Shown here piece after piece: positions 1-64,000 of a stretch of DNA of 64,000 bases. Both the position numbers and the translations under genes were made by a program. The stretch lies in the NCBI GenBank assembly GCA_965237415.1, contig CBDEFM010000001.1:544001-608000 (forward strand), written 5' to 3'. The notes below the pieces were generated by a model. That model was given only the letters and a program-made list of their open reading frames with translations. It made no database searches and was not told where the DNA came from. Source of the stretch: Alphaproteobacteria bacterium (lineage in GTDB: Bacteria > Pseudomonadota > Alphaproteobacteria > UBA828). Positions within the stretch are counted from its first letter, which is position 1; every line of letters starts with the position of its first letter.

Positions 1-94
1 CAGCCCCTGCGCGTCGGATCGGCTAATACATGAAGCTACTGTCTGACTTAAGACGGCGAATCAGCTTGAGCGCTACCTACACTTCGGAGCAGCG

Positions 95-3000
95 ATGAAC
101 TATCCATTGAGACACATCTCCCTCCGCGTGCCCTGGCACGACACCGGATGGAACGGCAGTGTCTGCGCCGCGCCAAGGTTGAATGGCGCATGCCTCAACC
201 TGAAGCGCATCGCGCAAAACCGCAATGACGATGCTGAGGAATCCGTCGCAGGACAGAGCATCCAGGATCTACCGCAGGAGAAGTGGCCGTCATGTATCCC
301 CGAACGCTCCAGCTTCATGGCGCCCTTCGAATATGTCCGCCAAGCCAATCATCCCTACAACCGTGGTCCCGAGACGAGTCACGGCCACTTCAAGCGTACT
401 CCGCTACGCCATCCACCATACTCGGCGCCCGCCGTGCCCTTCGCCTGGATGCTCCGCGAAGCGATGGGGACTCTTGGTGAAGAGCACGCGCTCGATGTTC
501 AAGCCGAACGAGAACCCGATCTGGGATTCAAGACATCGTGGGTCCAGGATCACCTGAACCAGACTGCCCTGCTCGACTGCTTCGCCGACCACCTCAGGCC
601 CGAACGCTCTCTCTGCTTCTTCTACGCCAAGCAGGTACCGTTCGTTGAAGACCCGGCTGGCGGCCGCATCCTCATCGGCGCAGGACGCGTGCTGCATGTC
701 GGCGCGCTGCAGGAGTATCGATACGCCACGAAGAACCTCGACAACAAACTACGCTCGATGCTGTGGGAGCGCATGATCCAGCACTCGATCCGTCCCGACT
801 TCAGCGATGGCTTCCTGCTCCCGTACCATGCGGCCGTCGACAGGGCGGCTGTAGATCCAGAGTTCGACCCGGCGGAGATCGCCGCCTTCTCGCCCGCCGA
901 CCGGCTTCTTGAGTTCTCCCATGCCTCGCAGTTGGTCAGCCATGACGGCGCCATTGCCTCGCTGCTTGCCTGCGCCGAATCGCTTCGCAAGGCCCAAGGC
1001 GTGCTCCCCGGACCGTGGGAGCGGTCCCTGCGGTGGATCGACGCCCGCCTCGCCCAGCTATGGAAGGCGCGAGGTCCGTGCCCCGGGCTTGGCGCGGCGC
1101 TGTCCGCATTCGGGCTCGAACTCGGTACCTTCGTCGCCCGCGCGCTCATGGAGAAGGCCGGCGACAACGCCGATCCCTGGCCGCTGGTCGCCAAGATGTT
1201 CGTCGATCCTTCCACTCACCTGCCGGACCCTTTGGCCAAGGGCATCGGTGAGACCATCTGCAAAAAGTGGTCGCGGCTGCCCGAGGAGCGACGTGCGCTG
1301 CTCAAACTGATGAGTCGCTTCGAAATCACACCGGAGCAGGCGACCGTGCTCTACGTCCAGGAAGAGCGCGCCGCGGCCGGCATCGACACCGGCGACGCGG
1401 CCATTCTGGCCAATCCGTACCTGCTTTACGAACTGACGCGTCTGACCGCCGACCCCGTAAGCGTCTGGACCGTCGACCGTGGTGTCTTTCCGGACGAAGT
1501 CATCCGCAACAAGCACCCGCTCCCATCTCCGACTGCCCTCGATAGCGGCACCGACGCCCGTCGGGTGCGCGGGTTCACGGTCAAGGTTCTCGAAGATGCG
1601 GCTAGCCGGGGCAACACACTTCTTCCCCAGGATCAGGTGGTCCTCGGCGTTCGCGCGCTCCCCCTCCAGTCGCCCTGTCAGGTCGATGCCGACCTGATGA
1701 ACGTTGCCAAGGACAACTTTGAACAAGCCGTCGATGAGCTTGCGATGGCCGACGGTGCTCCGGCCCTCCAGCTCGACAGGCTGAGCGAGGTGAAAGCGAC
1801 TATCCGCAGGGCAATCGACAGGCGTGTCAAAGGCAAGCGCCTGGCAGTCGCGGCCGACTGGCGGGCGCTTCTCCGGCAACATCCCTCCACCCAGTCGACT
1901 GGAGAGCCCGACGAGCACGTCGAACGCGCCCGCACGGAGCAGACCGCGGCGCTCACCGAGCTCGCCGAGGCGCGCGTCTCCGTGCTGATCGGTCCGGCCG
2001 GCAGCGGCAAGACCACGTTGTTATCGGTCCTGTGTGCGCACCCGGATGTCGACGAGGGTGGCGTCCTCCTGCTCGCGCCGACCGGTAAAGCCCGCGTGCG
2101 CATGGAAGATGCCGCCAGGGCGCTCGGACTCAAGGGCTACACCATCGCCCAGTTTCTGAGTCCCCACCGCTACGACAGCGCGACCGGTCGATACCGATTT
2201 TCGGACATCCCGGCCGAGGCGGGCGCACGCACCGTCATCATCGACGAGGCTTCGATGCTGACCGAAGAGATGCTTGCCGCTCTGATCCAGGCGCTCAAGG
2301 GCGTGCACCGGCTCATCCTCATTGGCGATCCCCGCCAGCTCCCCCCGATCGGCGCCGGCCGGCCGTTCGTCGACATCGTCAAGCATCTCGCCCCAGAGGG
2401 CGTCACGGAGCAATTCCCGCGTGTCGCCCCCGGCTATGCCGAACTGACTATCCGTCACCGACAGTCGGGCGAGCATCGCGAGGACCTGCAGTTTGCGGAG
2501 TGGTTCAGCGGCTCTCCGCTCCCCGCGGGCGAGGATGACGTGTTCGAACGGGTCATGGGTGCCGACCCGCCGAGGCACATCCACTTCGTGCAGTGGGATA
2601 CCGCGGACGAAATGCGCTCCCGGCTCATCGACGTCCTGGTCAGCGAGCTCAAGTGCCTGGGCGGAGCGCCCGCGCTCGCGCACGCCGATGACATACCCGG
2701 GTTCGATGCCACGCTCGGGGGCGTCGTGTGGAACGACTTGCGCTTCTTCAACCCTCGCAAGGGTAGGCAGGCCGGAGCAGCCGAAGTCGCCGAGAGTTGG
2801 CAGATCCTCTCGCCCGTACGATCCGCAGCCCATGGCGTGCCCGATCTCAATCGCCTCATTCACAAGCGGTTTCGACAGGCGATGATCGATGACGCCCGCA
2901 AGGTGGGCAGGCAACGCAAGATCCCCAAGCCCATGGGGCCTGAGGAGATCGTCTACGGCGACAAGGTGATTAACCTTGTCAACACCGACCCCGCCCTCTT

Positions 3001-3856
3001 CTGGAACCGGCATCGCAAGATCTACCCGCGAAAGGACGACCCCTACATCGCCAACGGTGAAATCGGCATGGCTGTCGGGTTCTACCACAGGAAGGGGTCG
3101 CCTGACCTACGCTGGAAGCTTGAGGTAGAGTTCTCTTCGCAGCCCGGCTTCAAGTACGACTTCACCAGTCGCGATTTCCGTGAAGAAGGCAGCGCGGTCC
3201 TCGAGCTCGCCTACGCGCTCACGGTCCACAAGTCCCAAGGCAGCCAGTTTGGCACGGTCATCCTAGTGTTGCCAAACCCGTGTCGCCTGCTCTCGCGCGA
3301 GCTTCTCTACACCGCGCTCACGCGACAGAAAGATCGCATCGTAATCCTGCACCAGGGACCACGTACCGAGTTGCTAAAGTATTCTTCGGACGACCGCTCC
3401 GAAACCGCGCGGCGCCTGACCAACCTGTTCATCGCGCCGTCGCCCATCGAGATCGATGGGCGCTTCTTCGAGGATTACCTAATACACCGCACCATGGACG
3501 GTCAAATGGTCCGCTCGAAGTCCGAGGTGATCATCGCCAACCATCTCGCCAACAACGATATCGAGTACGAATACGAGCGTCCACTCACAATCGACGGCGT
3601 CACGAAGTACCCAGATTTCACCATCGAGGATATGGAGTCCGGGTTGACGGTGTACTGGGAGCATTCCGGGATGTTGCACGTCCCCAGCTACAAAGCCCGC
3701 TGGGATGAAAAGCGCGCATGGTACCGAGGACACGACATCCTGCCCCACGAAGAAGGAGGCGGCGAGAACGGAATATTGGTGGAGACACGGGATGAACCAA
3801 ATGGAGGCATCGACTCCGCGAAGATCATTGCCCACATAACCGAAGTGCTCGGTTGA
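95..3856 (+). CDS. RecD-like SF1B helicase with C-terminal PD-(D/E)xK nuclease and large N-terminal domain; candidate anti-phage protein
   Basis: Walker A GPAGSGKTT, Walker B IIDEASM, GDPRQLPPIGAG, YALTVHKSQGSQF, LLYTALTR; C-terminal RSKSEVIIAN...YPDFTI...YWEHSGM nuclease-like motif. Confidence 0.85.
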   Translation: MNYPLRHISLRVPWHDTGWNGSVCAAPRLNGACLNLKRIAQNRNDDAEESVAGQSIQDLPQEKWPSCIPERSSFMAPFEYVRQANHPYNRGPETSHGHFKRTPLRHPPYSAPAVPFAWMLREAMGTLGEEHALDVQAEREPDLGFKTSWVQDHLNQTALLDCFADHLRPERSLCFFYAKQVPFVEDPAGGRILIGAGRVLHVGALQEYRYATKNLDNKLRSMLWERMIQHSIRPDFSDGFLLPYHAAVDRAAVDPEFDPAEIAAFSPADRLLEFSHASQLVSHDGAIASLLACAESLRKAQGVLPGPWERSLRWIDARLAQLWKARGPCPGLGAALSAFGLELGTFVARALMEKAGDNADPWPLVAKMFVDPSTHLPDPLAKGIGETICKKWSRLPEERRALLKLMSRFEITPEQATVLYVQEERAAAGIDTGDAAILANPYLLYELTRLTADPVSVWTVDRGVFPDEVIRNKHPLPSPTALDSGTDARRVRGFTVKVLEDAASRGNTLLPQDQVVLGVRALPLQSPCQVDADLMNVAKDNFEQAVDELAMADGAPALQLDRLSEVKATIRRAIDRRVKGKRLAVAADWRALLRQHPSTQSTGEPDEHVERARTEQTAALTELAEARVSVLIGPAGSGKTTLLSVLCAHPDVDEGGVLLLAPTGKARVRMEDAARALGLKGYTIAQFLSPHRYDSATGRYRFSDIPAEAGARTVIIDEASMLTEEMLAALIQALKGVHRLILIGDPRQLPPIGAGRPFVDIVKHLAPEGVTEQFPRVAPGYAELTIRHRQSGEHREDLQFAEWFSGSPLPAGEDDVFERVMGADPPRHIHFVQWDTADEMRSRLIDVLVSELKCLGGAPALAHADDIPGFDATLGGVVWNDLRFFNPRKGRQAGAAEVAESWQILSPVRSAAHGVPDLNRLIHKRFRQAMIDDARKVGRQRKIPKPMGPEEIVYGDKVINLVNTDPALFWNRHRKIYPRKDDPYIANGEIGMAVGFYHRKGSPDLRWKLEVEFSSQPGFKYDFTSRDFREEGSAVLELAYALTVHKSQGSQFGTVILVLPNPCRLLSRELLYTALTRQKDRIVILHQGPRTELLKYSSDDRSETARRLTNLFIAPSPIEIDGRFFEDYLIHRTMDGQMVRSKSEVIIANHLANNDIEYEYERPLTIDGVTKYPDFTIEDMESGLTVYWEHSGMLHVPSYKARWDEKRAWYRGHDILPHEEGGGENGILVETRDEPNGGIDSAKIIAHITEVLG

Positions 3857-3942
3857 TCTGAACGGAACCCGCGAAGCCTCGCGGACACGTACTCCTCGCC
3901 GAACCGTCCCCGCACGATACCGTATGCGGATTCCGCCGTAAC

Positions 3943-4119
3943 CTTCGCCACTCCTTCGCCAGCGGCGGTCTCTTGGTCGGTGAAGGCTTGCCCATGATTG
4001 GCAAGCTGCTGGGCCACACCCAGGTCCAAACCACGGCCCGCTACGCCCACCTCGCAAACGATCCCGTCAAGTCAGCCGCAAACCGGATCGCAAGCCGAAT
4101 CGCCGAGGTGGCAGGGTGA
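3943..4119 (+). pseudogene. Tyrosine integrase C-terminal fragment 1
   Basis: Reads LRHSFASGGLLVGEGLPMIGKLLGHTQVQTTARYAHLANDPVKSAANRIASRIAEVAG*; no N-terminal part upstream. Confidence 0.85.
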
Positions 4120-4366
4120 GGCCGGAAAGGGACAGTTTCCAATAAGGGGCGATTTCCCCATGGCCCGCCTCGGGTCGTAACGCCGGCTTGCTCCTCGCTG
4201 CAATCCTGGCGCGCGTCCACCACAGCTCCCGCGACCGGGTCTGCCAGCCTATCCCGGAGCGCTTCTTGCGGCGGATCTCACCGTGCACATGCTACCTTCG
4301 TGCAACGCTGCTACTCGACATCTTCATGCCCCATGTGGAATTCCTTCGACATTGGAGACGCGCCCA

Positions 4367-5653
4367 GTGACAAGAATTCGAGAAGACCTCAGCCAATGGG
4401 CGCTACATTTCATTCACGACCACAATCCGGATACCGACCCCACAGACGAAGAGATCGACTACGAATTCTACGGTGGCCTTCCCTACCACGAGAGCAAGGA
4501 AGTCAACGACCGTTTCGACGCGTGGAGAATCAGCGATCAATACTACCCTATCGATCCCGACCCAGATGCTTTGCAGGTGTTGCTGAAGATCATTACGGAT
4601 GGCCACATAAGGGCCAGTTGGGCTTTCAGAAACAATCGACCCACAGTTTATGGCCCCCGGGCCGCGGTGTGCTTTACGGAAATGCCGCTCTACGCACTTC
4701 TTGACTATGTGAACCAAAGGGAAAAAGACGCCGTCGCGCCCTATGCAATCGGACTCAGCAAACAAGAGCTGTTCCGCGCCGGTGCGCGACCCGTCATTTA
4801 TGGGCTGACCGGACATCACGTCGAGGAGAGGGGCGGCTCGTTATCCCTCAAGCCGTGGCCAAGAAAACTCGCGTCGTCATGTGGCCTCGCGGAATCCGAA
4901 CAGTACCGGTATGTCGCAATGTCCTCCGATCCCACGCGGCCGATCGACTGGTCGCATGAGCGAGAATGGCGTTGGGCTGATCACCAGGATCGATGCTCCT
5001 GCCCCGGAGTGCCCATCTGGCTGTCCGACGAGCCCGCCTGGTTCACGCGGGTGTTCATTGTCGTACCGAATTCAGGAGCCATTGAGCGCGTGCTGAACAG
5101 GCTGCAAGAGCTTCATGACGCAGGATCAAATGATGTCGGCCACGCGTTCTCGAGAAGGATGCTCCGTTCGACCGCCGTGGTCGCGCTGGATCGCCTGACA
5201 CATGGAATGGGAGACATGCGCGACAAACGCCTGCGTCTCGATGACATCTCCCCGTCGTACATCCGCATCTTCAAGCGCCAGCGGGCAACCCGCGATATGT
5301 TGAAGAAGGCAGGTGATGTGCTGAACGAGGCGAAAATTGCGGCCAACCACGCGGCCGCCGCCCGTCACAAGTCGGCCCCAAGAACGAAGGACGGCCGTCA
5401 CATCGCGGATATCGCCGGCTGGGCTCATCTTGTAGTACACAGCGGTCAAACTCCCTTGGTCTCCGCGCTCTTGGAGTTAAAGGCGATCTATTCTGTACCT
5501 GGAGAAGGATACTACTTCCGCGACATCGGTGGCCTTGGTTGGAAAGACGAGCAAGCCCTCTCGCTAGCTGAGGCCGCTGTACATGCAGCCATGGAAATCT
5601 TCAGAAAACACTTTCCGGAGGCGTCGTTCAGCATGACGACGAGATGGGACTAA
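4367..5653 (+). CDS. DUF4427/AbiGi-like protein, probable ADP-ribosyltransferase fold
   Basis: REDLSQWALHF, ASWAFRNNRPTVYG, AVCFTEMP, GARPVIYGL, EQYRYV, IDWSHEREWRW; GTG start at 4367 after GGAG. Confidence 0.7.
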   Translation: MTRIREDLSQWALHFIHDHNPDTDPTDEEIDYEFYGGLPYHESKEVNDRFDAWRISDQYYPIDPDPDALQVLLKIITDGHIRASWAFRNNRPTVYGPRAAVCFTEMPLYALLDYVNQREKDAVAPYAIGLSKQELFRAGARPVIYGLTGHHVEERGGSLSLKPWPRKLASSCGLAESEQYRYVAMSSDPTRPIDWSHEREWRWADHQDRCSCPGVPIWLSDEPAWFTRVFIVVPNSGAIERVLNRLQELHDAGSNDVGHAFSRRMLRSTAVVALDRLTHGMGDMRDKRLRLDDISPSYIRIFKRQRATRDMLKKAGDVLNEAKIAANHAAAARHKSAPRTKDGRHIADIAGWAHLVVHSGQTPLVSALLELKAIYSVPGEGYYFRDIGGLGWKDEQALSLAEAAVHAAMEIFRKHFPEASFSMTTRWD

Positions 5654-5920
5654 TGCTCTTGTGAGACCTGAAACGACTCGTAGCGTGCTAGCGAACGAGT
5701 TTACGCTCAGGTGGACTTCCTCGCCGGTCTTAATCCTTTGGACACTGCCTCATGGCTTGTAGTCTACCGGCACCCAGCGCAACCTGAACCTCTTGGCTCG
5801 GCCAATGTAGCGACGACGCGACCGCTCAGCACGTCCTCCAGTGGCTCCTAACTGGTCGACGCATGCCCCAAGACTATTAACGCATCGATTGGCGATCTCA
5901 TGAACCAAGCCTAGAATTGG

Positions 5921-6742
5921 CTAAAGGGGAATCGGCGGCAGCGGGTCCATGCCGCACTCCAACGCCGCATTTTCTGCCGCTTCGAAGAGCTCCTTACCAT
6001 CCTTTGCCAAGCCGATCAACGCCTTGATCCCGGCAAGAAATCCGCGGAGGCGACCAAATTGTGGTTGTGGTTTGGACGCCTCGGCCCTCGCTTCCTCGAT
6101 CAACGGCGCCAGTTGATCATGCTCACGAAATTTCTCATGCAGGGACTCGAGCGCACTGCCGAGTGCTTCCAATCCCCTCGTGTCGATGTTCTGGGTCACT
6201 TTGGCTATAGAATGGTCGCCCTGTTGGAAAGCGCCCACCGGTCCGGAGAAAGTGTAGTGTTCGATATGCGTGCTCCCACCGCCCTGGGAAACAATCATCG
6301 CAGTATTGCTTGAAAACAACTCTATTTCTGTTCCAACAATCTCCCGCGATCTCAAGAATGCAGCTTCCGCATCAGCTACGATATCGCTCTCGATGCTACC
6401 GCCTTTCAACCTGTTTCTTCGAAGGGAACCAAGGTAACTGTCCGCCAATGGCTTCATCACCTCGTCGAACACCTCTCTTAGTTGTTCAACCAAGATGTCA
6501 CCGGGATTTACCCCAATGGTTACGGCAATGTGGTGGAGTTGCGACCATGCTTCTCTGCAAATATCATCGTACGTTTCTTCGTATACCTTCCTAACATTCA
6601 GAGCGGTTTGGCTGGAATGCAGCATGCCATGTCTGTTGGCTTCGCTGCGCACTCGCGTTGCTGCCAGGGCAGCGTCGTTCCTGCGCTTTTCCAGTATCAA
6701 TCCCATTCGCCTAACGAACAGGCTACAAATTTTCTGGTTCAT
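5921..6742 (-). CDS. Hypothetical protein (helical, with a G/Q-rich linker motif)
   Basis: 273-aa ORF with lower GC and normal amino-acid composition; no family recognised. Confidence 0.6.
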   Translation of the reverse strand: MNQKICSLFVRRMGLILEKRRNDAALAATRVRSEANRHGMLHSSQTALNVRKVYEETYDDICREAWSQLHHIAVTIGVNPGDILVEQLREVFDEVMKPLADSYLGSLRRNRLKGGSIESDIVADAEAAFLRSREIVGTEIELFSSNTAMIVSQGGGSTHIEHYTFSGPVGAFQQGDHSIAKVTQNIDTRGLEALGSALESLHEKFREHDQLAPLIEEARAEASKPQPQFGRLRGFLAGIKALIGLAKDGKELFEAAENAALECGMDPLPPIPL

Positions 6743-7070
6743 GGCTCGCTCTAATGGTGACAGGAGAATTGGACGTCACACGAAGTCTGTACTGGCGTCT
6801 ACGCGTAGCGCAACAAGACAAGCATACATATTCCTGTGGTCCATCGCACCCGTCCGGTGAGGACAACTTGTCCCGAGAACCGCTTCTGCGAATCCGGCGG
6901 GTTCGAAGACACAGTCTGAGGGGGGAGCCGGTCTACGCGGCCAGGGTCGAGATCCCGATCAGCGTGGAACACTCAAGCCGACGCATTCCTCCACCGACAA
7001 CTGCCTCCGAGCAGCTTGGGCTGATCCGCTCATCCCATGCCGCGACCATCTCTCGCGTCTACTCCACCGC

Positions 7071-7277
7071 GACCTTCGGCACAGCTTTGCCTCCAGGGCT
7101 CTCGCCCTCGGCGAAAGCCTGCCGATGATCGGAAAGCTCCTCGGCCACCGTCGGATCCAAACGACCGCCCGCTACGCCCACCTTGCACGGGACTCGGTGA
7201 AGACCGCCGCCGAGAGGATTGCGGACAGCCGCGCGACCGACATGGACAGACACCCGGCTCCTTCCTCCACCGCGTGA
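7071..7277 (+). pseudogene. Tyrosine integrase C-terminal fragment 2
   Basis: DLRHSFASRALALGESLPMIGKLLGHRRIQTTARYAHLARDSVKTAAERIADS...*. Confidence 0.85.
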
Positions 7278-7532
7278 TCAGCCGCCCAGCTTGGCCAACA
7301 AGTGAAATACGGCTAGGACTCGAAAAATGTACTGAGCCGTGCCTGAAGCGCCTCATCGTCGAAAGCCGGCGGTACACGACAACGGATCGGTCGACACGTT
7401 CCAATGAGCCGACCGGAGTCGGGCATAGGAGCAGTGGTGGCCTGGCACGCAGGCGATTCGGTCGCGCTATCTGTTCGTCCCTTGGGCGCCCGTGCGCCGA
7501 GTTGCCCCAGAATCGAGATCGGAGGACTACCT

Positions 7533-8960
7533 ATGGTTCAACCTTATTCGCCATTCGACAAGGACATCGATGATTTGCGGCCTGAGGATTTGGAGGTTCT
7601 GAAAAGGGTGAATGAAGGCTGGTACGTCGAATATAAGCGTGAGCTTGTAAGCGCTTCTGCCTTGGCTAAAGCTATTTCTGCCTTTGCAAACAGCTATGGT
7701 GGCTGGCTCTTTCTTGGAGTACAGGAAAAAACCAAAGGTTGTTCTGTCGCGGGCCGATTTCCGGGAATTCCTGATGATTCAATCGATATCTCACTGCAAA
7801 AACTACGCCAGTCGTCTACTGATATCCTCAACCCTACACCCTTCTTTCGGACTAAGGTGTTGCGGGGCCCCTGTCCAACGATAAATCTCTCAGAAAACGC
7901 CTCAGTTCTGGCGGTTGAAATCCCGCAAAGCCACACGGCTCCTCATGTACATAAGGACGGGCGAATCTACAGGCGTGTGGCGGATGGTTCAGAACCCAAA
8001 CATGAAACTGATCGTTTTGTTCTAGATCAACTCTGGCGGCGCGCTGACCCTGTGCGAAATTTCACGCGCGAATGGATTAAGAGAGATCCAGAGTTCTCCA
8101 AGTCCGAAGAACATACACCATACCTTCGGTTGCTGCTTTGCGTTGATCCATGGCAACAACGCGATCCATGGCTCAAGGCGCCTGTATCAGAAATCACAGA
8201 GATATTCAGGGGCAACGACGCTAGCATTTCGTCAATTTCTTTCGACACGGTGTATTCTACATCTGAAGGTATCATTGCTCGACAGTTAATCGGCAATAAC
8301 CCACACAATATGGGTCTAACATGGAAACTGCGCCGAGATCTGGCATGCGACGTTGTTGTGCCTCTTCCATTTTATGATCTTGGCGACCTCGATAATTTAT
8401 TTGAAGAGCAAAACGGTTACATGGATACGGAACGATTTATGAGAATATTGGCGAGTCAAGGGACGGGGTACACGCAGCCTCGGATTGTTGACCTAAATTT
8501 CGTAATGCAAATTTTGATTGGTGTTGCCTCGAAATATGTACGTTTGCTGGAACTGGCAAGTGGGCCACGCATATTTTTTTGCAAAGCAAGATTACTAAAT
8601 AGTTGGAGAATCATCCCTTTCATGGATGTCGCTTCCATACAAGAGAAGTACGAAACGTATGGTCTACCTTTGATTATGGATAGTACAATTACCGTACCGA
8701 GTGGGCTCGACCCGGATTCATTTGCTCAAATCGATGAACTGGATTCTTCCAAGCCTGATGGTCGGAGTATGGACGTCAGCATTTTACAAGGTATATTGAT
8801 ATTCATTCGTGTCGCAGAGGCGTTTGGCGTGCCTATTCTTCTTGGAGATGAGTTCAACGCTGACGACGCATACTTGTATCAAGACATTTATGACGCTGGA
8901 AGCCGAGCAAAAATAGTACAGGAAAACCAAAACAGAACGAGAAATACCCCTAGGTCTTAA
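7533..8960 (+). CDS. Schlafen/AlbA_2-domain protein with uncharacterised C-terminal domain
   Basis: EGWYVEYKRE, ISAFANSYGGWLFLGVQE, APHVHKDGRIYRR; ATG at 7533 after GGAGGA; low GC. Confidence 0.8.
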   Translation: MVQPYSPFDKDIDDLRPEDLEVLKRVNEGWYVEYKRELVSASALAKAISAFANSYGGWLFLGVQEKTKGCSVAGRFPGIPDDSIDISLQKLRQSSTDILNPTPFFRTKVLRGPCPTINLSENASVLAVEIPQSHTAPHVHKDGRIYRRVADGSEPKHETDRFVLDQLWRRADPVRNFTREWIKRDPEFSKSEEHTPYLRLLLCVDPWQQRDPWLKAPVSEITEIFRGNDASISSISFDTVYSTSEGIIARQLIGNNPHNMGLTWKLRRDLACDVVVPLPFYDLGDLDNLFEEQNGYMDTERFMRILASQGTGYTQPRIVDLNFVMQILIGVASKYVRLLELASGPRIFFCKARLLNSWRIIPFMDVASIQEKYETYGLPLIMDSTITVPSGLDPDSFAQIDELDSSKPDGRSMDVSILQGILIFIRVAEAFGVPILLGDEFNADDAYLYQDIYDAGSRAKIVQENQNRTRNTPRS

Positions 8961-9023
8961 AGCTCATGGGCGTGCATTGACTAGCTGTACAGAGATACTG
9001 TTCAGCTGACAGTGCCGTCCGGG

Positions 9024-9406
9024 TATCGGGAGCGCAAGCGCTAGATGTTTCTCACCGACGAGGAGTTTCGCCGACTCGGTCGGGTGCTGAACGAAGCCGC
9101 GGTCGTGAGCGGCGTGTTGGTGCACGCCGCGGCGGCGATCCGGTTGTTCATGCTCTCCGGGTGCCGGAAGAGTGTGATCCTGACCTCGCGCTGGGAGGAT
9201 GTGGACCTAGGGTACAGCGACAGTGCATTTAGGGCACAAGGTGACATCCAGATTTACGACGTGTCGCCTTGGCTTCATCGCGTTCCCGGAGGGTGATCAC
9301 GGGCCACAAGTCGGGCACGCACATTACGAACCTGGACAAACCGTGGCACATTGTCCGGACCCGCACCGGTCTGAAGGAAGTGCGCATTCATGACCTCACG
9401 CATTCT
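9024..9406 (+). pseudogene. Tyrosine integrase catalytic-domain fragment ending at HDLxHS
   Basis: FLTDEEFRRLG...AAIRLFMLSGCRKSVILTSRWEDVDL, then after an internal deletion/frameshift NLDKPWHIVRTRTGLKEVRIHDLTHS. Confidence 0.8.
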
Positions 9407-9561
9407 TGTGCAACATGCTCTTACAGCCTGGCCGCGTGAGCCCCTCTAACTTACCGTAATAACTACATTTTCTTCACTTCCTGATTTTCCTTCCAGTCCG
9501 TCTTCCAGATTCCGTAATCATAACGACACCAGATTCAAGTTAACGTTTGGCGTGACATGTC
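9407..9561. repeat. Conserved non-coding segment after the integrase break, copy A
   Basis: TGTGCA at the junction, then TTCCGTAATCATA (9510) and GACATGTC (9554), 44 bp apart as in copy B at 21292/21336. Confidence 0.7.
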
Positions 9562-9611
9562 CATACCCCACGTATGATTCGCCGATTTTCGCGATTCTCA
9601 CGCCGACAGAA

Positions 9612-9637
9612 GTAAGGGTCCGGTCGGACCGGTATGG
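9612..9637 (+). mobile_element. Solo IS66-type terminal inverted repeat
   Basis: GTAAGGGTCCGGTCGGACCGGTATGG, 23/26 identical to the end at 21395. Confidence 0.75.
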
Positions 9638-9698
9638 GGGTCCGCGAAGCCACTATGACAATGCGTAGGATCGGCATCGCCGCGCTCGCGCCGGCGTT

Positions 9699-10226
9699 TC
9701 ACCGCCGCAGGCGAACCCACAGCCAGCGAATCGTGCCGATGCCCGCCGCCCCCGTCGTGGCGGCGATCAGAATCGTCTTGACCAGGGTGAAAACCGCGGC
9801 CAGCCAGGCGAACGGCGAAGGCGCCCCGGCATAGTTCAGCGCCAGCGCCGCGATGGTCGCGTTCTCCAGCACATCGGCCGCCGCCATCGCGAGCGGCAGC
9901 AGATACAGCGGCACCCCGCCCCGCCACAGACGGAACAGCAAGATCGCCAACAGCAGGCCGTAGGCGACGGGAAACGCCATGTCGACAGTGAGCCCGGTCG
10001 CCGCGTAGACGAACCTGGCGTTCGCGTCGAGCCGGTCGAGGTCGTCGAACAGCGCCGCGGCCTCGCCGGGCGTGTACCAGCCCCGGCTGTCGAGAAGATC
10101 GAGGCCGCCCAGCCGGTCCTGCCGCCAGACCAGGCCCGCCACGCAGGCGACGACGCCGGCCAATGCCGCAGCCGCTACGCGCCGGGTCGCCCATCGTTCC
10201 AGCGCCGCACGGATGGAAATCGCCAT
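9699..10226 (-). CDS. Hypothetical integral membrane protein
   Basis: Four hydrophobic segments, D..FPVAYG and AAADVLEN motifs; ATG at 10226 after GGAGG. Confidence 0.7.
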   Translation of the reverse strand: MAISIRAALERWATRRVAAAALAGVVACVAGLVWRQDRLGGLDLLDSRGWYTPGEAAALFDDLDRLDANARFVYAATGLTVDMAFPVAYGLLLAILLFRLWRGGVPLYLLPLAMAAADVLENATIAALALNYAGAPSPFAWLAAVFTLVKTILIAATTGAAGIGTIRWLWVRLRR

Positions 10227-11382
10227 CACCATACCTCCGTCGCGGCGGCTCGGCTGGCGGCCATTCTCGCCACGCTTTGCCAATGCCGCCAGCGCTGCGT
10301 TATCAGCACGATGAACCTTACGCTTCCCGAGGCCCTCACCCGGACCGGCGGGTGATCCGCTGCGACCAGCCGCGTAGCCTGCGGCCATGCCGGCGCCTCT
10401 CGGGCTACATCGCCCGCCGCTGCTACCACCCGGCCTTCGTCCCCCGGCTCGCGGCTGAAGACCTGGGGATATTCCGGGCGCCGGAACACGGCCCACGCGA
10501 CACGGCGCCGGGTGGCAATCCTCGTTTATGCTTGTTACGTCGAAATCGGCGATCGGCGCCGCGGTCGGCACGCCCAACCCGGCGGAATTCCTCGGTTGAT
10601 CGCTCTATTCGCAGAAACCGGCCAGGGTGTCCGTCTTCAATCCGCAAGCGGATTAAATCAAACCCACGTCCCAGCTTGACCTCGTTTGGGTTTACTGCGC
10701 ACGGGTTACCCCGTTCACGCATTCGCCATGCGTTTTTCTAAGCGCTTCTGCAAATTGCCTTGGGGCAATGTATCTGATTGCGGGGGCTCGCAACCCCCGA
10801 GACCGACATTCGATCGAAGTCCCGGTCTGATCCCGCGTAACCTTCTGAATTATCGCGGGTTCTTGTGCAACGGCATCATCTCATTTGCCGGGTAAGTCTG
10901 ATCTTACCGCGCTCTCCTGTGCCGATCCAGTCCCGCAGACACTCCGTCCCGCAGACACTCCGCCAGGCGACTCCTGCGCACATTTCTACATCCGCTTCTC
11001 ATCGATGTCCTCGCTCCTCGCGCGCGCATGCATGTACGGCAGACGGAAGCAACAAGAGCTCACGAAGGTCGGCCATCATGGCCCGCAACCGGCCGCGCCG
11101 GCCCGCCGCCGGGGACTTCATTGCAGCGCCTCGGCGTAGACGCTGAGCGGTCGCCGTTCGACCTCTACGGTCACCGGCAAGCGCCGCCGTTTGGGTTCCG
11201 GCGCCCAGATAGCCCGCCGCGCGAACCTCGTCGAACAGCCGCATCGCGGATCTTCCAGACAACCACTCGATCCCACAGCGAGCTTGGCTGACCGGCAGCG
11301 AAAGTGAGCTGACTATCGTGTTCGATGCAGTCCTTGTTCTCGTCCCGAAACGATTCTGCCCAGGAGCCAGCTATTGTGACCG

Positions 11383-11421
11383 TTGACAGCCGTAATTTAC
11401 TGTTGTAACTTACAGCTGTCA
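11383..11421 (+). promoter_or_regulatory. Sigma70-like promoter overlapped by a 38-bp imperfect palindrome (operator)
   Basis: TTGACA (11383) - 17 bp - TAACTT (11406); TGACAGCCGTAA (11384) and TTACAGCTGTCA (11410) are inverted repeats, 11/12. Confidence 0.7.
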
Positions 11422-11441
11422 TGATTAGGAAGCACCCGGCT

Positions 11442-13166
11442 ATGCCTCTCACAATCCCGGAGCTAGCTCGTGCCGTGCGCAAGACCGAGAACTATGTACG
11501 GCAGCATGTGTTCCGCAAGCACCTGGTTGTGCAGAAGGATGGACGCCACGTTACCGTCACGCATGATGAGGCACTGCGTTGGGCACGTGAGCGTCAGCTC
11601 CCCTTTGAACCCCCAGCGAAAGCATGGGAACCAACCCAGACGGCAAGGAGCCGGGCCGCTCGGATGAGCGTACTGACCCTGCATCACCCGGAAACGAAGC
11701 CGTGCAACCTCTTGACGGTCGTACGCCACCGTCGCCAGGACGCACTCGGTCCCTGGTCGAACGAGACGAGCAAGACCTGGACGAGCGAGGCTCTCGGACA
11801 TGGGCTGCGGCTGTCTTCACTCGATGCCCCTCTGGAACACTGCCGAGCACTGGTTGACGGCATTCTCGAATCTGCAACGCTCGAGATCGACGATGACCAA
11901 ATTCACTATGCCGTAGAACGAACCCCCCGGCATCGCCGCGCCTTTCGCGATGAGAGAGGGCTCGTCGACGCCTCCATGACCAGCCCGTTCTCACGCTACA
12001 GCGCGGAAGTTGTCGACTACTGGAGCCGTTCAGCCGAACCTCGCCGGCACTGGCTGAACCTGCTCGATTCCCTTCCCGGACCCACGCCCTTCCCCCTCTC
12101 TCGTCTGGGCGTTCCGCTTGACCGCCTCTCCGACCGCGTTGGAAACATCGTGATCGCCGGGGCCGAGGACGAAGTCGCCTGCGATCTGGCAGTGGGAAAC
12201 AGCCGGACGCTTAGACTCCATGTCGATGCCGAACCACTTCTACCAGGCGCCTATCGCGCCATGGTCTGGGCCAGTTACGCCGGAGACGAGGTGCTTCGAA
12301 AAGAAGTCACCGTTACACAGCGCCTGACGACGATTCAGCTCGAATCCGATGTTGATCACATTGGCTTCGCCATCTTCCGGACCGCTGACGGACAATGCCT
12401 CGACCTCATGGAGGCGCCCCTGTGGTTGCGCATCGGTGGCCGAATAAGGGTCAATTCCGCTTCGACCCTGCGGTTCAGTGATCGCCAAGGCCGCGTGTAC
12501 CACGAAGTGAATCCGCCTGGCCCCTTCACAGAGATCGACGTTTGTCTTGACGACGAACGCGGCGAACTTGACAAGGAAATCAGGCGACGATGGCTTGACC
12601 GGCGGGTTCGTGAACGAGAGGCTGCCGCGCGCAGGGAACGCAACTTGGCGCGCTTCCTGCCCCCTAACCTTGACGACGCGGTCGGCTACCTCGTCGAGCT
12701 TCTGCGCCACGACGCAGACCAAAAGACACCGATCTATCTCGCCGACCCCTATTTCGAGACGCAATTGCCGAGCGACGCCCGGAGACACCAGGACCTCAGA
12801 AAGATCTACCTCGACATATTCGCAGCCACCGCTGGCACCCCGCTGCGGATACTGTGCGCGAAGAAGAAGCCGGCGCAAGGCGAGCCACCGCCATGGTGGT
12901 CCGCCTGTCCCGAACAGATAACGGCCCATGTCCGTGTCCGCTCATTCCGCAGCCAAGACGGCAGAACAGACGGCTTTCACGATCGCTTCCTGATTACGCC
13001 CCGGCGCGAGTTCATCATCAGCCACTCGTTCAACGGCTGGCACAATCACGGCGTTACCTTCGTAAGCCTTCCTTACAATGTGTACCGCGCCGAAGCGGAG
13101 CAGCTCTGGTCGATGGACGTCGGATCCCCGACTGCCGACCTCCTGGTCTCCGAGATCGGACAATGA
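11442..13166 (+). CDS. N-terminal HTH + C-terminal PLD-like nuclease protein (VPA1262-like)
   Basis: LTIPELARAVRKTENYVRQHV (excisionase/MerR-like HTH); C-terminal IYLADPYF and FHDRFLI...ISHSFNG (HKD-variant motif). Start could be 11421. Confidence 0.65.
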   Translation: MPLTIPELARAVRKTENYVRQHVFRKHLVVQKDGRHVTVTHDEALRWARERQLPFEPPAKAWEPTQTARSRAARMSVLTLHHPETKPCNLLTVVRHRRQDALGPWSNETSKTWTSEALGHGLRLSSLDAPLEHCRALVDGILESATLEIDDDQIHYAVERTPRHRRAFRDERGLVDASMTSPFSRYSAEVVDYWSRSAEPRRHWLNLLDSLPGPTPFPLSRLGVPLDRLSDRVGNIVIAGAEDEVACDLAVGNSRTLRLHVDAEPLLPGAYRAMVWASYAGDEVLRKEVTVTQRLTTIQLESDVDHIGFAIFRTADGQCLDLMEAPLWLRIGGRIRVNSASTLRFSDRQGRVYHEVNPPGPFTEIDVCLDDERGELDKEIRRRWLDRRVREREAAARRERNLARFLPPNLDDAVGYLVELLRHDADQKTPIYLADPYFETQLPSDARRHQDLRKIYLDIFAATAGTPLRILCAKKKPAQGEPPPWWSACPEQITAHVRVRSFRSQDGRTDGFHDRFLITPRREFIISHSFNGWHNHGVTFVSLPYNVYRAEAEQLWSMDVGSPTADLLVSEIGQ

Positions 13167-15307
13167 CCACCGAAGCCGTGCAGCTGCCATCCCTGACCGA
13201 GGACGCCAGGGCCGTTGTCTGGCAGATCTTCAGCGACGGCGCATCACCGCTTACCCGGCGATCGCCTTACGATGCGATCGAGCCGGTCATCAGGAAGCGC
13301 CTATCTTCCACTGATGCAGCGCCGTCCATCGCCGCGATACGTGAGTGGTTCGACTCTTACGACGATCAACGCTGGCTCAAGTCCGACATGCGAGAAGCGG
13401 TTGCCCACATGATTCTCGAAGGTGTGGGGACCCCGTGCAAAGAGGCGGAGGTCTGGGCCGTCGGGTCGATCGATGCCGAGGTGGCAATTCCACTCGTACG
13501 CTCCGTCTGGTCTTGCGAGCAAATCGACTCCCTTGTGGAAGCCGCGCTCGATGCCCTGGAGCAGCTCTGCAATCGCGACAACGTGCTCGATGCGTCCCGT
13601 CTCGTGAGGTCCCATTCCACCCACTCCAGGATTGCGAGACAGGACATAGAACGCAAAGGGCGGCTGGAGACCTTCAGCCAACTCGAGAGCCATGGTCTGG
13701 ACCTGGTTCACCAAGCGCTGCACCCAGCGGCCGGCAATCTGCTCGCTCTCGTCGTCGACCTGCGACCCGAAAGGTTCGAATCGATGGTCGAGAGACTCGA
13801 CCATCCCGTGGTGCAGGCGCGTGCCGCCCACCACATGGTTGCCGCAACCCGCCTTTCAGATCACCGCACCACCCTCCGATGGATAGCCCATGGTTCGTGC
13901 GATGGCTTGATAGCGCTGGCGATCGTGAACACTCTGAACACCGTCAACAGGCTGGACAGCGATATCCGGCTTGCAGATCGCGCGGATCCCGATCGATACC
14001 CTCCAAGCACCAATCCCCGTCCCCACCACGGCGACCTCGATACTGCCGCCGCAAGCCTCCTCGAAGGCCTGGTCGACCGGCTGGCCGTACTCGATCCTCC
14101 CGCCTGTGCCCGCTGGATCGGCGAACTGCTCAGCGGTGCCACCTTCGTGCTGAACCGACACCACGACCACGAGATACCGCGCCGCGTCGCCCAACTCGAG
14201 AAGGCGTGCACCGACTTGTGTGTGCGCCTCTTTCGAACGTCATGGTCCGACAATCTGCTGCCCGAACTCATTGCCGGACTCAGTCATACGCCGCGCATGA
14301 GCTGGACCCGACACCTAGGCGAGATTGCCTGGGAGCTACGCGATTTAGAGCCCGTACAGGCAGCTGAGATTTCCAGAACCACGCTCGTTGAGCACGAGCG
14401 CCAGATCGCAGCGGAGTTGGAGCGCGGCCATGTATTCTTGGAGTGGCAAGATTGGGACCACCCTGAGTGGCTCACCTGCCTCGGCATTGCCCTTGCCATC
14501 TCCTGCAAGGATATCGACCTTGCGCATTGGGTCAGGACCCGGTGCCACGATTTGCCGTTAAGTGTCTGGGACGCAGAGGAGGATTACAGCGCATTCAGCT
14601 CCGCCGATCGCGTCGTCCAGCACCGGTTCCTCGTCGCCCTCCACGCGATTCCGATACTGAAGGAACTCGGACGCCCTGCCCATCCTGCTGCGGTCCTCGC
14701 TCTTGCAGAAACCCTCTGGGCCCACTGCAGTTTTGCTGCAAGCCGCCTCGACGGCGGTGCCGACGCGTCCATCGCGGCGGAGTACGCCGCTCGTTATGCC
14801 GTCGAACATGGTGCACCGTCCGACGCGTGGTTGTTGGACCGGGTACGCGATCCCCGGCTCCCGCCGCGATCCCTATGGGGGCTGATCGACCAGCGTAACA
14901 AGAAAAACAACCGCGCAGGGGGCAATGATGCTACCGACGACGATTTCGTCGTGGATGAGTTGGCGCGCATTGCCTCCGACCGTTTCGGCGATGGATCGGA
15001 ATTCAATCTCCAAGCCCTGCACTTCTGGGGTTTGCTATGGCTCCTTCTCGGCGCAACCGACGAGGCCGAAAAGACCGCCACGGCCATACTTGCTTTCCCG
15101 TTGAGACCGCACGAACGCGCCCACAAGATTCTGGCACTGAAATTGCTAGCTAGGGTGGCCAGATCAAGGAGTCTGCCCCCAACGCTGGCCGAATTTACCG
15201 CTTCCGTCTACAGACAACTCTGGCCGGGCTACACGCCCCACGAAGAGTGCTCGGACCGCCAGCACATCGACGAAATGCTGGAACAATCGATGTCCCGCAT
15301 TCTCTGA
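13163..15307 (+). CDS. Large, probably alpha-helical hypothetical protein, translationally coupled to the HTH-PLD gene
   Basis: ATGA overlap at 13163-13166; 714 aa rich in L/A/W/E with no catalytic motif recognised. Confidence 0.75.
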   Translation: MTTEAVQLPSLTEDARAVVWQIFSDGASPLTRRSPYDAIEPVIRKRLSSTDAAPSIAAIREWFDSYDDQRWLKSDMREAVAHMILEGVGTPCKEAEVWAVGSIDAEVAIPLVRSVWSCEQIDSLVEAALDALEQLCNRDNVLDASRLVRSHSTHSRIARQDIERKGRLETFSQLESHGLDLVHQALHPAAGNLLALVVDLRPERFESMVERLDHPVVQARAAHHMVAATRLSDHRTTLRWIAHGSCDGLIALAIVNTLNTVNRLDSDIRLADRADPDRYPPSTNPRPHHGDLDTAAASLLEGLVDRLAVLDPPACARWIGELLSGATFVLNRHHDHEIPRRVAQLEKACTDLCVRLFRTSWSDNLLPELIAGLSHTPRMSWTRHLGEIAWELRDLEPVQAAEISRTTLVEHERQIAAELERGHVFLEWQDWDHPEWLTCLGIALAISCKDIDLAHWVRTRCHDLPLSVWDAEEDYSAFSSADRVVQHRFLVALHAIPILKELGRPAHPAAVLALAETLWAHCSFAASRLDGGADASIAAEYAARYAVEHGAPSDAWLLDRVRDPRLPPRSLWGLIDQRNKKNNRAGGNDATDDDFVVDELARIASDRFGDGSEFNLQALHFWGLLWLLLGATDEAEKTATAILAFPLRPHERAHKILALKLLARVARSRSLPPTLAEFTASVYRQLWPGYTPHEECSDRQHIDEMLEQSMSRIL

Positions 15308-15419
15308 GTCAAACTCGCTGCAACCTCGAAGCTGAAAGACAATCAAGTTGGACGAGGCGGGTATCCGGTTTCGACCAACCTCGTCAGCTGCTCCGCAACC
15401 GGGCTATTCCACCCGCCGC

Positions 15420-15650
15420 CGCACGTCGCTCAAGCGAATTGAGATTTACGATCAAGTCCATGTGTTCTACGAAGCGCGATCGAACATCGCGCACGGAGAA
15501 AAGGGCAAGCGCAAGGGAAAAGGGGGAAAGAAGACAACGGACTTCAAGGAGGCCGGCGACTTGGGTTTGACGCTCGCAACCGATACGCTTCGTGCATTGC
15601 TGGAAAATGGCAAGTTTCCAAGTTGGAAGGAGCTAATTCTCTCGCCGTAG
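15420..15650 (+). pseudogene. HEPN-domain C-terminal remnant (ApeA-like)
   Basis: FYEARSNIAHG carries the RxxxxH HEPN motif; no credible 5' part. Confidence 0.55.
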
Positions 15651-15883
15651 AAAACAGATTGGAATGCTGCAAAGACCCGGTGGACGTGACAGGTTCGGCA
15701 ATGTCGGCTTGGCGACCAACGGCAGCGCTATCGCATCTATGTCTGCTAACTGACCGCTATCAAACAGCACAACGCCAACCCCATCCCCTTCGTCAGGACA
15801 GCCACCGACAGGGCAATCATCGAAAAAGTCACCCGTAGAAATCAAGCATTGGAATCTCGGCAGTCGCGACAGCAATTTCTTCG

Positions 15884-16801
15884 TCAACAGAACGGTTCCT
15901 CCAGAAGCTCAGATTGGCGCAATTCAAAAGCATATCCAAACTTTTCTATCGCGCCGGATACAACGTCGGGGAACCACAATGGTGCAAAGGGAGATATGGT
16001 CACATCGTTGATAAGAGCCATTAGGTCACAGGTCAGTGTTTTTCCTTTCACCGGATTTTCATATTCGTTTTGCAGTGTTACCCTAACCTCGCATTCATGG
16101 CTGAGCGATCGGCGTTTACAGAAAATGCGTTCATTTTGGATCGTCGCAAAAGAGTGTCGGAAATCCAAGTAATGGACCCGACCAACAACTGCACTGGCAT
16201 CTCGTGCGGTCGCCTCCCAAAGCTGGCCTACGGTCGTTCGGATCGCAACTCCCGGCGTTGGCGAAGGACAGTAGAGCCGCCAAAGAGCTTCAGACTCTAT
16301 GTCATTAGCATGCCAACAGCTGACTAGCAAACTCCGTGCGCGCGATGAACCAGCTTTAAGTTGCTCAAGCAGCTTATTGGCCTCGCTCTCGATCCTCTCT
16401 TCTGACCAGTCCGGCCGCGAGAACCCTGGAGGTGGCGTCACTACTATTTTACGGAAATAGCCGAGATAGAATTCATCCCAGTCTGGCTCTCGGCGTGCTA
16501 GTCCAATCGCACCCTCGAATTGATCTTCGAGTTCATGAACGCTCGGGAAATGAAGCCCTCCCTGCTGTAACATTGCGACAAACTTGGCGAATTCCATATA
16601 ACGCCAAACCGACTGATCGTCCTCGACTGATAAGTCTAATGTACCGGTCCAATATACCGGAGTTGCAAGCTCCCCGAGCTGATGGGCGCAGCAGGCACCG
16701 ACCAACAATGACCTGCCACCGGCCCCATATCCCGCAAAAGCAGGACGTCCGTTGGGGATCTTATGGTTGCAGGAAACGCACCGATTCCACTGTTGAGTCA
16801 T
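15884..16801 (-). CDS. DUF2971-like protein with N-terminal Cys cluster
   Basis: WRYMEFAKF, EDQFEG, VSCWH...ESEALWRLY, GVAIRTT, KRRSLSHECEVR; N-terminal CVSC...ACC. Confidence 0.7.
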   Translation of the reverse strand: MTQQWNRCVSCNHKIPNGRPAFAGYGAGGRSLLVGACCAHQLGELATPVYWTGTLDLSVEDDQSVWRYMEFAKFVAMLQQGGLHFPSVHELEDQFEGAIGLARREPDWDEFYLGYFRKIVVTPPPGFSRPDWSEERIESEANKLLEQLKAGSSRARSLLVSCWHANDIESEALWRLYCPSPTPGVAIRTTVGQLWEATARDASAVVGRVHYLDFRHSFATIQNERIFCKRRSLSHECEVRVTLQNEYENPVKGKTLTCDLMALINDVTISPFAPLWFPDVVSGAIEKFGYAFELRQSELLEEPFC

Positions 16802-16931
16802 CACACGGCGCAACCCGTGAGTGATATGACCAGTGGATTTCAGGCGGTCGAAGACTGCCTGATCTTCTGGCTGAATATCTATCTCAGAAATTGTTCAACC
16901 TCCTACAGCCGCTTGTATGACCAAATCCGCC

Positions 16932-17258
16932 TCAGCGGGGGCTTGCCCGGGGACGTGTTTTGTCGCGGCACAACCCGTCGACGCCGGCCTCAACGTAGCG
17001 CGCGCGCCAACGTCGAGTGGTCGGCTTGCTCACCCCCAAGCAACGCCGAATTTCATCCGTGTCGACGCCGTCGCCGGCCAAGGCCAATATCTGCGCCCGC
17101 CGGGCATGTTTCTGCGACGTATTGCCGTTGGAATTCAAGGCTCTCAGCCGCTCCCGATCCCCGGGAGCCAGCTGAATCCTCACCATCTTGCCCATACCCG
17201 CACACTCACATCAAATCCACCGGATCGGAATCTTTTGTTTCGGGCAACGGCGCGGACT
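16932..17258 (-). mobile_element. IS630-family remnant (left end + N-terminal HTH)
   Basis: QKHARRAQIL...GVSKPTTRRWRARYVEAGVDGLCRDKTRP; no DDE domain. Confidence 0.75.
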
Positions 17259-17275
17259 GATCTCCAGCATCGCAC

Positions 17276-18307
17276 TCAATCGCCTTGGTCTTCCCGCGCA
17301 TTTGCCCTGGCCTCGATGCCGGCGCAGTACTCCATCAGGCGTTCGAAGGGCTCGTCGATGTCGAGCAGCATGCCGTCGGCCAGCATTCTGCCGTAGTCGT
17401 CGGCCAGGACATCGAGGGCCGGGCCTGACGGGATCAGCTGTAGTCCTCCTCCGACCGCAATCTGGTAGTCGATTTCGTTGCCGGCAGCGTCCTTCTCCCG
17501 GAAGAAGATCGCCTTGTGGCGTGCGACCGAATGCGCGACCGCACGGTCGGCGAGAGCGCGGGCCGCAACGCCGGCATCGTCGAGCCTCGCCAGGTCGTGC
17601 CAGTGGCGGGACAGGCGCTCGCCGCGTTTCCTCTCCTGCCGGCAGAAGACGTGGATGGCGGTGGCCTTCTCCCAGAATGTCCGCTCGGCCAGCATGACGG
17701 ACGGCCGCGCCCGCGGAAACAGAAGGTCTGGCAGGAACGGGGCCGCGTCGCATTCGACGGGCCGGATTGCCCGGGGCTCGCCCGTCGAGCGCGCCCCGAA
17801 CTCCACCGTGACTTCCGGGCGCACGAAGGCGTAGTCGTCGAACAGCGGTTCATAGACGATGCGCAGGCGCTCCGAGTCCGCCTTTAGCCGCGGCTCGAAT
17901 CCGTCACGCCGAAGGTGCGCTTCGACCGACGGCGCGGCTTCGTCGAGGACCCACGCATCGAGACGGGCCCGGATCGCCTTGGTCCAGCGGCGCTCCTGGC
18001 TGCGCGTGGGCGGCAGCGCCTCGGCGCCGGCGTCTGCGACCAGGTCGGGGGCGAAGGCCCGGATGTCATAGGTGATGTCGACGTCTTCGGAGAAGCGGCG
18101 GATCGCGCGGTACGCCTTCGACAGCGAGGTTCCGCCCTTGAAGGCGAGGTCCTTGCCGAAGGGCGCCTCGAACAGGGCGTGGAGCGTTGCGACGACCCAG
18201 ATGTCCTTCTCGAGCAGGAACGCACGGTGCGGGCTGCCGGCTTCGGCAACGCGCAGGGCGTCGCGTCGGTCGCCAGCGGAGAGCGACCGATACGGTGTCT
18301 CAGCCAT
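17276..18307 (-). CDS. abiEii: AbiEii/AbiGii nucleotidyltransferase toxin (type IV TA)
   Basis: LLEKDIWV, FKGGTSLSKAY, RRFSEDVD, VEFGARS, ERTFWEK, SRHWHDL. Confidence 0.9.
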   Translation of the reverse strand: MAETPYRSLSAGDRRDALRVAEAGSPHRAFLLEKDIWVVATLHALFEAPFGKDLAFKGGTSLSKAYRAIRRFSEDVDITYDIRAFAPDLVADAGAEALPPTRSQERRWTKAIRARLDAWVLDEAAPSVEAHLRRDGFEPRLKADSERLRIVYEPLFDDYAFVRPEVTVEFGARSTGEPRAIRPVECDAAPFLPDLLFPRARPSVMLAERTFWEKATAIHVFCRQERKRGERLSRHWHDLARLDDAGVAARALADRAVAHSVARHKAIFFREKDAAGNEIDYQIAVGGGLQLIPSGPALDVLADDYGRMLADGMLLDIDEPFERLMEYCAGIEARANAREDQGD

Positions 18308-18896
18308 GGGCGAGGCGCGCGCTGACCGATTCAGCCATCCAGATGGGCATGATCGCCCGCGCGGCGGCGAGCTCGTCGACTTCGGCGCCGGAGAGCCCGG
18401 GCAGGAGCGCCTCGAGACCCTCCTCGACCTCATGCGGACCGAGCCAGGCGAGGGCGCGAATGACCTCGCCCGCCTTGCGGCGCGGCGCCGCCAGTTGCCA
18501 GCGGGGGGCGTGGCGCAGTTCGACCGTGACGCGCCCGAATTGCAGCCGCCGGCTGCGGCCCGAAGTGAGATAGACCTCGCGGACGGGGTTCTGGGCGGTC
18601 AGGCCCAGCCGGTTGGCCGCGGAGCCGCCGCAGGGAACGATGATCTCGCCCCAGAGCTCGGAGAGCGCTTCGAGCGCCTTGCCGATGCGCGGCGGACACG
18701 GACCGAAGCGGGTCTCGACGGGATGCATGTAGACACCCTGGCAGATGCGCATCAGCCGCCCGGCACGGGCGAGGCGCGCCAGCGCCTGGTCCACCGCCGC
18801 GCGCTTGCCCAGGTGAAGGAGGGCGGCTGGACAGATCGGCGTAGCCTCGGGCAGGCCCGAGGCGTGCTCCATGATGCGTTTCGGTAGGCTGGACAT
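18300..18896 (-). CDS. abiEi: AbiEi-like antitoxin (DUF6088-like)
   Basis: AAVDQALARLARAGRLMRICQGVY, GGSAANRLGLTAQNP, YLTSGRSR; overlaps the abiEii start. Confidence 0.85.
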   Translation of the reverse strand: MSSLPKRIMEHASGLPEATPICPAALLHLGKRAAVDQALARLARAGRLMRICQGVYMHPVETRFGPCPPRIGKALEALSELWGEIIVPCGGSAANRLGLTAQNPVREVYLTSGRSRRLQFGRVTVELRHAPRWQLAAPRRKAGEVIRALAWLGPHEVEEGLEALLPGLSGAEVDELAAARAIMPIWMAESVSARLAHG

Positions 18897-19109
18897 GGTC
18901 CTGTCCCGCAAATTATGTCAGAAATATAGGTGTGAAAGTGTCAGTCTGCAACGCCGGTTCGAGGTGAGGTTCTCCGAGATGAACACCGGCTACGGAGAGC
19001 CGGTCCCGCCACGGGCCCGGCGGGAGTTCCTGCGGCTGATCGACTGTGGGTACTGACCCTCTCGAATTGCCCGCCAACACGATCGCGACAGCGTGGTCCG
19101 GCGGCAAAT

Positions 19110-19427
19110 TCACGTAATCGACGTCAGACCGTTCTTCTCGACCAGTGTCAGCAGTTTCAGTGAGGCGCCGCGCGGGCGCTTCTCGCCGCACTCCCACTGG
19201 CTCACCAGACCCGTGGTCACGTTCAGGTAGCGGGCGAACACCGCTTGGCTCGCATGCTCCCGCAGCCGGATCTCACGGATCCGCTCCGGCGCCATGTCCT
19301 CGATCGGAGTCAGACACATCTCGCCGAAGACCTTCATGGTCCGCTTCGACATCACGCCCGCCTCCGTCATGCCGAGCGCCGCCTCATACGCGGCCGCCAG
19401 GGCCTCACTTCTGTATTGCTTCGGCAT
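19110..19427 (-). CDS. XRE-family HTH antitoxin (HigA-like), toxin missing
   Basis: IREIRLREHASQAVFARYLNVTTGLVSQWECGEKRPRGASLKLL. Confidence 0.85.
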   Translation of the reverse strand: MPKQYRSEALAAAYEAALGMTEAGVMSKRTMKVFGEMCLTPIEDMAPERIREIRLREHASQAVFARYLNVTTGLVSQWECGEKRPRGASLKLLTLVEKNGLTSIT

Positions 19428-19579
19428 CGCAGTTCACCTCGCCGATCGTGCCCTTCGCCGGCATCGCTTCCAGAGCTGCCGGCCCGCCACCGGTCCCGCC
19501 GGGCGATGTGCCCGTTCGAGGCGACGGCCCGGAAAGGACCGGGACCTCGGCGCGTCGCGGTCATCGTTCGAGCCTATCG

Positions 19580-19705
19580 CAGTCCATTCGTACGCGCTAT
19601 CCAGGTCGCGTTCGATGCTGTCGCCGATGTGCGCCGCGAACCCCTCCACGGGATCGCGGGCGAGATGGGCGCAGCGAGCGGTGGTTTGGGCCTGGCGTGG
19701 TCCGG
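19580..19705 (-). pseudogene. Tyrosine integrase extreme C-terminal fragment (inverted)
   Basis: Minus strand reads RQAQTTARCAHLARDPVEGFAAHIGDSIERDL, matching QTTARYAHLARD of the other fragments. Confidence 0.7.
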
Positions 19706-19839
19706 TTCCCGGCTACCCCAGAGCGTGGTATCCGGATGGCATAGCGACCTGCGAAGCTCTGCGGCCGACATGATTCTTGAGTGATGACCGATACCCGGAC
19801 ATCATCCTGCCTTCAGCATAGCCACCAGTTCGGACAAGC

Positions 19840-20778
19840 ATGTCGGGCACCGCCGATCCTCTCGCCAACGATACCCGGATGCGTCTCCGAGCCTTGGAGC
19901 ACGTCCAAAGGCTCACCGAGATCCACGGACCGTTGACGGCCAAACTGCTGAGCGCGGGCTTCGACTCCGACGGTGCGCGCATCCCCCTCGTCAACCCGCA
20001 GCGCGGCATCTTCAAACCGCGCCAGATGCGTTTCCTCCTCTCGATCAAGACCGTCGTGCCGAAACGCGGCGGCAAGGTGTGGTACGACGACCAGCGTGAA
20101 GCCCATCGGCAGATCTACCAGGGCAAGGAAACTGTCGATTACGCCTTCATGGGCACAAACCCGGAAGCCGCCGACAACCAATGGCTGCGCGAGGCCCACG
20201 AACACCAGGTTCCCGTCATCTATTTTCTCGGCGTCACACCGGGCAGATATCAGGCTTTGGTCCCGACCTTTATTTCCGGATGGGATCCGTCCTCGCTCAA
20301 AGCGACCATTTCGTTCGGCCTGCCCGAACGCGACGACCTCTCGATACCGCCGCAGGCGGCGGAGCGCCGCTACGCCCTGCGGGTCGTGAAACAGCGTCTC
20401 CATCAGGATTCGTTCCGCGAAGCGGTCATCACCGCCTATAGGGGTCGCTGCGCCCTGTCGGGACTGCGTGAGCATCGCCTGCTCGATGCGGCGCACATCA
20501 TTTCTGACAAGGACGAACTGCTGGGCCAGCCGGTCGTGCCGAACGGACTCCCGCTATCGAAGATCCACCACGCCGCGTTCGACGCCGATCTGATCGGCAT
20601 CGATCCGGATTACGGCGTGCACGTTTCCGAGCGTCTTCTTGAGCAGCGCGATGGTCCGATGCTGGACGCCCTGAAACAGCTCCAAGGTGGCGCACTGCAT
20701 CTACCCGTTCGGATTGGCGACCGCCCAGACCGCGAGCGCCTGGCGAGGCGCTTCGACCGCTTCAAGGCTGCGGCCTGA
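19840..20778 (+). CDS. HNH endonuclease, putative modification-dependent restriction enzyme
   Basis: RLHQDSFREAVITAYRGRCALSG...LDAAHI...NGLPLSKIHHAAFD; N-terminal GIFKP...YDD...DNQWLREA (SRA/PUA-like, inferred). Confidence 0.85.
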   Translation: MSGTADPLANDTRMRLRALEHVQRLTEIHGPLTAKLLSAGFDSDGARIPLVNPQRGIFKPRQMRFLLSIKTVVPKRGGKVWYDDQREAHRQIYQGKETVDYAFMGTNPEAADNQWLREAHEHQVPVIYFLGVTPGRYQALVPTFISGWDPSSLKATISFGLPERDDLSIPPQAAERRYALRVVKQRLHQDSFREAVITAYRGRCALSGLREHRLLDAAHIISDKDELLGQPVVPNGLPLSKIHHAAFDADLIGIDPDYGVHVSERLLEQRDGPMLDALKQLQGGALHLPVRIGDRPDRERLARRFDRFKAAA

Positions 20779-21209
20779 CAAGTCAGCCGTTCACCAAAGT
20801 GTCAGTGTCGCCTGCGCTGCTCGGTTCCGGGCCTAATCGGCGGTTTTCCAGAGCCGGCCCGAGGTCGCTGCAGATTGCGCGTGTAGTAAGCGGCCAGCCT
20901 TCGCATTGCTCCACGGTCGTGTGCGGCCATGGCACGTATGCCGCAGTTGCAGGATATCCCCTAACTGAAGTTGTGGCCGGCGGCGCGGCGCACACGTATG
21001 GTCTCCGCCATGAGCAGTCTTGACGGACGAAATCATGGTGCTGATCGCGACGAACCCAATCGGCTGGGCCGAAGCGGAGCAGCCCCAAGAAGGAATACCC
21101 GGAGAACGGCGGTGCATGCGCAAGCGGCGGAGACGACAGGATCGCATGGCTCTCGGTGTGCAAAACCGCGACATGAGTCGCCGATCGATACCACCGCCAG
21201 CCATGCTGG

Positions 21210-21233
21210 CGGTTACACGATCTTCGCCACTCT
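21210..21233 (+). pseudogene. Short integrase fragment ending at RLHDLRHS
   Basis: CGG TTA CAC GAT CTT CGC CAC TCT followed by TGTGCA, the same junction as at 9407. Confidence 0.65.
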
Positions 21234-21394
21234 TGTGCACCATATTCCATTAACTTACTATTCTTATTGTGTTTTTCATCTTTCCATTTCGTTCCGTAAT
21301 CATATAGTCACCGGATTCGATCTATATCGTGACGCGACATGTCGCGTCATGCACCGCCATCTCCCGCTGGTCTCGAAATTGCCCCAAAATACTC
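21234..21394. repeat. Conserved non-coding segment after the integrase break, copy B, with a 20-bp palindrome
   Basis: TGTGCA..TAACTTAC..TTCCGTAATCATA (21292); perfect palindrome TGACGCGACATGTCGCGTCA at 21330-21349. Confidence 0.7.
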
Positions 21395-21431
21395 GTAAAG
21401 GTTCGGTCGGGCCGGTATGGGTCGGTGGATT

Positions 21432-22313
21432 TTACCGATTGAGGGTTCGCTTCCAATCTCTTCGCAGGGGCCGAAGCCAGATGTCCTTCCTGGGCTTGTC
21501 GTACAGCTTGTCCCGGTCGTATCGGCCGCGCCCCTTGGTCGCTCCGACATGGATCCAGCCGGAGGCTCTGTAGACGGCTCCGGTGTAGCGGGGCGTCTCG
21601 ACGAAAGTCTCGATGAGCACGGGCGTTGTGTTGTAGCGCTCGGTCCAGTCCTCGGGCAGGCGCCGGCGGATGATGGCGAGGATGTGCGAGCCCAGGTTGG
21701 GGATATTGATCCAGGGCAGGATCAGGAACCGCGGGTTATCGACCACGAGGGGGAGGTTCTTCTCGCGCAGTTGCGGCGTCCACCCGATGAAGGTGTCGCG
21801 CGGGGCGAGCTTCCAGGCGGCGGTGGAGAAGCCGAGCATGGCGACGGGCCAGCCGTTGCGGTCGTGGGCGGCGTAGCGCATCTGGGCGCCGACCAGGGTC
21901 CTGTAGCCGAGATAGTGGTAGCGGGCGATGAACTCGTTCCACAGCTTGCCCTCCCGGGTGCCGCGCACGACGGGCCGCAGGGTGAGCGGACGGACCTCGT
22001 CGAGGGTTGTCGGCGTCGGGAACAGCGGCGGTTGGGTGTGCGGTCCGAAGATGATGGGCTTGGGCCGGTTCTGCCGTCCCTGCTTCGGCGGCAGAACGAT
22101 GAGGCCGTCGCGGTGCATATCGAGCATGGTGACCCTGGCCATCATGTCCTTGAGGCCGCCGTCGGGCTTGAACCAGCCGATGCGCCGGCAGAACGCCTTC
22201 GACAGGCGATGGCGGTTCAGCGCCGGAGGGTCGGCGATCAGGGCGCGCAGCAGCGCCATCTCTTCGGCGGTGAAGTCGCGGCCGTAATAGCGGCACTCGA
22301 CGGCGCCGGTCAT
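21432..22313 (-). CDS. DUF4338 (DruA-like) protein inside the IS
   Basis: LWNEFIARYHYLGY, GAQMRY, LGFSTAAWKLAPRDTFIGW, NPRFLILPW, LIETFVE, YRASGW; ATGA overlap with the transposase stop. Confidence 0.85.
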   Translation of the reverse strand: MTGAVECRYYGRDFTAEEMALLRALIADPPALNRHRLSKAFCRRIGWFKPDGGLKDMMARVTMLDMHRDGLIVLPPKQGRQNRPKPIIFGPHTQPPLFPTPTTLDEVRPLTLRPVVRGTREGKLWNEFIARYHYLGYRTLVGAQMRYAAHDRNGWPVAMLGFSTAAWKLAPRDTFIGWTPQLREKNLPLVVDNPRFLILPWINIPNLGSHILAIIRRRLPEDWTERYNTTPVLIETFVETPRYTGAVYRASGWIHVGATKGRGRYDRDKLYDKPRKDIWLRPLRRDWKRTLNR

Positions 22314-24871
22314 CCCGGCGCCGTCAGTGCGAGCCTGTGTTCCTCGTTCATCGACCATGGCAGCCAAGGCGACAGGTCGTCCGGCGGTCGACGGCCATTC
22401 TTCGCGCATTCTTCCAGCCACGCCTCAAGCCAGCGCAGGACATCGATGCCGTTCAACGCGAGGGTGCCCACCACCGAGTACATCATGGCCGTGAACCGGG
22501 CGCCGGTCTCGCTGTCGGAGCCGAACGACAGGCGTCTTCCGATCGCTGGCCCTCTGAGCATCCTTTCGGCGAGATTGTTGTCCATCGGCGTCAGCGGGCG
22601 GTCGACGAAGACGCTCAGCCCCTCGCGATGGTTGATGAGCGAGCGCAGGGCCTTGCCCTCACGCGCCTCGTCGGGCAGGCCGGCGAGCTCCCGTTCGGCC
22701 TGCGCGAACAGGCCGTCGAGCGTCTCCTTCAGCGCGCCCTGTGCCGTGTCGAACGCCGGCGTCTGGCGCTCAAGCCCGGCGCCGTAATGCTCCAGCCGCG
22801 CCTCGTTCAGGCGGTAGATCGACGCGATCCGCTCGATCCATCCCCGGCACCATTCCGTCAGGCTGACCTGGCCGGCCGCGCACTCGATAAAATCGCGCCG
22901 TTGATGAGACCAGCAGAACGCAAGGGTCACCAGCCCCCCGCGAAGGCGAGCGAGCCGCTTGTAGGCGCTATAGCGGTCGCAGACGATGACCGTGTGGAGG
23001 AGGGCCGCCGCGAACAGCTTCTCCGCCGCTTCGGCGCTGCGCGAAGGGTCGATATGGAAGTAGACGGCATCGCTGCTGACCGAGGTCCACAGCCAGGCGC
23101 GGCTCGACCGGTCTTCCCCGCGAAGCTCTTGCACGCGCCAGCTGGTTTCGTCGGCATGGCGCAGCGCCGCCTTGTCCTGGTGCGCGAGGATCGCCCCGGC
23201 GACTGGCTCGAACAGTGGCACGAAGCGGAGCATGCTGTCGGCGAGCGTGCCGGGAGAGATCGGCAGCCCCCGGTCGGACAGCCACGCGGCGACCCGCTTG
23301 AGCGGGCGGTAGCAGGCATAGCGTTCGAACAGGACGCAGGCCCACACGCTGATTCCGTAGGGCGTGTTGCGGAACAACCGCGGCACCGGGGGCGCCGACA
23401 CTTCGATCGGCGACGACGCGCAGCCGCAGGCCCGGCGCCAGCGCGGACGGCGGATCACACGCTTGTGGGCCTTGACGTCGATCTCGACGAGCGGGGAGAT
23501 ATCGGCGCCGATCGCCGCATAGGGCTTGCCGCAACAGGAGCACACACGCGCCTCCTTCGGCGGGTTGATCTCCTCCTCGCGCTCCTCGAGCCCGGGCCGT
23601 CGGGTACGGCCATGGCCTGGGGCGCCGCGCTGCTGGCCGCGCGGGCGTCCGGAACGCGGCGTCTCCTGCTTCTCGCTCTTTCGGCCGAACAGCGCCTTCG
23701 ACAGCACCGCCCCGGTCGCGCGAAGCCTGGCAAGCTGCGCTTCCAGCGTCTGGATCCGATTCCACGACGCCTTCGCGCCCTTGCGCAGCCGGGCGTTCTC
23801 CCTGGACAGCGATTTGATCGTGGCCTTCTGGCGCCGCGATCTCCGCAATGCCCTGCGCAGGTCGGCATCCGCAATGGACAGCGACTTCGACAGCGTCTTC
23901 CTGACCGCTCGAAGCCCGGCAAGCTCGGACTCAAGCGCCTTTCTGATTGCACGAAGTTTGGCAGGCTGAACCTCCAGCGACGCTTGCCGCCTCTCCAACT
24001 TCCGCACGGTCCTGCGCAGCCGGGCGTTCTCCTTGCCGAACGACGTGATCGTGGCCTTCTGGCGCCGAGATCTCCTCAGGGCTGTACGAAGTTGAGCAGC
24101 CTCGTCGCACGACAACTTTGACAGCGTCGCCCCGGTCGCGCGAAGCTTGGTAAGCCGCGCCTTCAATTTGTCCTTTTGGGCCTCGGACACGTTCAGAGCA
24201 ACGCGCAGCCGGTAGCCCTCGCCGGACAAGGATTTCACCGCGTCCTTCTGGTCGCGCAGTCGCCTCAGTTCCGCAACAAGACGAACGATCTCGCGGTTCT
24301 GCGATCCGATCGTCTCCTTGTGGGTTTCCGCGCCCTGCAAATCCTTGCGCAACTCACGGACCTCGTACTCCAGCAACCCGGCCTTCGCCGCCCGGGCCTG
24401 CGCCACCTTCAGAGCCTTGCGCAGCTGGTTGACCTCCGTGAGCGACACAACCGGGGGCTGCCTGGCGGCCTCGATGCGGGATTCCGAAGGCCGCTGCTCA
24501 AACCGCGTCACTTCCGCCTTCGATGATTGCGCGGCCTTCACCGCGCGACGCAGTTCCTTCACCTCGACGCGGGACGCCTCCAGCTTGCCCCGACAGCTGT
24601 CGAGCTGCCACTTGAAAGAACCCGCCCGGGAACGAGCATCCACATCTGACCGGCGCAGCTCTTCACAGCGTGCTTCGGCCGCGTCCGCCCGCGCCCGTTC
24701 CCGCTCCGCACGGGCGTGCTGCCGCTCGTACAGCGAACGCCAGTCGCGCGGCTGCTGCTCCAGCACGGACGCAGGGAACGACCAACCTGCATCGTCACCA
24801 TCGGCCTGCGTCAGCGCTGCGCCAATATCTTCGTCGAGAACCGCCATGCGCTCAACGATAGCCCATGGCAA
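22310..24871 (-). CDS. IS66 DDE transposase (TnpC-like) with extended, internally repeated coiled-coil N-terminus
   Basis: LFGRKSEK, CSCCG zinc finger, HADETSW, CDRYSAY, CWSHQRRDF, DNNLAERMLR. Confidence 0.9.
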   Translation of the reverse strand: MPWAIVERMAVLDEDIGAALTQADGDDAGWSFPASVLEQQPRDWRSLYERQHARAERERARADAAEARCEELRRSDVDARSRAGSFKWQLDSCRGKLEASRVEVKELRRAVKAAQSSKAEVTRFEQRPSESRIEAARQPPVVSLTEVNQLRKALKVAQARAAKAGLLEYEVRELRKDLQGAETHKETIGSQNREIVRLVAELRRLRDQKDAVKSLSGEGYRLRVALNVSEAQKDKLKARLTKLRATGATLSKLSCDEAAQLRTALRRSRRQKATITSFGKENARLRRTVRKLERRQASLEVQPAKLRAIRKALESELAGLRAVRKTLSKSLSIADADLRRALRRSRRQKATIKSLSRENARLRKGAKASWNRIQTLEAQLARLRATGAVLSKALFGRKSEKQETPRSGRPRGQQRGAPGHGRTRRPGLEEREEEINPPKEARVCSCCGKPYAAIGADISPLVEIDVKAHKRVIRRPRWRRACGCASSPIEVSAPPVPRLFRNTPYGISVWACVLFERYACYRPLKRVAAWLSDRGLPISPGTLADSMLRFVPLFEPVAGAILAHQDKAALRHADETSWRVQELRGEDRSSRAWLWTSVSSDAVYFHIDPSRSAEAAEKLFAAALLHTVIVCDRYSAYKRLARLRGGLVTLAFCWSHQRRDFIECAAGQVSLTEWCRGWIERIASIYRLNEARLEHYGAGLERQTPAFDTAQGALKETLDGLFAQAERELAGLPDEAREGKALRSLINHREGLSVFVDRPLTPMDNNLAERMLRGPAIGRRLSFGSDSETGARFTAMMYSVVGTLALNGIDVLRWLEAWLEECAKNGRRPPDDLSPWLPWSMNEEHRLALTAPG

Positions 24872-24965
24872 AACGCGTTACCAGCCCAATTTTAGAGTTC
24901 ATCCCGACATGGATGATGAGCCCAACGTCGGCCTATACCGGCCCGACCGAACCTTTACAAATACT

Positions 24966-25130
24966 CGGCATTCCATCGCGTTTCGTGCGCTGGCGCTCGG
25001 CGAGATCCTGCCGGTGATCGGCAAGCTGCCGGGCCACAGCGATATCGAGACGACGGCCCACTACGCCCATCTGGCGCAGGACTGGATTCATCAGACCGCA
25101 GAGCGCATCGCCGATAGCATTGCGCGCGGG
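24966..25130 (+). pseudogene. Tyrosine integrase C-terminal fragment starting at RHS
   Basis: RHSIAFRALALGEILPVIGKLPGHSDIETTAHYAHLAQDWIHQTAERIADSIA; the Arg codon overlaps the last base of the TSD. Confidence 0.8.
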
Positions 25131-25149
25131 CCAAGACCGTCGCCGGTCT

Positions 25150-25870
25150 CCCGAAGCGCCATTCGGTTCGCCACATCGACGCCGAGACCGTGCTCGAGAG
25201 GACGCGCCAACCCCGCCATCTCCGTCGCCCCCGGCACCGCCATTGCCCATCTCGAGTGCCCATCTCGAGGTGGTGTTCTCACAACTCGCCGTCATCGACC
25301 GCCAGCTCGCCAGGGCGTATCGCGGGATCGACCGCCTGACCGCGGCGTTGGCCTGGACCATGGCATCTCCGGAGGACGAGCCCGGCACGCAAGAGCAGCG
25401 TGACGTAGAAATCCTGAACTCGCTTCCCGGCGTCGGCAGTATCGTCCTCGCCACGCTGCTCGCAGAAGCACATGATCCTCTGCGACTACGAGACTATCAG
25501 GCCTTGATATGCCTGTCCGGCGTCGCGCCCGACACCAAACGTTCGGGCAAGACCCTGATGGTGGTTCGCCGCCACGCGGCCCACAACCGGCTGAAGAACG
25601 CCGTCTACTGCTCGGCCAGCGTCGCCGTGCAGTAAGACGCCGTCAGCAAGGCCAAATACGCCGCTCTGCGCGCCCTAGGCCACGGCCATGCCCGCACTCT
25701 GCGTTCGGTCGCCGACCGGCTTCTCGCGGTCGCCTGCGCGATGATCCAAAACCCGACGCTGTTCGCGCCGGATCAACGGCACCGACGCCATGCCCCCTGA
25801 AACAGACCTACCGGTATCCAGCGGGCATATAAGCCGCAAAAGCCGACTTACAAATGTTGGGGAGTCCCTC
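25150..25870 (+). mobile_element. IS110-family transposase 3' remnant
   Basis: ILNSLPGVGSIVLATLLAE, GVAPDTKRSGK, NRLKNAVY; in-frame stop at 25635, then SKAKYAALRALGHGHARTLRSVADRLL. Confidence 0.8.
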
Positions 25871-26069
25871 CCATTGCGCGCAACCCAAGCCGCACTCTCA
25901 GGTGAACACCATCTATGTACTAACAGTATTTTATCACCTTCTCTTCTTGAACACTCTGCATGCTACACCCGCACCTCAAAAACAGGCAACCGCGCCAATC
26001 TTGTATTTATAACTTGATGCCTGCGTCCGAAGTGAAATCAACCGTCATTAGATGTGCTACACGGCACTT

Positions 26070-28544
26070 TCATCCGTTGGAGTTGTTTATTCGCTGCACC
26101 GCATTTTCTACTCGCTGAAAATGTTCGTCTCCAAGTCCTACTGTAGCTTTCCAATCAAAGTACGCAGGCGACAAATCGGAGGCATTCCACACCCCTGTGA
26201 GATATTCTCTAAAACTCTTGGTCCGCTGGAGTCGTTTGTCTATTGTGAATTCCTCCAACTCCTTGCGAATTCTCGCAAAAGATTCTTGGTGGAATATGGG
26301 TGTATCAAATACCATACCATCTAAATAGGCAAAAATTCCAGCCCACCTTTTGATATGATAGACGCCTACGGATGTGTTTCTAAATGCGAACGGCATTTTT
26401 CCTATGAGTTCTGAAGTGTCGTCCTCCTCGAAAGTAATTCTCTCGGAACTTTCTATCAGACGTCTGTTTGTCAACCGACGAAGCTTGCTCTCGATCTGTC
26501 GAGGTACAAAATTCCATCCCTGCATTTCTGCCAATATCTCTTCTACGGCGGTAAACCCATCCTTATTTTTTGGCGACTCTGCCCAACACAAGAATTCTAG
26601 TATCATCAAAGCCAGAAAATGCTCTCGTTCGTCTGGGTATTGCACATCAAACAAGTTCATGGCCATAGACGAATCCGGGTTGTAGTGTGAGTAATCCCCC
26701 AAAATTGCCGCTTTGGAAAATTCGTGAAGTGGAATCAAATACCTCCCTTCCGTCTTCAATATACGAATGATTTTATGAACGTCTACATTTGGACTGCCTA
26801 TAACTTTAACTACAAACTCAATTACTGCCCTGATATTGCCACCAGTGATATTTGCCAAGATCTCCCGAATTTCCGTGTTTCGTTCCATTGACGCCAACAG
26901 CGCCTTGAGAAATAGCGACAAATCCTCGAGATTTAACGTGATACCACGCATTCTTTCAGGTGACACCTTCCCGTCAGCTACGCTGAGTGCGAATTTAAGT
27001 CTTTTCTCGATAACTAATTCAGGTCTCGGAGGCGCGATCGTAAATACCCGATGAGGATATGCCGAAAACGCCCCGGCCCTTTTCGATCGAAAAAAAGTCT
27101 GCGGCCGCACGGAAATAAATACCATAGCATTCCATTGGCTAGCAAATTCCTGGGCGATGATGAATGCTTCTTGTTGAATGTCCGTCGACCGTTGGTCTGA
27201 ATTGTCTATGATCAATATGACCTGCCGCTTTCGCGCGCGAGAAATGTGCTCGATGCATTTTCTCAAATGAACGGGTTTATCTTCCACTCGGTCTACGAGC
27301 ATTCTCAGTACATGTTCCTCATATTTTCCGGTGTCGCTCGCATATGCTTTTCCATAGACGCTGTGTCGAAACCTCTTAACGTCCAGATCATATACGCCAC
27401 GAACGAAATCAGCATTGTCGGTGTCTACGTCGTACTTGAACCGGAGCTGCCGATCAATCTCCCTAATCACAAAACTCTTCAGATCGGCTTCGAGTGCCGC
27501 GGTAGACCCAAGATCAATATATATGTTGATAGACTGTTTGAACTCTTCTGAGGCTTTTAACAGCATTAGTTGCTTAATGAATGAAGTTTTACCGACTCCA
27601 ACGTCACCCAGCAGAACAATAGGTCTTCGTGCAACCGCTTCAGTTATAATATCTGTTGTGATCTGCAAAGGCGCTTTTCGCGTGGATACTGGCTCCAGTC
27701 TCGGCTGTTCTTCGCCCTGTGGAAACAAAGCAGCATATCTAGCAACTAGCAGACTGCGACTCAAGAGAGAGTGTCGACTAAGAGCGCCGGTTTCACAATA
27801 GCACTCTCTGTAAAACTTCTCTTCAATGTCTTCATTGTTAGGAATGTCTTCTATTAACAGCTCCGCAACGGCTCTTAAAGTGGCTTGCGCATCTGACTGA
27901 TATCGGACAATGGGAAAGCGTTGCAAAAATGTTGACGGCTTGGGCGGCAAGGGAATGTTGGACCCACTTGTCAAGAGTCTATGGAGGCGCCGTTCGGCTA
28001 TACCCTCCGGAGACAGATTCTGCCACAGACGAGCAAAGTCAGAAACCATATTTTTGTGATCACGCAATACTAGCGCATTTCCTTCTAGTGGTGGTTGTCC
28101 AATGCGTATGGCCAAGAACGCTATCAATTGTGTTCCATTACAAACTACCCCTACTTCGACACCACGGGTGTTACAATACTGGGATACCTGTTTTATCGCG
28201 CTAGCTGCCTCTTCACTCACGGCCATTATCGAAGGTAGCGGTTGGATTGGTTTGCCTGTCAAGTTTGCAGGCAGCTCAAAATATTTTCCTTCTTTCTTCG
28301 CTTCCCAGATGACGCTAGTGGGATAGCCGAGCATATAATCGGCAAACTCTCCGCTGTGATAATGCTCTAATGAAATTGTAGGCTTTGGCCAACCCAAACA
28401 ATTTGTCAGTAGTTCGTCGATGAAGTGAAATCTGGTATTTGCCTCATTCCAATCTACTTTCTTTTGTTCAATTTCCTTCGTGAGACTGCGAAGCGCATTT
28501 CGCCCTTCCTCAAGAGTAACCGAAGCTTCTAGATTTTCGATCAT
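26070..28544 (-). CDS. HsdR_N-like PD-(D/E)xK nuclease fused to a P-loop ATPase; candidate defence protein
   Basis: NEANTRFHFIDELL...GW, FADYML, IWEAKK, VCNGTQL; Walker A GDVGVGKTSF, Walker B ILIIDNSD; AT-rich relative to neighbours. Confidence 0.75.
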   Translation of the reverse strand: MIENLEASVTLEEGRNALRSLTKEIEQKKVDWNEANTRFHFIDELLTNCLGWPKPTISLEHYHSGEFADYMLGYPTSVIWEAKKEGKYFELPANLTGKPIQPLPSIMAVSEEAASAIKQVSQYCNTRGVEVGVVCNGTQLIAFLAIRIGQPPLEGNALVLRDHKNMVSDFARLWQNLSPEGIAERRLHRLLTSGSNIPLPPKPSTFLQRFPIVRYQSDAQATLRAVAELLIEDIPNNEDIEEKFYRECYCETGALSRHSLLSRSLLVARYAALFPQGEEQPRLEPVSTRKAPLQITTDIITEAVARRPIVLLGDVGVGKTSFIKQLMLLKASEEFKQSINIYIDLGSTAALEADLKSFVIREIDRQLRFKYDVDTDNADFVRGVYDLDVKRFRHSVYGKAYASDTGKYEEHVLRMLVDRVEDKPVHLRKCIEHISRARKRQVILIIDNSDQRSTDIQQEAFIIAQEFASQWNAMVFISVRPQTFFRSKRAGAFSAYPHRVFTIAPPRPELVIEKRLKFALSVADGKVSPERMRGITLNLEDLSLFLKALLASMERNTEIREILANITGGNIRAVIEFVVKVIGSPNVDVHKIIRILKTEGRYLIPLHEFSKAAILGDYSHYNPDSSMAMNLFDVQYPDEREHFLALMILEFLCWAESPKNKDGFTAVEEILAEMQGWNFVPRQIESKLRRLTNRRLIESSERITFEEDDTSELIGKMPFAFRNTSVGVYHIKRWAGIFAYLDGMVFDTPIFHQESFARIRKELEEFTIDKRLQRTKSFREYLTGVWNASDLSPAYFDWKATVGLGDEHFQRVENAVQRINNSNG

Positions 28545-28697
28545 GAACCCTTACCCATTCTTCCTTTAGGCCGAGGCGCAACCAGCCTAACCATCGTGGA
28601 GCGGTTATTCAATCTGTGCCTAGGAGGTTTCTTTTGCCATTTTGTCCATTACTGGATCTAGCTTTCCTCTTCCAGAGCTAAATCTCCCAAAGAATTT

Positions 28698-29110
28698 CCT
28701 GCTTATCCGTGACATTCATCCTGCGATGAGGAGGCGACAGGGCATCGGGTCGGTTCGGGCGGCGCTATCGACGAAGCGCGGGATCATCGTCTGGAGTTGA
28801 TAACGGCGGTTGTAGTGCCTGGCGAAACTGGCGAGGTAGCGCGCGGTGTGATCGGGGGCGAGCTTGCGATAGGTCCCGGTGACCGCGCACTTGATGTTGC
28901 CGAGTACCGTATTGACCCATTTGAATGACGCCACGCGGGCCGCCTTGCGTCCCGAGCCGGTGCGGATTGCCCGATGGCTACAGGCGGCCTCGTCGAGTGC
29001 GCTCCAGCAGCCCAGGCCGTCCGTCACAACTGCCGCGCCGGGGGCCAGCCAGTGCTTGGCGCCGCGCGCAATCTCGCGCTTGCGGAAGCCCTTGACCGAA
29101 GATAGTCGTC
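28698..29110 (-). mobile_element. IS1595-family transposase 3' remnant
   Basis: VVTDGLGCW, FKWVNTVLGNIKCAVTGTYR, ARYLASF...NRRY. Confidence 0.8.
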
Positions 29111-29382
29111 TCCCGTTCCATAGATGGGAATTTTCTATGGCCAATCCCCGGTTGCTGGGAGTGTTTAAGGCCAATGCGAACACTTTCCACGACCTCCTTG
29201 CCTGATATGCATTCACCCATCCAGGCGGGCGGCATCCGAAGCTGCAACCCTGTGACCACCTTGCGTTTTCTCGCCTCCGGTTCGACTGCCTTCCAATCGT
29301 CCGTCATCGTATAGCAATCGCCCGGTTTCCATATCGGGACCGTTTGTGGCGTCGTCGGACACGATGGACGTCCATTCCGCGG

Positions 29383-29670
29383 TCACCGGCTCTCGTCTGG
29401 GTTCACGGCATCCCGGAGCGCCTTGCCCGCCTTGAATGTCGGCGACGTCGACGCCGCGATCGAAACCGCCTCGCCCGTTCGCGGGTTGCGCCCGGTACGA
29501 GCCGGTCGGCTCCTGGTGCCAAAGGTGCCGAACCCTGCAATCCGCACCTCCTCGCCATTCGCCAGCGTCTCGGAGATCGTGGCGCACATGCCGTCCACGG
29601 CGCCCCTTGCGGCCTCTTTGGTCATTCCGGCCCGCGCCGCGAGTCGTTCCGCCAATTCGCCCTTGTTCAT
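29383..29670 (-). CDS. hup: HU-family DNA-binding protein
   Basis: MNKGELAE...VRIAGFGTF...RPARTGRNPRTGE...PTFKAGKALRDAV. Confidence 0.92.
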   Translation of the reverse strand: MNKGELAERLAARAGMTKEAARGAVDGMCATISETLANGEEVRIAGFGTFGTRSRPARTGRNPRTGEAVSIAASTSPTFKAGKALRDAVNPDESR

Positions 29671-29803
29671 CCAGTCTCCTCCCCGATGCCGGCCCACCCT
29701 GCCCGGAAGCCCGGCCTGCGCGTTGCTCGACTACCACGAATTGCTCTTGCTCTCGATACCCAGTGCTCCTGCATCCGTCGTCACGTTCTTGCCGACAAAC
29801 CGT

Positions 29804-30508
29804 TCAGTGCGCACCGCAGCAACGCTTGTACTTGCGGCCAGAGCCGCACGGGCAGGGTTCGTTCCGGCCCGCCTTGCGACCGAATGCGGGCGGCTCGCCG
29901 GGGCCGATCCCGGCATCGAACACGCTGGGGGCCCTGCCGCCCTTCCCGGATTGCCGGGACTTCGTCCAGGCGTTCAGGTTGCGCACGAACTTCGGGATCA
30001 TCCCCGGCGCGAGCCGGTCGAACTCGTCCTCCGCCTCTTCCGTCAACTCGGACCGGCCATAGTAGAAATCGTTCAGGGCAATGATCATGCTGACCGACGC
30101 CGACGCCTCGTCGTCGTCGCTCAGCGCGATCTCCTCCCACGCATCCGGGCGCAGCCGCATGGCCCGTTCGAAGCCGTCTATCCACGGCTCCCACAGGGAT
30201 TCGCCGCTATTGGGGTCGATTTCCAGGACCGGCGCGTAATCCTCCGGACGATCCGCCAGCTCCCGCGCGATCCGGTTGTAGTGCCCCATCACCGCTGCGA
30301 TCGTCGCTTCCGCCTCGGCGACCTCCGCAAACTCGTGCTCTTCGCCCCAGACGCCCGATAGCCATTCGGAGGGCAGGACCATCTCCGGGCATACGATCAG
30401 GCCCGCGACATAGCCGTCCAGTTCCCCGATGCTCATGCCGTCCCCTTCAGCGGGAATGGCGTGCAGCAGGTCGTTCAACCGGTCTAGGTCCGGGTCCGTA
30501 TCGCTCAT
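29804..30508 (-). CDS. YecA/UPF0149-family protein with C-terminal SEC-C motif
   Basis: ELDGYVAGLIVCPEMVLPSEWL, WIDGF, GRNEPCPCGSGRKYKRCC. Confidence 0.88.
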   Translation of the reverse strand: MSDTDPDLDRLNDLLHAIPAEGDGMSIGELDGYVAGLIVCPEMVLPSEWLSGVWGEEHEFAEVAEAEATIAAVMGHYNRIARELADRPEDYAPVLEIDPNSGESLWEPWIDGFERAMRLRPDAWEEIALSDDDEASASVSMIIALNDFYYGRSELTEEAEDEFDRLAPGMIPKFVRNLNAWTKSRQSGKGGRAPSVFDAGIGPGEPPAFGRKAGRNEPCPCGSGRKYKRCCGAH

Positions 30509-32772
30509 GGCCCGGCAGTTATCCGCGCGTCGTCGCGCCAGTCAACGGCGGTCCCCGCGCCAGCCCGCTCCGAACCGTCTTTCGTGCCTGCCAGCCACTC
30601 GTCCAGCCTGGACCAGCGCCGGCGTCCCGCGGCGTTGCGCACCGCGATGGCGACTGCCTTCTTCTGGCCCACCAGCACTACCAGCCGCTTGCCGCGCGTG
30701 ACCCCGGTATAGAGCAGGTTCCGCCGCAGCATGGCGTAGTGCTGGGTCAGCACCGGAATAACTACAGCGGGATACTCCGAGCCCTGGCTCTTGTGGACCG
30801 TCGCCGCATAGGCCGGCACCAGCGTATCCAGCTCGCCGAAGCCGTACACGAGATCGCGCACTTCGAAGTGCGCGGTTAGTTCCCCGGACTCAGGATCCAC
30901 ATCCACGATCCGCCCGATGTCGCCGTTGTAGACCTCCTTGTCGTAGTCGTTCTCGATCTGCATGACCTTGTCGCCCGGCGCGAAGGTCCAGCCGAAGCGC
31001 TCGACCTTCCGTTCGCCCGCCGGGTTGAGCGCCGCCTGCAACTCGATGTTGAGCGAGCGGGCGCCTGCCCCGCCCCGGTTCATCGGGCACAGCACCTGGA
31101 TGTCCCGCATGGCATCGAAGCCGAAGCGCCGCGGAATGCGGGTCTTCACCAGCTCCACGATCCGGGCCGCCGCCGTCTCGGGGTCCTCCGCCGGCACGAA
31201 GTAGAAGTCGCTCTCGCCCTCGGGCCGGGAGAGGTCGGGGGTTGCACCCCGGTTGATGCCGTGGGCGGCGGTGACGATCCGGCTCCGGGCCGCCTGGCGG
31301 AACACCTCGGTCAGGCGCACCACCGGCACCGCACCGGAGGCGATGATGTCGGCCAACACCTGGCCCGGCCCCACCGAGGGCAGCTGGTCGACGTCGCCCA
31401 CGATCAGCAGCGCGGCTTCGTCGGGAACCGCCGCCATCAGTGCCCGCATCAGCATGACGTCGACCATCGACGTCTCGTCGATCACCAGCAGGTCGCAATC
31501 GAGCGGGTTCTCGCCATTGCGCCGGAACCCGCCCTTCGCAGGATCGACCTCGAGCAGGCGGTGGATCGTCTTCGCCTCGAACCCGGTGGCCTCGCTCATC
31601 CGCTTCGCCGCCCGCCCGGTCGGCGCGCACAGCAGGATATCGACGCCCTTGGCGGACAGGATGCTCAGGATCGAGTTGACGATCGTCGTCTTGCCGACCC
31701 CGGGCCCGCCGGTAATCACCGAGACCTTCGAGCAGAGCGCCGCCTTGACGGCGTCCGCCTGGCCGGGCGCAAGGGTGAGCCCGGTCTTCCGCTCTACCCA
31801 GGGCAGGGCCTTGTCCGGATCGATATCGGGCCAGGGGAGCTTGCCGGCCGCGATCTCGATCAGCCGCCCGGAGATCGCCCGCTCCGCGCGATAAAGGCCG
31901 CCCAGGAATATGCAGGGGATATCCTCGACAGTGTCGGCAACCACGGTGCCTTCGGCGAGTTCCAGATCCAGCGCGGTGCGGATCAGATCGTCGGGAACCT
32001 CCAGGAGCTTGGCCGCAAGCGGCCCCAGCTCTTCTTCCGGCAGACCGCAATGGCCCTCGTCCATCGCTTCGGTCAGAGCGTAGCCGATGCCGGCGCGGAC
32101 CCGGACCATGGCCGTCTTCTCGATCCCCAGCTTCATCGCGATCGCGTCGGCGGTCACGAAGCCGATCCCGCGTATGTCGCGGGCGAGCCGGTACGGATTC
32201 TCGGTCATCACCTCCACGGCGTCGGCGCCGTAGGTCCGGAATATCCGCACCGCACGCGCCGTGCCGACGCCATGGCTGTGCAGGAACACCATGATCTCGC
32301 GGACCACCTTCTGCTCGGCCCAGGCGTCGGTGATCCGCTTCGCCCGCACCTTGCCGATGCCGGTCACCTCGCGCAGCCGTTCCGGCTCGGCCTCGATGAT
32401 GTCGAACACCTTCTCGCCGAACGCACGGATCAGCTTGCGGGCGTAGACCGGGCCGATGCCCCGGATCATGCCCGAACCGAGATACTTCTCGATGCCCTCG
32501 ACGGAGGACGGCGCGGCGGTGCGAATGAAGCGCGCCTTGAACTGCTGGCCATGGGTGCGGTCGTTGACCCATTCGCCCGAGGCGGTGATCCATTCTCCCG
32601 GCGCCACCATGGCGGCATGGCCAACCACGGTGACCAGGTCGCGATGGCCCCGCGCCCTGGTCCGCAGCACGCAGAAGCCGTTCTCGGGATTGTGGAAGGT
32701 GACGCGCTCGACCAGCCCGGCCAGGACCTCCCGGTCCGCAGAGTCAGGTTGCCGGCCGGCGCCGGGTTTCAC
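30505..32772 (-). CDS. recD2: RecD2-like ATP-dependent DNA helicase
   Basis: VERVTFHN, ENPYRLARDIRGIGF, TGGPGVGKTT, IDETSMVD, GDVDQLPSVGPG, YAATVHKSQGSE. Confidence 0.92.
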   Translation of the reverse strand: MKPGAGRQPDSADREVLAGLVERVTFHNPENGFCVLRTRARGHRDLVTVVGHAAMVAPGEWITASGEWVNDRTHGQQFKARFIRTAAPSSVEGIEKYLGSGMIRGIGPVYARKLIRAFGEKVFDIIEAEPERLREVTGIGKVRAKRITDAWAEQKVVREIMVFLHSHGVGTARAVRIFRTYGADAVEVMTENPYRLARDIRGIGFVTADAIAMKLGIEKTAMVRVRAGIGYALTEAMDEGHCGLPEEELGPLAAKLLEVPDDLIRTALDLELAEGTVVADTVEDIPCIFLGGLYRAERAISGRLIEIAAGKLPWPDIDPDKALPWVERKTGLTLAPGQADAVKAALCSKVSVITGGPGVGKTTIVNSILSILSAKGVDILLCAPTGRAAKRMSEATGFEAKTIHRLLEVDPAKGGFRRNGENPLDCDLLVIDETSMVDVMLMRALMAAVPDEAALLIVGDVDQLPSVGPGQVLADIIASGAVPVVRLTEVFRQAARSRIVTAAHGINRGATPDLSRPEGESDFYFVPAEDPETAAARIVELVKTRIPRRFGFDAMRDIQVLCPMNRGGAGARSLNIELQAALNPAGERKVERFGWTFAPGDKVMQIENDYDKEVYNGDIGRIVDVDPESGELTAHFEVRDLVYGFGELDTLVPAYAATVHKSQGSEYPAVVIPVLTQHYAMLRRNLLYTGVTRGKRLVVLVGQKKAVAIAVRNAAGRRRWSRLDEWLAGTKDGSERAGAGTAVDWRDDARITAGP

Positions 32773-33155
32773 GACGTGCCGAGCGCCGGAGCGGCGAGCA
32801 GCTCCTTGACGAACTCGAAGCGCCGCGCCTTGGCGGCCGAGGCGGCAAGGTCATCCAACTCCGGATCGTAGACGTCCATCGCATCCATGTCGCGCTGGAC
32901 ACGCTCACGCTCGATCCGCGCCAGGTGCTCCTCGACTTCCTCGGGCGTGAACATGCGTCTGAGCTCCGAGACGAACTGCGGCAGTGCCCGCGCGAACTCG
33001 GGATGCTCCTCCGCCGCCTCCGCGAAGGTGAGCAGCTTCTCGCCGACCACGTAGTCGAAGGCCGACCCGACGCCGTATTGGAGCCGGATGGACTCGGCCG
33101 CCTCGCACTGCTCGATCCAGATATCCTGCCAGCGGCGTTCGGTTGTCTGCTCCAT
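32769..33155 (-). CDS. Hypothetical protein
   Basis: 128-aa ORF whose stop overlaps the recD2 start (GTGA); RBS GGAG upstream. Confidence 0.65.
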   Translation of the reverse strand: MEQTTERRWQDIWIEQCEAAESIRLQYGVGSAFDYVVGEKLLTFAEAAEEHPEFARALPQFVSELRRMFTPEEVEEHLARIERERVQRDMDAMDVYDPELDDLAASAAKARRFEFVKELLAAPALGTS

Positions 33156-33194
33156 TCCCGATCTCCTTGTCCCCGCGACACCCCGCTGCCGCGT

Positions 33195-33845
33195 TCATGT
33201 GCCGGCGGGCGAGCCCGGCCGGCCCGCCCCGAACAGCGCATCGATATCCTCATCCGTCAGCGCCAGCGGGCCCTTGCCCGTTCCTTCGAACAGGGCGTCC
33301 GCCAGAGACTGCTTGCGCGCCTGCATCCGCTGGATGGCGGCCTCGACGGTATTCTCCGCGATCAGCCGGTGGACGAATACCGGCTTGTCCTGGCCGATCC
33401 GGTGCGCCCGGTCCATGGCCTGGCGTTCCACCGCCGGGTTCCACCAGGGATCGTAGACGATGACGGTATCGGCGGCGGTCAGGTTGAGGCCCGTGCCGCC
33501 GGTCTTCAGGCTGACCAGGAACAGCGGCAGGTCGCCGGACTGGAATGCCTCGACCTGGGCGTCGCGGTCCTTCGTTGCCCCGTGCAGCATGGCGTAGCCC
33601 CAGCCGCGCTCGGCAACGTCGCGTTCGACCAGTCTCAGCATCGTCACGAACTGGGAGAACACCAGAACCTTCCGGCCCTCGGCGACCAGTTCCTCCAGCA
33701 GCGCCATGAGGCGCGCCCGCTTGGCGCTCACCGTGACCTTGCGGGCCGCGTCGAGCTTGACCAGACCCGGATCGCAGCAGACCTGGCGCAGCTTGAGCAG
33801 CGCGTCGAAGATCGCGATGCGGGACCCCGCCAGACCTTTCGCGGC
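33195..33845 (-). pseudogene. SNF2-family helicase C-terminal fragment
   Basis: LLKLRQVCCDP, KVLVFSQF, LKTGGTGLNLTAAD, DPWWNPAVERQAMDRAHRIGQ; ATPase lobe absent. Confidence 0.85.
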
Positions 33846-34411
33846 CCCTCGTTGGCCATGGTCCGCCACTTTCCATCGCCGCCCCTGACCATGTTGGCGA
33901 GCACGGCATGGGTATGGAGCTGCGGGTCGAGATTGCGCGAGGTGTCGTGGCGGAAGGTGGCGGCGACGATCTCCTGGCCGCCGACCCGGACCATCTTCCC
34001 GGTCTCCTTGTCCTGCATCCGGGTCTCGGCGGCGTTCTTCTCGATCCAGCCGAGGGTTGCCTTCACGGCGCGGTCGTGGGCCTCGACGATGCGCGCATCG
34101 CCGCCCACCAGCGCGGCGAGCGAGACCGATTTCGGGGCCGAGAAGGTGAGGTCGCGGCCGGGACGGTGCGCGATCTCCCCGTCCTTGCCGCGGCGCCCGA
34201 GCCGTTGCCCCGACCCGTCGGGCACCTGGCCTTCGAGCACCCCCCGGAACACCTCGGCATCGACCGGGCCGTCGAGCCCGAGCTCGGCCGCGCCCTTGCC
34301 GGCCCAGGCGCTGGCGGCGCGGTGATCGGGATCGTCCTTCTCGTAATAGCCGTCGCGTTCGTAGTAGCTTGCGCCCTGGGCCGCCGAGGAAAGCGCCCCG
34401 ATCGAGAGCAT
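33846..34411 (-). pseudogene. trwC: MOBF (TrwC-like) relaxase, N-terminal fragment
   Basis: SYYERDGYY, DLTFSAPKSVSL, FRHDTSRNLDPQLHTHAVLANM; truncated at the SNF2 junction. Confidence 0.88.
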
Positions 34412-34412
34412 C

Positions 34413-35932
34413 TCAGCCCCAGTCCTGCGCCGCCTGCGGCTCCGCATCGTCCGTCTGCGAGGCCGAACCGGTCGCCGGACCGCCGCCGCGTTGCCGTTCC
34501 ACGCCGGCGGCGGGCGTTTCGCCCGAGCCGGAGGTCTTCTCCGCGGCGGCGTCCGCTTCGTCCGTTCGCCCCTTATCGGCGTCGTCCGGCGCAGTTTCCG
34601 GCGTCGCCGCCACCAAAGGCTCCGGCGCCATGTCGCTGTCTTCCGGCGGCCAGAATTCCAGCTCGCCCTGCGGGTCCGGCATCTCTGCCGCATCGTCCGC
34701 CGCCGGCTCCGGCGGAGCGCCATCCTCGCCCGCGGTTTCCGGCGCGGCACCGGCGGTTTGGGTGTCCCCCCGCGCCTTGAACCGTTCCGCCGCCGCCGGC
34801 CGTTTGACGTATTTGAGCCGGATCGAGGCGACCGGGAAGGGGCCGGGGAACTTGAGATAGCCGGAGAGGTTGGGCAGGCGCATGATCTCCGAGGGCAGCG
34901 CCAGCGCGCGCAATTCGCGCTTCGGCGTGAGCGAGACGCCGTCGCGGATGGTGTTGGCGCCGTAGGAGTAGCCCTCGGCGACCTCCTCGACCTCGCTGCG
35001 CCCGAGGCTGTCGGCCGACCATTGCGCGGTGTCGCGGTCGGGGGCGGCCAGCACCACGCGGGTGCCGCACAAGCCCGAGATGGTCTCGGCGCCGTTGCGC
35101 CCGTAGAGGTCGCGCAAGGCGGACGCGACCTGGACGCCGAGCACGAAGCAGCCGCCGAACTGGCGCGATTCGGCGAGGCCGGGCTGCAGCGACGGCACCT
35201 GGTGCAGGGTCGGGAGCTCGTCGAGGATGACCCAGATGCGCCGCCCGTCGTCCTGGGGCAGCGACAGCATGGCGTTGACCGCGATCTCGAGCCAGGTCGA
35301 GATCAGGCCGCGCAGGGATGCATGCTGGTCGCCGCGCGAGGTCAGGAACAGGAAGCTTCCACTGTTTCGGGCGCCGTCCTCCCGTGAGATCCACTCCCTG
35401 ATGGAAAAGGGTTGTCCGGTGTCGGGCAGGAACTCCAGCGCGGAGAGATGCGCGGTCAGCATGGCCCGCACCGACAGCGCGGTCCTGGGGTTCTCCGGAT
35501 CCACGATCGACTGCGCCACCGTGCCCTCCATCGCCTCGGCCAGCGCCGTGAGCTCGGTCTTGAGGAGATGGTCGACCAGGACCTTGTTTTCCGTGACGCC
35601 GCGTTCCCAGAGCACGCCGGCGCCGTTCGAGAACAGTTGCCTTGCCGCCGTCACCCAGAACGGATCGACGGTGTCCTTCTGCTGCGGGATCAGCGCCGCC
35701 GCCATCATGTCGAAGTCGCGCGGGTTGCGGGCCTCGTAGAAGGGCGACCAGCGCGGCGCCCTGGCGTCGAGCGGGTTCATCAGCACGTCGCGGTCCGGAT
35801 CGAAGAACGACCGGGTGTAGCTCCCCATCTTGTCGTAGATGACGCCGCGCTCGCCGCGCGCGCGGACCTGGGCCACCAGGTCGGCGATCAGCACCGTCTT
35901 GCCCGAACCCGTGGTGCCCGAGACGATGGTGT
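34413..35932 (-). pseudogene. trwB: Type IV coupling protein (TrwB/TraD-like), 5'-truncated
   Basis: Begins at HTIVSGTTGSGKT; IYDKMG, NPLDAR, ILDELPTL, ESRQFGG, LRDLYG; N-terminal TM segments absent. Confidence 0.85.
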
Positions 35933-35934
35933 GA

Positions 35935-36282
35935 AAACTTTAATTATGATATTCGGTACATTGAGGCTGATGTAGGGTTGCAGGTTTCTCCTGTAAGAGG
36001 GTTATAATACAGTGGCTTAGGGTTGTTGTCAAGGACGGGTGGGGATGGTTGGAACGACATAGAATTTGATTGTGTGTCATTGAGGAGTTGCATTCGGGGA
36101 TGTGGGTGTGGAGGCTGGGGTGGGACATCAGAATGATCTTGATAGCGAGATAGATGGGTTCTGTACGTAACCTATAAGTGATGCGAGTCATCTGGTCATG
36201 AGGATTTTCTTGGGAGATTTTATAATTTCGATTCCCTAAATTGGTCTGGTGTGTCATAGTTGATGCAGGCTTTTTCAGACGG
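35935..36282. other. Lower-GC intergenic region, candidate oriT/promoter region
   Basis: Non-coding, lies between trwB and the divergent RHH genes; GGTGTGTCATAG loosely resembles MOBF nic sites. Confidence 0.35.
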
Positions 36283-36654
36283 ATGGCGACCATGAAGGAG
36301 GATGCCAGCGGGCGGCGACAGCGTGCCGTGATGGCGACCGATGCGGAGTGGGAACGGATCGGCCGGGCGGCTGCGGAGAGCGGCATGGACCTGTCGCGCT
36401 TCGTGGTCCATCGCGCCCTGGATCGGGACCCTCTACCGCCGGAGGTCCTGCGCCGGGCTGTTCGCGAGATGCTGGTGCTGGCCAGGCTGGAGGAGAGGCG
36501 GCTGCGCGGGGCCGGCGCGGGCGAGGCCTGGGAGGACGCCTGCGACGCGGTTGACGAATGGATCGAGCGGGAGGGCATGCTGGAGGGGCTGACCGATCCC
36601 GGCGCGGCGAACCGCTGGAAGGCGGTGGGGCCGGCTGGGGAGGGCGAGCCGTGA
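36283..36654 (+). CDS. Ribbon-helix-helix (MobC/TrwA-like) protein 1
   Basis: RRQRAVMATDAEWERIGRAAAESGMDLSRFVVHRAL. Confidence 0.65.
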   Translation: MATMKEDASGRRQRAVMATDAEWERIGRAAAESGMDLSRFVVHRALDRDPLPPEVLRRAVREMLVLARLEERRLRGAGAGEAWEDACDAVDEWIEREGMLEGLTDPGAANRWKAVGPAGEGEP

Positions 36655-36962
36655 CGGAGGAGGCGGGGCGGCCCGGCAGGCGGCAGCGGAGCCTGCACTG
36701 CAAGCCTGCGGAGCAGGCGATGATCCGGGAGCGCGCGGCGGCGGCGGGCAAGACCGTGTCGCGCTATGTGATGGAGCTTGCGCTCGCCGACGATCCGGAC
36801 CGTCATCCCCTGGTGCTGTCGGAAGAGGAACAGGCTGAGTTGCGGGATGGGGTGCGGGAGTTGCAGGCATTCGTGCTGGCTCTCCGGCGCGAGCTTCCGG
36901 GCGGCAGCGGGCTGAGCCTGCTGAGCGCGGTCTCTGTGATTGCACGGGTGCGGGCGCCGTGA
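36651..36962 (+). CDS. Ribbon-helix-helix protein 2
   Basis: RRQRSLHCKPAEQAMIRERAAAAGKTVSRYVMELAL; GTGA overlap. Confidence 0.65.
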   Translation: MTEEAGRPGRRQRSLHCKPAEQAMIRERAAAAGKTVSRYVMELALADDPDRHPLVLSEEEQAELRDGVRELQAFVLALRRELPGGSGLSLLSAVSVIARVRAP

Positions 36963-37459
36963 GACGGAAGCGGCGCCGCCGGAAGGTGGGCAAGCACATC
37001 TCGCTCTCGGCGACGGACGCGGATTGGGAGATCGTTCGCCGCAACGCAAAGCGGCGCGGCCTGTCGATCGCGCGCTACCTTGTAGAGCTGGTGGAGCGGG
37101 ACGCTTCGGAAGAGGACGCCGGTCCTGAGCTGGCGTTCGCAAGGGAAGAGCAGCGGGAGCTGCTGGAGGCGGTGCGCGAGGTTCGCGCGCTGATGCTGGA
37201 GGGGGAGGATGCGGGTCCCCTGGTGCGCGACATGCAGGAGCGGATCGCGGTGATGTTCGCCGCCTGGGCATCTGCGATGGCCGGGTCGGGCCGCTCGGAA
37301 GAGCTGTGCGCGGCGCTCGCCTCGGTGGTGGGCGAGGAACGGGCGCGCATCGCTGCGGCCTCGGTCATGGCCTCGGTCGTGCCGTCTGCCGCGAAGCGGG
37401 CGAAGGTTCCGCAGGCCGGCGATGGGAAGACGCACCCCCGCCAGGACCGGCTGCTGTGA
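36959..37459 (+). CDS. Ribbon-helix-helix protein 3
   Basis: KHISLSATDADWEIVRRNAKRRGLSIARYLVELV; GTGA overlap. Confidence 0.65.
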   Translation: MRRKRRRRKVGKHISLSATDADWEIVRRNAKRRGLSIARYLVELVERDASEEDAGPELAFAREEQRELLEAVREVRALMLEGEDAGPLVRDMQERIAVMFAAWASAMAGSGRSEELCAALASVVGEERARIAAASVMASVVPSAAKRAKVPQAGDGKTHPRQDRLL

Positions 37460-37528
37460 GGCAGGCGCCGTCTCCGCCGCCGACCCCGGTGAGGTGCAGG
37501 AGGTCGTCCACGCGAGGAGAGAGGCAAC

Positions 37529-38161
37529 GTGACTGCGGAGCGCGACGGCAAGAGTAGACGGACGGACCAGCCGGACCTCCTGGCGAGCCTGCCGGACGAG
37601 CGTCCGCCCGCTTCGCAGCCGGCACCCGGTATCGATCCGGCCGCGATCGAGGAATTGGTAACCGGGGTGCGGGACATCCGCGAGCAATTTGCCGGACTGA
37701 GGGAAGCGGAGGCCGCCGACCGGCCTGCGCCAGTGCCTGCGGCACTGACGCCGGAGGCGCTTGAGGCCTGGGGCGACAAGCTCGTGGCCCGTGTCGCCGA
37801 GGCCGCGCGGACCGCGGACGCGCCGGGGGACAACGCGGCGGCAACTCGTATCAAAAGGATTGAGGACGCGGCGGCGAAGGCGGAAGCGGCGGCAGAGCGC
37901 ATCGATGGGGGACTGGAAAGCACTGCGGACCGGGTTGTGGCCGAGATCGAGGGGGCCGTCACCACGATGAACGAGAGCCTCGCGAAGACGCGAGCCCAAG
38001 TCATCCAGCAGTCCCGTCAGGCCGATCCGATTCTCGAAGTCATCAAGACACGCGTGGCCGGGCCGAGGTACGGCTGGCGGACGGTCTTCGTGTGCTTGAT
38101 CGTCTTCGTCGCGGGCATGTTGCTCGAGAGCTACATACACTTGTTCTACCGATGGCTGTGA
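37529..38161 (+). CDS. Coiled-coil protein with C-terminal membrane anchor
   Basis: A/E-rich helices ending in TVFVCLIVFVAGMLL. Confidence 0.6.
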   Translation: MTAERDGKSRRTDQPDLLASLPDERPPASQPAPGIDPAAIEELVTGVRDIREQFAGLREAEAADRPAPVPAALTPEALEAWGDKLVARVAEAARTADAPGDNAAATRIKRIEDAAAKAEAAAERIDGGLESTADRVVAEIEGAVTTMNESLAKTRAQVIQQSRQADPILEVIKTRVAGPRYGWRTVFVCLIVFVAGMLLESYIHLFYRWL

Positions 38162-38236
38162 GCCCGTTGAGCCGGCGGCGTTCCCCCTCTCTGCCTCTGC
38201 CGCTCACCGGCGCGGCCTTATCCGAGGCCTGAGCCG

Positions 38237-38985
38237 ATGACAGCCACGGTCGTGGTGGTTCGTTCGTCCGGCAAGGCGGTGATCTATTACGAGCGCGACG
38301 GCTACTACCTCAAGAACGACCCCGAGCACCGCCAGGCGAGTTTTTGGTACGGGGATGCGGCGAAGGCGCTGGGGCTCAGGGCCCACGTGCATCCATCGCG
38401 CTTCGAAGCGGTGCTGTCGGGATACGTGCCCGGGACGGATCTGCGTCTCGGCCGGATGCGCGAGGGGCAGCACGAGCACCGGCCCGGCTGGGACATCACC
38501 CTGTCGGCGCCGAAGTCGGTGTCGCTGGAGGCGCTGGTGATGGGCGACCGCCGCGTGATCCGGGCTCACGACGAGGCGGTGCGCGCGACGCTCGACTTCG
38601 TGGAGGCGGAGCTTCTGCAGACCCGGGGCTGGGACCCGGCGACCCGCCGCCGCCCCCGGGTGAGCGCGAATGGCATGGTGGTGGCGGGGTTCCGGCATCT
38701 GGCGAGCCGCGACCAGGACCCGCAGCTGCACACCCACTGCGTGCTGGCCAACATGACGCGCACTGCCTCGGGCGAATGGCGGAGCGTGGAGCCGACGAAG
38801 ATCCGCCGCAGCCAGAAGCTGATCGGAGCGTATTACCGGAACGAGCTGGCGCGGCGCCTCCAGGCGCTCGGCATGGCGGTGGCGCCGCGCATGGTGGGGC
38901 CGGTACCGGGGTTCGAGCTTGCGGGTTACGAGCGCTCGTTCATCGATGCCTTCTCGGGCCGGCGCCGGGCGATCCTGGAATATCG
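38237..38985 (+). pseudogene. trwC: Second MOBF relaxase, truncated after the nuclease domain
   Basis: IYYERDGYY, DITLSAPKSVSL, FRHLASRDQDPQLHTHCVLANM, FSGRRRAI, then unrelated sequence. Confidence 0.85.
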
Positions 38986-39329
38986 CCCGCGTGGCAGCCA
39001 GACGAATCAACGGCTTGAGCTGTCAACGCGGCATATTCTGAATGTCGGCATATTTGCCGCAATGCCGAAATCGGCATTGCGGTAACGACCCCTCCTACCC
39101 GGCCCGGCAGGGCTTCGTGATTCTGGAGCGGTCAGAGATCGACGACGACCGAGGACACCGATGCCCGCGATGTTGAAACAGGGCGCTTGCGGTACGATGA
39201 CGGCGCCCGCGCCCGTAGGTTCGCGTGCCGATAAGAAGTCAAGCCAGGCTAAAGGGTTGACGCGAGCCCGCCGCCCCCGCTACCGGCAAGATGGCGAAAC
39301 AAGCAGAAACATGCGCATAGCAGGGCGAT

Positions 39330-39430
39330 CGGCCTCCGGGCGGGGCGCTGCGGTGGCCCTGGCATATGCGAGCCAGACGCCGGAGTCGCGCCGGTTCGGG
39401 TCGACGCCGCGGTGGTTACCGGCATCATCG
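39330..39430 (-). pseudogene. LysR paralogue remnant
   Basis: NHRGVDPNRRDSGVWLAYA matches the NHRGVDPxRRDFDxWLAY motif of the two intact LysRs. Confidence 0.6.
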
Positions 39431-39705
39431 ATGCGATTCCGGACGCGGGCCGGGATGAGCCGCGCAAGCAGGGTCAAATCCTGTCGCGGCTCGTCGAACG
39501 CGTCGCTTCGGGCCAGGTGTCGGGCAGATCAGGGCCGGCGCGTGGTCGACAAGCTCCCGGCCTTCGCCTATGTGATGCCGGTTCGCACCGTGGCGAGCAC
39601 TGGGCCGGATGTCGTCACGGGCAAGCGGCGCAACATGCGTATCCCGGCCGGGGCGGTGTGCGGCCCGGGAGGTCCCGGGTACCGATGCGAGCGAGGAGGC
39701 TGCCG

Positions 39706-40782
39706 ATGAGCCGCGCGATGAAGGCGATGGTGCTCACCGGTCACGGCGGCCTCGACCGGTACGAATGGCGCGAGGACTGGCCCGTGCCGGTGCCCGGACC
39801 GATGGAGGTGCTGATCGCGGTCGGCGCCTGCGGGCTGAACAACACCGACGTCAATACCCGCACCGGCTGGTATTCCCGGACCGTGACGGACGCCACGACC
39901 GGCGACGCCCGCGCCGGGCTCGATGCCGGCGACGCCGGCTGGGGCGGCCGGCGCATCCGCTTCCCGCGCATCCAGGGCGCGGATGTCGTGGGCAATGTGG
40001 TCGCCGTGGGCGAGGGCGCCGATTCCGGCCTGGTCGGCAAGCGGGTCATGGTCGACGGCTGGCAGCGCGACCGGTCGGACCCGGAAAACCTGGACAAGGC
40101 GGGCTATTTCGGATCGGAGATCGACGGCGGCTTCGCCGAGTACACCAAGTGCGACATGCGCAACCTGGCGGTCGTCGAGTGCAACTTGAGCGACGCCGAG
40201 CTTGCGACCTTCTCCTGCTCCTACACCACGGCCGAAGGCATGCTGAACCGCGCGCGCGTGGGAGCGGGAGACACCGTGCTGGTTCCCGGCGCGTCGGGCG
40301 GAGTGGGGGGCGCGCTGGTCCAGCTCGCGAAACGCCGCGGCGCGCGGGCGATCGCCATGGCGTCCGAGGCCAAGCACGCCGAGGTGGCAAGGCTCGACCC
40401 CGACCGGATCCTGCCGCGTGCGCCCGGGGATTTGCGCGGGGCGTTGGAGGGCGAGACGGTCACGGTCGTCGCCGATGTCGTCGGCGGGCCCGGCTGGCCG
40501 GCGCTGATCGACATCCTCGCGCGCGGCGGGCGCTACACCTGCTCCGGCGCCATCGCCGGGCCCACGGTCGCGCTCGACCTGCGCAGCCTCTATCTGCGCG
40601 ACCTCACCTTCACCGGCTCCACCGTGGTGCCGGGCCATGTCTTCCGGGATGTCGTGGGCTACATCGAGCGGGGGGAGGTCAGGCCGGTGCTGGCGGCGAC
40701 CTGGCCGCTCTCCGAGCTGCGCGCCGCCCAACGGGCGTTCATCGACAAGCGCCACGTCGGGAACATCGTGGTCGTGCCGTGA
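39706..40782 (+). CDS. MDR-superfamily (alcohol dehydrogenase-like) oxidoreductase
   Basis: GACGLNNTDVNTRTGWY, FPRIQGADVVG, DGGFAEY, PGASGGVGGALVQLA. Confidence 0.9.
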   Translation: MSRAMKAMVLTGHGGLDRYEWREDWPVPVPGPMEVLIAVGACGLNNTDVNTRTGWYSRTVTDATTGDARAGLDAGDAGWGGRRIRFPRIQGADVVGNVVAVGEGADSGLVGKRVMVDGWQRDRSDPENLDKAGYFGSEIDGGFAEYTKCDMRNLAVVECNLSDAELATFSCSYTTAEGMLNRARVGAGDTVLVPGASGGVGGALVQLAKRRGARAIAMASEAKHAEVARLDPDRILPRAPGDLRGALEGETVTVVADVVGGPGWPALIDILARGGRYTCSGAIAGPTVALDLRSLYLRDLTFTGSTVVPGHVFRDVVGYIERGEVRPVLAATWPLSELRAAQRAFIDKRHVGNIVVVP

Positions 40783-40857
40783 ACCTGCCCCGGTACCCGC
40801 GAGCAGGAACGCCCTCCAGGCAATATTGAAAGCGCCCAGTTGGACGCGGACGCCGGT

Positions 40858-42039
40858 TCAGGCGGCCAGCCGGTTCGCGATCCACTTGTGGAAGTGGTGG
40901 GTCGGCTCGTCCATGACGCCGGAGAACACACCCCCGAGAAAGGCGGGCGAGCCGCGTCCGCGCTGCATGCCCTCGACCACTCCCTGATCCTCCAGGAAGA
41001 CGTTGCGCCATGCTTCCTGCGTCGCGGCGCGCGCCGCGTCGTGGGCGGGGTCGCCCGCCGTCTCCCCGACATAGTAGATCTGCCAGTGCTCCCTCGTCCG
41101 GTCGGGTGAGAGCGGAAAGAGCACAATGGACCATATGTGGTCGTCGTGAACGCCGAGCAGGAGGTTCGGGAACACGGTGGGGTACTCCGACACCCCTTCC
41201 GGCCAGCCCTCGAAGCGGTGGAATCCGGCGGCGGCCTCGCCCGCGCCCGGTCGGTACAGGTTCGACCCCTGTCCCGCAAACAGGTCGCCGCCGTAGTAGT
41301 GGTAGTGGTCCTGGAGGCGCGATCGGCGGTTGAGGTCCCGGTGCACGAACGGCAGGTGGTAGCTCTCGAGGTTGTTCTCGACAACGAGCTTCCAGTTGCC
41401 GTCGAACTCGAGCTGGAAGCTGCCGTGGGTCGCGGCAGGTCGCATCCGTTCGATCTGGGTCCGGTGCGCAAGCCCGTAGACGCGCTCGGCGAGCGGGGCG
41501 ATGTGCTGCTCGAAGGGAGGCGCGTCGCCGCCCAGGTTCACGAATACGAGATCCAGCCACACCGCCGCGCGTATCGCCTTCAATCCGTGGGCACGGCGGT
41601 CGAAGCTGTCGTTCTCGTGCCGCCCGGGCCCGCCGATGTGCGGAGTGACCAGGAGCTCGCCGTCCAGGGCATAGGTCCATGCGTGGTAAGGGCAGCGGAT
41701 TCGCCCGCGGAAGCGGCAGGGCTCGCCTGCGAGCCGATTGCCGCGGTGGCTGCACACGTTGTGGAAGACGCGCACCCCGCCGGCCTCGTCGCGCAGCATG
41801 AGCAGGGGTTGACCCAGGAGCTCGACCGGGCGCGCATCGCCGGGCGCGGGGATCGTGCAGGCGTGACCGATGCAGGTCCAGGTCGGGGAGAACAGACGAT
41901 CGCGCTCCAGCGCCAGAAATCTCCACGAGGTATAGGCGTCGTTCGGCAGGCCGGCCGCATCGACGGTGGGGCGGTTGATGCGCTCGACCAGTTCGGGACG
42001 GAGGCCGTCCAGGCCGGAAACCGAAGGGATGGACTCCAC
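40858..42039 (-). CDS. Rieske non-heme iron oxygenase alpha subunit (choline/betaine monooxygenase-like)
   Basis: NVCSHRG...CPYHAWTY Rieske motif; NWKLVVENNLESYHLPFVH; EDQGVVEGMQRG. Confidence 0.9.
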   Translation of the reverse strand: MESIPSVSGLDGLRPELVERINRPTVDAAGLPNDAYTSWRFLALERDRLFSPTWTCIGHACTIPAPGDARPVELLGQPLLMLRDEAGGVRVFHNVCSHRGNRLAGEPCRFRGRIRCPYHAWTYALDGELLVTPHIGGPGRHENDSFDRRAHGLKAIRAAVWLDLVFVNLGGDAPPFEQHIAPLAERVYGLAHRTQIERMRPAATHGSFQLEFDGNWKLVVENNLESYHLPFVHRDLNRRSRLQDHYHYYGGDLFAGQGSNLYRPGAGEAAAGFHRFEGWPEGVSEYPTVFPNLLLGVHDDHIWSIVLFPLSPDRTREHWQIYYVGETAGDPAHDAARAATQEAWRNVFLEDQGVVEGMQRGRGSPAFLGGVFSGVMDEPTHHFHKWIANRLAA

Positions 42040-42522
42040 GGCGTGTTCCTCGACCGGGTGAGCGGGCGAAACCGCGCGAGCGAAAGTTCTGCGCTTGCGG
42101 CCGGGTACTCCGCCTTGGCGGAATCGTCCACGACCGTCGATGCGCATCGGACCAACCTCCCGACATGTTGTCAACAAGGACTGTCTTGTCGATTCCTACA
42201 GGGACGATTGGTGAATGCGCAGGCGCGGCTGTTCGCAGCGCGGCGCGAGTCGCGCTCCGGGGAGGTGATGCAACTCGAGGAGCGGATCGGGCAGATGCGC
42301 AGGCAGACCGGAGGGGCTGAGGGGCACGTGCTGCGCTCGAGCACCGGCGCGGGCGTTGCGAACGAGCGGGTGGAAACCGGACCCGGTCCGCCCGGTCCCG
42401 CCGGAATCGGGCGTTTCCGGCCGAAACCGCTTGCAATCGCCGGAAGGGGACGGCACCTGTCGGGCGGCGATGCGAGACCCGCACGGCGATCTGTGCAGCA
42501 GAACGGAAGGCCCGCGCCCGCC

Positions 42523-43578
42523 ATGTCCAGCCCCCTTGCCGGCATCGCCCGCTTTCCGCGGGTCCGGCTCGGCCACATGCCGACGCCGCTGGAGCCCGCG
42601 CCCAACCTGGGCGCGGCGCTCGGGATCGAGCTCTGGATCAAGCGCGACGACTGCACGGGCCTCGCCCTCGGCGGCAACAAGGTGCGCCAGCTCGAGTTCC
42701 ACTTCGGCGAGGCCCGCGCCCGGGGCGCGGACACGGTGCTGGTCACCGGCGCGGTGCAGTCGAACCTGGTGTGCATCGCCGCCGCCGCCGCGCGCCGGCT
42801 GGGGATGGCGATCCACATCCAGCTCGAAGACCGGGTGAAGGGCGCCGGGGACCTCTATTGCGCGTCGGGCAACCTGCTGCTCGACCGGGTGCTGGGGGCA
42901 ACGTTGCATGCGTTCCCCGAGGGCGAGGACGAGGCGGCGGCGGACGCGGCGATGGAACGGCGCGCAGCGGCGCTCGCGGCCGAGGGCCGCAAGCCCTACG
43001 TGATTCACTCCGCGCCGGACTGCCCGCCGCTCGGCGGGCTCGGCTACGTGCTGGCGGCCGGCGAGGTCGCGGAGCAGGCCGGAGACTTGCGGATCGGCTT
43101 CGACGCGGCGGTCACGGCCTCGGGCAGTGCGCTCACCCATGCCGGCCTGCTGGTCGGGCTGCGGGCGCTCGGCGAGCGGGTGCCGGTGCTCGGCATCTGC
43201 GTGCGGCGCGATGGCGGGCGGCAGGGCGCGCGGGTGGCGCAGGTGGGGTCCGGGCTCGCGGCGATGATCGGCTGGCCGGATGCGTTCGATGCGGGCGAGG
43301 TGGAGGTCTGCGACGCGGTGCTGGCGCCGGGCTATGGGCGGCTCAATGACGCGGTGCGCGAGGCGATGGCGCTGGCGGCGCGCCACGAGGGGCTGCTGCT
43401 CGACCCGGTCTATACGGCGAGGGCCATGGCGGGACTGATCGGCCATGTGCGCTCGGGCCGGATCGCGCCCGCGAGCCGGGTGCTGTTCGTGCACACCGGC
43501 GGGCAGCCGGCGCTGTTCGCCTATGGCGAGAGCCTGGGGCCCTGGCTGTCGGAAGCGCCCGGCGGACGGACGGGCTGA
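42523..43578 (+). CDS. D-cysteine desulfhydrase/ACC deaminase-family PLP enzyme
   Basis: PTPLE, IKRDDCTG...GGNKVRQLEF, GAVQSN, EGLLLDPVYT, FVHTGG. Confidence 0.88.
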   Translation: MSSPLAGIARFPRVRLGHMPTPLEPAPNLGAALGIELWIKRDDCTGLALGGNKVRQLEFHFGEARARGADTVLVTGAVQSNLVCIAAAAARRLGMAIHIQLEDRVKGAGDLYCASGNLLLDRVLGATLHAFPEGEDEAAADAAMERRAAALAAEGRKPYVIHSAPDCPPLGGLGYVLAAGEVAEQAGDLRIGFDAAVTASGSALTHAGLLVGLRALGERVPVLGICVRRDGGRQGARVAQVGSGLAAMIGWPDAFDAGEVEVCDAVLAPGYGRLNDAVREAMALAARHEGLLLDPVYTARAMAGLIGHVRSGRIAPASRVLFVHTGGQPALFAYGESLGPWLSEAPGGRTG

Positions 43579-43596
43579 GAATACCGGCGCGCCGGA

Positions 43597-44574
43597 TCAG
43601 GGTTGGCGCGGGGCGCCGTTGCCGGCGGAGCGTGGCGCGGCGGCCCGGGCCTCGCCGAGGATCCACTCCCGGAAGGCCCGCAGCTCCGGGCGCTGCCGCG
43701 AGGCGGCGGTGGTGATCAGGCAGCAGCGTTCCGGCGCCTCTTCCTGGCGGTCGAAGAGCGGCACCAGGATCCGCCGTTCCAGCTCGTGGGCGATCAGCAT
43801 GGGGCGTCCGATGGCGCCGCCGAGCCCGCTCGCGGCAGCCTGGACCAGCATGCTGTAGAGGCGGAAGCCGGAGGCGCGGGAGAGGTCCGGCGTGGGCTGG
43901 CCCTGGCGGGCGAACCAGTACGACCAGTCGGCGTCCCAGCCGAGATCGTAGAGCAGCGGCCAATCGGCGAGGTCGGCGGGGCCACGGGGCCGGCCGCGCG
44001 CGGCGAGCAGCGCCGGGCTGCACACCGGCAGCAGCTGCTCCTCGTAGAGCGTCTCCTCGAGCAGCGTGTCCTCGCGCCGTGTCAGCGGGCGCGGGGCGGA
44101 GGTCTCGCCCGAATAGGCGAGCCAGGCGTCGAAGTCGCGCCGCGCCGGGTCGACGCCGCGGTGGTTGGTCTCGAGTTCGATGGCGATGCCGGGGTGGGCG
44201 GCCTTGAACGAGACGAGCCTCGGCAGCAGCCACTTCTCGGCCACCGCCTCGACCGAGACGATGCGCACCCGCCGGGGGGTGTGGCGCTGGCGCTCGGAGA
44301 CGCCGTGGACTTCGGCCAGGATGCGCTGGACCTCCTTGAGATAGGCCCGGCCGCGGCGGTTGAGGCGCACGCCGCGGCGCCGGCGCTCGAAGAGCTCGGC
44401 GCCGAGATGCCTCTCCAGGGTGCGGATACGGTGGGCGACGGCGGCGGCGGTGACGCCGAGCTCCTTGCCGGCAAGGACGAAACTCTGGTGCCGGGCGGCG
44501 GCCTCGAAGAACCGCAGGCTTTCGAGCGGGGGAAGGTGCAGCACGGGGAAGGTCCAGACGAAGCCCTTTGGCAA
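43597..44574 (-). CDS. LysR-family regulator (GcvA-like)
   Basis: LPPLESLRFFEAAARHQSF...ELGVTAAAVAHRIRTLE; PVCSPALL. Confidence 0.9.
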   Translation of the reverse strand: MPKGFVWTFPVLHLPPLESLRFFEAAARHQSFVLAGKELGVTAAAVAHRIRTLERHLGAELFERRRRGVRLNRRGRAYLKEVQRILAEVHGVSERQRHTPRRVRIVSVEAVAEKWLLPRLVSFKAAHPGIAIELETNHRGVDPARRDFDAWLAYSGETSAPRPLTRREDTLLEETLYEEQLLPVCSPALLAARGRPRGPADLADWPLLYDLGWDADWSYWFARQGQPTPDLSRASGFRLYSMLVQAAASGLGGAIGRPMLIAHELERRILVPLFDRQEEAPERCCLITTAASRQRPELRAFREWILGEARAAAPRSAGNGAPRQP

Positions 44575-44650
44575 AACTCGATTATGTCATCTCACATCGG
44601 CGCGTCTCAGGCAAGCCGGGCGCCGCGGCGGAGCCGCCGGGACGCCGGCT

Positions 44651-44938
44651 CTAGGGGCCGCGAAAGCGCCTGCGGTCGCCGTGGCGCCCGGTGGTCTCAA
44701 TGATGTCGAGGAGGATGCGCCGGACTTCCTCGCAATAGGCCCGGCCGCGGCGGTTGAGACGCACGCCGCGATGGCGGCGGATGAACAGCGCGGCGCCGAG
44801 ATGGCTCTCGAGCATGCGGATGCGGTGGGCGACGGCCGGCGGGGTGACGCCGAGCTCGTCGGCGGCGAGGACGAAGCTCTGGTGCCGGGCGGCGGCGTCG
44901 AAGAAGCGGAGGCAGTCGAGGGGTGGGAGCGCGTACAT
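44651..44938 (-). pseudogene. LysR HTH-only truncated paralogue
   Basis: LPPLDCLRFFDAAARHQSF...GVRLNRRGRAY; substrate-binding domain absent. Confidence 0.75.
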
Positions 44939-45039
44939 GGCGTTGCGGCAGTTTACGCAAATCATATTTGGTCATCGAGATAATTCACCTTGATAACGAT
45001 CAGGTCCGCGCCCCTCGTCGATCGCCGACCGCTGCAGGG

Positions 45040-45440
45040 TCGGGCGGGGGGTTCGGGTGGGCCCCTGGGGTCGGACAGTTTGAGGCGGCCGATTTGACCG
45101 GCTTGCGGGGCTGTTCCTCCTCAAAGCGGTTGGGGCTGAGATAGCCGGGCAAGCGCATCGCGTCGAACCGAGCTTCGCACGCCTGCACGCGTTGGAGTGT
45201 CGCCTCCCAGCTATGCTCGAGCTGGGCAGCGATCAAACGGTTGTCCGGATCGCAGGCAGCATAGCGCCACTCGGCCAGCGAGGCCTCGTAGCGGGCTTGC
45301 TGCAGATCCAGTTCAGCCACGCGCTGGCGTTCGCGCAGCTCTTCCTCGCGCATGTGCTCAGCCTCCATCATGGCTTCGATTGCCATGGGCTCCACGACAC
45401 GAATGATCTCCTCGGCGATGGCGGCGTCCACACGAACACC
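45040..45440 (-). mobile_element. Large serine recombinase fragment fused to an IS3-family 3' end
   Basis: QARYEASLAEWRYAACDPDNRLIAAQLE joined to GYLSPNRFEEEQ...VKSAA and a TGTCCGACCCCAGGGGCCCA-type end. Confidence 0.6.
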
Positions 45441-45655
45441 GCCAAATATCTGGCAGCGCTCAAGCCCGAGCTGGATTCGCTGTTCATTGCAACGATAAAC
45501 CGGACTGCCGCGCCGCTGCTCCGAGTGCGCGCGAGGGTCGCTTCCGACGAACGAGCGCGGGGGTCATCGGGAGGGTTGACCGGGGCTGGCGAGGGGCGAT
45601 CGTAAGCCCAAGTATAATTTTCTCAATCAGATAATTGTCCTTTTCTAACAATCCG

Positions 45656-45830
45656 TTGACAACCTTTTCAGGTGATGGTCTGATTCTCTCAGACCGTCGA
45701 GGACGGTCCGGCCGGGGCGGGGATCCCGGGTCTCCAGCCGGCGGTGCGAATGTGATCGAACCCAGCCGTGGCGCCTGCGCGTCCGGGGTGCGGCGGTGCA
45801 CGGGGGACCGAGTGAGCGATGACCGCCGAG
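45656..45830 (+). promoter_or_regulatory. Shared upstream element, copy 1 (TTGACA box, 7-5-7 palindrome, conserved leader)
   Basis: TTGACA-17-TCTGAT; GGTCTGA-N5-TCAGACC at 45677-45695; 35-nt block 33/35 identical to 60699-60733 on the minus strand. Confidence 0.7.
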
Positions 45831-46175
45831 CCGAGCCAGGCCGCACCGCGCAGGGTCCGATCCCGGACCGAAGCGCCCCTTTCCAACCTTCCTTCCGCTG
45901 CCGGGCGGCCGGTCCTCTACGGGCCGCACCGGGCGCGGCGCATGTCCTGCCCCGCTTGCGTTGGCGCCGCCTCGGCGCGCGCGCCCTTTCCGCGTGAACG
46001 ATCGGCGCTGCGCCGCCCGTGCCGGCGCGGCGGCGCCGCCGGGGCGAAGGAAGGAGACGATGAGCGATCCACTCCAGGCGACAGGGATCGGGTGGGGGGC
46101 CACCCGCCGCCTGGCGACCGAATTGGTGTCTCGTGCGACCCGTGCGGCAGCACAGCGGACCAACAGGAGGCGGCG

Positions 46176-47054
46176 ATGAAGAACGAATTCGTGACAGCCA
46201 TGGGCACCGGGACTCGCGCCCGGCCGCTTGACGCGCGTCCCGCGGGCGGAGGGCGTTTCACGACGGCGAAGATATCGAGCCTTCGCGTGCTGGGCGCATT
46301 CGCCGCCCTGTTGTTCCTGGCGCCTCTTGTCATAGGGGAAGCTGAAGGAGCCTGCGAATCGAACCATCGACTCAGTCACAGCGAGGTCGACTGCCTTCAT
46401 GCCTGGTGGGACAACACGCCATCCGCGAGCACCGGCGTCCCCGGGGGAAGCACAGTGGCAGCGATCAGTAATTGTTCCATATACGGAACCGTCGTGGCGA
46501 AAATCGACATTAGGCACAGGAGTGATTGGACTTGGCACCTCGGAAACAGTTCCACGCGGAGGGGAAAGTTAGCGTACCATGATATTCGTGGAGTTTCTTG
46601 CTGTAGGGATATCTCAGACCTCTGCCTAAGACGGCAGGTCGAGGCCAACCCAGATGGCAGAATCGTCGTATACAACACCTCCAGCGCTTCATACGATGCG
46701 GTCGACGTCAGCACGCGTATAAAGCGCTACGAGTTCTGCCAGGACAATCCGGACAACATCTACTGCGTTGTCGATCCCAAGGGGGACGCGTACTGGGAGC
46801 CCAATTGCGGCGATCACGACTGCACGATGGGGGACTGCAACTGGCAGTGGAACAAGAGCGACGCAGCGGAGACCTGCACCAAGGAAGACATGGGCTTTAG
46901 CGGGCACAATTTTTGGTCGCCGCAGTGCGACATAGCTACGAATTGCAGAAGCGCGGATGGGTCTCGAAGCGTGCGAACCCGAGTCTTCGTCACACTGTGG
47001 GATATGGATGACCTGCAGAAATGCGATGATCTTCGAGTCAAGCTGAACTGCTGA
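46176..47054 (+). CDS. Secreted cysteine-rich protein
   Basis: ATG after GGAGG; hydrophobic signal LGAFAALLFLAPLVIGEAEG-A; 16 Cys in the mature part. Confidence 0.75.
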   Translation: MKNEFVTAMGTGTRARPLDARPAGGGRFTTAKISSLRVLGAFAALLFLAPLVIGEAEGACESNHRLSHSEVDCLHAWWDNTPSASTGVPGGSTVAAISNCSIYGTVVAKIDIRHRSDWTWHLGNSSTRRGKLAYHDIRGVSCCRDISDLCLRRQVEANPDGRIVVYNTSSASYDAVDVSTRIKRYEFCQDNPDNIYCVVDPKGDAYWEPNCGDHDCTMGDCNWQWNKSDAAETCTKEDMGFSGHNFWSPQCDIATNCRSADGSRSVRTRVFVTLWDMDDLQKCDDLRVKLNC

Positions 47055-47094
47055 ACGCGGTCGAAGGCCCCCGAGGCCTGTCGCAGGTGCCCCA

Positions 47095-48618
47095 ATGGCC
47101 GATACGCGTGACACGGGGCAGCCGGCGGTTGCCGGTGGTCTCACGAAGCCCGCCGGCGCCGGATCAGGGCGGCACGGCCGCCCGGCGGGCACGCGGCATC
47201 CGGCGATGAGCCCCGTTCGCGCGCTTGCGCTGGTGCTGCTCACGTCGCCGATGCTGATCCTGTGGCCGGCGGCGGGCCAGGGGGCGGAGAGCGTCGCGGG
47301 CGAGCGCTTGGCGCTCACGCTCGACGACGCCATCCGGCTCGCGCTGCAGAACAACCGGGGCCTGCTCGACGCGCGGCTGCAGCGCACGATCCAAGAGTTC
47401 TCGCTGGAGGTGACGGAGGACCGCTACCGGCCTACGGCGAGCGTCGGGTCCTCGCTGCGCGGGCAGAAGGAGCAGGACGACTGGACGACGGACGTTGTCG
47501 CTGAGACGGGGCTCCGGGTTCGCACCGGCGGACAGGTCTCGCTGCGCTGGTCGAAGCCCCTTGCGGGCCGGGACGACACCGCCGGCATCGTCACCCTCGG
47601 CTTCTCGCAGCCGCTGCTGCGGGGCTTCGGGGCGGACGTCGAGACCGCGTCGCTCCGGGCGGCGCGGCTCGGCGAGAAGATCGGCGTTCTGGCCTTCCGC
47701 GAGACCATCGCCGGCGTCGTCGACTCCACGATCCGGGCCTGGCGCGGCCTGGTGCGGGCCGAGCGGCAGCTCGAGATCGGCGAGGCCTCGCTGGAACGCG
47801 CCCGCCAGCAGCTCGCGACCAACCGGACGCTGATCGAGGCGGGCCAGATGGCCGAGCGGGAAATCCTGCAGAGCGAGGCCGACGTCGCCGCGCGGGAACT
47901 CGGCCTGATCGAGACCCGGAACGGCGTGACCACGGCCAACTTCGGGCTCATCGACATCCTCGACATCGACAGCGCGACCGCGATCGAGCCGGTGCAGCGG
48001 CCCGCCGCCGCGCGGCCGGTGTTTTCGGTGCAGGAGGCCATCGAGGTGGCGCTCAGCCGCTCACCCGACCGTGCGCGGGCGCTCATGGACAAAGAGATCG
48101 CCGAGATCGACCTCGAGGTCGCCGAGGACGACCAGCGCTGGGACCTCTCGTTGGACGCCGAAGCGTCGCGCGGCACCGGCGGCGGCGGCCAGGGGACCGA
48201 CTATTCGGCAGGGCTGCGGCTGACGGTTCCGCTCTGGGACCGCGGGCCCGAGCTCGGGCTGATGGGGGCGCGCGCCGATGTCACGCAGGCCGAGCGCCGC
48301 CTGGTGGAGCTGCGCCAGTCCATGGACATCGCCGTGCGCCAGGCGGTGCACGACGTTGAGGTGGGTCTGAGACGGATCGAACTCGCCCGCCAGGCGCTGG
48401 CGCTCACGGAGGAGAAGCTCGCGATCGAGCGGAGCAAGTTGCAGCAGGGGCTGTCCTCGACCTTCCAGCTCAGCCGCTTCGAGGAAGACCTGGTGAGCGC
48501 GCAGAACGCCGAGGTGGACGCGCTGGTCGACTACGAGAACGCGCTCACGTCGTTGGATCGGACGCTGGGCACGACGCTCGAGACCTGGGGCATCGCGGTC
48601 GAGCAGGTCGGCCGATGA
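47095..48618 (+). CDS. TolC-family outer membrane protein
   Basis: LTLDDAIRLALQNN, FSQPLLRGFG, GLRLTVPLWDR; start may be 47206. Confidence 0.85.
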   Translation: MADTRDTGQPAVAGGLTKPAGAGSGRHGRPAGTRHPAMSPVRALALVLLTSPMLILWPAAGQGAESVAGERLALTLDDAIRLALQNNRGLLDARLQRTIQEFSLEVTEDRYRPTASVGSSLRGQKEQDDWTTDVVAETGLRVRTGGQVSLRWSKPLAGRDDTAGIVTLGFSQPLLRGFGADVETASLRAARLGEKIGVLAFRETIAGVVDSTIRAWRGLVRAERQLEIGEASLERARQQLATNRTLIEAGQMAEREILQSEADVAARELGLIETRNGVTTANFGLIDILDIDSATAIEPVQRPAAARPVFSVQEAIEVALSRSPDRARALMDKEIAEIDLEVAEDDQRWDLSLDAEASRGTGGGGQGTDYSAGLRLTVPLWDRGPELGLMGARADVTQAERRLVELRQSMDIAVRQAVHDVEVGLRRIELARQALALTEEKLAIERSKLQQGLSSTFQLSRFEEDLVSAQNAEVDALVDYENALTSLDRTLGTTLETWGIAVEQVGR

Positions 48619-50390
48619 CGGACGGGCACCCAGGCATCCACGGGAGCGTCCTGGAGAACCTGCTCGACGGGGTGATGGTGGTCGAGCGCGGCGGCACCGT
48701 CACGGTGTTCAACCGGGCGGCGGGCCGCATCCTCGGCCTCTCGCCCGGCGAGGTGGTGGGGAACAGCTTTGCGGCGCACTTCATCGCCCGCGAGGGCTTC
48801 GAAGAGCTCAGCGAGCTGATCCTGGACGCCGTGGCCGGGGAGAGCGAGGCTCGCCGGCAGGTGGTGAGCCTCAATGCCGGCAGCGAGACGCGGTCGCTCT
48901 CGGTGGCGACCTCCTACCTGCGCTCGAACGTGGACGGCAAGCCCGTGCCGGTGGCGCTGATCGCCGTGTTCAGCGACATCACCGAGCTCAAGGAGCTGCG
49001 CGAGACCGAGCTGCGGATGGCGAAGGCGGTGGAGGCGCAGCACACCGAGCTTCAGTCCGCCTACCGGCAGATCGAGGAGCGCAACGCAACCCTCGCCGCG
49101 ACGCTGAAGAAGGTTCAGGTCGCGCGGATCATGGCGACGGTGCTGGTGATCGGGGTGTTCCTGGGCGCCGGCGCCTATGTGTGGCAGCCGCTGGACCTGT
49201 TCGGCGGCTCGTCCGATTCGTCCATGGTCGCAGAGGCCGAAGCCGGCGTCTCGGACGGCTTTCGCATGGTGACGGTCGAGCCTCGGCCGATACGGGAGAC
49301 GATCTCGCTGTCGGGCAAGCTGGCGCCGTGGCGGACGGTCGCGGTGACGATCCCGATCCAAAGCACCATCGCCGCGGTGCACTTCCAGTATGGCCAGGAA
49401 GTGAAAGAGGGCGATCTGCTGGTGGAGCTGGACACCACCGAGGCGGTGCGGAAGCACCGCGAGGTGCAGGTGAAGTACATCGAGAAGCTGGAGGCATACG
49501 AGAACGTCGCGAACTGGGAGAGCGGACCCGAAATGGCCGAGGCGCGGCGGTCGTTCACGCGCGCGCGGATGGCGCTCGAGAACCAGGAGAGGCGCCTCAA
49601 GCGGACCACGTTCCTGCTGGAGCAGGGCCTGATCGCAGCCTCCGAGCACGAGGACGCGGAACGGCAGTATCAGAGCCAGCTTCTGGACTTCGAGGCGGCC
49701 CGCGACGACTTCGAGGCAGCAGGCGCCGGGGGCAGCCGGGAGGCGCTGGACAAGGCAGCGCTGGAGCTCAGTACCGCCGAGGAAGAGTTGGCGGAGCTCG
49801 CCGAGAACCTGGGGAAGAGTCGCGTCCATGCGCCGCTGGCAGGCGTTGTCCTGGCGGCGGCGCGCAGCGGCGGCACGCCGCCCCAGGCTGGCACACCGCT
49901 GAGGGAAGGCGAGGCGCTGCTGAGCATCGGGGACTTCGGCCGCATGGCGGCGACCGCCATGGTGGACGAGATCGACGTCGTGCGAATTGCGGTCGGCCAG
50001 GCGGTGTCGGTCACCGGCAACGCATTCCGCGACCTGAGGCTGAATGGCACCGTCACCCACGTTTCGTCGCAGCCCGACCAACGCTCGCGCGGCGCCTCCC
50101 AGTTTGCGGTCGAGGTGACGCTCGACCCGCTTGAGGAGGAGCAGCGGGAGCGATTGCGCGCGGGCATGTCGAGCAGGATGCGGATCGTCGTCTACCAGAA
50201 CGACGCCGCGCTGATCGTGCCGCTGGACGCGGTGGAGCGCCGCGGCCGGATGCATCGGGTCCGTGTGGTCGACCCGGCGACCCGCGAGGTGAAGGAGCGT
50301 GAGGTGAAGATCGGACCCACCACCATGGATTCGGTCGAGATCGTTGCCGGTCTTGCACCCGGCGACGAGATCGTGGTGCCGAAATACTGA
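48615..50390 (+). CDS. Periplasmic adaptor (MacA/HlyD-like) with N-terminal cytoplasmic PAS domain
   Basis: LENLLDGVMVVERGGTVTVFNRAAGRILG...FSDITE (PAS), TM helix, GQEVKEGDLLVELD, VHAPLAGVV, LRAGMS, VAGLAPGDEIV. Confidence 0.85.
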   Translation: MTDGHPGIHGSVLENLLDGVMVVERGGTVTVFNRAAGRILGLSPGEVVGNSFAAHFIAREGFEELSELILDAVAGESEARRQVVSLNAGSETRSLSVATSYLRSNVDGKPVPVALIAVFSDITELKELRETELRMAKAVEAQHTELQSAYRQIEERNATLAATLKKVQVARIMATVLVIGVFLGAGAYVWQPLDLFGGSSDSSMVAEAEAGVSDGFRMVTVEPRPIRETISLSGKLAPWRTVAVTIPIQSTIAAVHFQYGQEVKEGDLLVELDTTEAVRKHREVQVKYIEKLEAYENVANWESGPEMAEARRSFTRARMALENQERRLKRTTFLLEQGLIAASEHEDAERQYQSQLLDFEAARDDFEAAGAGGSREALDKAALELSTAEEELAELAENLGKSRVHAPLAGVVLAAARSGGTPPQAGTPLREGEALLSIGDFGRMAATAMVDEIDVVRIAVGQAVSVTGNAFRDLRLNGTVTHVSSQPDQRSRGASQFAVEVTLDPLEEEQRERLRAGMSSRMRIVVYQNDAALIVPLDAVERRGRMHRVRVVDPATREVKEREVKIGPTTMDSVEIVAGLAPGDEIVVPKY

Positions 50391-50405
50391 GCGCGGGGCC
50401 CCGCG

Positions 50406-51086
<681 letters not shown>

Positions 51087-51100
51087 GGCATCGGGTTGCG

Positions 51101-52318
51101 ATGAGGCGGTCGGGACCGGCTCTGACGGCTACCCTTCGCGAGGCGGTGCGCAGCCTCTACGGCGCCCGCTTGCGCACGCTGCTGGGGCTGATCGGCATCA
51201 CCATCGGCATCGCCTCGGTGATCGCGATGATCTCGACGGGGGAGATCGCAACGGCCCAGTCGCGCAAGCAGTTCGAGGCCGTGGGCACCGACATTCTCTC
51301 CATCGAGAAGTCCGACGACATGGCGCGCACGGCCTCTGGGCAGGGGCCGGCGATCGGCCTCGAAGGCGCGCTCGATCTCGCGGACGCGCTTTCGACGGTC
51401 TCGGACGCGGCACCCCGGATCCGGTCGCAGGGCAAATTCGGCTATGGCGGCAAGTCCATCGGCTCGGGCTCCCTGCAGGGCGTCTCTGCCTCTTTCCTGG
51501 GCGTCAACAGGCTGCGCGTCGCCGAGGGACGCTTCGTCTCGGACATGGACACAGGCCGCTACTTCGCGGTGGTCGGTGCCGAGGTGGCCGGGTCCATGCG
51601 TCGCCGCAGTACCGGCGAGATCGTCGGCGAAACCCTGGAGGTCGATGGGCGCCTCTACACGGTCATCGGTGTGCTGGCGGACGCGCCGGAAAGCTATGCG
51701 CTGCCCTTCCAGGTGGAAGCGAACCGATCCGTGTTCGTGCCCGTCACCACCGTGAGGCGCACAGACCCGAGCGCCGAGATCGAACTGATCATCGCCCGTG
51801 CGGCGCCCGGCATTCACTACACGGAAGCGGCGCGCGACATCGAGGCCTACTTTGCGGAGCGCACCAGGGGACTCGCGGTCGAGGTCACCAGTGCCGAGCA
51901 GCTGATCGAGCAGATGGAATCCCAGCTCGGGCTGATGACGCTGCTGCTCGGCGCCGTCGGCAGCATCAGCCTCATCGTCGGCGGCATCGGCGTGATGAAC
52001 ATCATGCTGATCTCGGTGACCGAGCGCAGGCGCGAGATCGGCGTGCGGCGCGCCCTCGGCGCAACCCGCGGCCACATTCAGCGTCAGTTCCTGAGCGAGG
52101 CCCTGATCCTGACTCTGGGCGGCGGCATCGCCGGGGTCGTGGTCGGGAACGGGACCGCCTACGGCATCTGCCAGTACTTCGCGTGGGATTTCCTCTTGTC
52201 GCCCACACCCATCGTCGCGGGTGTCGGCGTCTCGACCGTTGTCGGCCTCTTCTTCGGCTTCCAGCCCGCCTATCAGGCCTCACGTCTCGATCCCATCGTC
52301 GCCTTGCAGGGGGAATAG
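51101..52318 (+). CDS. MacB/FtsX-family ABC permease
   Basis: RTLLGLIGITIGIASV, ISLIVGGIGVMNIMLISVTERRREIGVRRALGA, PAYQASRLDPIVAL. Confidence 0.92.
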   Translation: MRRSGPALTATLREAVRSLYGARLRTLLGLIGITIGIASVIAMISTGEIATAQSRKQFEAVGTDILSIEKSDDMARTASGQGPAIGLEGALDLADALSTVSDAAPRIRSQGKFGYGGKSIGSGSLQGVSASFLGVNRLRVAEGRFVSDMDTGRYFAVVGAEVAGSMRRRSTGEIVGETLEVDGRLYTVIGVLADAPESYALPFQVEANRSVFVPVTTVRRTDPSAEIELIIARAAPGIHYTEAARDIEAYFAERTRGLAVEVTSAEQLIEQMESQLGLMTLLLGAVGSISLIVGGIGVMNIMLISVTERRREIGVRRALGATRGHIQRQFLSEALILTLGGGIAGVVVGNGTAYGICQYFAWDFLLSPTPIVAGVGVSTVVGLFFGFQPAYQASRLDPIVALQGE

Positions 52319-52329
52319 AGTGCTCCTGC

Positions 52330-52605
52330 GAGGCGACGGCCATAACGCCTGAGAACGGGGAGGTCGCCTGCATCGGCGCGTTCTATGTCGCGCGCGGCCT
52401 GGAGGACGGATCGAACGAGTCAGGGGACTACGCGAGCACCGTTTACCGGCCCGTCAACCCGTACCTCGACCCCCAGTATCCCGGCGATGCCGGTCTGAGC
52501 GACCCGAACCGCTGGCAAACGCTGGCCCTTCGCCTGTTCATCGATCAGGCTGGCAATCCGGCAGACGGGATTCATGAGTTCGTGACCCCCGAATGGGGCG
52601 GTTAA
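52330..52605 (+). pseudogene. Possible vanadium-dependent haloperoxidase internal fragment
   Basis: DGSNESGDYASTVYRPVNP...DPNRWQTL...FVTPEWG; no start, cut by the IS21 end. Confidence 0.5.
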
Positions 52606-52912
52606 CGGCGGCCCAATAATGCCCCACGCGGAGCGGCCGGGCGGTCCGGTCGCGGCGGCGCAACATTCGCCACCTATGGTCCCTTGTCGGCTGCGACGAG
52701 GGGCGGGGGATGTACGGCGTGGAGATCTATTCGGCGGTTCGGCTTGCGGTTGTCGATGAGGGACTGAGCCATCACGAGGCGGGCCGGCGGTTTGGCATCG
52801 ACCGTCGCACGGTGAAGAAGATGCTGCGTTATTCGTCGCCACCGGGGTATCGGCGGACGAAGCCGGTGCGGCGGCCCAAGCCGGACGGGTTCACCGGCAT
52901 CATCGACGCGAC
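52600..52912 (+). mobile_element. IS21-family left end and IstA N-terminus
   Basis: MYGVEIYSAVRLAVVDEGLSHHEAGRRFGIDRRTVKKML...PPGYRRTKPVRRPK. Confidence 0.75.
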
Positions 52913-53416
52913 CCCGGCGCCTCGGGCGGCGTGGGGGGGCGCGTTGGTCCAGCTCGCGAAACGCCGCGGCGCGCGGGCGATCGCCATGGCGTCCGAGGCC
53001 AAGCACGCCGAGGTGGCGAGGCTCGGCGCAGACCTGATCCTGCCGCGTGCGCCCGAGGACCTGCGCGAGGCGTTGGAGGGCGAGACGGTCACGGTCGTCG
53101 CCGATGTCGTCGGCGGGCCCGGCTGGCCGGCGCTGATCGACATCCTCGCGCGCGGCGGGCGCTACACCTGCTCCGGCGCCATCGCCGGGCCCACGGTCGC
53201 GCTCGACCTGCGCGGCCTCTATTTGCGCGACCTCACCTTCACCGGCTCCACCGTAGTGCCGGGCCACGTCTTCCGGGATGTCGTGGGCTACATCGAGCGG
53301 GGGGAGGTCAGGCCGGTGCTGGCGGCGACCTGGCCGCTCTCCGAGCTCCGCGCCGCCCAACAGGCGTTCATCGACAAGCGCCACGTCGGGAACATCGTGG
53401 TCGTGCCGTGAACCTG
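52913..53416 (+). repeat. Near-identical duplicate of the 3' half of the MDR dehydrogenase gene (about 40285-40787)
   Basis: About 500-bp direct repeat; GGALVQLAKRRG...RHVGNIVVVP* in both copies. Confidence 0.92.
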
Positions 53417-53818
53417 TCGCGCGCTCGCCCTGGGCACCGGCGGGACGAGATGCCCTCCGGCAATACCTGACCGCGTCCGGTCGGGCGCGAAAGACGATCC
53501 GCGCGGCTTCTCCGTTTCACCGATAGTCCCGACGGCGGCAAGATCACGCGCCGCGGACGATCCTTCGCGGGGACCTGCGCGACGCACGTTGGCCGCCGAC
53601 ATCGGGTGGATCGCGGGCTGAATCCGGGGAGCTGCATCGCGGTGACCAGGATGGTCCCGACCTCGCCTCCCGGAGCATACGGAAGGGTTCCTCCGGCGCC
53701 GGGCGTGACGACCTCCACGATGCCCCTTCCGGCCGACGCGCCCCGGGCAATGGCCGCACACGCGCATCCCCTCGACACCTGCGCCGCTCGCGCCGAGTCC
53801 GGGAAGCCCGCCGCCCGG

Positions 53819-54751
53819 TCAGCAGAGCGGCGCGGCCGCGGCCCTGTACCCTTGCGCGGCCTCCCGGAGGACCCATTCGCGGAACGCCTGCACCTCGGAC
53901 CGGCGCCGGGCGGCGGCGGTGGTGATGAGGCAGCAGCGCGCGGGCACCCCGGCCTCGCGGTCGAAGAGCGGGACCAGCCGGCCGTCGTCGAGCTCGCGGG
54001 CGATGACGCCGGGGCGTCCGATGGTGGCGCCCAGCCCCTCGACCGCGGCGTGGATCACCATGCTGTAGAGGCGGAACCCCGAGGCGCGCGAGAGATCGGG
54101 CGCCGGCACGCCCTGGCGGGCGAACCAGCAGGGCCAGTCGGCTTCCCATCCGAGATCGTAGAGCAGCGGCCAGCGGTGCAGGTCGGCGGGCGCCCGGGGC
54201 CGCCCGCGCGCCTGGATCAGCGCGGGGCTGCACACCGGCAGCAGCGCCTCCTCGACCAGCGTGTCCTCGCCCGGACGGAGCTCGGGACGCCGCGCCGCGG
54301 TCGGGCCGGCATAGGCGAGCCAGACGTCGAAGTCGCGCCGGTCGGGGTCGACGCCGCGGTGGTTGGTCTCGATCTCGACCGCGATGTCGGGATGGGAGGC
54401 CTCGAAGCCGGGCAGCCGCGGCATGAGCCACTTCTCGGCCAGCGATTCGACCGAGACCATCCTGACGCTCCGGGCGACCTCGCGGCCGCGATGGAGCTCG
54501 GTGGCGCTCTCCAGGTCGGCGAGGATGCGGCGCACGTCGCTCAGATAGGCCCGGCCGCGGCGGTTGAGGCGCACCCCGCGGCGCCGGAGGCGGTCGAACA
54601 GGGGATGGCCGAGATGGTCCTCGAGCATCTTCACGCGGTAGCCGACGGCGGCGGCGGTGACCTCGAGCTCCTCGGCGGCGCGGGCAAAGCTTTCGCGCCG
54701 CGCCGCGGTCTCGAAGAAGCGCAGGCAGTCCAGGGGCGGCAACGGGGGCAT
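53819..54751 (-). CDS. LysR-family regulator, paralogue of 43597-44574
   Basis: LPPLDCLRFFETAARRESF; ETNHRGVDPDRRDFD; DLSRASGFRLYSM. Confidence 0.9.
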   Translation of the reverse strand: MPPLPPLDCLRFFETAARRESFARAAEELEVTAAAVGYRVKMLEDHLGHPLFDRLRRRGVRLNRRGRAYLSDVRRILADLESATELHRGREVARSVRMVSVESLAEKWLMPRLPGFEASHPDIAVEIETNHRGVDPDRRDFDVWLAYAGPTAARRPELRPGEDTLVEEALLPVCSPALIQARGRPRAPADLHRWPLLYDLGWEADWPCWFARQGVPAPDLSRASGFRLYSMVIHAAVEGLGATIGRPGVIARELDDGRLVPLFDREAGVPARCCLITTAAARRRSEVQAFREWVLREAAQGYRAAAAPLC

Positions 54752-54863
54752 CGGGATGCTCCGGGAACGAAGATTAGCATAATCTTCTTATGTCATTACA
54801 CAAAGCAAGCATGACATACAAGTCGGGGCGGAGCGAGTCAGTAGCGGCTTCGCCGCCGGCGGC

Positions 54864-54934
54864 TGCCGATTCTCACCAATGTAGCCGGTCGTTCTCACTC
54901 AACGTAGCCACCTATTCTCAGCAAAGTAGCCACC
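54864..54934 (+). mobile_element. Probable IS21-type terminal region with three direct repeats
   Basis: TGCCGA start, then three copies of TTCTCA-N5/6-GTAGCC (54870, 54892, 54915). Confidence 0.5.
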
Positions 54935-55227
54935 CCCTCTCAGCCTGGCAGCCACCCCGGAGCGAAGCGACGCGATTACGTTGATGTCAGCAGTTCTCCC
55001 TCCGCGATTTCTTCGAGATCGATACCACCGCCGAAGGCGCTGCGGCAAGGCGGTGGAGCATGGTGCGCGCGCGACGCGTGACCCCTCACGAGTCGGAGCG
55101 GCGCGCGCGCACCATGCTTTCGCTCGATCTCTCCGCTTGCTCCGACACCCCGGAGCGGAGCGACGATTCTACCGCGCGAAGCGCGGCTCCCTGTCGTCGC
55201 GTTCATGCCTTGGTTCCGGCGCCGGCG

Positions 55228-55773
55228 TCATCGGTGCGCATGGATGTGCCGTGCAGCTCGAACCGGGTGGCGCCATGAACGAGACGGTCGAGGATGGCGG
55301 CGGACCGTGCCAGGGCGTGGCGGCGGGGGTTGCGGGCGCGCACGAGGGTCGCGTCCGATGCTGCGCCCGTTCGCATCGCTCAAGGTCCAAACGCCGTCCA
55401 GCAAACCATTCCGGTAGACACCATGGACCCGCGAGCCGTCCGGGTAGCGATAGCTCCATGCGCCCTCCTTGCGTCCGTTCGCATAGCTTCCTTCTCCGGT
55501 CCGGTCATCGGGATAACGGAGGGTCCAGGAGCCGTGCCGGCCGCCATGCCGGAAACCCCCGGCGGCTTCGGCGCCGTCGCAATGCACGATCCGCCATTCG
55601 CCATGCGGGAGCCCGTCGCCGTCGAGCGGCCCGCTGGCATCGGGGGTGCATGCGCCGGCGGGCGCGGCGGCAATTGCAACGGCTAGCAGGATGCAGCCGA
55701 GCATGCCACGAACAGGCCTCCCGGCATCGGCTCTCGAATTGTTCACAAGGAAGTCGCCAGTACGTCGTCGCAC
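55228..55773 (-). CDS. Exported MORN-variant repeat protein, probably 3'-disrupted
   Basis: Signal-like MLGCILLAVAIAAAPAGA; repeats GxRHGSWTLRYPD / GRKEGAWSYRYPDG / GLLDGVW. Confidence 0.55.
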   Translation of the reverse strand: MRRRTGDFLVNNSRADAGRPVRGMLGCILLAVAIAAAPAGACTPDASGPLDGDGLPHGEWRIVHCDGAEAAGGFRHGGRHGSWTLRYPDDRTGEGSYANGRKEGAWSYRYPDGSRVHGVYRNGLLDGVWTLSDANGRSIGRDPRARPQPPPPRPGTVRRHPRPSRSWRHPVRAARHIHAHR

Positions 55774-55785
55774 CCGAGTGCCGGG

Positions 55786-58700
55786 TCAAATGGCGTCCAC
55801 GACCTCTTCCACCGCCAGGGTGTAGCTGCCGGTCCTGTCCCTGTACGCACCCGCCGCCACGTAGTAGGCGCCGTCCGTGACCGGGGTAAAGGTCATCTGG
55901 CTGTTGTAGCGCGTGCCGCCGTCGTCGTCCGTAGTACCGTCAATCAGGGCGCCGGTCGCATCGTGAATGCCGCGCAGATACGGGTCCCGCAAGGTGCCCT
56001 TGTCGGTCCATAATCCCTCCAGATCGAACCGGTACTTCTTGCCGGCCAGCAGTTCGACCGCAAACCAGTCGTTGTCGCCGGCGTAGCCAATAGCGCTGCT
56101 CACCGAAGAGCCGACCGAGACCGTGCCGATTGTGCCGGTATCCGCGGCAACATCCAGTTTCGGGGTCACATCGGTTACCGACAGGGTGTACGTGCCCAGA
56201 TGGTCTGGATGAGAGAACCACGACCCCGCCTCCACATAGTAGGTGCCGCCGGCTTCCGGTCTGAAGGTCAATGTGCCGAGCGAATTCGCAGCGCGGTCGG
56301 CATGTGACGTTCCTGGAACCCCGTTGCCGTCGGCGTCGCGTATCCAATGGAGAAACGGTTGCGTCAGTGTGCCCTTGTCGGTCGACCTTCCTTCCAGGTC
56401 GATCCGGTAGGTCTTGCCCGCCACCAGCTCCACCGCGAACCAGTCGCGATCGCCCGGCCGCTCAATCTCGCCGGTGGCCGAATCTCCAACCGCAACAGTC
56501 CCCTCCGTTTGGGTGTTGGCCACGTAGTCGTCGCGGGCCTCGCTGACGGATAGCGTGTAGGTGCCGCCGAAGACCTCCCCGTCCCCCCCGGCTGCTACGT
56601 AGTAGGTGCCGTCTGTTTCCGGCCTGAAGTACACTTGGCTGTTCGCACCCGTACGGATGCCGTTGTCGTTTACCGTTCCCGGAAGCAGGTTGCCTTCACC
56701 GTCGTGGATCCCGTGAATGTACGGATTCATCAAAGTGCCGTCGTCCGAGATGCGCCCTTTCAGGTCTATCTGGTAAGTCTTGCCCGCCTCCAGGGTCACC
56801 GCAAACCAGTCGCGGTCCTCCCTCCGTTCGACCTCGCCGGTGACCGAGCCCCCGACCGCGACCGAACCGCTCGTCCGGGTGCTGGCCACATAGTCGTCCC
56901 CTGCGCCGAGAAGTGACGTCACCGACAGCGTGTAGGTGCCGGTGCGCGACCCATCCGCCCCGGCCGCTACGTAATAGGTGCCGTCCGCGGTCGGCGTGAA
57001 CAGCACCCGGCTGTTGCTGCCGCCGTAGCCGCTGTCGTCGTTCGTCGTGCCGGGGATCGGGTTGCCGTCAGCATCGTGGATCCCGTGGAGGTATGGGTCC
57101 CTCAGCGTGCCCTTGCCCGTGTACATTCCCTCCAGGTCGATGCGGTACGTGTGGCCCACCTCCAACTCGACCGCAAACCAGTCGCGGTCACCGTCCACCT
57201 TGACCTCACCGGTGACCGAACCCCCCGCCGCAACCGTCCCCCTGGTCCCGGTATCGGCCGCGTAGTCGTCCGGCACCTCGGCGACCAGCACCGTGTAGGT
57301 GCCCATATGTCCTCCGGCGCTCCCGGCCGCCACGTAGTAGGTGCCGTCCTCGATCGGCGTGAAGTACACCCGGCTGTCAAAACCACCGGAGCCGGTGTCG
57401 TTGTTCGTCGTGCCGGGAATCAGGTTGCCGTCAGCGTCGTGGATGCCTCGCAGATACGGATCTCGCAAGGTACCGTTACCCGACAGCGCACCCTTGAGCT
57501 CGAATTTGTAAGTCTTGTCAGCCTCCAGGGTCACTGCGAACCAGTCGCCGTCGGCTGGAATGTCGATGTCGCCGGTGGCCGAACCCCCCACCGCAACCGT
57601 CCCCGTCGTCCCGGTATCGGCTGCGTAGTCGTCCGCTATCTCGGAGACCGCCAGCTCGTAAGTGCCGTAGATGCCGTAATTGGAACCCGGGCGGGGCGTA
57701 TCGTAGCCGGCCGCGATGTAGTACGTACCGTCCGCGGGTGCCTCGACGTACACTAGGCTGTTCAGGCCGTAGCCGCCGTCGTCGTTCGACGTGCCGGGGA
57801 TCGGGTTGCCATCGGCGTCGTGGATCCCGTGAAGATACGGATCGAACAGGGTGCCGTCTTGTGTCCACGTCCCCTTGAGGCCGACGGCGTACAACTTGCC
57901 CGCCACCAGCTCCACCGCGAACCAGTCCCGGTCGCCCGGCGTTTCGATCACGCCCCGGACCGAGCCCCCGACCGCAACGGTCCCCGCTGTGCTGGTGTCG
58001 GCGGCAATATCCGGCGGCAGTTGGATGGCCGACAGCGTGTAAGTGCCGGCACCCGGGCCACTCCCCCCGGCCGCCACGTAGTAGGTGCCGTCCGCGGGCG
58101 CCTCGAACTGCACCAGGCTGTTCCGGACGACGCCGCCGTCGCCGTCCGTCGTGCCGGGGATCAGGTCGCCGTTCGCGTCGTAGATCCCGTAGAGACGCGG
58201 ATCCGCCAGCGTGCCCTTGCCGGTGTCCTCTCCCTCCAGGTCGAAGCGGTACGTGTAACCTGCCTGCAACTCCACCGCGAACCAGTCGCGGTCCCCGTCC
58301 AACTCGACCTCGCCGGTTACCGAACTCCCCACCGCGAGCGTACCCGCGGTCCCGCTATCGGACGAAAAATCGTCCGGCACCTCACTGACCAGCACCGTGT
58401 AAGTGCCCTCATTTCCTCGGACCCCACGGGCCGCCACGTAGTAGGTGCCCGCCACGGTCGGCTCGAAGTACACGAGGCTGTCGGTTATGTGGCCGCCGTT
58501 GTCGTCCGTCGTGCCGGGGACCAGGTTGCCGTCCGCGTCGTGGATGCCTAGCAGATATGGATTCCACAAGGTGCCGTTACCCGAATTTACTCCCTTGAGC
58601 TCCACCTTGTAGACCTTGCCCGCCTCCAGGGTCACCGCAAACCAGTCGCGATCCCCCCTCCGTTCAATCTCGGCAGTGGTCGGAACCCCGACCTCGGCGA

Positions 58701-60366
58701 TACCGCTGGTTCGGATACTGCCCACATAGTCGTCCCCGGCGCCCAGAAGCGACGTGGCCGACAGCGTGTAGGCGCCCCGGTCCGTCGAGTCTGCCCCTCC
58801 AACCGCCACGTAATAGGTGCCGTCCGCGGGCGCCTGGAAGTGCACCACGCCGTCCACGGGCGCCTGCAACCGGAACACCAGATTGTCCCGGCCGCTGTCC
58901 GCGGTGTCGTCGCTCGTGCCGGGGATCAGGTTGCCGTCCGCGTCGTGGATCCCGTAGAGAAAAGGGTAGTCCAGCGTCTCCCCTTCCGTGGACGCTCCCT
59001 GCAGGTGGAAGCGGTACGTTTCACCCTTCTCCAACTCCACCGCGAACCAGTCGCGTTCGCCTGGAAATTCGATTTCGCCAGTGGCCGAACTCCCCACCGC
59101 AACCGTCCCCGTCGTCCCGGTATCGGCCGCGTAGTCGTCCGCCACCTCGGAGACCGACAATTCGTAGGTGCCATCGGTGCCATAACTGTGATCGGAGCCG
59201 TATACGGAGACGTCGTCGTAACCGGCCGCGATGTAATAGATGCCGTCCGCGGGCGCCTTGAAATGCACCAGGCTGTTCAGGACGGCGCCACCGTCGCCGT
59301 CCTCCGTGCCGGGGATCAGGTCGCCGTTCGCATCGTGGATCCCGTAAAGATGCGGATCGTACAGGGTCGCGGTATGTGTCCACACCCCCTTGAGGTCGAT
59401 CGCATACCTCTTGCCCGCCACCAGCTCCACCGCGAACCAGTCGCGGTCGCCGACGTCCCCGATGCGACCGGTCACGGTCTCTCCGACCAGCACGCGCCCG
59501 CTGGTGGCCAGGTCGGCCGGCAGGTCCTCGCCGGCGGGTTCCGAGACGCTCTGCGGCGCAACCTGCTCCGCTGCCTCTCGCTCCGCCTCCAGCCGCGCCA
59601 CCTCCTCTGCATCCGGCGCGCTCACCCCGTAGCGGAACACGTAGTCGTTGCGGCCCGCCTCCTGCGCGTCCACCCGCACGTAGTACGTCCCCGCCAGCAG
59701 CGTCACATCGAGCGCCTCGCTGGTCGTCCCCGACAGCGTGCTCGAATGCAGCACATTGCCCTCGGCATCCTCCAGGAAGAAATCCGCGTTCGCGTCCTGC
59801 TGGCGCAGCCCCAGCCCCACCGCCTTCGCCTCGGTCAGGGTGAACGTGAACCAGTCCCGCTCTCCCGCCTCGCCTTCCAGCGTCCCGCGCGGAAAGCGCG
59901 GACCGTTCAGGGCCGTGATGTCGCCGAGATCTTCCGCCGCCGCGCGCGCCGTGTCCGCGGTGCCGCTCGCCGGTGACGGCTCAGGCGTCAGATCCGCCAC
60001 CGACAGCGTGTAGGTGCCCGTCTCGTCGCGGTCGCCCGACACCTCCACGTAGTACGTCCCCGTCACCGTCGCCGTGAACGTCACCCGGCTGTCGCGCGAG
60101 GCGCCGAAATCGTCGTTGTAGGTCCGGTTCTCCCCGTCGCCGGTGCTCTTGTTCCCCTCGGCGTCGAGAATGCGCCGCAAAAACGTGTCGGACAGGGTGC
60201 CGTGCCCGCTCGGCGCGCCCTGCAGGTCGAAGCGGTAGGTGTGGCCGGCCACCAGTTCCACCGCGATCCAGTCGCGCTCGCGCGCCGTCTCGATGGTGCC
60301 GGTGACCGAGCCGCCGACCGCGACGGTGCCCGTGGTGCTCGTGCTGGCCGAATAGTCGTCAGGCAT
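55786..60366 (-). CDS. Large protein of 12 tandem PPC-like beta-sandwich repeats
   Basis: Twelve DW(F/I) motifs in about 125-aa units: DDYxADTxTxGTVAVG...DRDWFAVEL...GTLxDPYLxGIHDADG...DGTYYVAAG...GTYTLSV. Confidence 0.85.
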   Translation of the reverse strand: MPDDYSASTSTTGTVAVGGSVTGTIETARERDWIAVELVAGHTYRFDLQGAPSGHGTLSDTFLRRILDAEGNKSTGDGENRTYNDDFGASRDSRVTFTATVTGTYYVEVSGDRDETGTYTLSVADLTPEPSPASGTADTARAAAEDLGDITALNGPRFPRGTLEGEAGERDWFTFTLTEAKAVGLGLRQQDANADFFLEDAEGNVLHSSTLSGTTSEALDVTLLAGTYYVRVDAQEAGRNDYVFRYGVSAPDAEEVARLEAEREAAEQVAPQSVSEPAGEDLPADLATSGRVLVGETVTGRIGDVGDRDWFAVELVAGKRYAIDLKGVWTHTATLYDPHLYGIHDANGDLIPGTEDGDGGAVLNSLVHFKAPADGIYYIAAGYDDVSVYGSDHSYGTDGTYELSVSEVADDYAADTGTTGTVAVGSSATGEIEFPGERDWFAVELEKGETYRFHLQGASTEGETLDYPFLYGIHDADGNLIPGTSDDTADSGRDNLVFRLQAPVDGVVHFQAPADGTYYVAVGGADSTDRGAYTLSATSLLGAGDDYVGSIRTSGIAEVGVPTTAEIERRGDRDWFAVTLEAGKVYKVELKGVNSGNGTLWNPYLLGIHDADGNLVPGTTDDNGGHITDSLVYFEPTVAGTYYVAARGVRGNEGTYTVLVSEVPDDFSSDSGTAGTLAVGSSVTGEVELDGDRDWFAVELQAGYTYRFDLEGEDTGKGTLADPRLYGIYDANGDLIPGTTDGDGGVVRNSLVQFEAPADGTYYVAAGGSGPGAGTYTLSAIQLPPDIAADTSTAGTVAVGGSVRGVIETPGDRDWFAVELVAGKLYAVGLKGTWTQDGTLFDPYLHGIHDADGNPIPGTSNDDGGYGLNSLVYVEAPADGTYYIAAGYDTPRPGSNYGIYGTYELAVSEIADDYAADTGTTGTVAVGGSATGDIDIPADGDWFAVTLEADKTYKFELKGALSGNGTLRDPYLRGIHDADGNLIPGTTNNDTGSGGFDSRVYFTPIEDGTYYVAAGSAGGHMGTYTVLVAEVPDDYAADTGTRGTVAAGGSVTGEVKVDGDRDWFAVELEVGHTYRIDLEGMYTGKGTLRDPYLHGIHDADGNPIPGTTNDDSGYGGSNSRVLFTPTADGTYYVAAGADGSRTGTYTLSVTSLLGAGDDYVASTRTSGSVAVGGSVTGEVERREDRDWFAVTLEAGKTYQIDLKGRISDDGTLMNPYIHGIHDGEGNLLPGTVNDNGIRTGANSQVYFRPETDGTYYVAAGGDGEVFGGTYTLSVSEARDDYVANTQTEGTVAVGDSATGEIERPGDRDWFAVELVAGKTYRIDLEGRSTDKGTLTQPFLHWIRDADGNGVPGTSHADRAANSLGTLTFRPEAGGTYYVEAGSWFSHPDHLGTYTLSVTDVTPKLDVAADTGTIGTVSVGSSVSSAIGYAGDNDWFAVELLAGKKYRFDLEGLWTDKGTLRDPYLRGIHDATGALIDGTTDDDGGTRYNSQMTFTPVTDGAYYVAAGAYRDRTGSYTLAVEEVVDAI

Positions 60367-60654
60367 GGGTACAACTCCGGAGGTTCATGAACACGAATGA
60401 GGCGCCGCCCCGCACGGCGGCCGCCCAGGGCAGGGCGGCGCACCGGCGGACGGCGTGAGGCGCCGTTCGCCGGACAAGGGGCCGACTGGAAAGGAAAGGC
60501 CGCTGCCCAGCCTGGCCCGAGGAAGGGCGCCCGCCGAAGAACGGTAGTCGGGAAGGCCGCGGCCGAATGCGGAATACAGAACAGGTCGGCGCGCTGCACG
60601 CCGGCAAGGTCCGAGGCAAGCTTTTCGCCTCGCCTGGGCTCAATGGTCGCAGCC

Positions 60655-60817
60655 GTGGTTGTCGCTCACACCGGCTCCCGCACACCGCCACACCACGGGC
60701 GCAGGCGCCACGGCTGGCTTCGATTACATTCGCGCCGCCGGACCCGGAATTTCCGCCGTGGCGGCACCGTCTTTAGCGGTCGGAACAAATCAGACCAGCG
60801 CAGATATATATTGTCAA
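60655..60817 (-). promoter_or_regulatory. Shared upstream element, copy 2
   Basis: Minus strand TTGACA-17-TCTGAT; GGTCTGA-N5-TCCGACC at 60778-60796; homologous to 45656-45830. Confidence 0.7.
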
Positions 60818-60833
60818 CTTATTACTCTAAATG

Positions 60834-62391
60834 TGTCGGTAACACAGGATATGTCCGGTCTATGTACCAGATGATCTGTCCGGTTTTAGAAGGCATCCAG
60901 ACCATGGAGGTTTTGGATGCGTCGGACGGAGCAGGCACAGGGACTGAGATTGATGAAGTTCGAGGAGGTGTATGGGCGGACCAGGTCACGGCTGTTGAGC
61001 CAGGCCGAGGCGGCGGAGGTGCTGGGCGTGTCGGAACGGACCTTCCGGCGCTGGCGCGATCGCTACGAGGCGGAGGGCGCGGAGGGTCTCTACGACCGCC
61101 GCCTGGGCCGGGTCTCGGCCCGGCGCGCCCCGGTGGACGAAGTGGTACGGGTGCTTGAGCTGGGGCGCTTCGAGACGGAGTTCCTTGCCACCGACGAAAA
61201 CCTCACCGCCCTTGCCGGTTCGTCGGGGCAATGGATCGACCGCGTGCATGCGCGACACCCGCCGAGGATGATCGTCCTCGACATGGATTCCAGTGTGAGC
61301 CCAACCCACGGCGATCAGGAGGGCACGGCCTACAACGGGCACTTCGGGTGTTCCTGCTATCATCCGCTGTTCGTGTTCAACCAGTTCGGCGATCTGGAGC
61401 GGTGCGCCTTGCGTCCCGGCAACGTCCATAGCGCTCATGGTTGGCACGACGTTCTGGAACCCGTGGTTGCGCGCTATCGGGATTGGAAGGTGCAGCGGTA
61501 CTTCCGTGGCGATGCGGCCTTCGCCGCGCCGGACCTCTATGAATTCCTGGAAGCCGAGGCTTACAAGTACGCCATCCGTCTCAAGGGCAACGCGGTTCTT
61601 CAAGCCAGCATCGCTCACCTGCTCACGCGTCCCGTCGGTCGCCCGCCCAACCATGTGCGCCGTTTCCATGCCAGCTTCAGCTATCAGGCCGGATCGTGGA
61701 ACCGGAAGCGCCGGGTGGTCGCCAAGGTTGAATGGCATCCAGGGGAGCTGGTTCCCCGGGTCGGCTTTATCGTCTCCAATCTGGCCCGGCCCGCCGAACG
61801 CGTGGTGGCCTTTTACAACCAGCGGGGCACGGCGGAGCAGCACATCAAGGAAGGCAAGAACGCCATCCGGTGGACGCGCCTCTCGTGCCGGAAGTTCCGC
61901 AACAACGAGATCCGGCTTCAGCTTCACGCCCTGGCTTACAACCTCGGCAACTTCATGCGGACGCTGGCCTTGCCGAAGGCGGTGGAGCACTGGTCTCTGA
62001 CCACGCTCAGGGAGAAGCTGATCAAGATTGGCGCCAAGGTCGTGAGCCACGGCCGGTATGTCACTTTCCAACTGGCGGAGGTTGCGGTGCCGAGGGAGCT
62101 GTTCCGACAAATCCTCCGCCTCATCGATGGGCTGCGGCCGGCCCCTTTGCCGCCATGACGGCATTCCATCCCGTAGCATCCAGGTCGCGCGACAAGACAG
62201 GTGTGTGCTGCGCACGTCGAAGTGCGCCCTCACAGTGCGAAATGGTCACGGGGCCGGCTTTCTCATCGCCAAGTCAGCCCGATCGAGAGCGGACCACAGC
62301 CTATCGTGACAACTCAGAGCCGGTATCGCGGTCGGATGCCCATTGTGTTACCGTTGTCGGCGATCAGGAGCAGCCATCTGGGGAATCCCGG
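60834..62391 (+). mobile_element. Chimeric IS: ISNCY/IS481-like left end and HTH fused in frame to an IS1380 DDE domain and right end (ORF 60917-62158)
   Basis: QAEAAEVLGVSERTFRRWRDRYEAEG, then GRFETE...VLDMDSS...YHPLFVF...RGDAAF...RGTAEQHIKEGK; ends CCATCTGGGGAATCCCGG. Confidence 0.75.
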
Positions 62392-62603
62392 ACAACATGT
62401 TGATCAAACCGGAGCCATGTGCATAAGCGGTTCGTCGATTTCGTCATAGGGTCTTGAGCAGGTTATCGGCGGCATGGGTGGTCGGGCGAACACGTCAGGG
62501 CTGCGTGCCGACTGAGTTGAGACCGAACTTGGCCGGAGCGGGCGACCGAAACGCAATCTCGGGCTGGCCCGAGAATCTGGAAGTGCCTGCGGGAGGGAGT
62601 TCA

Positions 62604-64000
62604 ATGGCTACGTCAACGAACAGAATGCTGATCGCCTTGGTGGCAACGGCGTTGGCCGCGTCAACATTGTCGGCTTGCGGTGGCGGTGGTGGTGGCCCGG
62701 CCACCGGCGAGCCCATGCCATCTGATGGTACTGGCAAAACGATGCCGGACGATAGCAATGGCACGATGCCCGAAGATGTAGACCTCTCCAATGTGACGCT
62801 TGGCTTCATGGCAGGGGCCGACACCCTCGAGATTGACGCGGGTGAGTCGGTTGTCCATGGCAATATCGAGTTCAACTGCGCGGCCAGCGGCGACGACTGC
62901 GAAGTCATGGTGGTGGTGGACGCGAACGGCGCGATCACCGCCACTTCGACCGGCGGCATGGTTACCGCCATGAACGCCGCCGGCTACCACCGACCGCTAG
63001 CGACCGAATGGCGCAATAACCCCACGGCCGAAGACCTACTCGACCACTGGAACGATCCGGAGGCGTTAAGGAATGTGCTTGCCTTAAGTCCGGTAAACCA
63101 AGCAGATATTGAAAGCCGAAGAATATTGATTGAGAACTTGATTGAATCTGCCGATTCTGACCCCGCAACTTCCGGAACAGTTTTGCGTAACGTCGACCCT
63201 GATGAAATCGAGATTATCGGTGAACGGGACGGGATCACCTACGGACAATGGAAGGGCGGTCCCGCTGGAACACTCAATATAAAATTCGACTGGCGCTTCG
63301 CTGAGAATATCGGCGCAGCGACACGCGCTCGGATGGAGCGCGCCGGTAAGTCCTGGTCCCACCGGATTATGGACAAGAACAGGGACCGGGAGGCGCCGAG
63401 CGGGACAATGTTCGTTCACGAAGCGGGCGCGTTCAGTTCAGTCCGTATCGAGAGAACTCTTGACGAGGACGTGAGTACGAACGGTGCACTCATCTTCGTG
63501 CTGGATCAGGGTGCCAATTCCGGAGATTACTCATCTGTCTATTGGTACAACCCTAACTACAGACCGGAAGTACTTGATCCGTGGTTGGCGTCGCTCCTGT
63601 TGTCACGACGGCACCATGAATGGACGCAGCTCATGGCTCATGAAATAGGCCATGCTCTGGGGATATTTCCGAACCTGGGCGCTTATACCGTCTACGATAA
63701 CCTCGTTAATCGAGCCGACCATACCTTCGCGGGGCCTCAGGCCGTACGGGCCAACGCGGGGGATCCCGTGCCGTTCCAGTGGAGGACGTCGGATCTTCAA
63801 CCCGTGGCGCCTGGCACCGCTGGGGCTACTGTCGACTACTCTCACCCCGGAGATTGCGACTCAATCATGTCGTATTGCGCCGCAGATACGCTGGGGAGGC
63901 CTAGCGAGCTGGACTTCGCGTTTCTTGCCGACCTGGGATACGACATTCTTGACGTAGACACCGCATCGGAGCCGGAACTGTACGGTTACGGGGCGTGGGG
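62604..64000 (+). CDS. Lipoprotein zinc metalloprotease (metzincin-like), partial at the window end and absent from the ORF track
   Basis: ATG at 62604 after GGAGGGAG; lipobox TLSA-C followed by GGGGGG; in-frame AHEIGHALG at about 63636, DYSHP, Met-turn SIMSY, ELDFAFLADLGY. Confidence 0.8.
   Translation, partial: MATSTNRMLIALVATALAASTLSACGGGGGGPATGEPMPSDGTGKTMPDDSNGTMPEDVDLSNVTLGFMAGADTLEIDAGESVVHGNIEFNCAASGDDCEVMVVVDANGAITATSTGGMVTAMNAAGYHRPLATEWRNNPTAEDLLDHWNDPEALRNVLALSPVNQADIESRRILIENLIESADSDPATSGTVLRNVDPDEIEIIGERDGITYGQWKGGPAGTLNIKFDWRFAENIGAATRARMERAGKSWSHRIMDKNRDREAPSGTMFVHEAGAFSSVRIERTLDEDVSTNGALIFVLDQGANSGDYSSVYWYNPNYRPEVLDPWLASLLLSRRHHEWTQLMAHEIGHALGIFPNLGAYTVYDNLVNRADHTFAGPQAVRANAGDPVPFQWRTSDLQPVAPGTAGATVDYSHPGDCDSIMSYCAADTLGRPSELDFAFLADLGYDILDVDTASEPELYGYGAW

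Follow-up and report, generated by a model that had tools for sequence, protein, structure and literature searches.

The codons of the H-D-L-R-H-(S/T) motif in a family of lambda/P4-like integrases coincide, with high confidence, with the crossover core of a tyrosine-recombinase att site. Four classes of precise junction are found at these codons and recur across the genus, in agreement with the earlier note on this DNA, which had placed the core in the H-x-x-R codons and regarded the breaks as site specific. The window, that is, the whole stretch of 64,000 nucleotides that was analyzed, comes from an uncultured alphaproteobacterium (Alphaproteobacteria bacterium, UBA828; GCA_965237415.1, CBDEFM010000001.1, 544,001-608,000, forward strand). 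The genome carrying it (G000) was compared with 20 other genomes of the genus, one genome per species.

In the reading favored here, with a probability of about 0.5, mobile units use integrase genes as attB. The core would have two settings, one within every integrase gene of the family (intN-core/intC) and one at the head of a conserved arm (X-core/arm, where X is unrelated sequence), and conservative recombination between them would give the hybrids intN-core/arm and X-core/intC. The arm may be the accessory arm of the mobile partner. Arm-led units (arm, cargo, and short core) would enter integrase genes that belong to resident elements, as would degenerate intC-led units, splitting these genes and stacking cargo alongside. 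The window would then be an array of at least six core-delimited units downstream of the integrase pair intA-intB, later scrambled by core-by-core deletions, IS66 insertions, and decay. A mobile partner, a catalyzing integrase, and activity of the system, present or past, are presumed in this reading.

Integrase fragments and junctions

By its domain content, an N-terminal arm-binding domain and a catalytic domain, the family is assigned to the lambda/P4-like tyrosine integrases. IntA and IntB (Pfam Arm-DNA-bind_3, Phage_int_SAM_3, and Phage_integrase) are encoded by an intact tandem pair at G000:C1:541217-542419 and 542432-543601, 0.4 to 2.8 kb upstream of the first base of the window. The pair is followed by a further integrase fragment that starts at profile position 324, and G000 contains 55 integrase-domain matches. 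Fragments were mapped on a profile built from 19 full-length integrases of the family, with HDLRHS at positions 332 to 337 (Table 1).

Table 1. Features of the window, in window positions
Feature	Position	Strand	Details
Unit 1 cargo: RecD-like helicase	95-3856	+	1253 aa; Pfam AAA_30/UvrD_C_2
intC1	3943-4119	+	Integrase C-terminal fragment, profile 333-388; starts N-L-R-H-S
Unit 2 cargo: ORF	4283-5653	+	456 aa
Unit 2 cargo: ORF	5921-6742	-	273 aa
intC2	7068-7277	+	C-terminal fragment, profile 326-392; starts (H)R-D-L-R-H-S
Unit 3 cargo: Schlafen/AlbA_2 protein	7404-8960	+	Pfam SLFN_AlbA_2, 7e-15
intN remnant	9024-9406	+	Profile 209-262 and 297-340; ends H-D-L-T-H-S, then TGTGCA
Arm A	9407-9611	+	Starts TGTGCA; AT-rich; two direct CCGTAAT repeats
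IS66-type terminal inverted repeat	9612-9638	+	Far end of arm A; 89% identical to 21395-21421
Cargo region after arm A	11421-20778	mixed	
Two large ORFs	11421-13166, 12854-15307		No assigned family
PDC-S31-like	15884-16813	-	
AbiEii	17276-18433	-	
AbiEi-like/DUF6088	18300-18911	-	
MqsA-like HTH	19110-19427	-	
Inverted C-terminal scrap	19596-19697	-	Profile 359-392; break not at core
HNH nuclease	19840-20778	+	
Short core	21210-21233	+	R-L-H-D-L-R-H-S, then TGTGCA; X-coreL/arm junction
Arm B	21234-21394	+	161 nt; runs directly into the R-H-S codons of intC3 once the IS is removed
IS66-family insertion sequence	21395-24958	-	3564 bp; DDE_Tnp_IS66, 5e-54
intC3	24966-25124	+	C-terminal fragment, profile 334-387; starts R-H-S

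The earlier note had described three C-terminal pieces beginning at (DL)RHS, two N-terminal pieces ending at the motif, and one inverted piece, with no intact copy. Direct reading and the profile confirmed the three C-terminal pieces (intC1, intC2, and intC3), and the pieces ending at 9406 and 21233 do both end at the motif and join TGTGCA. Only the first of these is an N-terminal part, a decayed and frameshifted remnant of about 128 codons with two separate profile matches; the other is a stub of 7 to 8 integrase-like codons with no profile match upstream and no real N-terminal half. The inverted piece exists, but it starts at profile position 359 and so is not broken at the motif. The absence of intact copies holds within the window but not beyond it, given the tandem pair upstream.

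The coding sequence of the fragments carries the signature of past purifying selection. intC2 looks undamaged, and intC0 and intC3 have substitutions at conserved residues; intC3 is decayed, and its 3' end is cut by an IS110-family fragment. intC1, which has unrelated sequence on its 5' side (an X-coreL/intC junction), differs from its closest copy (C2:3603503) by 25 synonymous and 4 nonsynonymous codon changes. Three of these four lie in the core codons, and only one lies beyond the core.

In G000, 9 of the 16 C-terminal fragments start at profile positions 323 to 334 (binomial P = 2e-10; the window of 12 positions was picked post hoc, after the data had been seen). In five relatives, 9 to 10 of about 31 start no more than 10 residues from the motif (P = 2e-4). 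The breakpoint tabulation on a full-length alignment that the earlier note had proposed is nonuniform, with a cluster at the motif in G000 and in the five relatives, and its argument that such clustered breaks are unlike random decay is upheld. Ordinary decay is also present, because about 21 of the 31 fragments in the relatives begin away from the motif.

The exact codons HDLRH(S/T) followed by TGTGC occur at 5 sites in G000 and at 9 sites across 7 of the 20 other genomes, and every one of these sites continues into a homologous arm with conserved blocks. The reversed pattern, which served as the control, gave 0 sites in all 21 genomes. The unbroken class, intN-core/intC, is represented by 20 intact integrases, and X-core/intC is represented by 10 junctions in G000. 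The X-core/arm class occurs at w21216, C1:377292, and C1:375155, and intN-core/arm is present in the window (9406) and in a relative (L027). These four types are the set expected from site-specific recombination. Very short cores (5 to 13 codons) were found in about 5 of about 17 arm junctions, far above what random truncation of a 340-codon N-terminal part would give. On the intC side, the core repeat is imperfect and of variable length (9 to 30 nt). Most junctions are old and diverged, and some X sequences come from inside an amidase-like ORF or an IS66 copy.

The TGTGC arm

TGTGC is the head of a conserved AT-rich arm of 165 to 215 bp with repeated CCGTAA-type motifs and a palindrome. Arms A and B, 366 bp together, are enriched in CCGTAAT, with 3 of the 9 copies in the window. 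When an internal block of the arm was used as the query in a scan of 185,579 genomes, 14 stretches were found, and in 12 of them the core joined to TGTGC lies 77 to 123 nt upstream with at least 20 of 23 positions matching. At the third position of the S/T codon, 15 of 15 arm junctions have T, against 0 of 13 X-core/intC junctions and 1 of 25 unbroken family integrase genes, indicating that the arm brings part of the core along. Each of 15 arms examined also has a CAC...GTG dyad across its junction. In the arm palindrome, 59% of cells are paired, and the covariation is modest, with 6 of 500 shuffles reaching the observed score; RNAalifold returned only 7 pairs for the arms, none with a compensatory change on both sides.

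The arm resembles that of an attP site. Because the integrases carry an Arm-DNA-binding domain, a need for such arms is to be expected; the shared core of 12 to 30 nt has a conserved arm on one side only. This bears on the explanation offered by the earlier note, an SSV-type "suicidal" integration in which the intact integrase gene of a mobile element holds attP; recombination with a core/arm target would split the gene, with intC left and intN right, and excision would rebuild it. The order intC-Schlafen-intN that the note had read at 7071-9406 holds (7068-9406) and continues into core/arm, and a unit of about 16 kb in G004 is similar, with intC followed at a distance by a-bN-core/arm, where a is a C-terminal part (profile 235-391). 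Core/arm sites without an integrase N-part could be empty targets, and both the constant attachment of arms to cores and the past purifying selection on the fragments are in line with this explanation. However, about 200 N-terminal codons are missing from the intN at 9024-9406, which is also frameshifted, whereas intC2 looks undamaged, and the sole conserved arm is on what would be the target side even though the integrases have an arm-binding domain. The opposite order, intN-core/arm followed by core/intC, also exists, both in the window (9406 and 24966, where both halves are b-type and decayed) and in L027 (halves 4.4 kb apart), and intC-cargo-intC arrays occur without intN pieces. SSV-type suicidal integrases are exclusive to archaea according to a 2021 review (PMC8371274), which lowers the prior for this explanation and does not refute it. 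Taken as a whole, the explanation is unlikely.

The arm might instead be the end of a transposon, MITE, or intron with a fixed insertion point in integrase genes. Its left junction is precise, and solo arms of 161 to 170 bp stand inside an integrase gene in two species, namely, arm B with the IS removed and a like structure in a relative (G003, L029). A group II intron and IS66 elements have inserted at the far end of arms; beyond the inverted repeat at the far end of arm A, no similarity to the IS66 element was seen by eye or in a comparison of contexts. Yet the arm lacks a terminal inverted repeat and a linked transposase, Rfam gave 0 matches in the window, the imperfect 9- to 30-nt core repeat on the intC side is no fixed target duplication, and the cargo downstream of arms varies. 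Such an origin is very improbable.

ARAGORN found 0 tRNA genes in the window. An origin of the arm from a tRNA 3' end was rejected, as the first 90 nt of 15 junctions (core plus arm start) matched all 52 tRNA genes no better than shuffles did in local alignment. Mimicry of the tRNA-Met att block by the core and its left flank was not supported: an 8- to 9-mer is shared, yet 39 junction-left sequences scored at most 18 against this block (shuffle mean, 14 ± 2), and intact genes behaved alike.

These comparisons matter for a further explanation, in which there is no dedicated system and the integrases of tRNA-Met islands hit look-alike secondary sites, such as the motif codons of paralogues, with decay thereafter. 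The b-type and c-type integrases do adjoin tRNA-Met 3' halves, the conventional target, and the genome is rich in integrase-domain matches (the 55 mentioned above). The unrelated gene interiors among the X partners, the age and divergence of most junctions, and the roughly 21 of 31 fragments in relatives that break elsewhere also point this way. This explanation accounts neither for the conserved arm on the core in 12 of 14 occurrences nor for the T and the dyad that all arm junctions share, and the core, its left flank, and the arm starts match tRNA genes, tRNA-Met included, no better than shuffled sequences do. It is regarded as improbable.

Concerning the enzyme that would catalyze the exchange, a 415-aa integrase (Pfam Arm-DNA-bind_3 and Phage_integrase) with its own motif HGLRN lies 22 nt from a core/arm. 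It was considered as a dedicated "hunter," but the arrangement is not general: a core lies downstream in just 2 of 30 homologous loci of the genus, with a third case in G004.

Cargo and the order of units

The earlier note had the fragments bracket defense cargo. This applies to PDC-S68, Schlafen/AlbA_2, AbiEii/AbiEi, and HNH, but 21395-24958 is an IS66-family element and not cargo of the integrase system. It has everything by which IS66 membership is recognized, that is, the transposase, terminal inverted repeats (35 nt), and an 8-bp target duplication (21387-21394 = 24959-24966). G000 contains three full-length copies at 100%, that of the window included, and a fourth, interrupted copy. The 1253-aa helicase is a full-length match (E = 0) to PDC-S68, a candidate defense family of PADLOC, and the two ORFs of unit 2 have no Pfam, PADLOC, or NCBIfam match. 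The Schlafen cargo lies in a low-GC (45%) segment. A search of 48 further genomes of the order gave 0 relatives of it; three, 39 to 57% identical, were found in MAGs labeled with other taxa. PLSDB plasmids contained no near-identical DNA, and their integrase homologues are at most 45% identical.

In G000, intact intB is followed by intC0-PDC-S68, intC1 with the two ORFs, and intC2-Schlafen, all in direct orientation. The arrangement is repeated in another species, G003, where an AAA ATPase and an S8 protease lie between two C-terminal fragments, and G016 has the order int, intC, intC. Such arrays could come from an integron-like platform, in which the core of a resident integrase acts like attI and the cassettes consist of a replacement intC, cargo, and a short core; each event would restore the integrase and push its old C terminus downstream, as islands displace tRNA 3' ends. 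The changes in intC1 past its core, 25 synonymous against 1 nonsynonymous, would also fit. But intB and its G004 orthologue (77% identity) stay collinear as far as the stop codon, and nothing points to an exchanged C terminus, the first "cassette" would be cargo-less in three species, and intC0 and intC3 are substituted at conserved residues. In addition, the G003 array has no intact integrase to its left, integron-integrase models score 41 to 54 bits against a cutoff of 265, and the arms are left unexplained. This platform is quite unlikely.

Under the reading that units use integrase genes as attB, some arrangements can be taken as remainders. The pair with a trailing type-c intC, found in three species (L062, L063, and L064), is what would be expected to remain after deletion between a core-like site 3' of b and the c core. 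Several points speak against this same reading. There are no intN-core/arm junctions to the left of the intC0-intC1-intC2 array, so extra deletions are needed, and an integrase gene is missing from most units. The X sequences within the amidase-like ORF and IS66 have the look of promiscuous recombination at secondary sites and not of a designed end. Synonymous sites in the core vary freely among intact family integrase genes, indicating that these genes are not selected as DNA sites. About two-thirds of the C-terminal fragments in relatives start elsewhere, the palindrome covariation is modest, and among the genomes of the genus (one per species) no unit recurred in a second context, nor was an empty site or a restored junction seen.

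In the assembled contigs of four metagenome runs, positions 4761-9429 are contiguous, and these contigs contained no clean excision or circle joint. A joint from 10376 to 7085 at the S/F boundary was observed in them at low depth, with shorter sides of 30 and 63 nt. It may stem from another strain or organism, as the metagenomes hold many diverged contigs.

A broader reading may tentatively be suggested, in which archaeal "suicidal" integration would have a counterpart in bacteria, combined with integron-like accretion at the H-x-x-R codons. Elements or cassettes might split integrase genes or recomplete them with exchangeable C termini, defense genes might be stockpiled beside integrases, and rival elements might be disarmed by insertion into their integrase genes.

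Significance and comparison with known systems

Should the core be active as an att site, integrase genes would themselves be landing pads. This would supply a simple rule for the growth of defense islands beside integrases and would let one mobile element inactivate or hijack another, and the core-plus-arm site could serve as a recombination tool. The family would also be the first bacterial tyrosine integrase with its own catalytic codons as the recombination site, an arrangement that the 2021 review restricts to archaea (PMC8371274). If the junctions are merely fossil accidents at secondary sites, they still give an annotation rule, namely, that integrase fragments bounded by HDLRHS are old recombination junctions and not random decay. 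The junction classes predict specific PCR products, so the idea is directly testable.

As in the SSV1/pTN3-type archaeal integrases, the core lies inside the integrase ORF, and N and C parts flank other DNA. Here, however, the host is bacterial, its lambda/P4-like enzymes carry an Arm-DNA-binding domain, and the core coincides with the catalytic H-x-x-R box. The SSV1/pTN3-type target is a tRNA gene, whereas the partner here is the conserved AT-rich arm, with no tRNA in the window. Islands in tRNA and tmRNA genes (Islander logic; PMC4383910) are similar in that direct repeats of a target-gene segment bound the units and several displaced 3' fragments lie in direct order downstream of an intact copy. 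They differ in that the "target gene" here is an integrase gene, the repeated block is 5' of the crossover, and most units lack their own integrase.

Integrons share with this locus the arrangement of integrase gene(s) followed by a cargo array bounded by recombination sites, with cargo that is mostly defense and toxin-antitoxin genes. In contrast to integrons, the integrases here are not IntI (41 to 54 bits against the NCBIfam cutoff of 265), and the site lies within the coding sequence, not beside the gene. The units are 2 to 12 kb long with several genes in both orientations, and the arm does not show an attC-like fold, support for its palindrome being modest (59% paired).

Elements that home to the recombination functions of other mobile DNA include the Tn5053/Tn402 "res hunters," IS1111-attC elements, and attC-specific group II introns. 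In the reading favored here, the units would resemble these elements, and the IMEs nested in ICEs, in homing to a sequence confined to other mobile elements. IMEs nested in ICE genes, and a serine-integrase IME with its own recombination site inside its integrase gene, are described in one report (PMC5357655). The full-text literature searched, outside which lie subscription journals and supplements, held no description of a tyrosine-recombinase element that targets integrase genes. The units would differ from the res hunters, the attC-targeting elements, and the nested IMEs in their target, the catalytic-motif codons of tyrosine integrase genes.

Integrase fragments and their breakpoints

The integrase fragments that an earlier note had described in the window were present on direct reading and with a profile made from 19 full-length paralogues, in which HDLRHS occupies positions 332 to 337. 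The proposed TGTGCA joint was found at both N-side ends (9406 and 21233). All six fragments exist, but the inverted scrap has its break away from the motif. The statement that no intact copy is present holds within the window, but two intact tandem integrases, intA and intB, lie directly upstream. Both contain Arm-DNA-bind_3, SAM-like, and catalytic domains, and a further fragment, intC0, starts 48 nt past the intB stop codon. An IS110-family transposase C-terminal fragment (Transposase_20, window 25120-25635) truncates the 3' end of intC3.

Integrase pieces (intN, N-terminal; intC, C-terminal) and further IS66-family copies in the window's genome; C1 and C2 are contigs, and other positions are those of the window
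Feature	Position	Remark
intC1	3943-4119	direct reading and profile
intC2	7068-7277	direct reading and profile
intC3	24966-25124	direct reading and profile
intN remnant	9024-9406	frameshifted, ends in HDLTHS; direct reading and profile
Eight-codon stub	21210-21233	ends in HDLRHS; direct reading and profile
Inverted scrap	19596-19697	direct reading and profile
intA	C1:541217-542419	intact, directly upstream of window
intB	C1:542432-543601	intact, directly upstream of window, in tandem with intA
IS66-family copy	C2:2111795-2115358	
IS66-family copy	C2:3069744-3073307	
IS66-family copy	C1:671691-675842	

The clustering of breakpoints at the motif, which the earlier note had pointed out in the window, is real and general. 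In the window's genome, 9 of 16 C-terminal fragments begin at profile positions 323 to 334 (binomial P = 2e-10, for a 12-position interval picked after data inspection), and five N-terminal fragments of the family stop at 340 to 345, positions that correspond to the motif extended by the opening codons of the arm, an AT-rich conserved stretch headed by TGTGC. In five relatives, 9 to 10 of about 31 C-terminal fragments begin within 10 residues of the motif (P = 2e-4). The remaining approximately 21 begin elsewhere, indicating that ordinary decay is present too.

Arms and junction classes

The GC content of the genome is ~68%, and window bases 3000 to 29000 form an island of lower GC. Positions 21395 to 24958, included by the earlier note in its bracketed segment, are not cargo but an IS66-family element of 3,564 bp with 35-nt inverted repeats and an 8-bp target duplication. 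The genome has three full-length, 100% identical copies, including this one, and a fourth, interrupted copy; the identity suggests recent activity. Without the element, a 161-nt arm links the stub at 21233 directly to the R-H-S codons of intC3. A second arm of the same kind (205 nt) directly follows 9406. Arms have conserved blocks, CCGTAA-type direct repeats, and a palindrome of modest covariation; three of the nine CCGTAAT copies in the window are inside the 366 bp of arms. Four or five arms have IS66-type ends at their distal end, and a group II intron occupies the same spot in the related genome G005, so this end looks like an insertion hot spot.

The alternative that the arm is a transposon or intron end is barely credible. 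The arm is associated with the core, the codons for the catalytic HDLRH(S/T) motif. A six-frame scan found seven sites where such codons (HNLRHS in the seventh) precede TGTGC, six of them sharing the arm, and an arm profile added three to five. The exact 23-nt core/TGTGC pattern had five occurrences in this genome. Of 20 other genomes of the genus, 7 contained it, with nine occurrences in all, each followed by an arm; the reversed pattern, used as a control, was absent from all 21 genomes. As an independent test, a conserved block from the arm interior was scanned across 185,579 species genomes. It matched 14 stretches, almost all from uncultured Alphaproteobacteria, and in 12 of these the core, directly joined to TGTGC, lies 77 to 123 nt upstream. 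Thus, the arm is essentially never found without the core.

Four junction classes are present, as predicted if two site types with a common core recombine conservatively: intN-core/intC (20 intact genes), intN-core/arm, X-core/intC (ten in this genome), and X-core/arm (window 21216, C1:377292, and C1:375155). In the X-core/intC class, X is unrelated sequence, with integrase likeness limited to 9 to 30 nt at its right edge. An integron-like replacement of the integrase C-terminus is a rival reading but is quite unlikely.

Four details agree with recombination at a common core. All 15 arm junctions have T in the third position of the S/T codon, compared with none of 13 X-core/intC junctions and 1 of 25 unbroken family genes, so some of the core comes with the arm. 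In each of the 15 arms, a CAC...GTG dyad crosses the junction, and very short cores at arm junctions are commoner than random truncation allows. intC1 differs from its closest copy (C2:3603325-3603503) at 32 of 180 nt. Three of the four nonsynonymous changes fall within core codons, and the 54 codons downstream have 25 synonymous changes and one nonsynonymous change, indicating that the switch point is at the core. Judging by this pattern, the two copies may either have been cut recently from working genes or still be under selection. The catalytic-motif codons are very probably the recombination core.

Cargo and genomic context

The cargo between integrase pieces, called defense cargo in the earlier note, is defense-like: a PDC-S68 helicase and Schlafen/AlbA_2, PDC-S31-like, and AbiEii/AbiEi-like genes, together with an MqsA-like HTH protein and an HNH nuclease. 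In a related genome (G003:C1:668000-680000, locus positions 4102-8222), an AAA ATPase and S8 subtilase gene pair lies between two intC fragments, both starting at the core; a Cap4-nuclease/AAA/SEC-C protein is next, on the opposite strand. In G005, a 4.4-kb unit reads intN-core/arm...intC. A mercury-resistance cassette is flanked by the core/arm sites C1:377292 and C1:375155. This mini-operon (C1:374911-377292, minus strand; by eye from translations, MerR, MerT-like, MerP-like, and a small Cys-rich protein) directly follows an intact 415-aa integrase with the motif HGLRN. Separately, an 824-aa P-loop NTPase at window 26070-28544 (minus strand; GC 44 to 51%) has weak NACHT/AAA_22 and MmeI_N matches and no PADLOC match; it is possibly a further defense gene.

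The family integrases are mostly arranged as pairs of subtypes a and b. A tRNA-Met 3' half adjoins the b gene of one pair, a c gene, and another integrase that stands alone, so tRNA-Met is probably the conventional target. The core-anchored joints may then be by-products of secondary-site recombination, although we consider this very unlikely. One a-b-c trio has a core-like sequence 73 nt past the b stop codon. Deletion from such a site to the c-gene core would leave exactly a pair with a trailing type-c intC, the arrangement found upstream of the window and in two other species. An inverted duplication of 576 bp (C2:2261077-2261652 and C2:2288954-2289529, 99.8% identical) starts no more than 5 nt from an intact integrase's H codon, and its other copy adjoins the interior of an IS66-like gene; simple inversion is no explanation. 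In two species, a solo arm lies within an integrase gene.

A degenerate core-like sequence occupies window 10362-10378. Metagenome contigs join sequence through 10376 to intC2-like sequence at the S/F codon boundary, with shorter sides of 30 and 63 nt, low depth, and possible origin from another strain or organism. A reversed tRNA 3'-fragment-like sequence, seen by eye at C1:534990-535040 (~990-1040 of locus L062) and not called as a tRNA by ARAGORN, probably marks the island's left boundary, 9 kb upstream of the window; it is separated from intA by a DnaB-like gene (by eye) and two other open reading frames without a family match. Two tyrosine-recombinase trios of other subfamilies (C1:346560-348932 and C2:3066380-3068783), presumably recombinase-in-trio elements, are unrelated to the core/arm junctions.

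A possible role of integrase genes as attachment sites

We give a probability of about 0.5 to the reading that arm-led units (core-delimited DNA with cargo genes) and degenerate intC-led units would use integrase genes as attB. Three points favor this reading: the arm resembles that of an attP site, and these integrases possess an arm-binding domain; arms are joined to the N-parts of several integrase subtypes; and arm-led DNA is flanked at 9406 and 24966 by two b-type halves that have decayed to the same degree. Against it, intN pieces are absent left of the direct array intC0-intC1-intC2, most units lack an integrase, and gene interiors are among the X partners. The proposal of the earlier note, SSV-like integrases split at an att core inside the gene, is unlikely.

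No description of a tyrosine-recombinase element targeting integrase genes was found in the main text of open-access papers. A 2021 review describes integrases whose own gene contains the target site as exclusive to archaea (PMC8371274). In a streptococcal IME, the serine integrase gene contains the element's own site, according to another report (PMC5357655).
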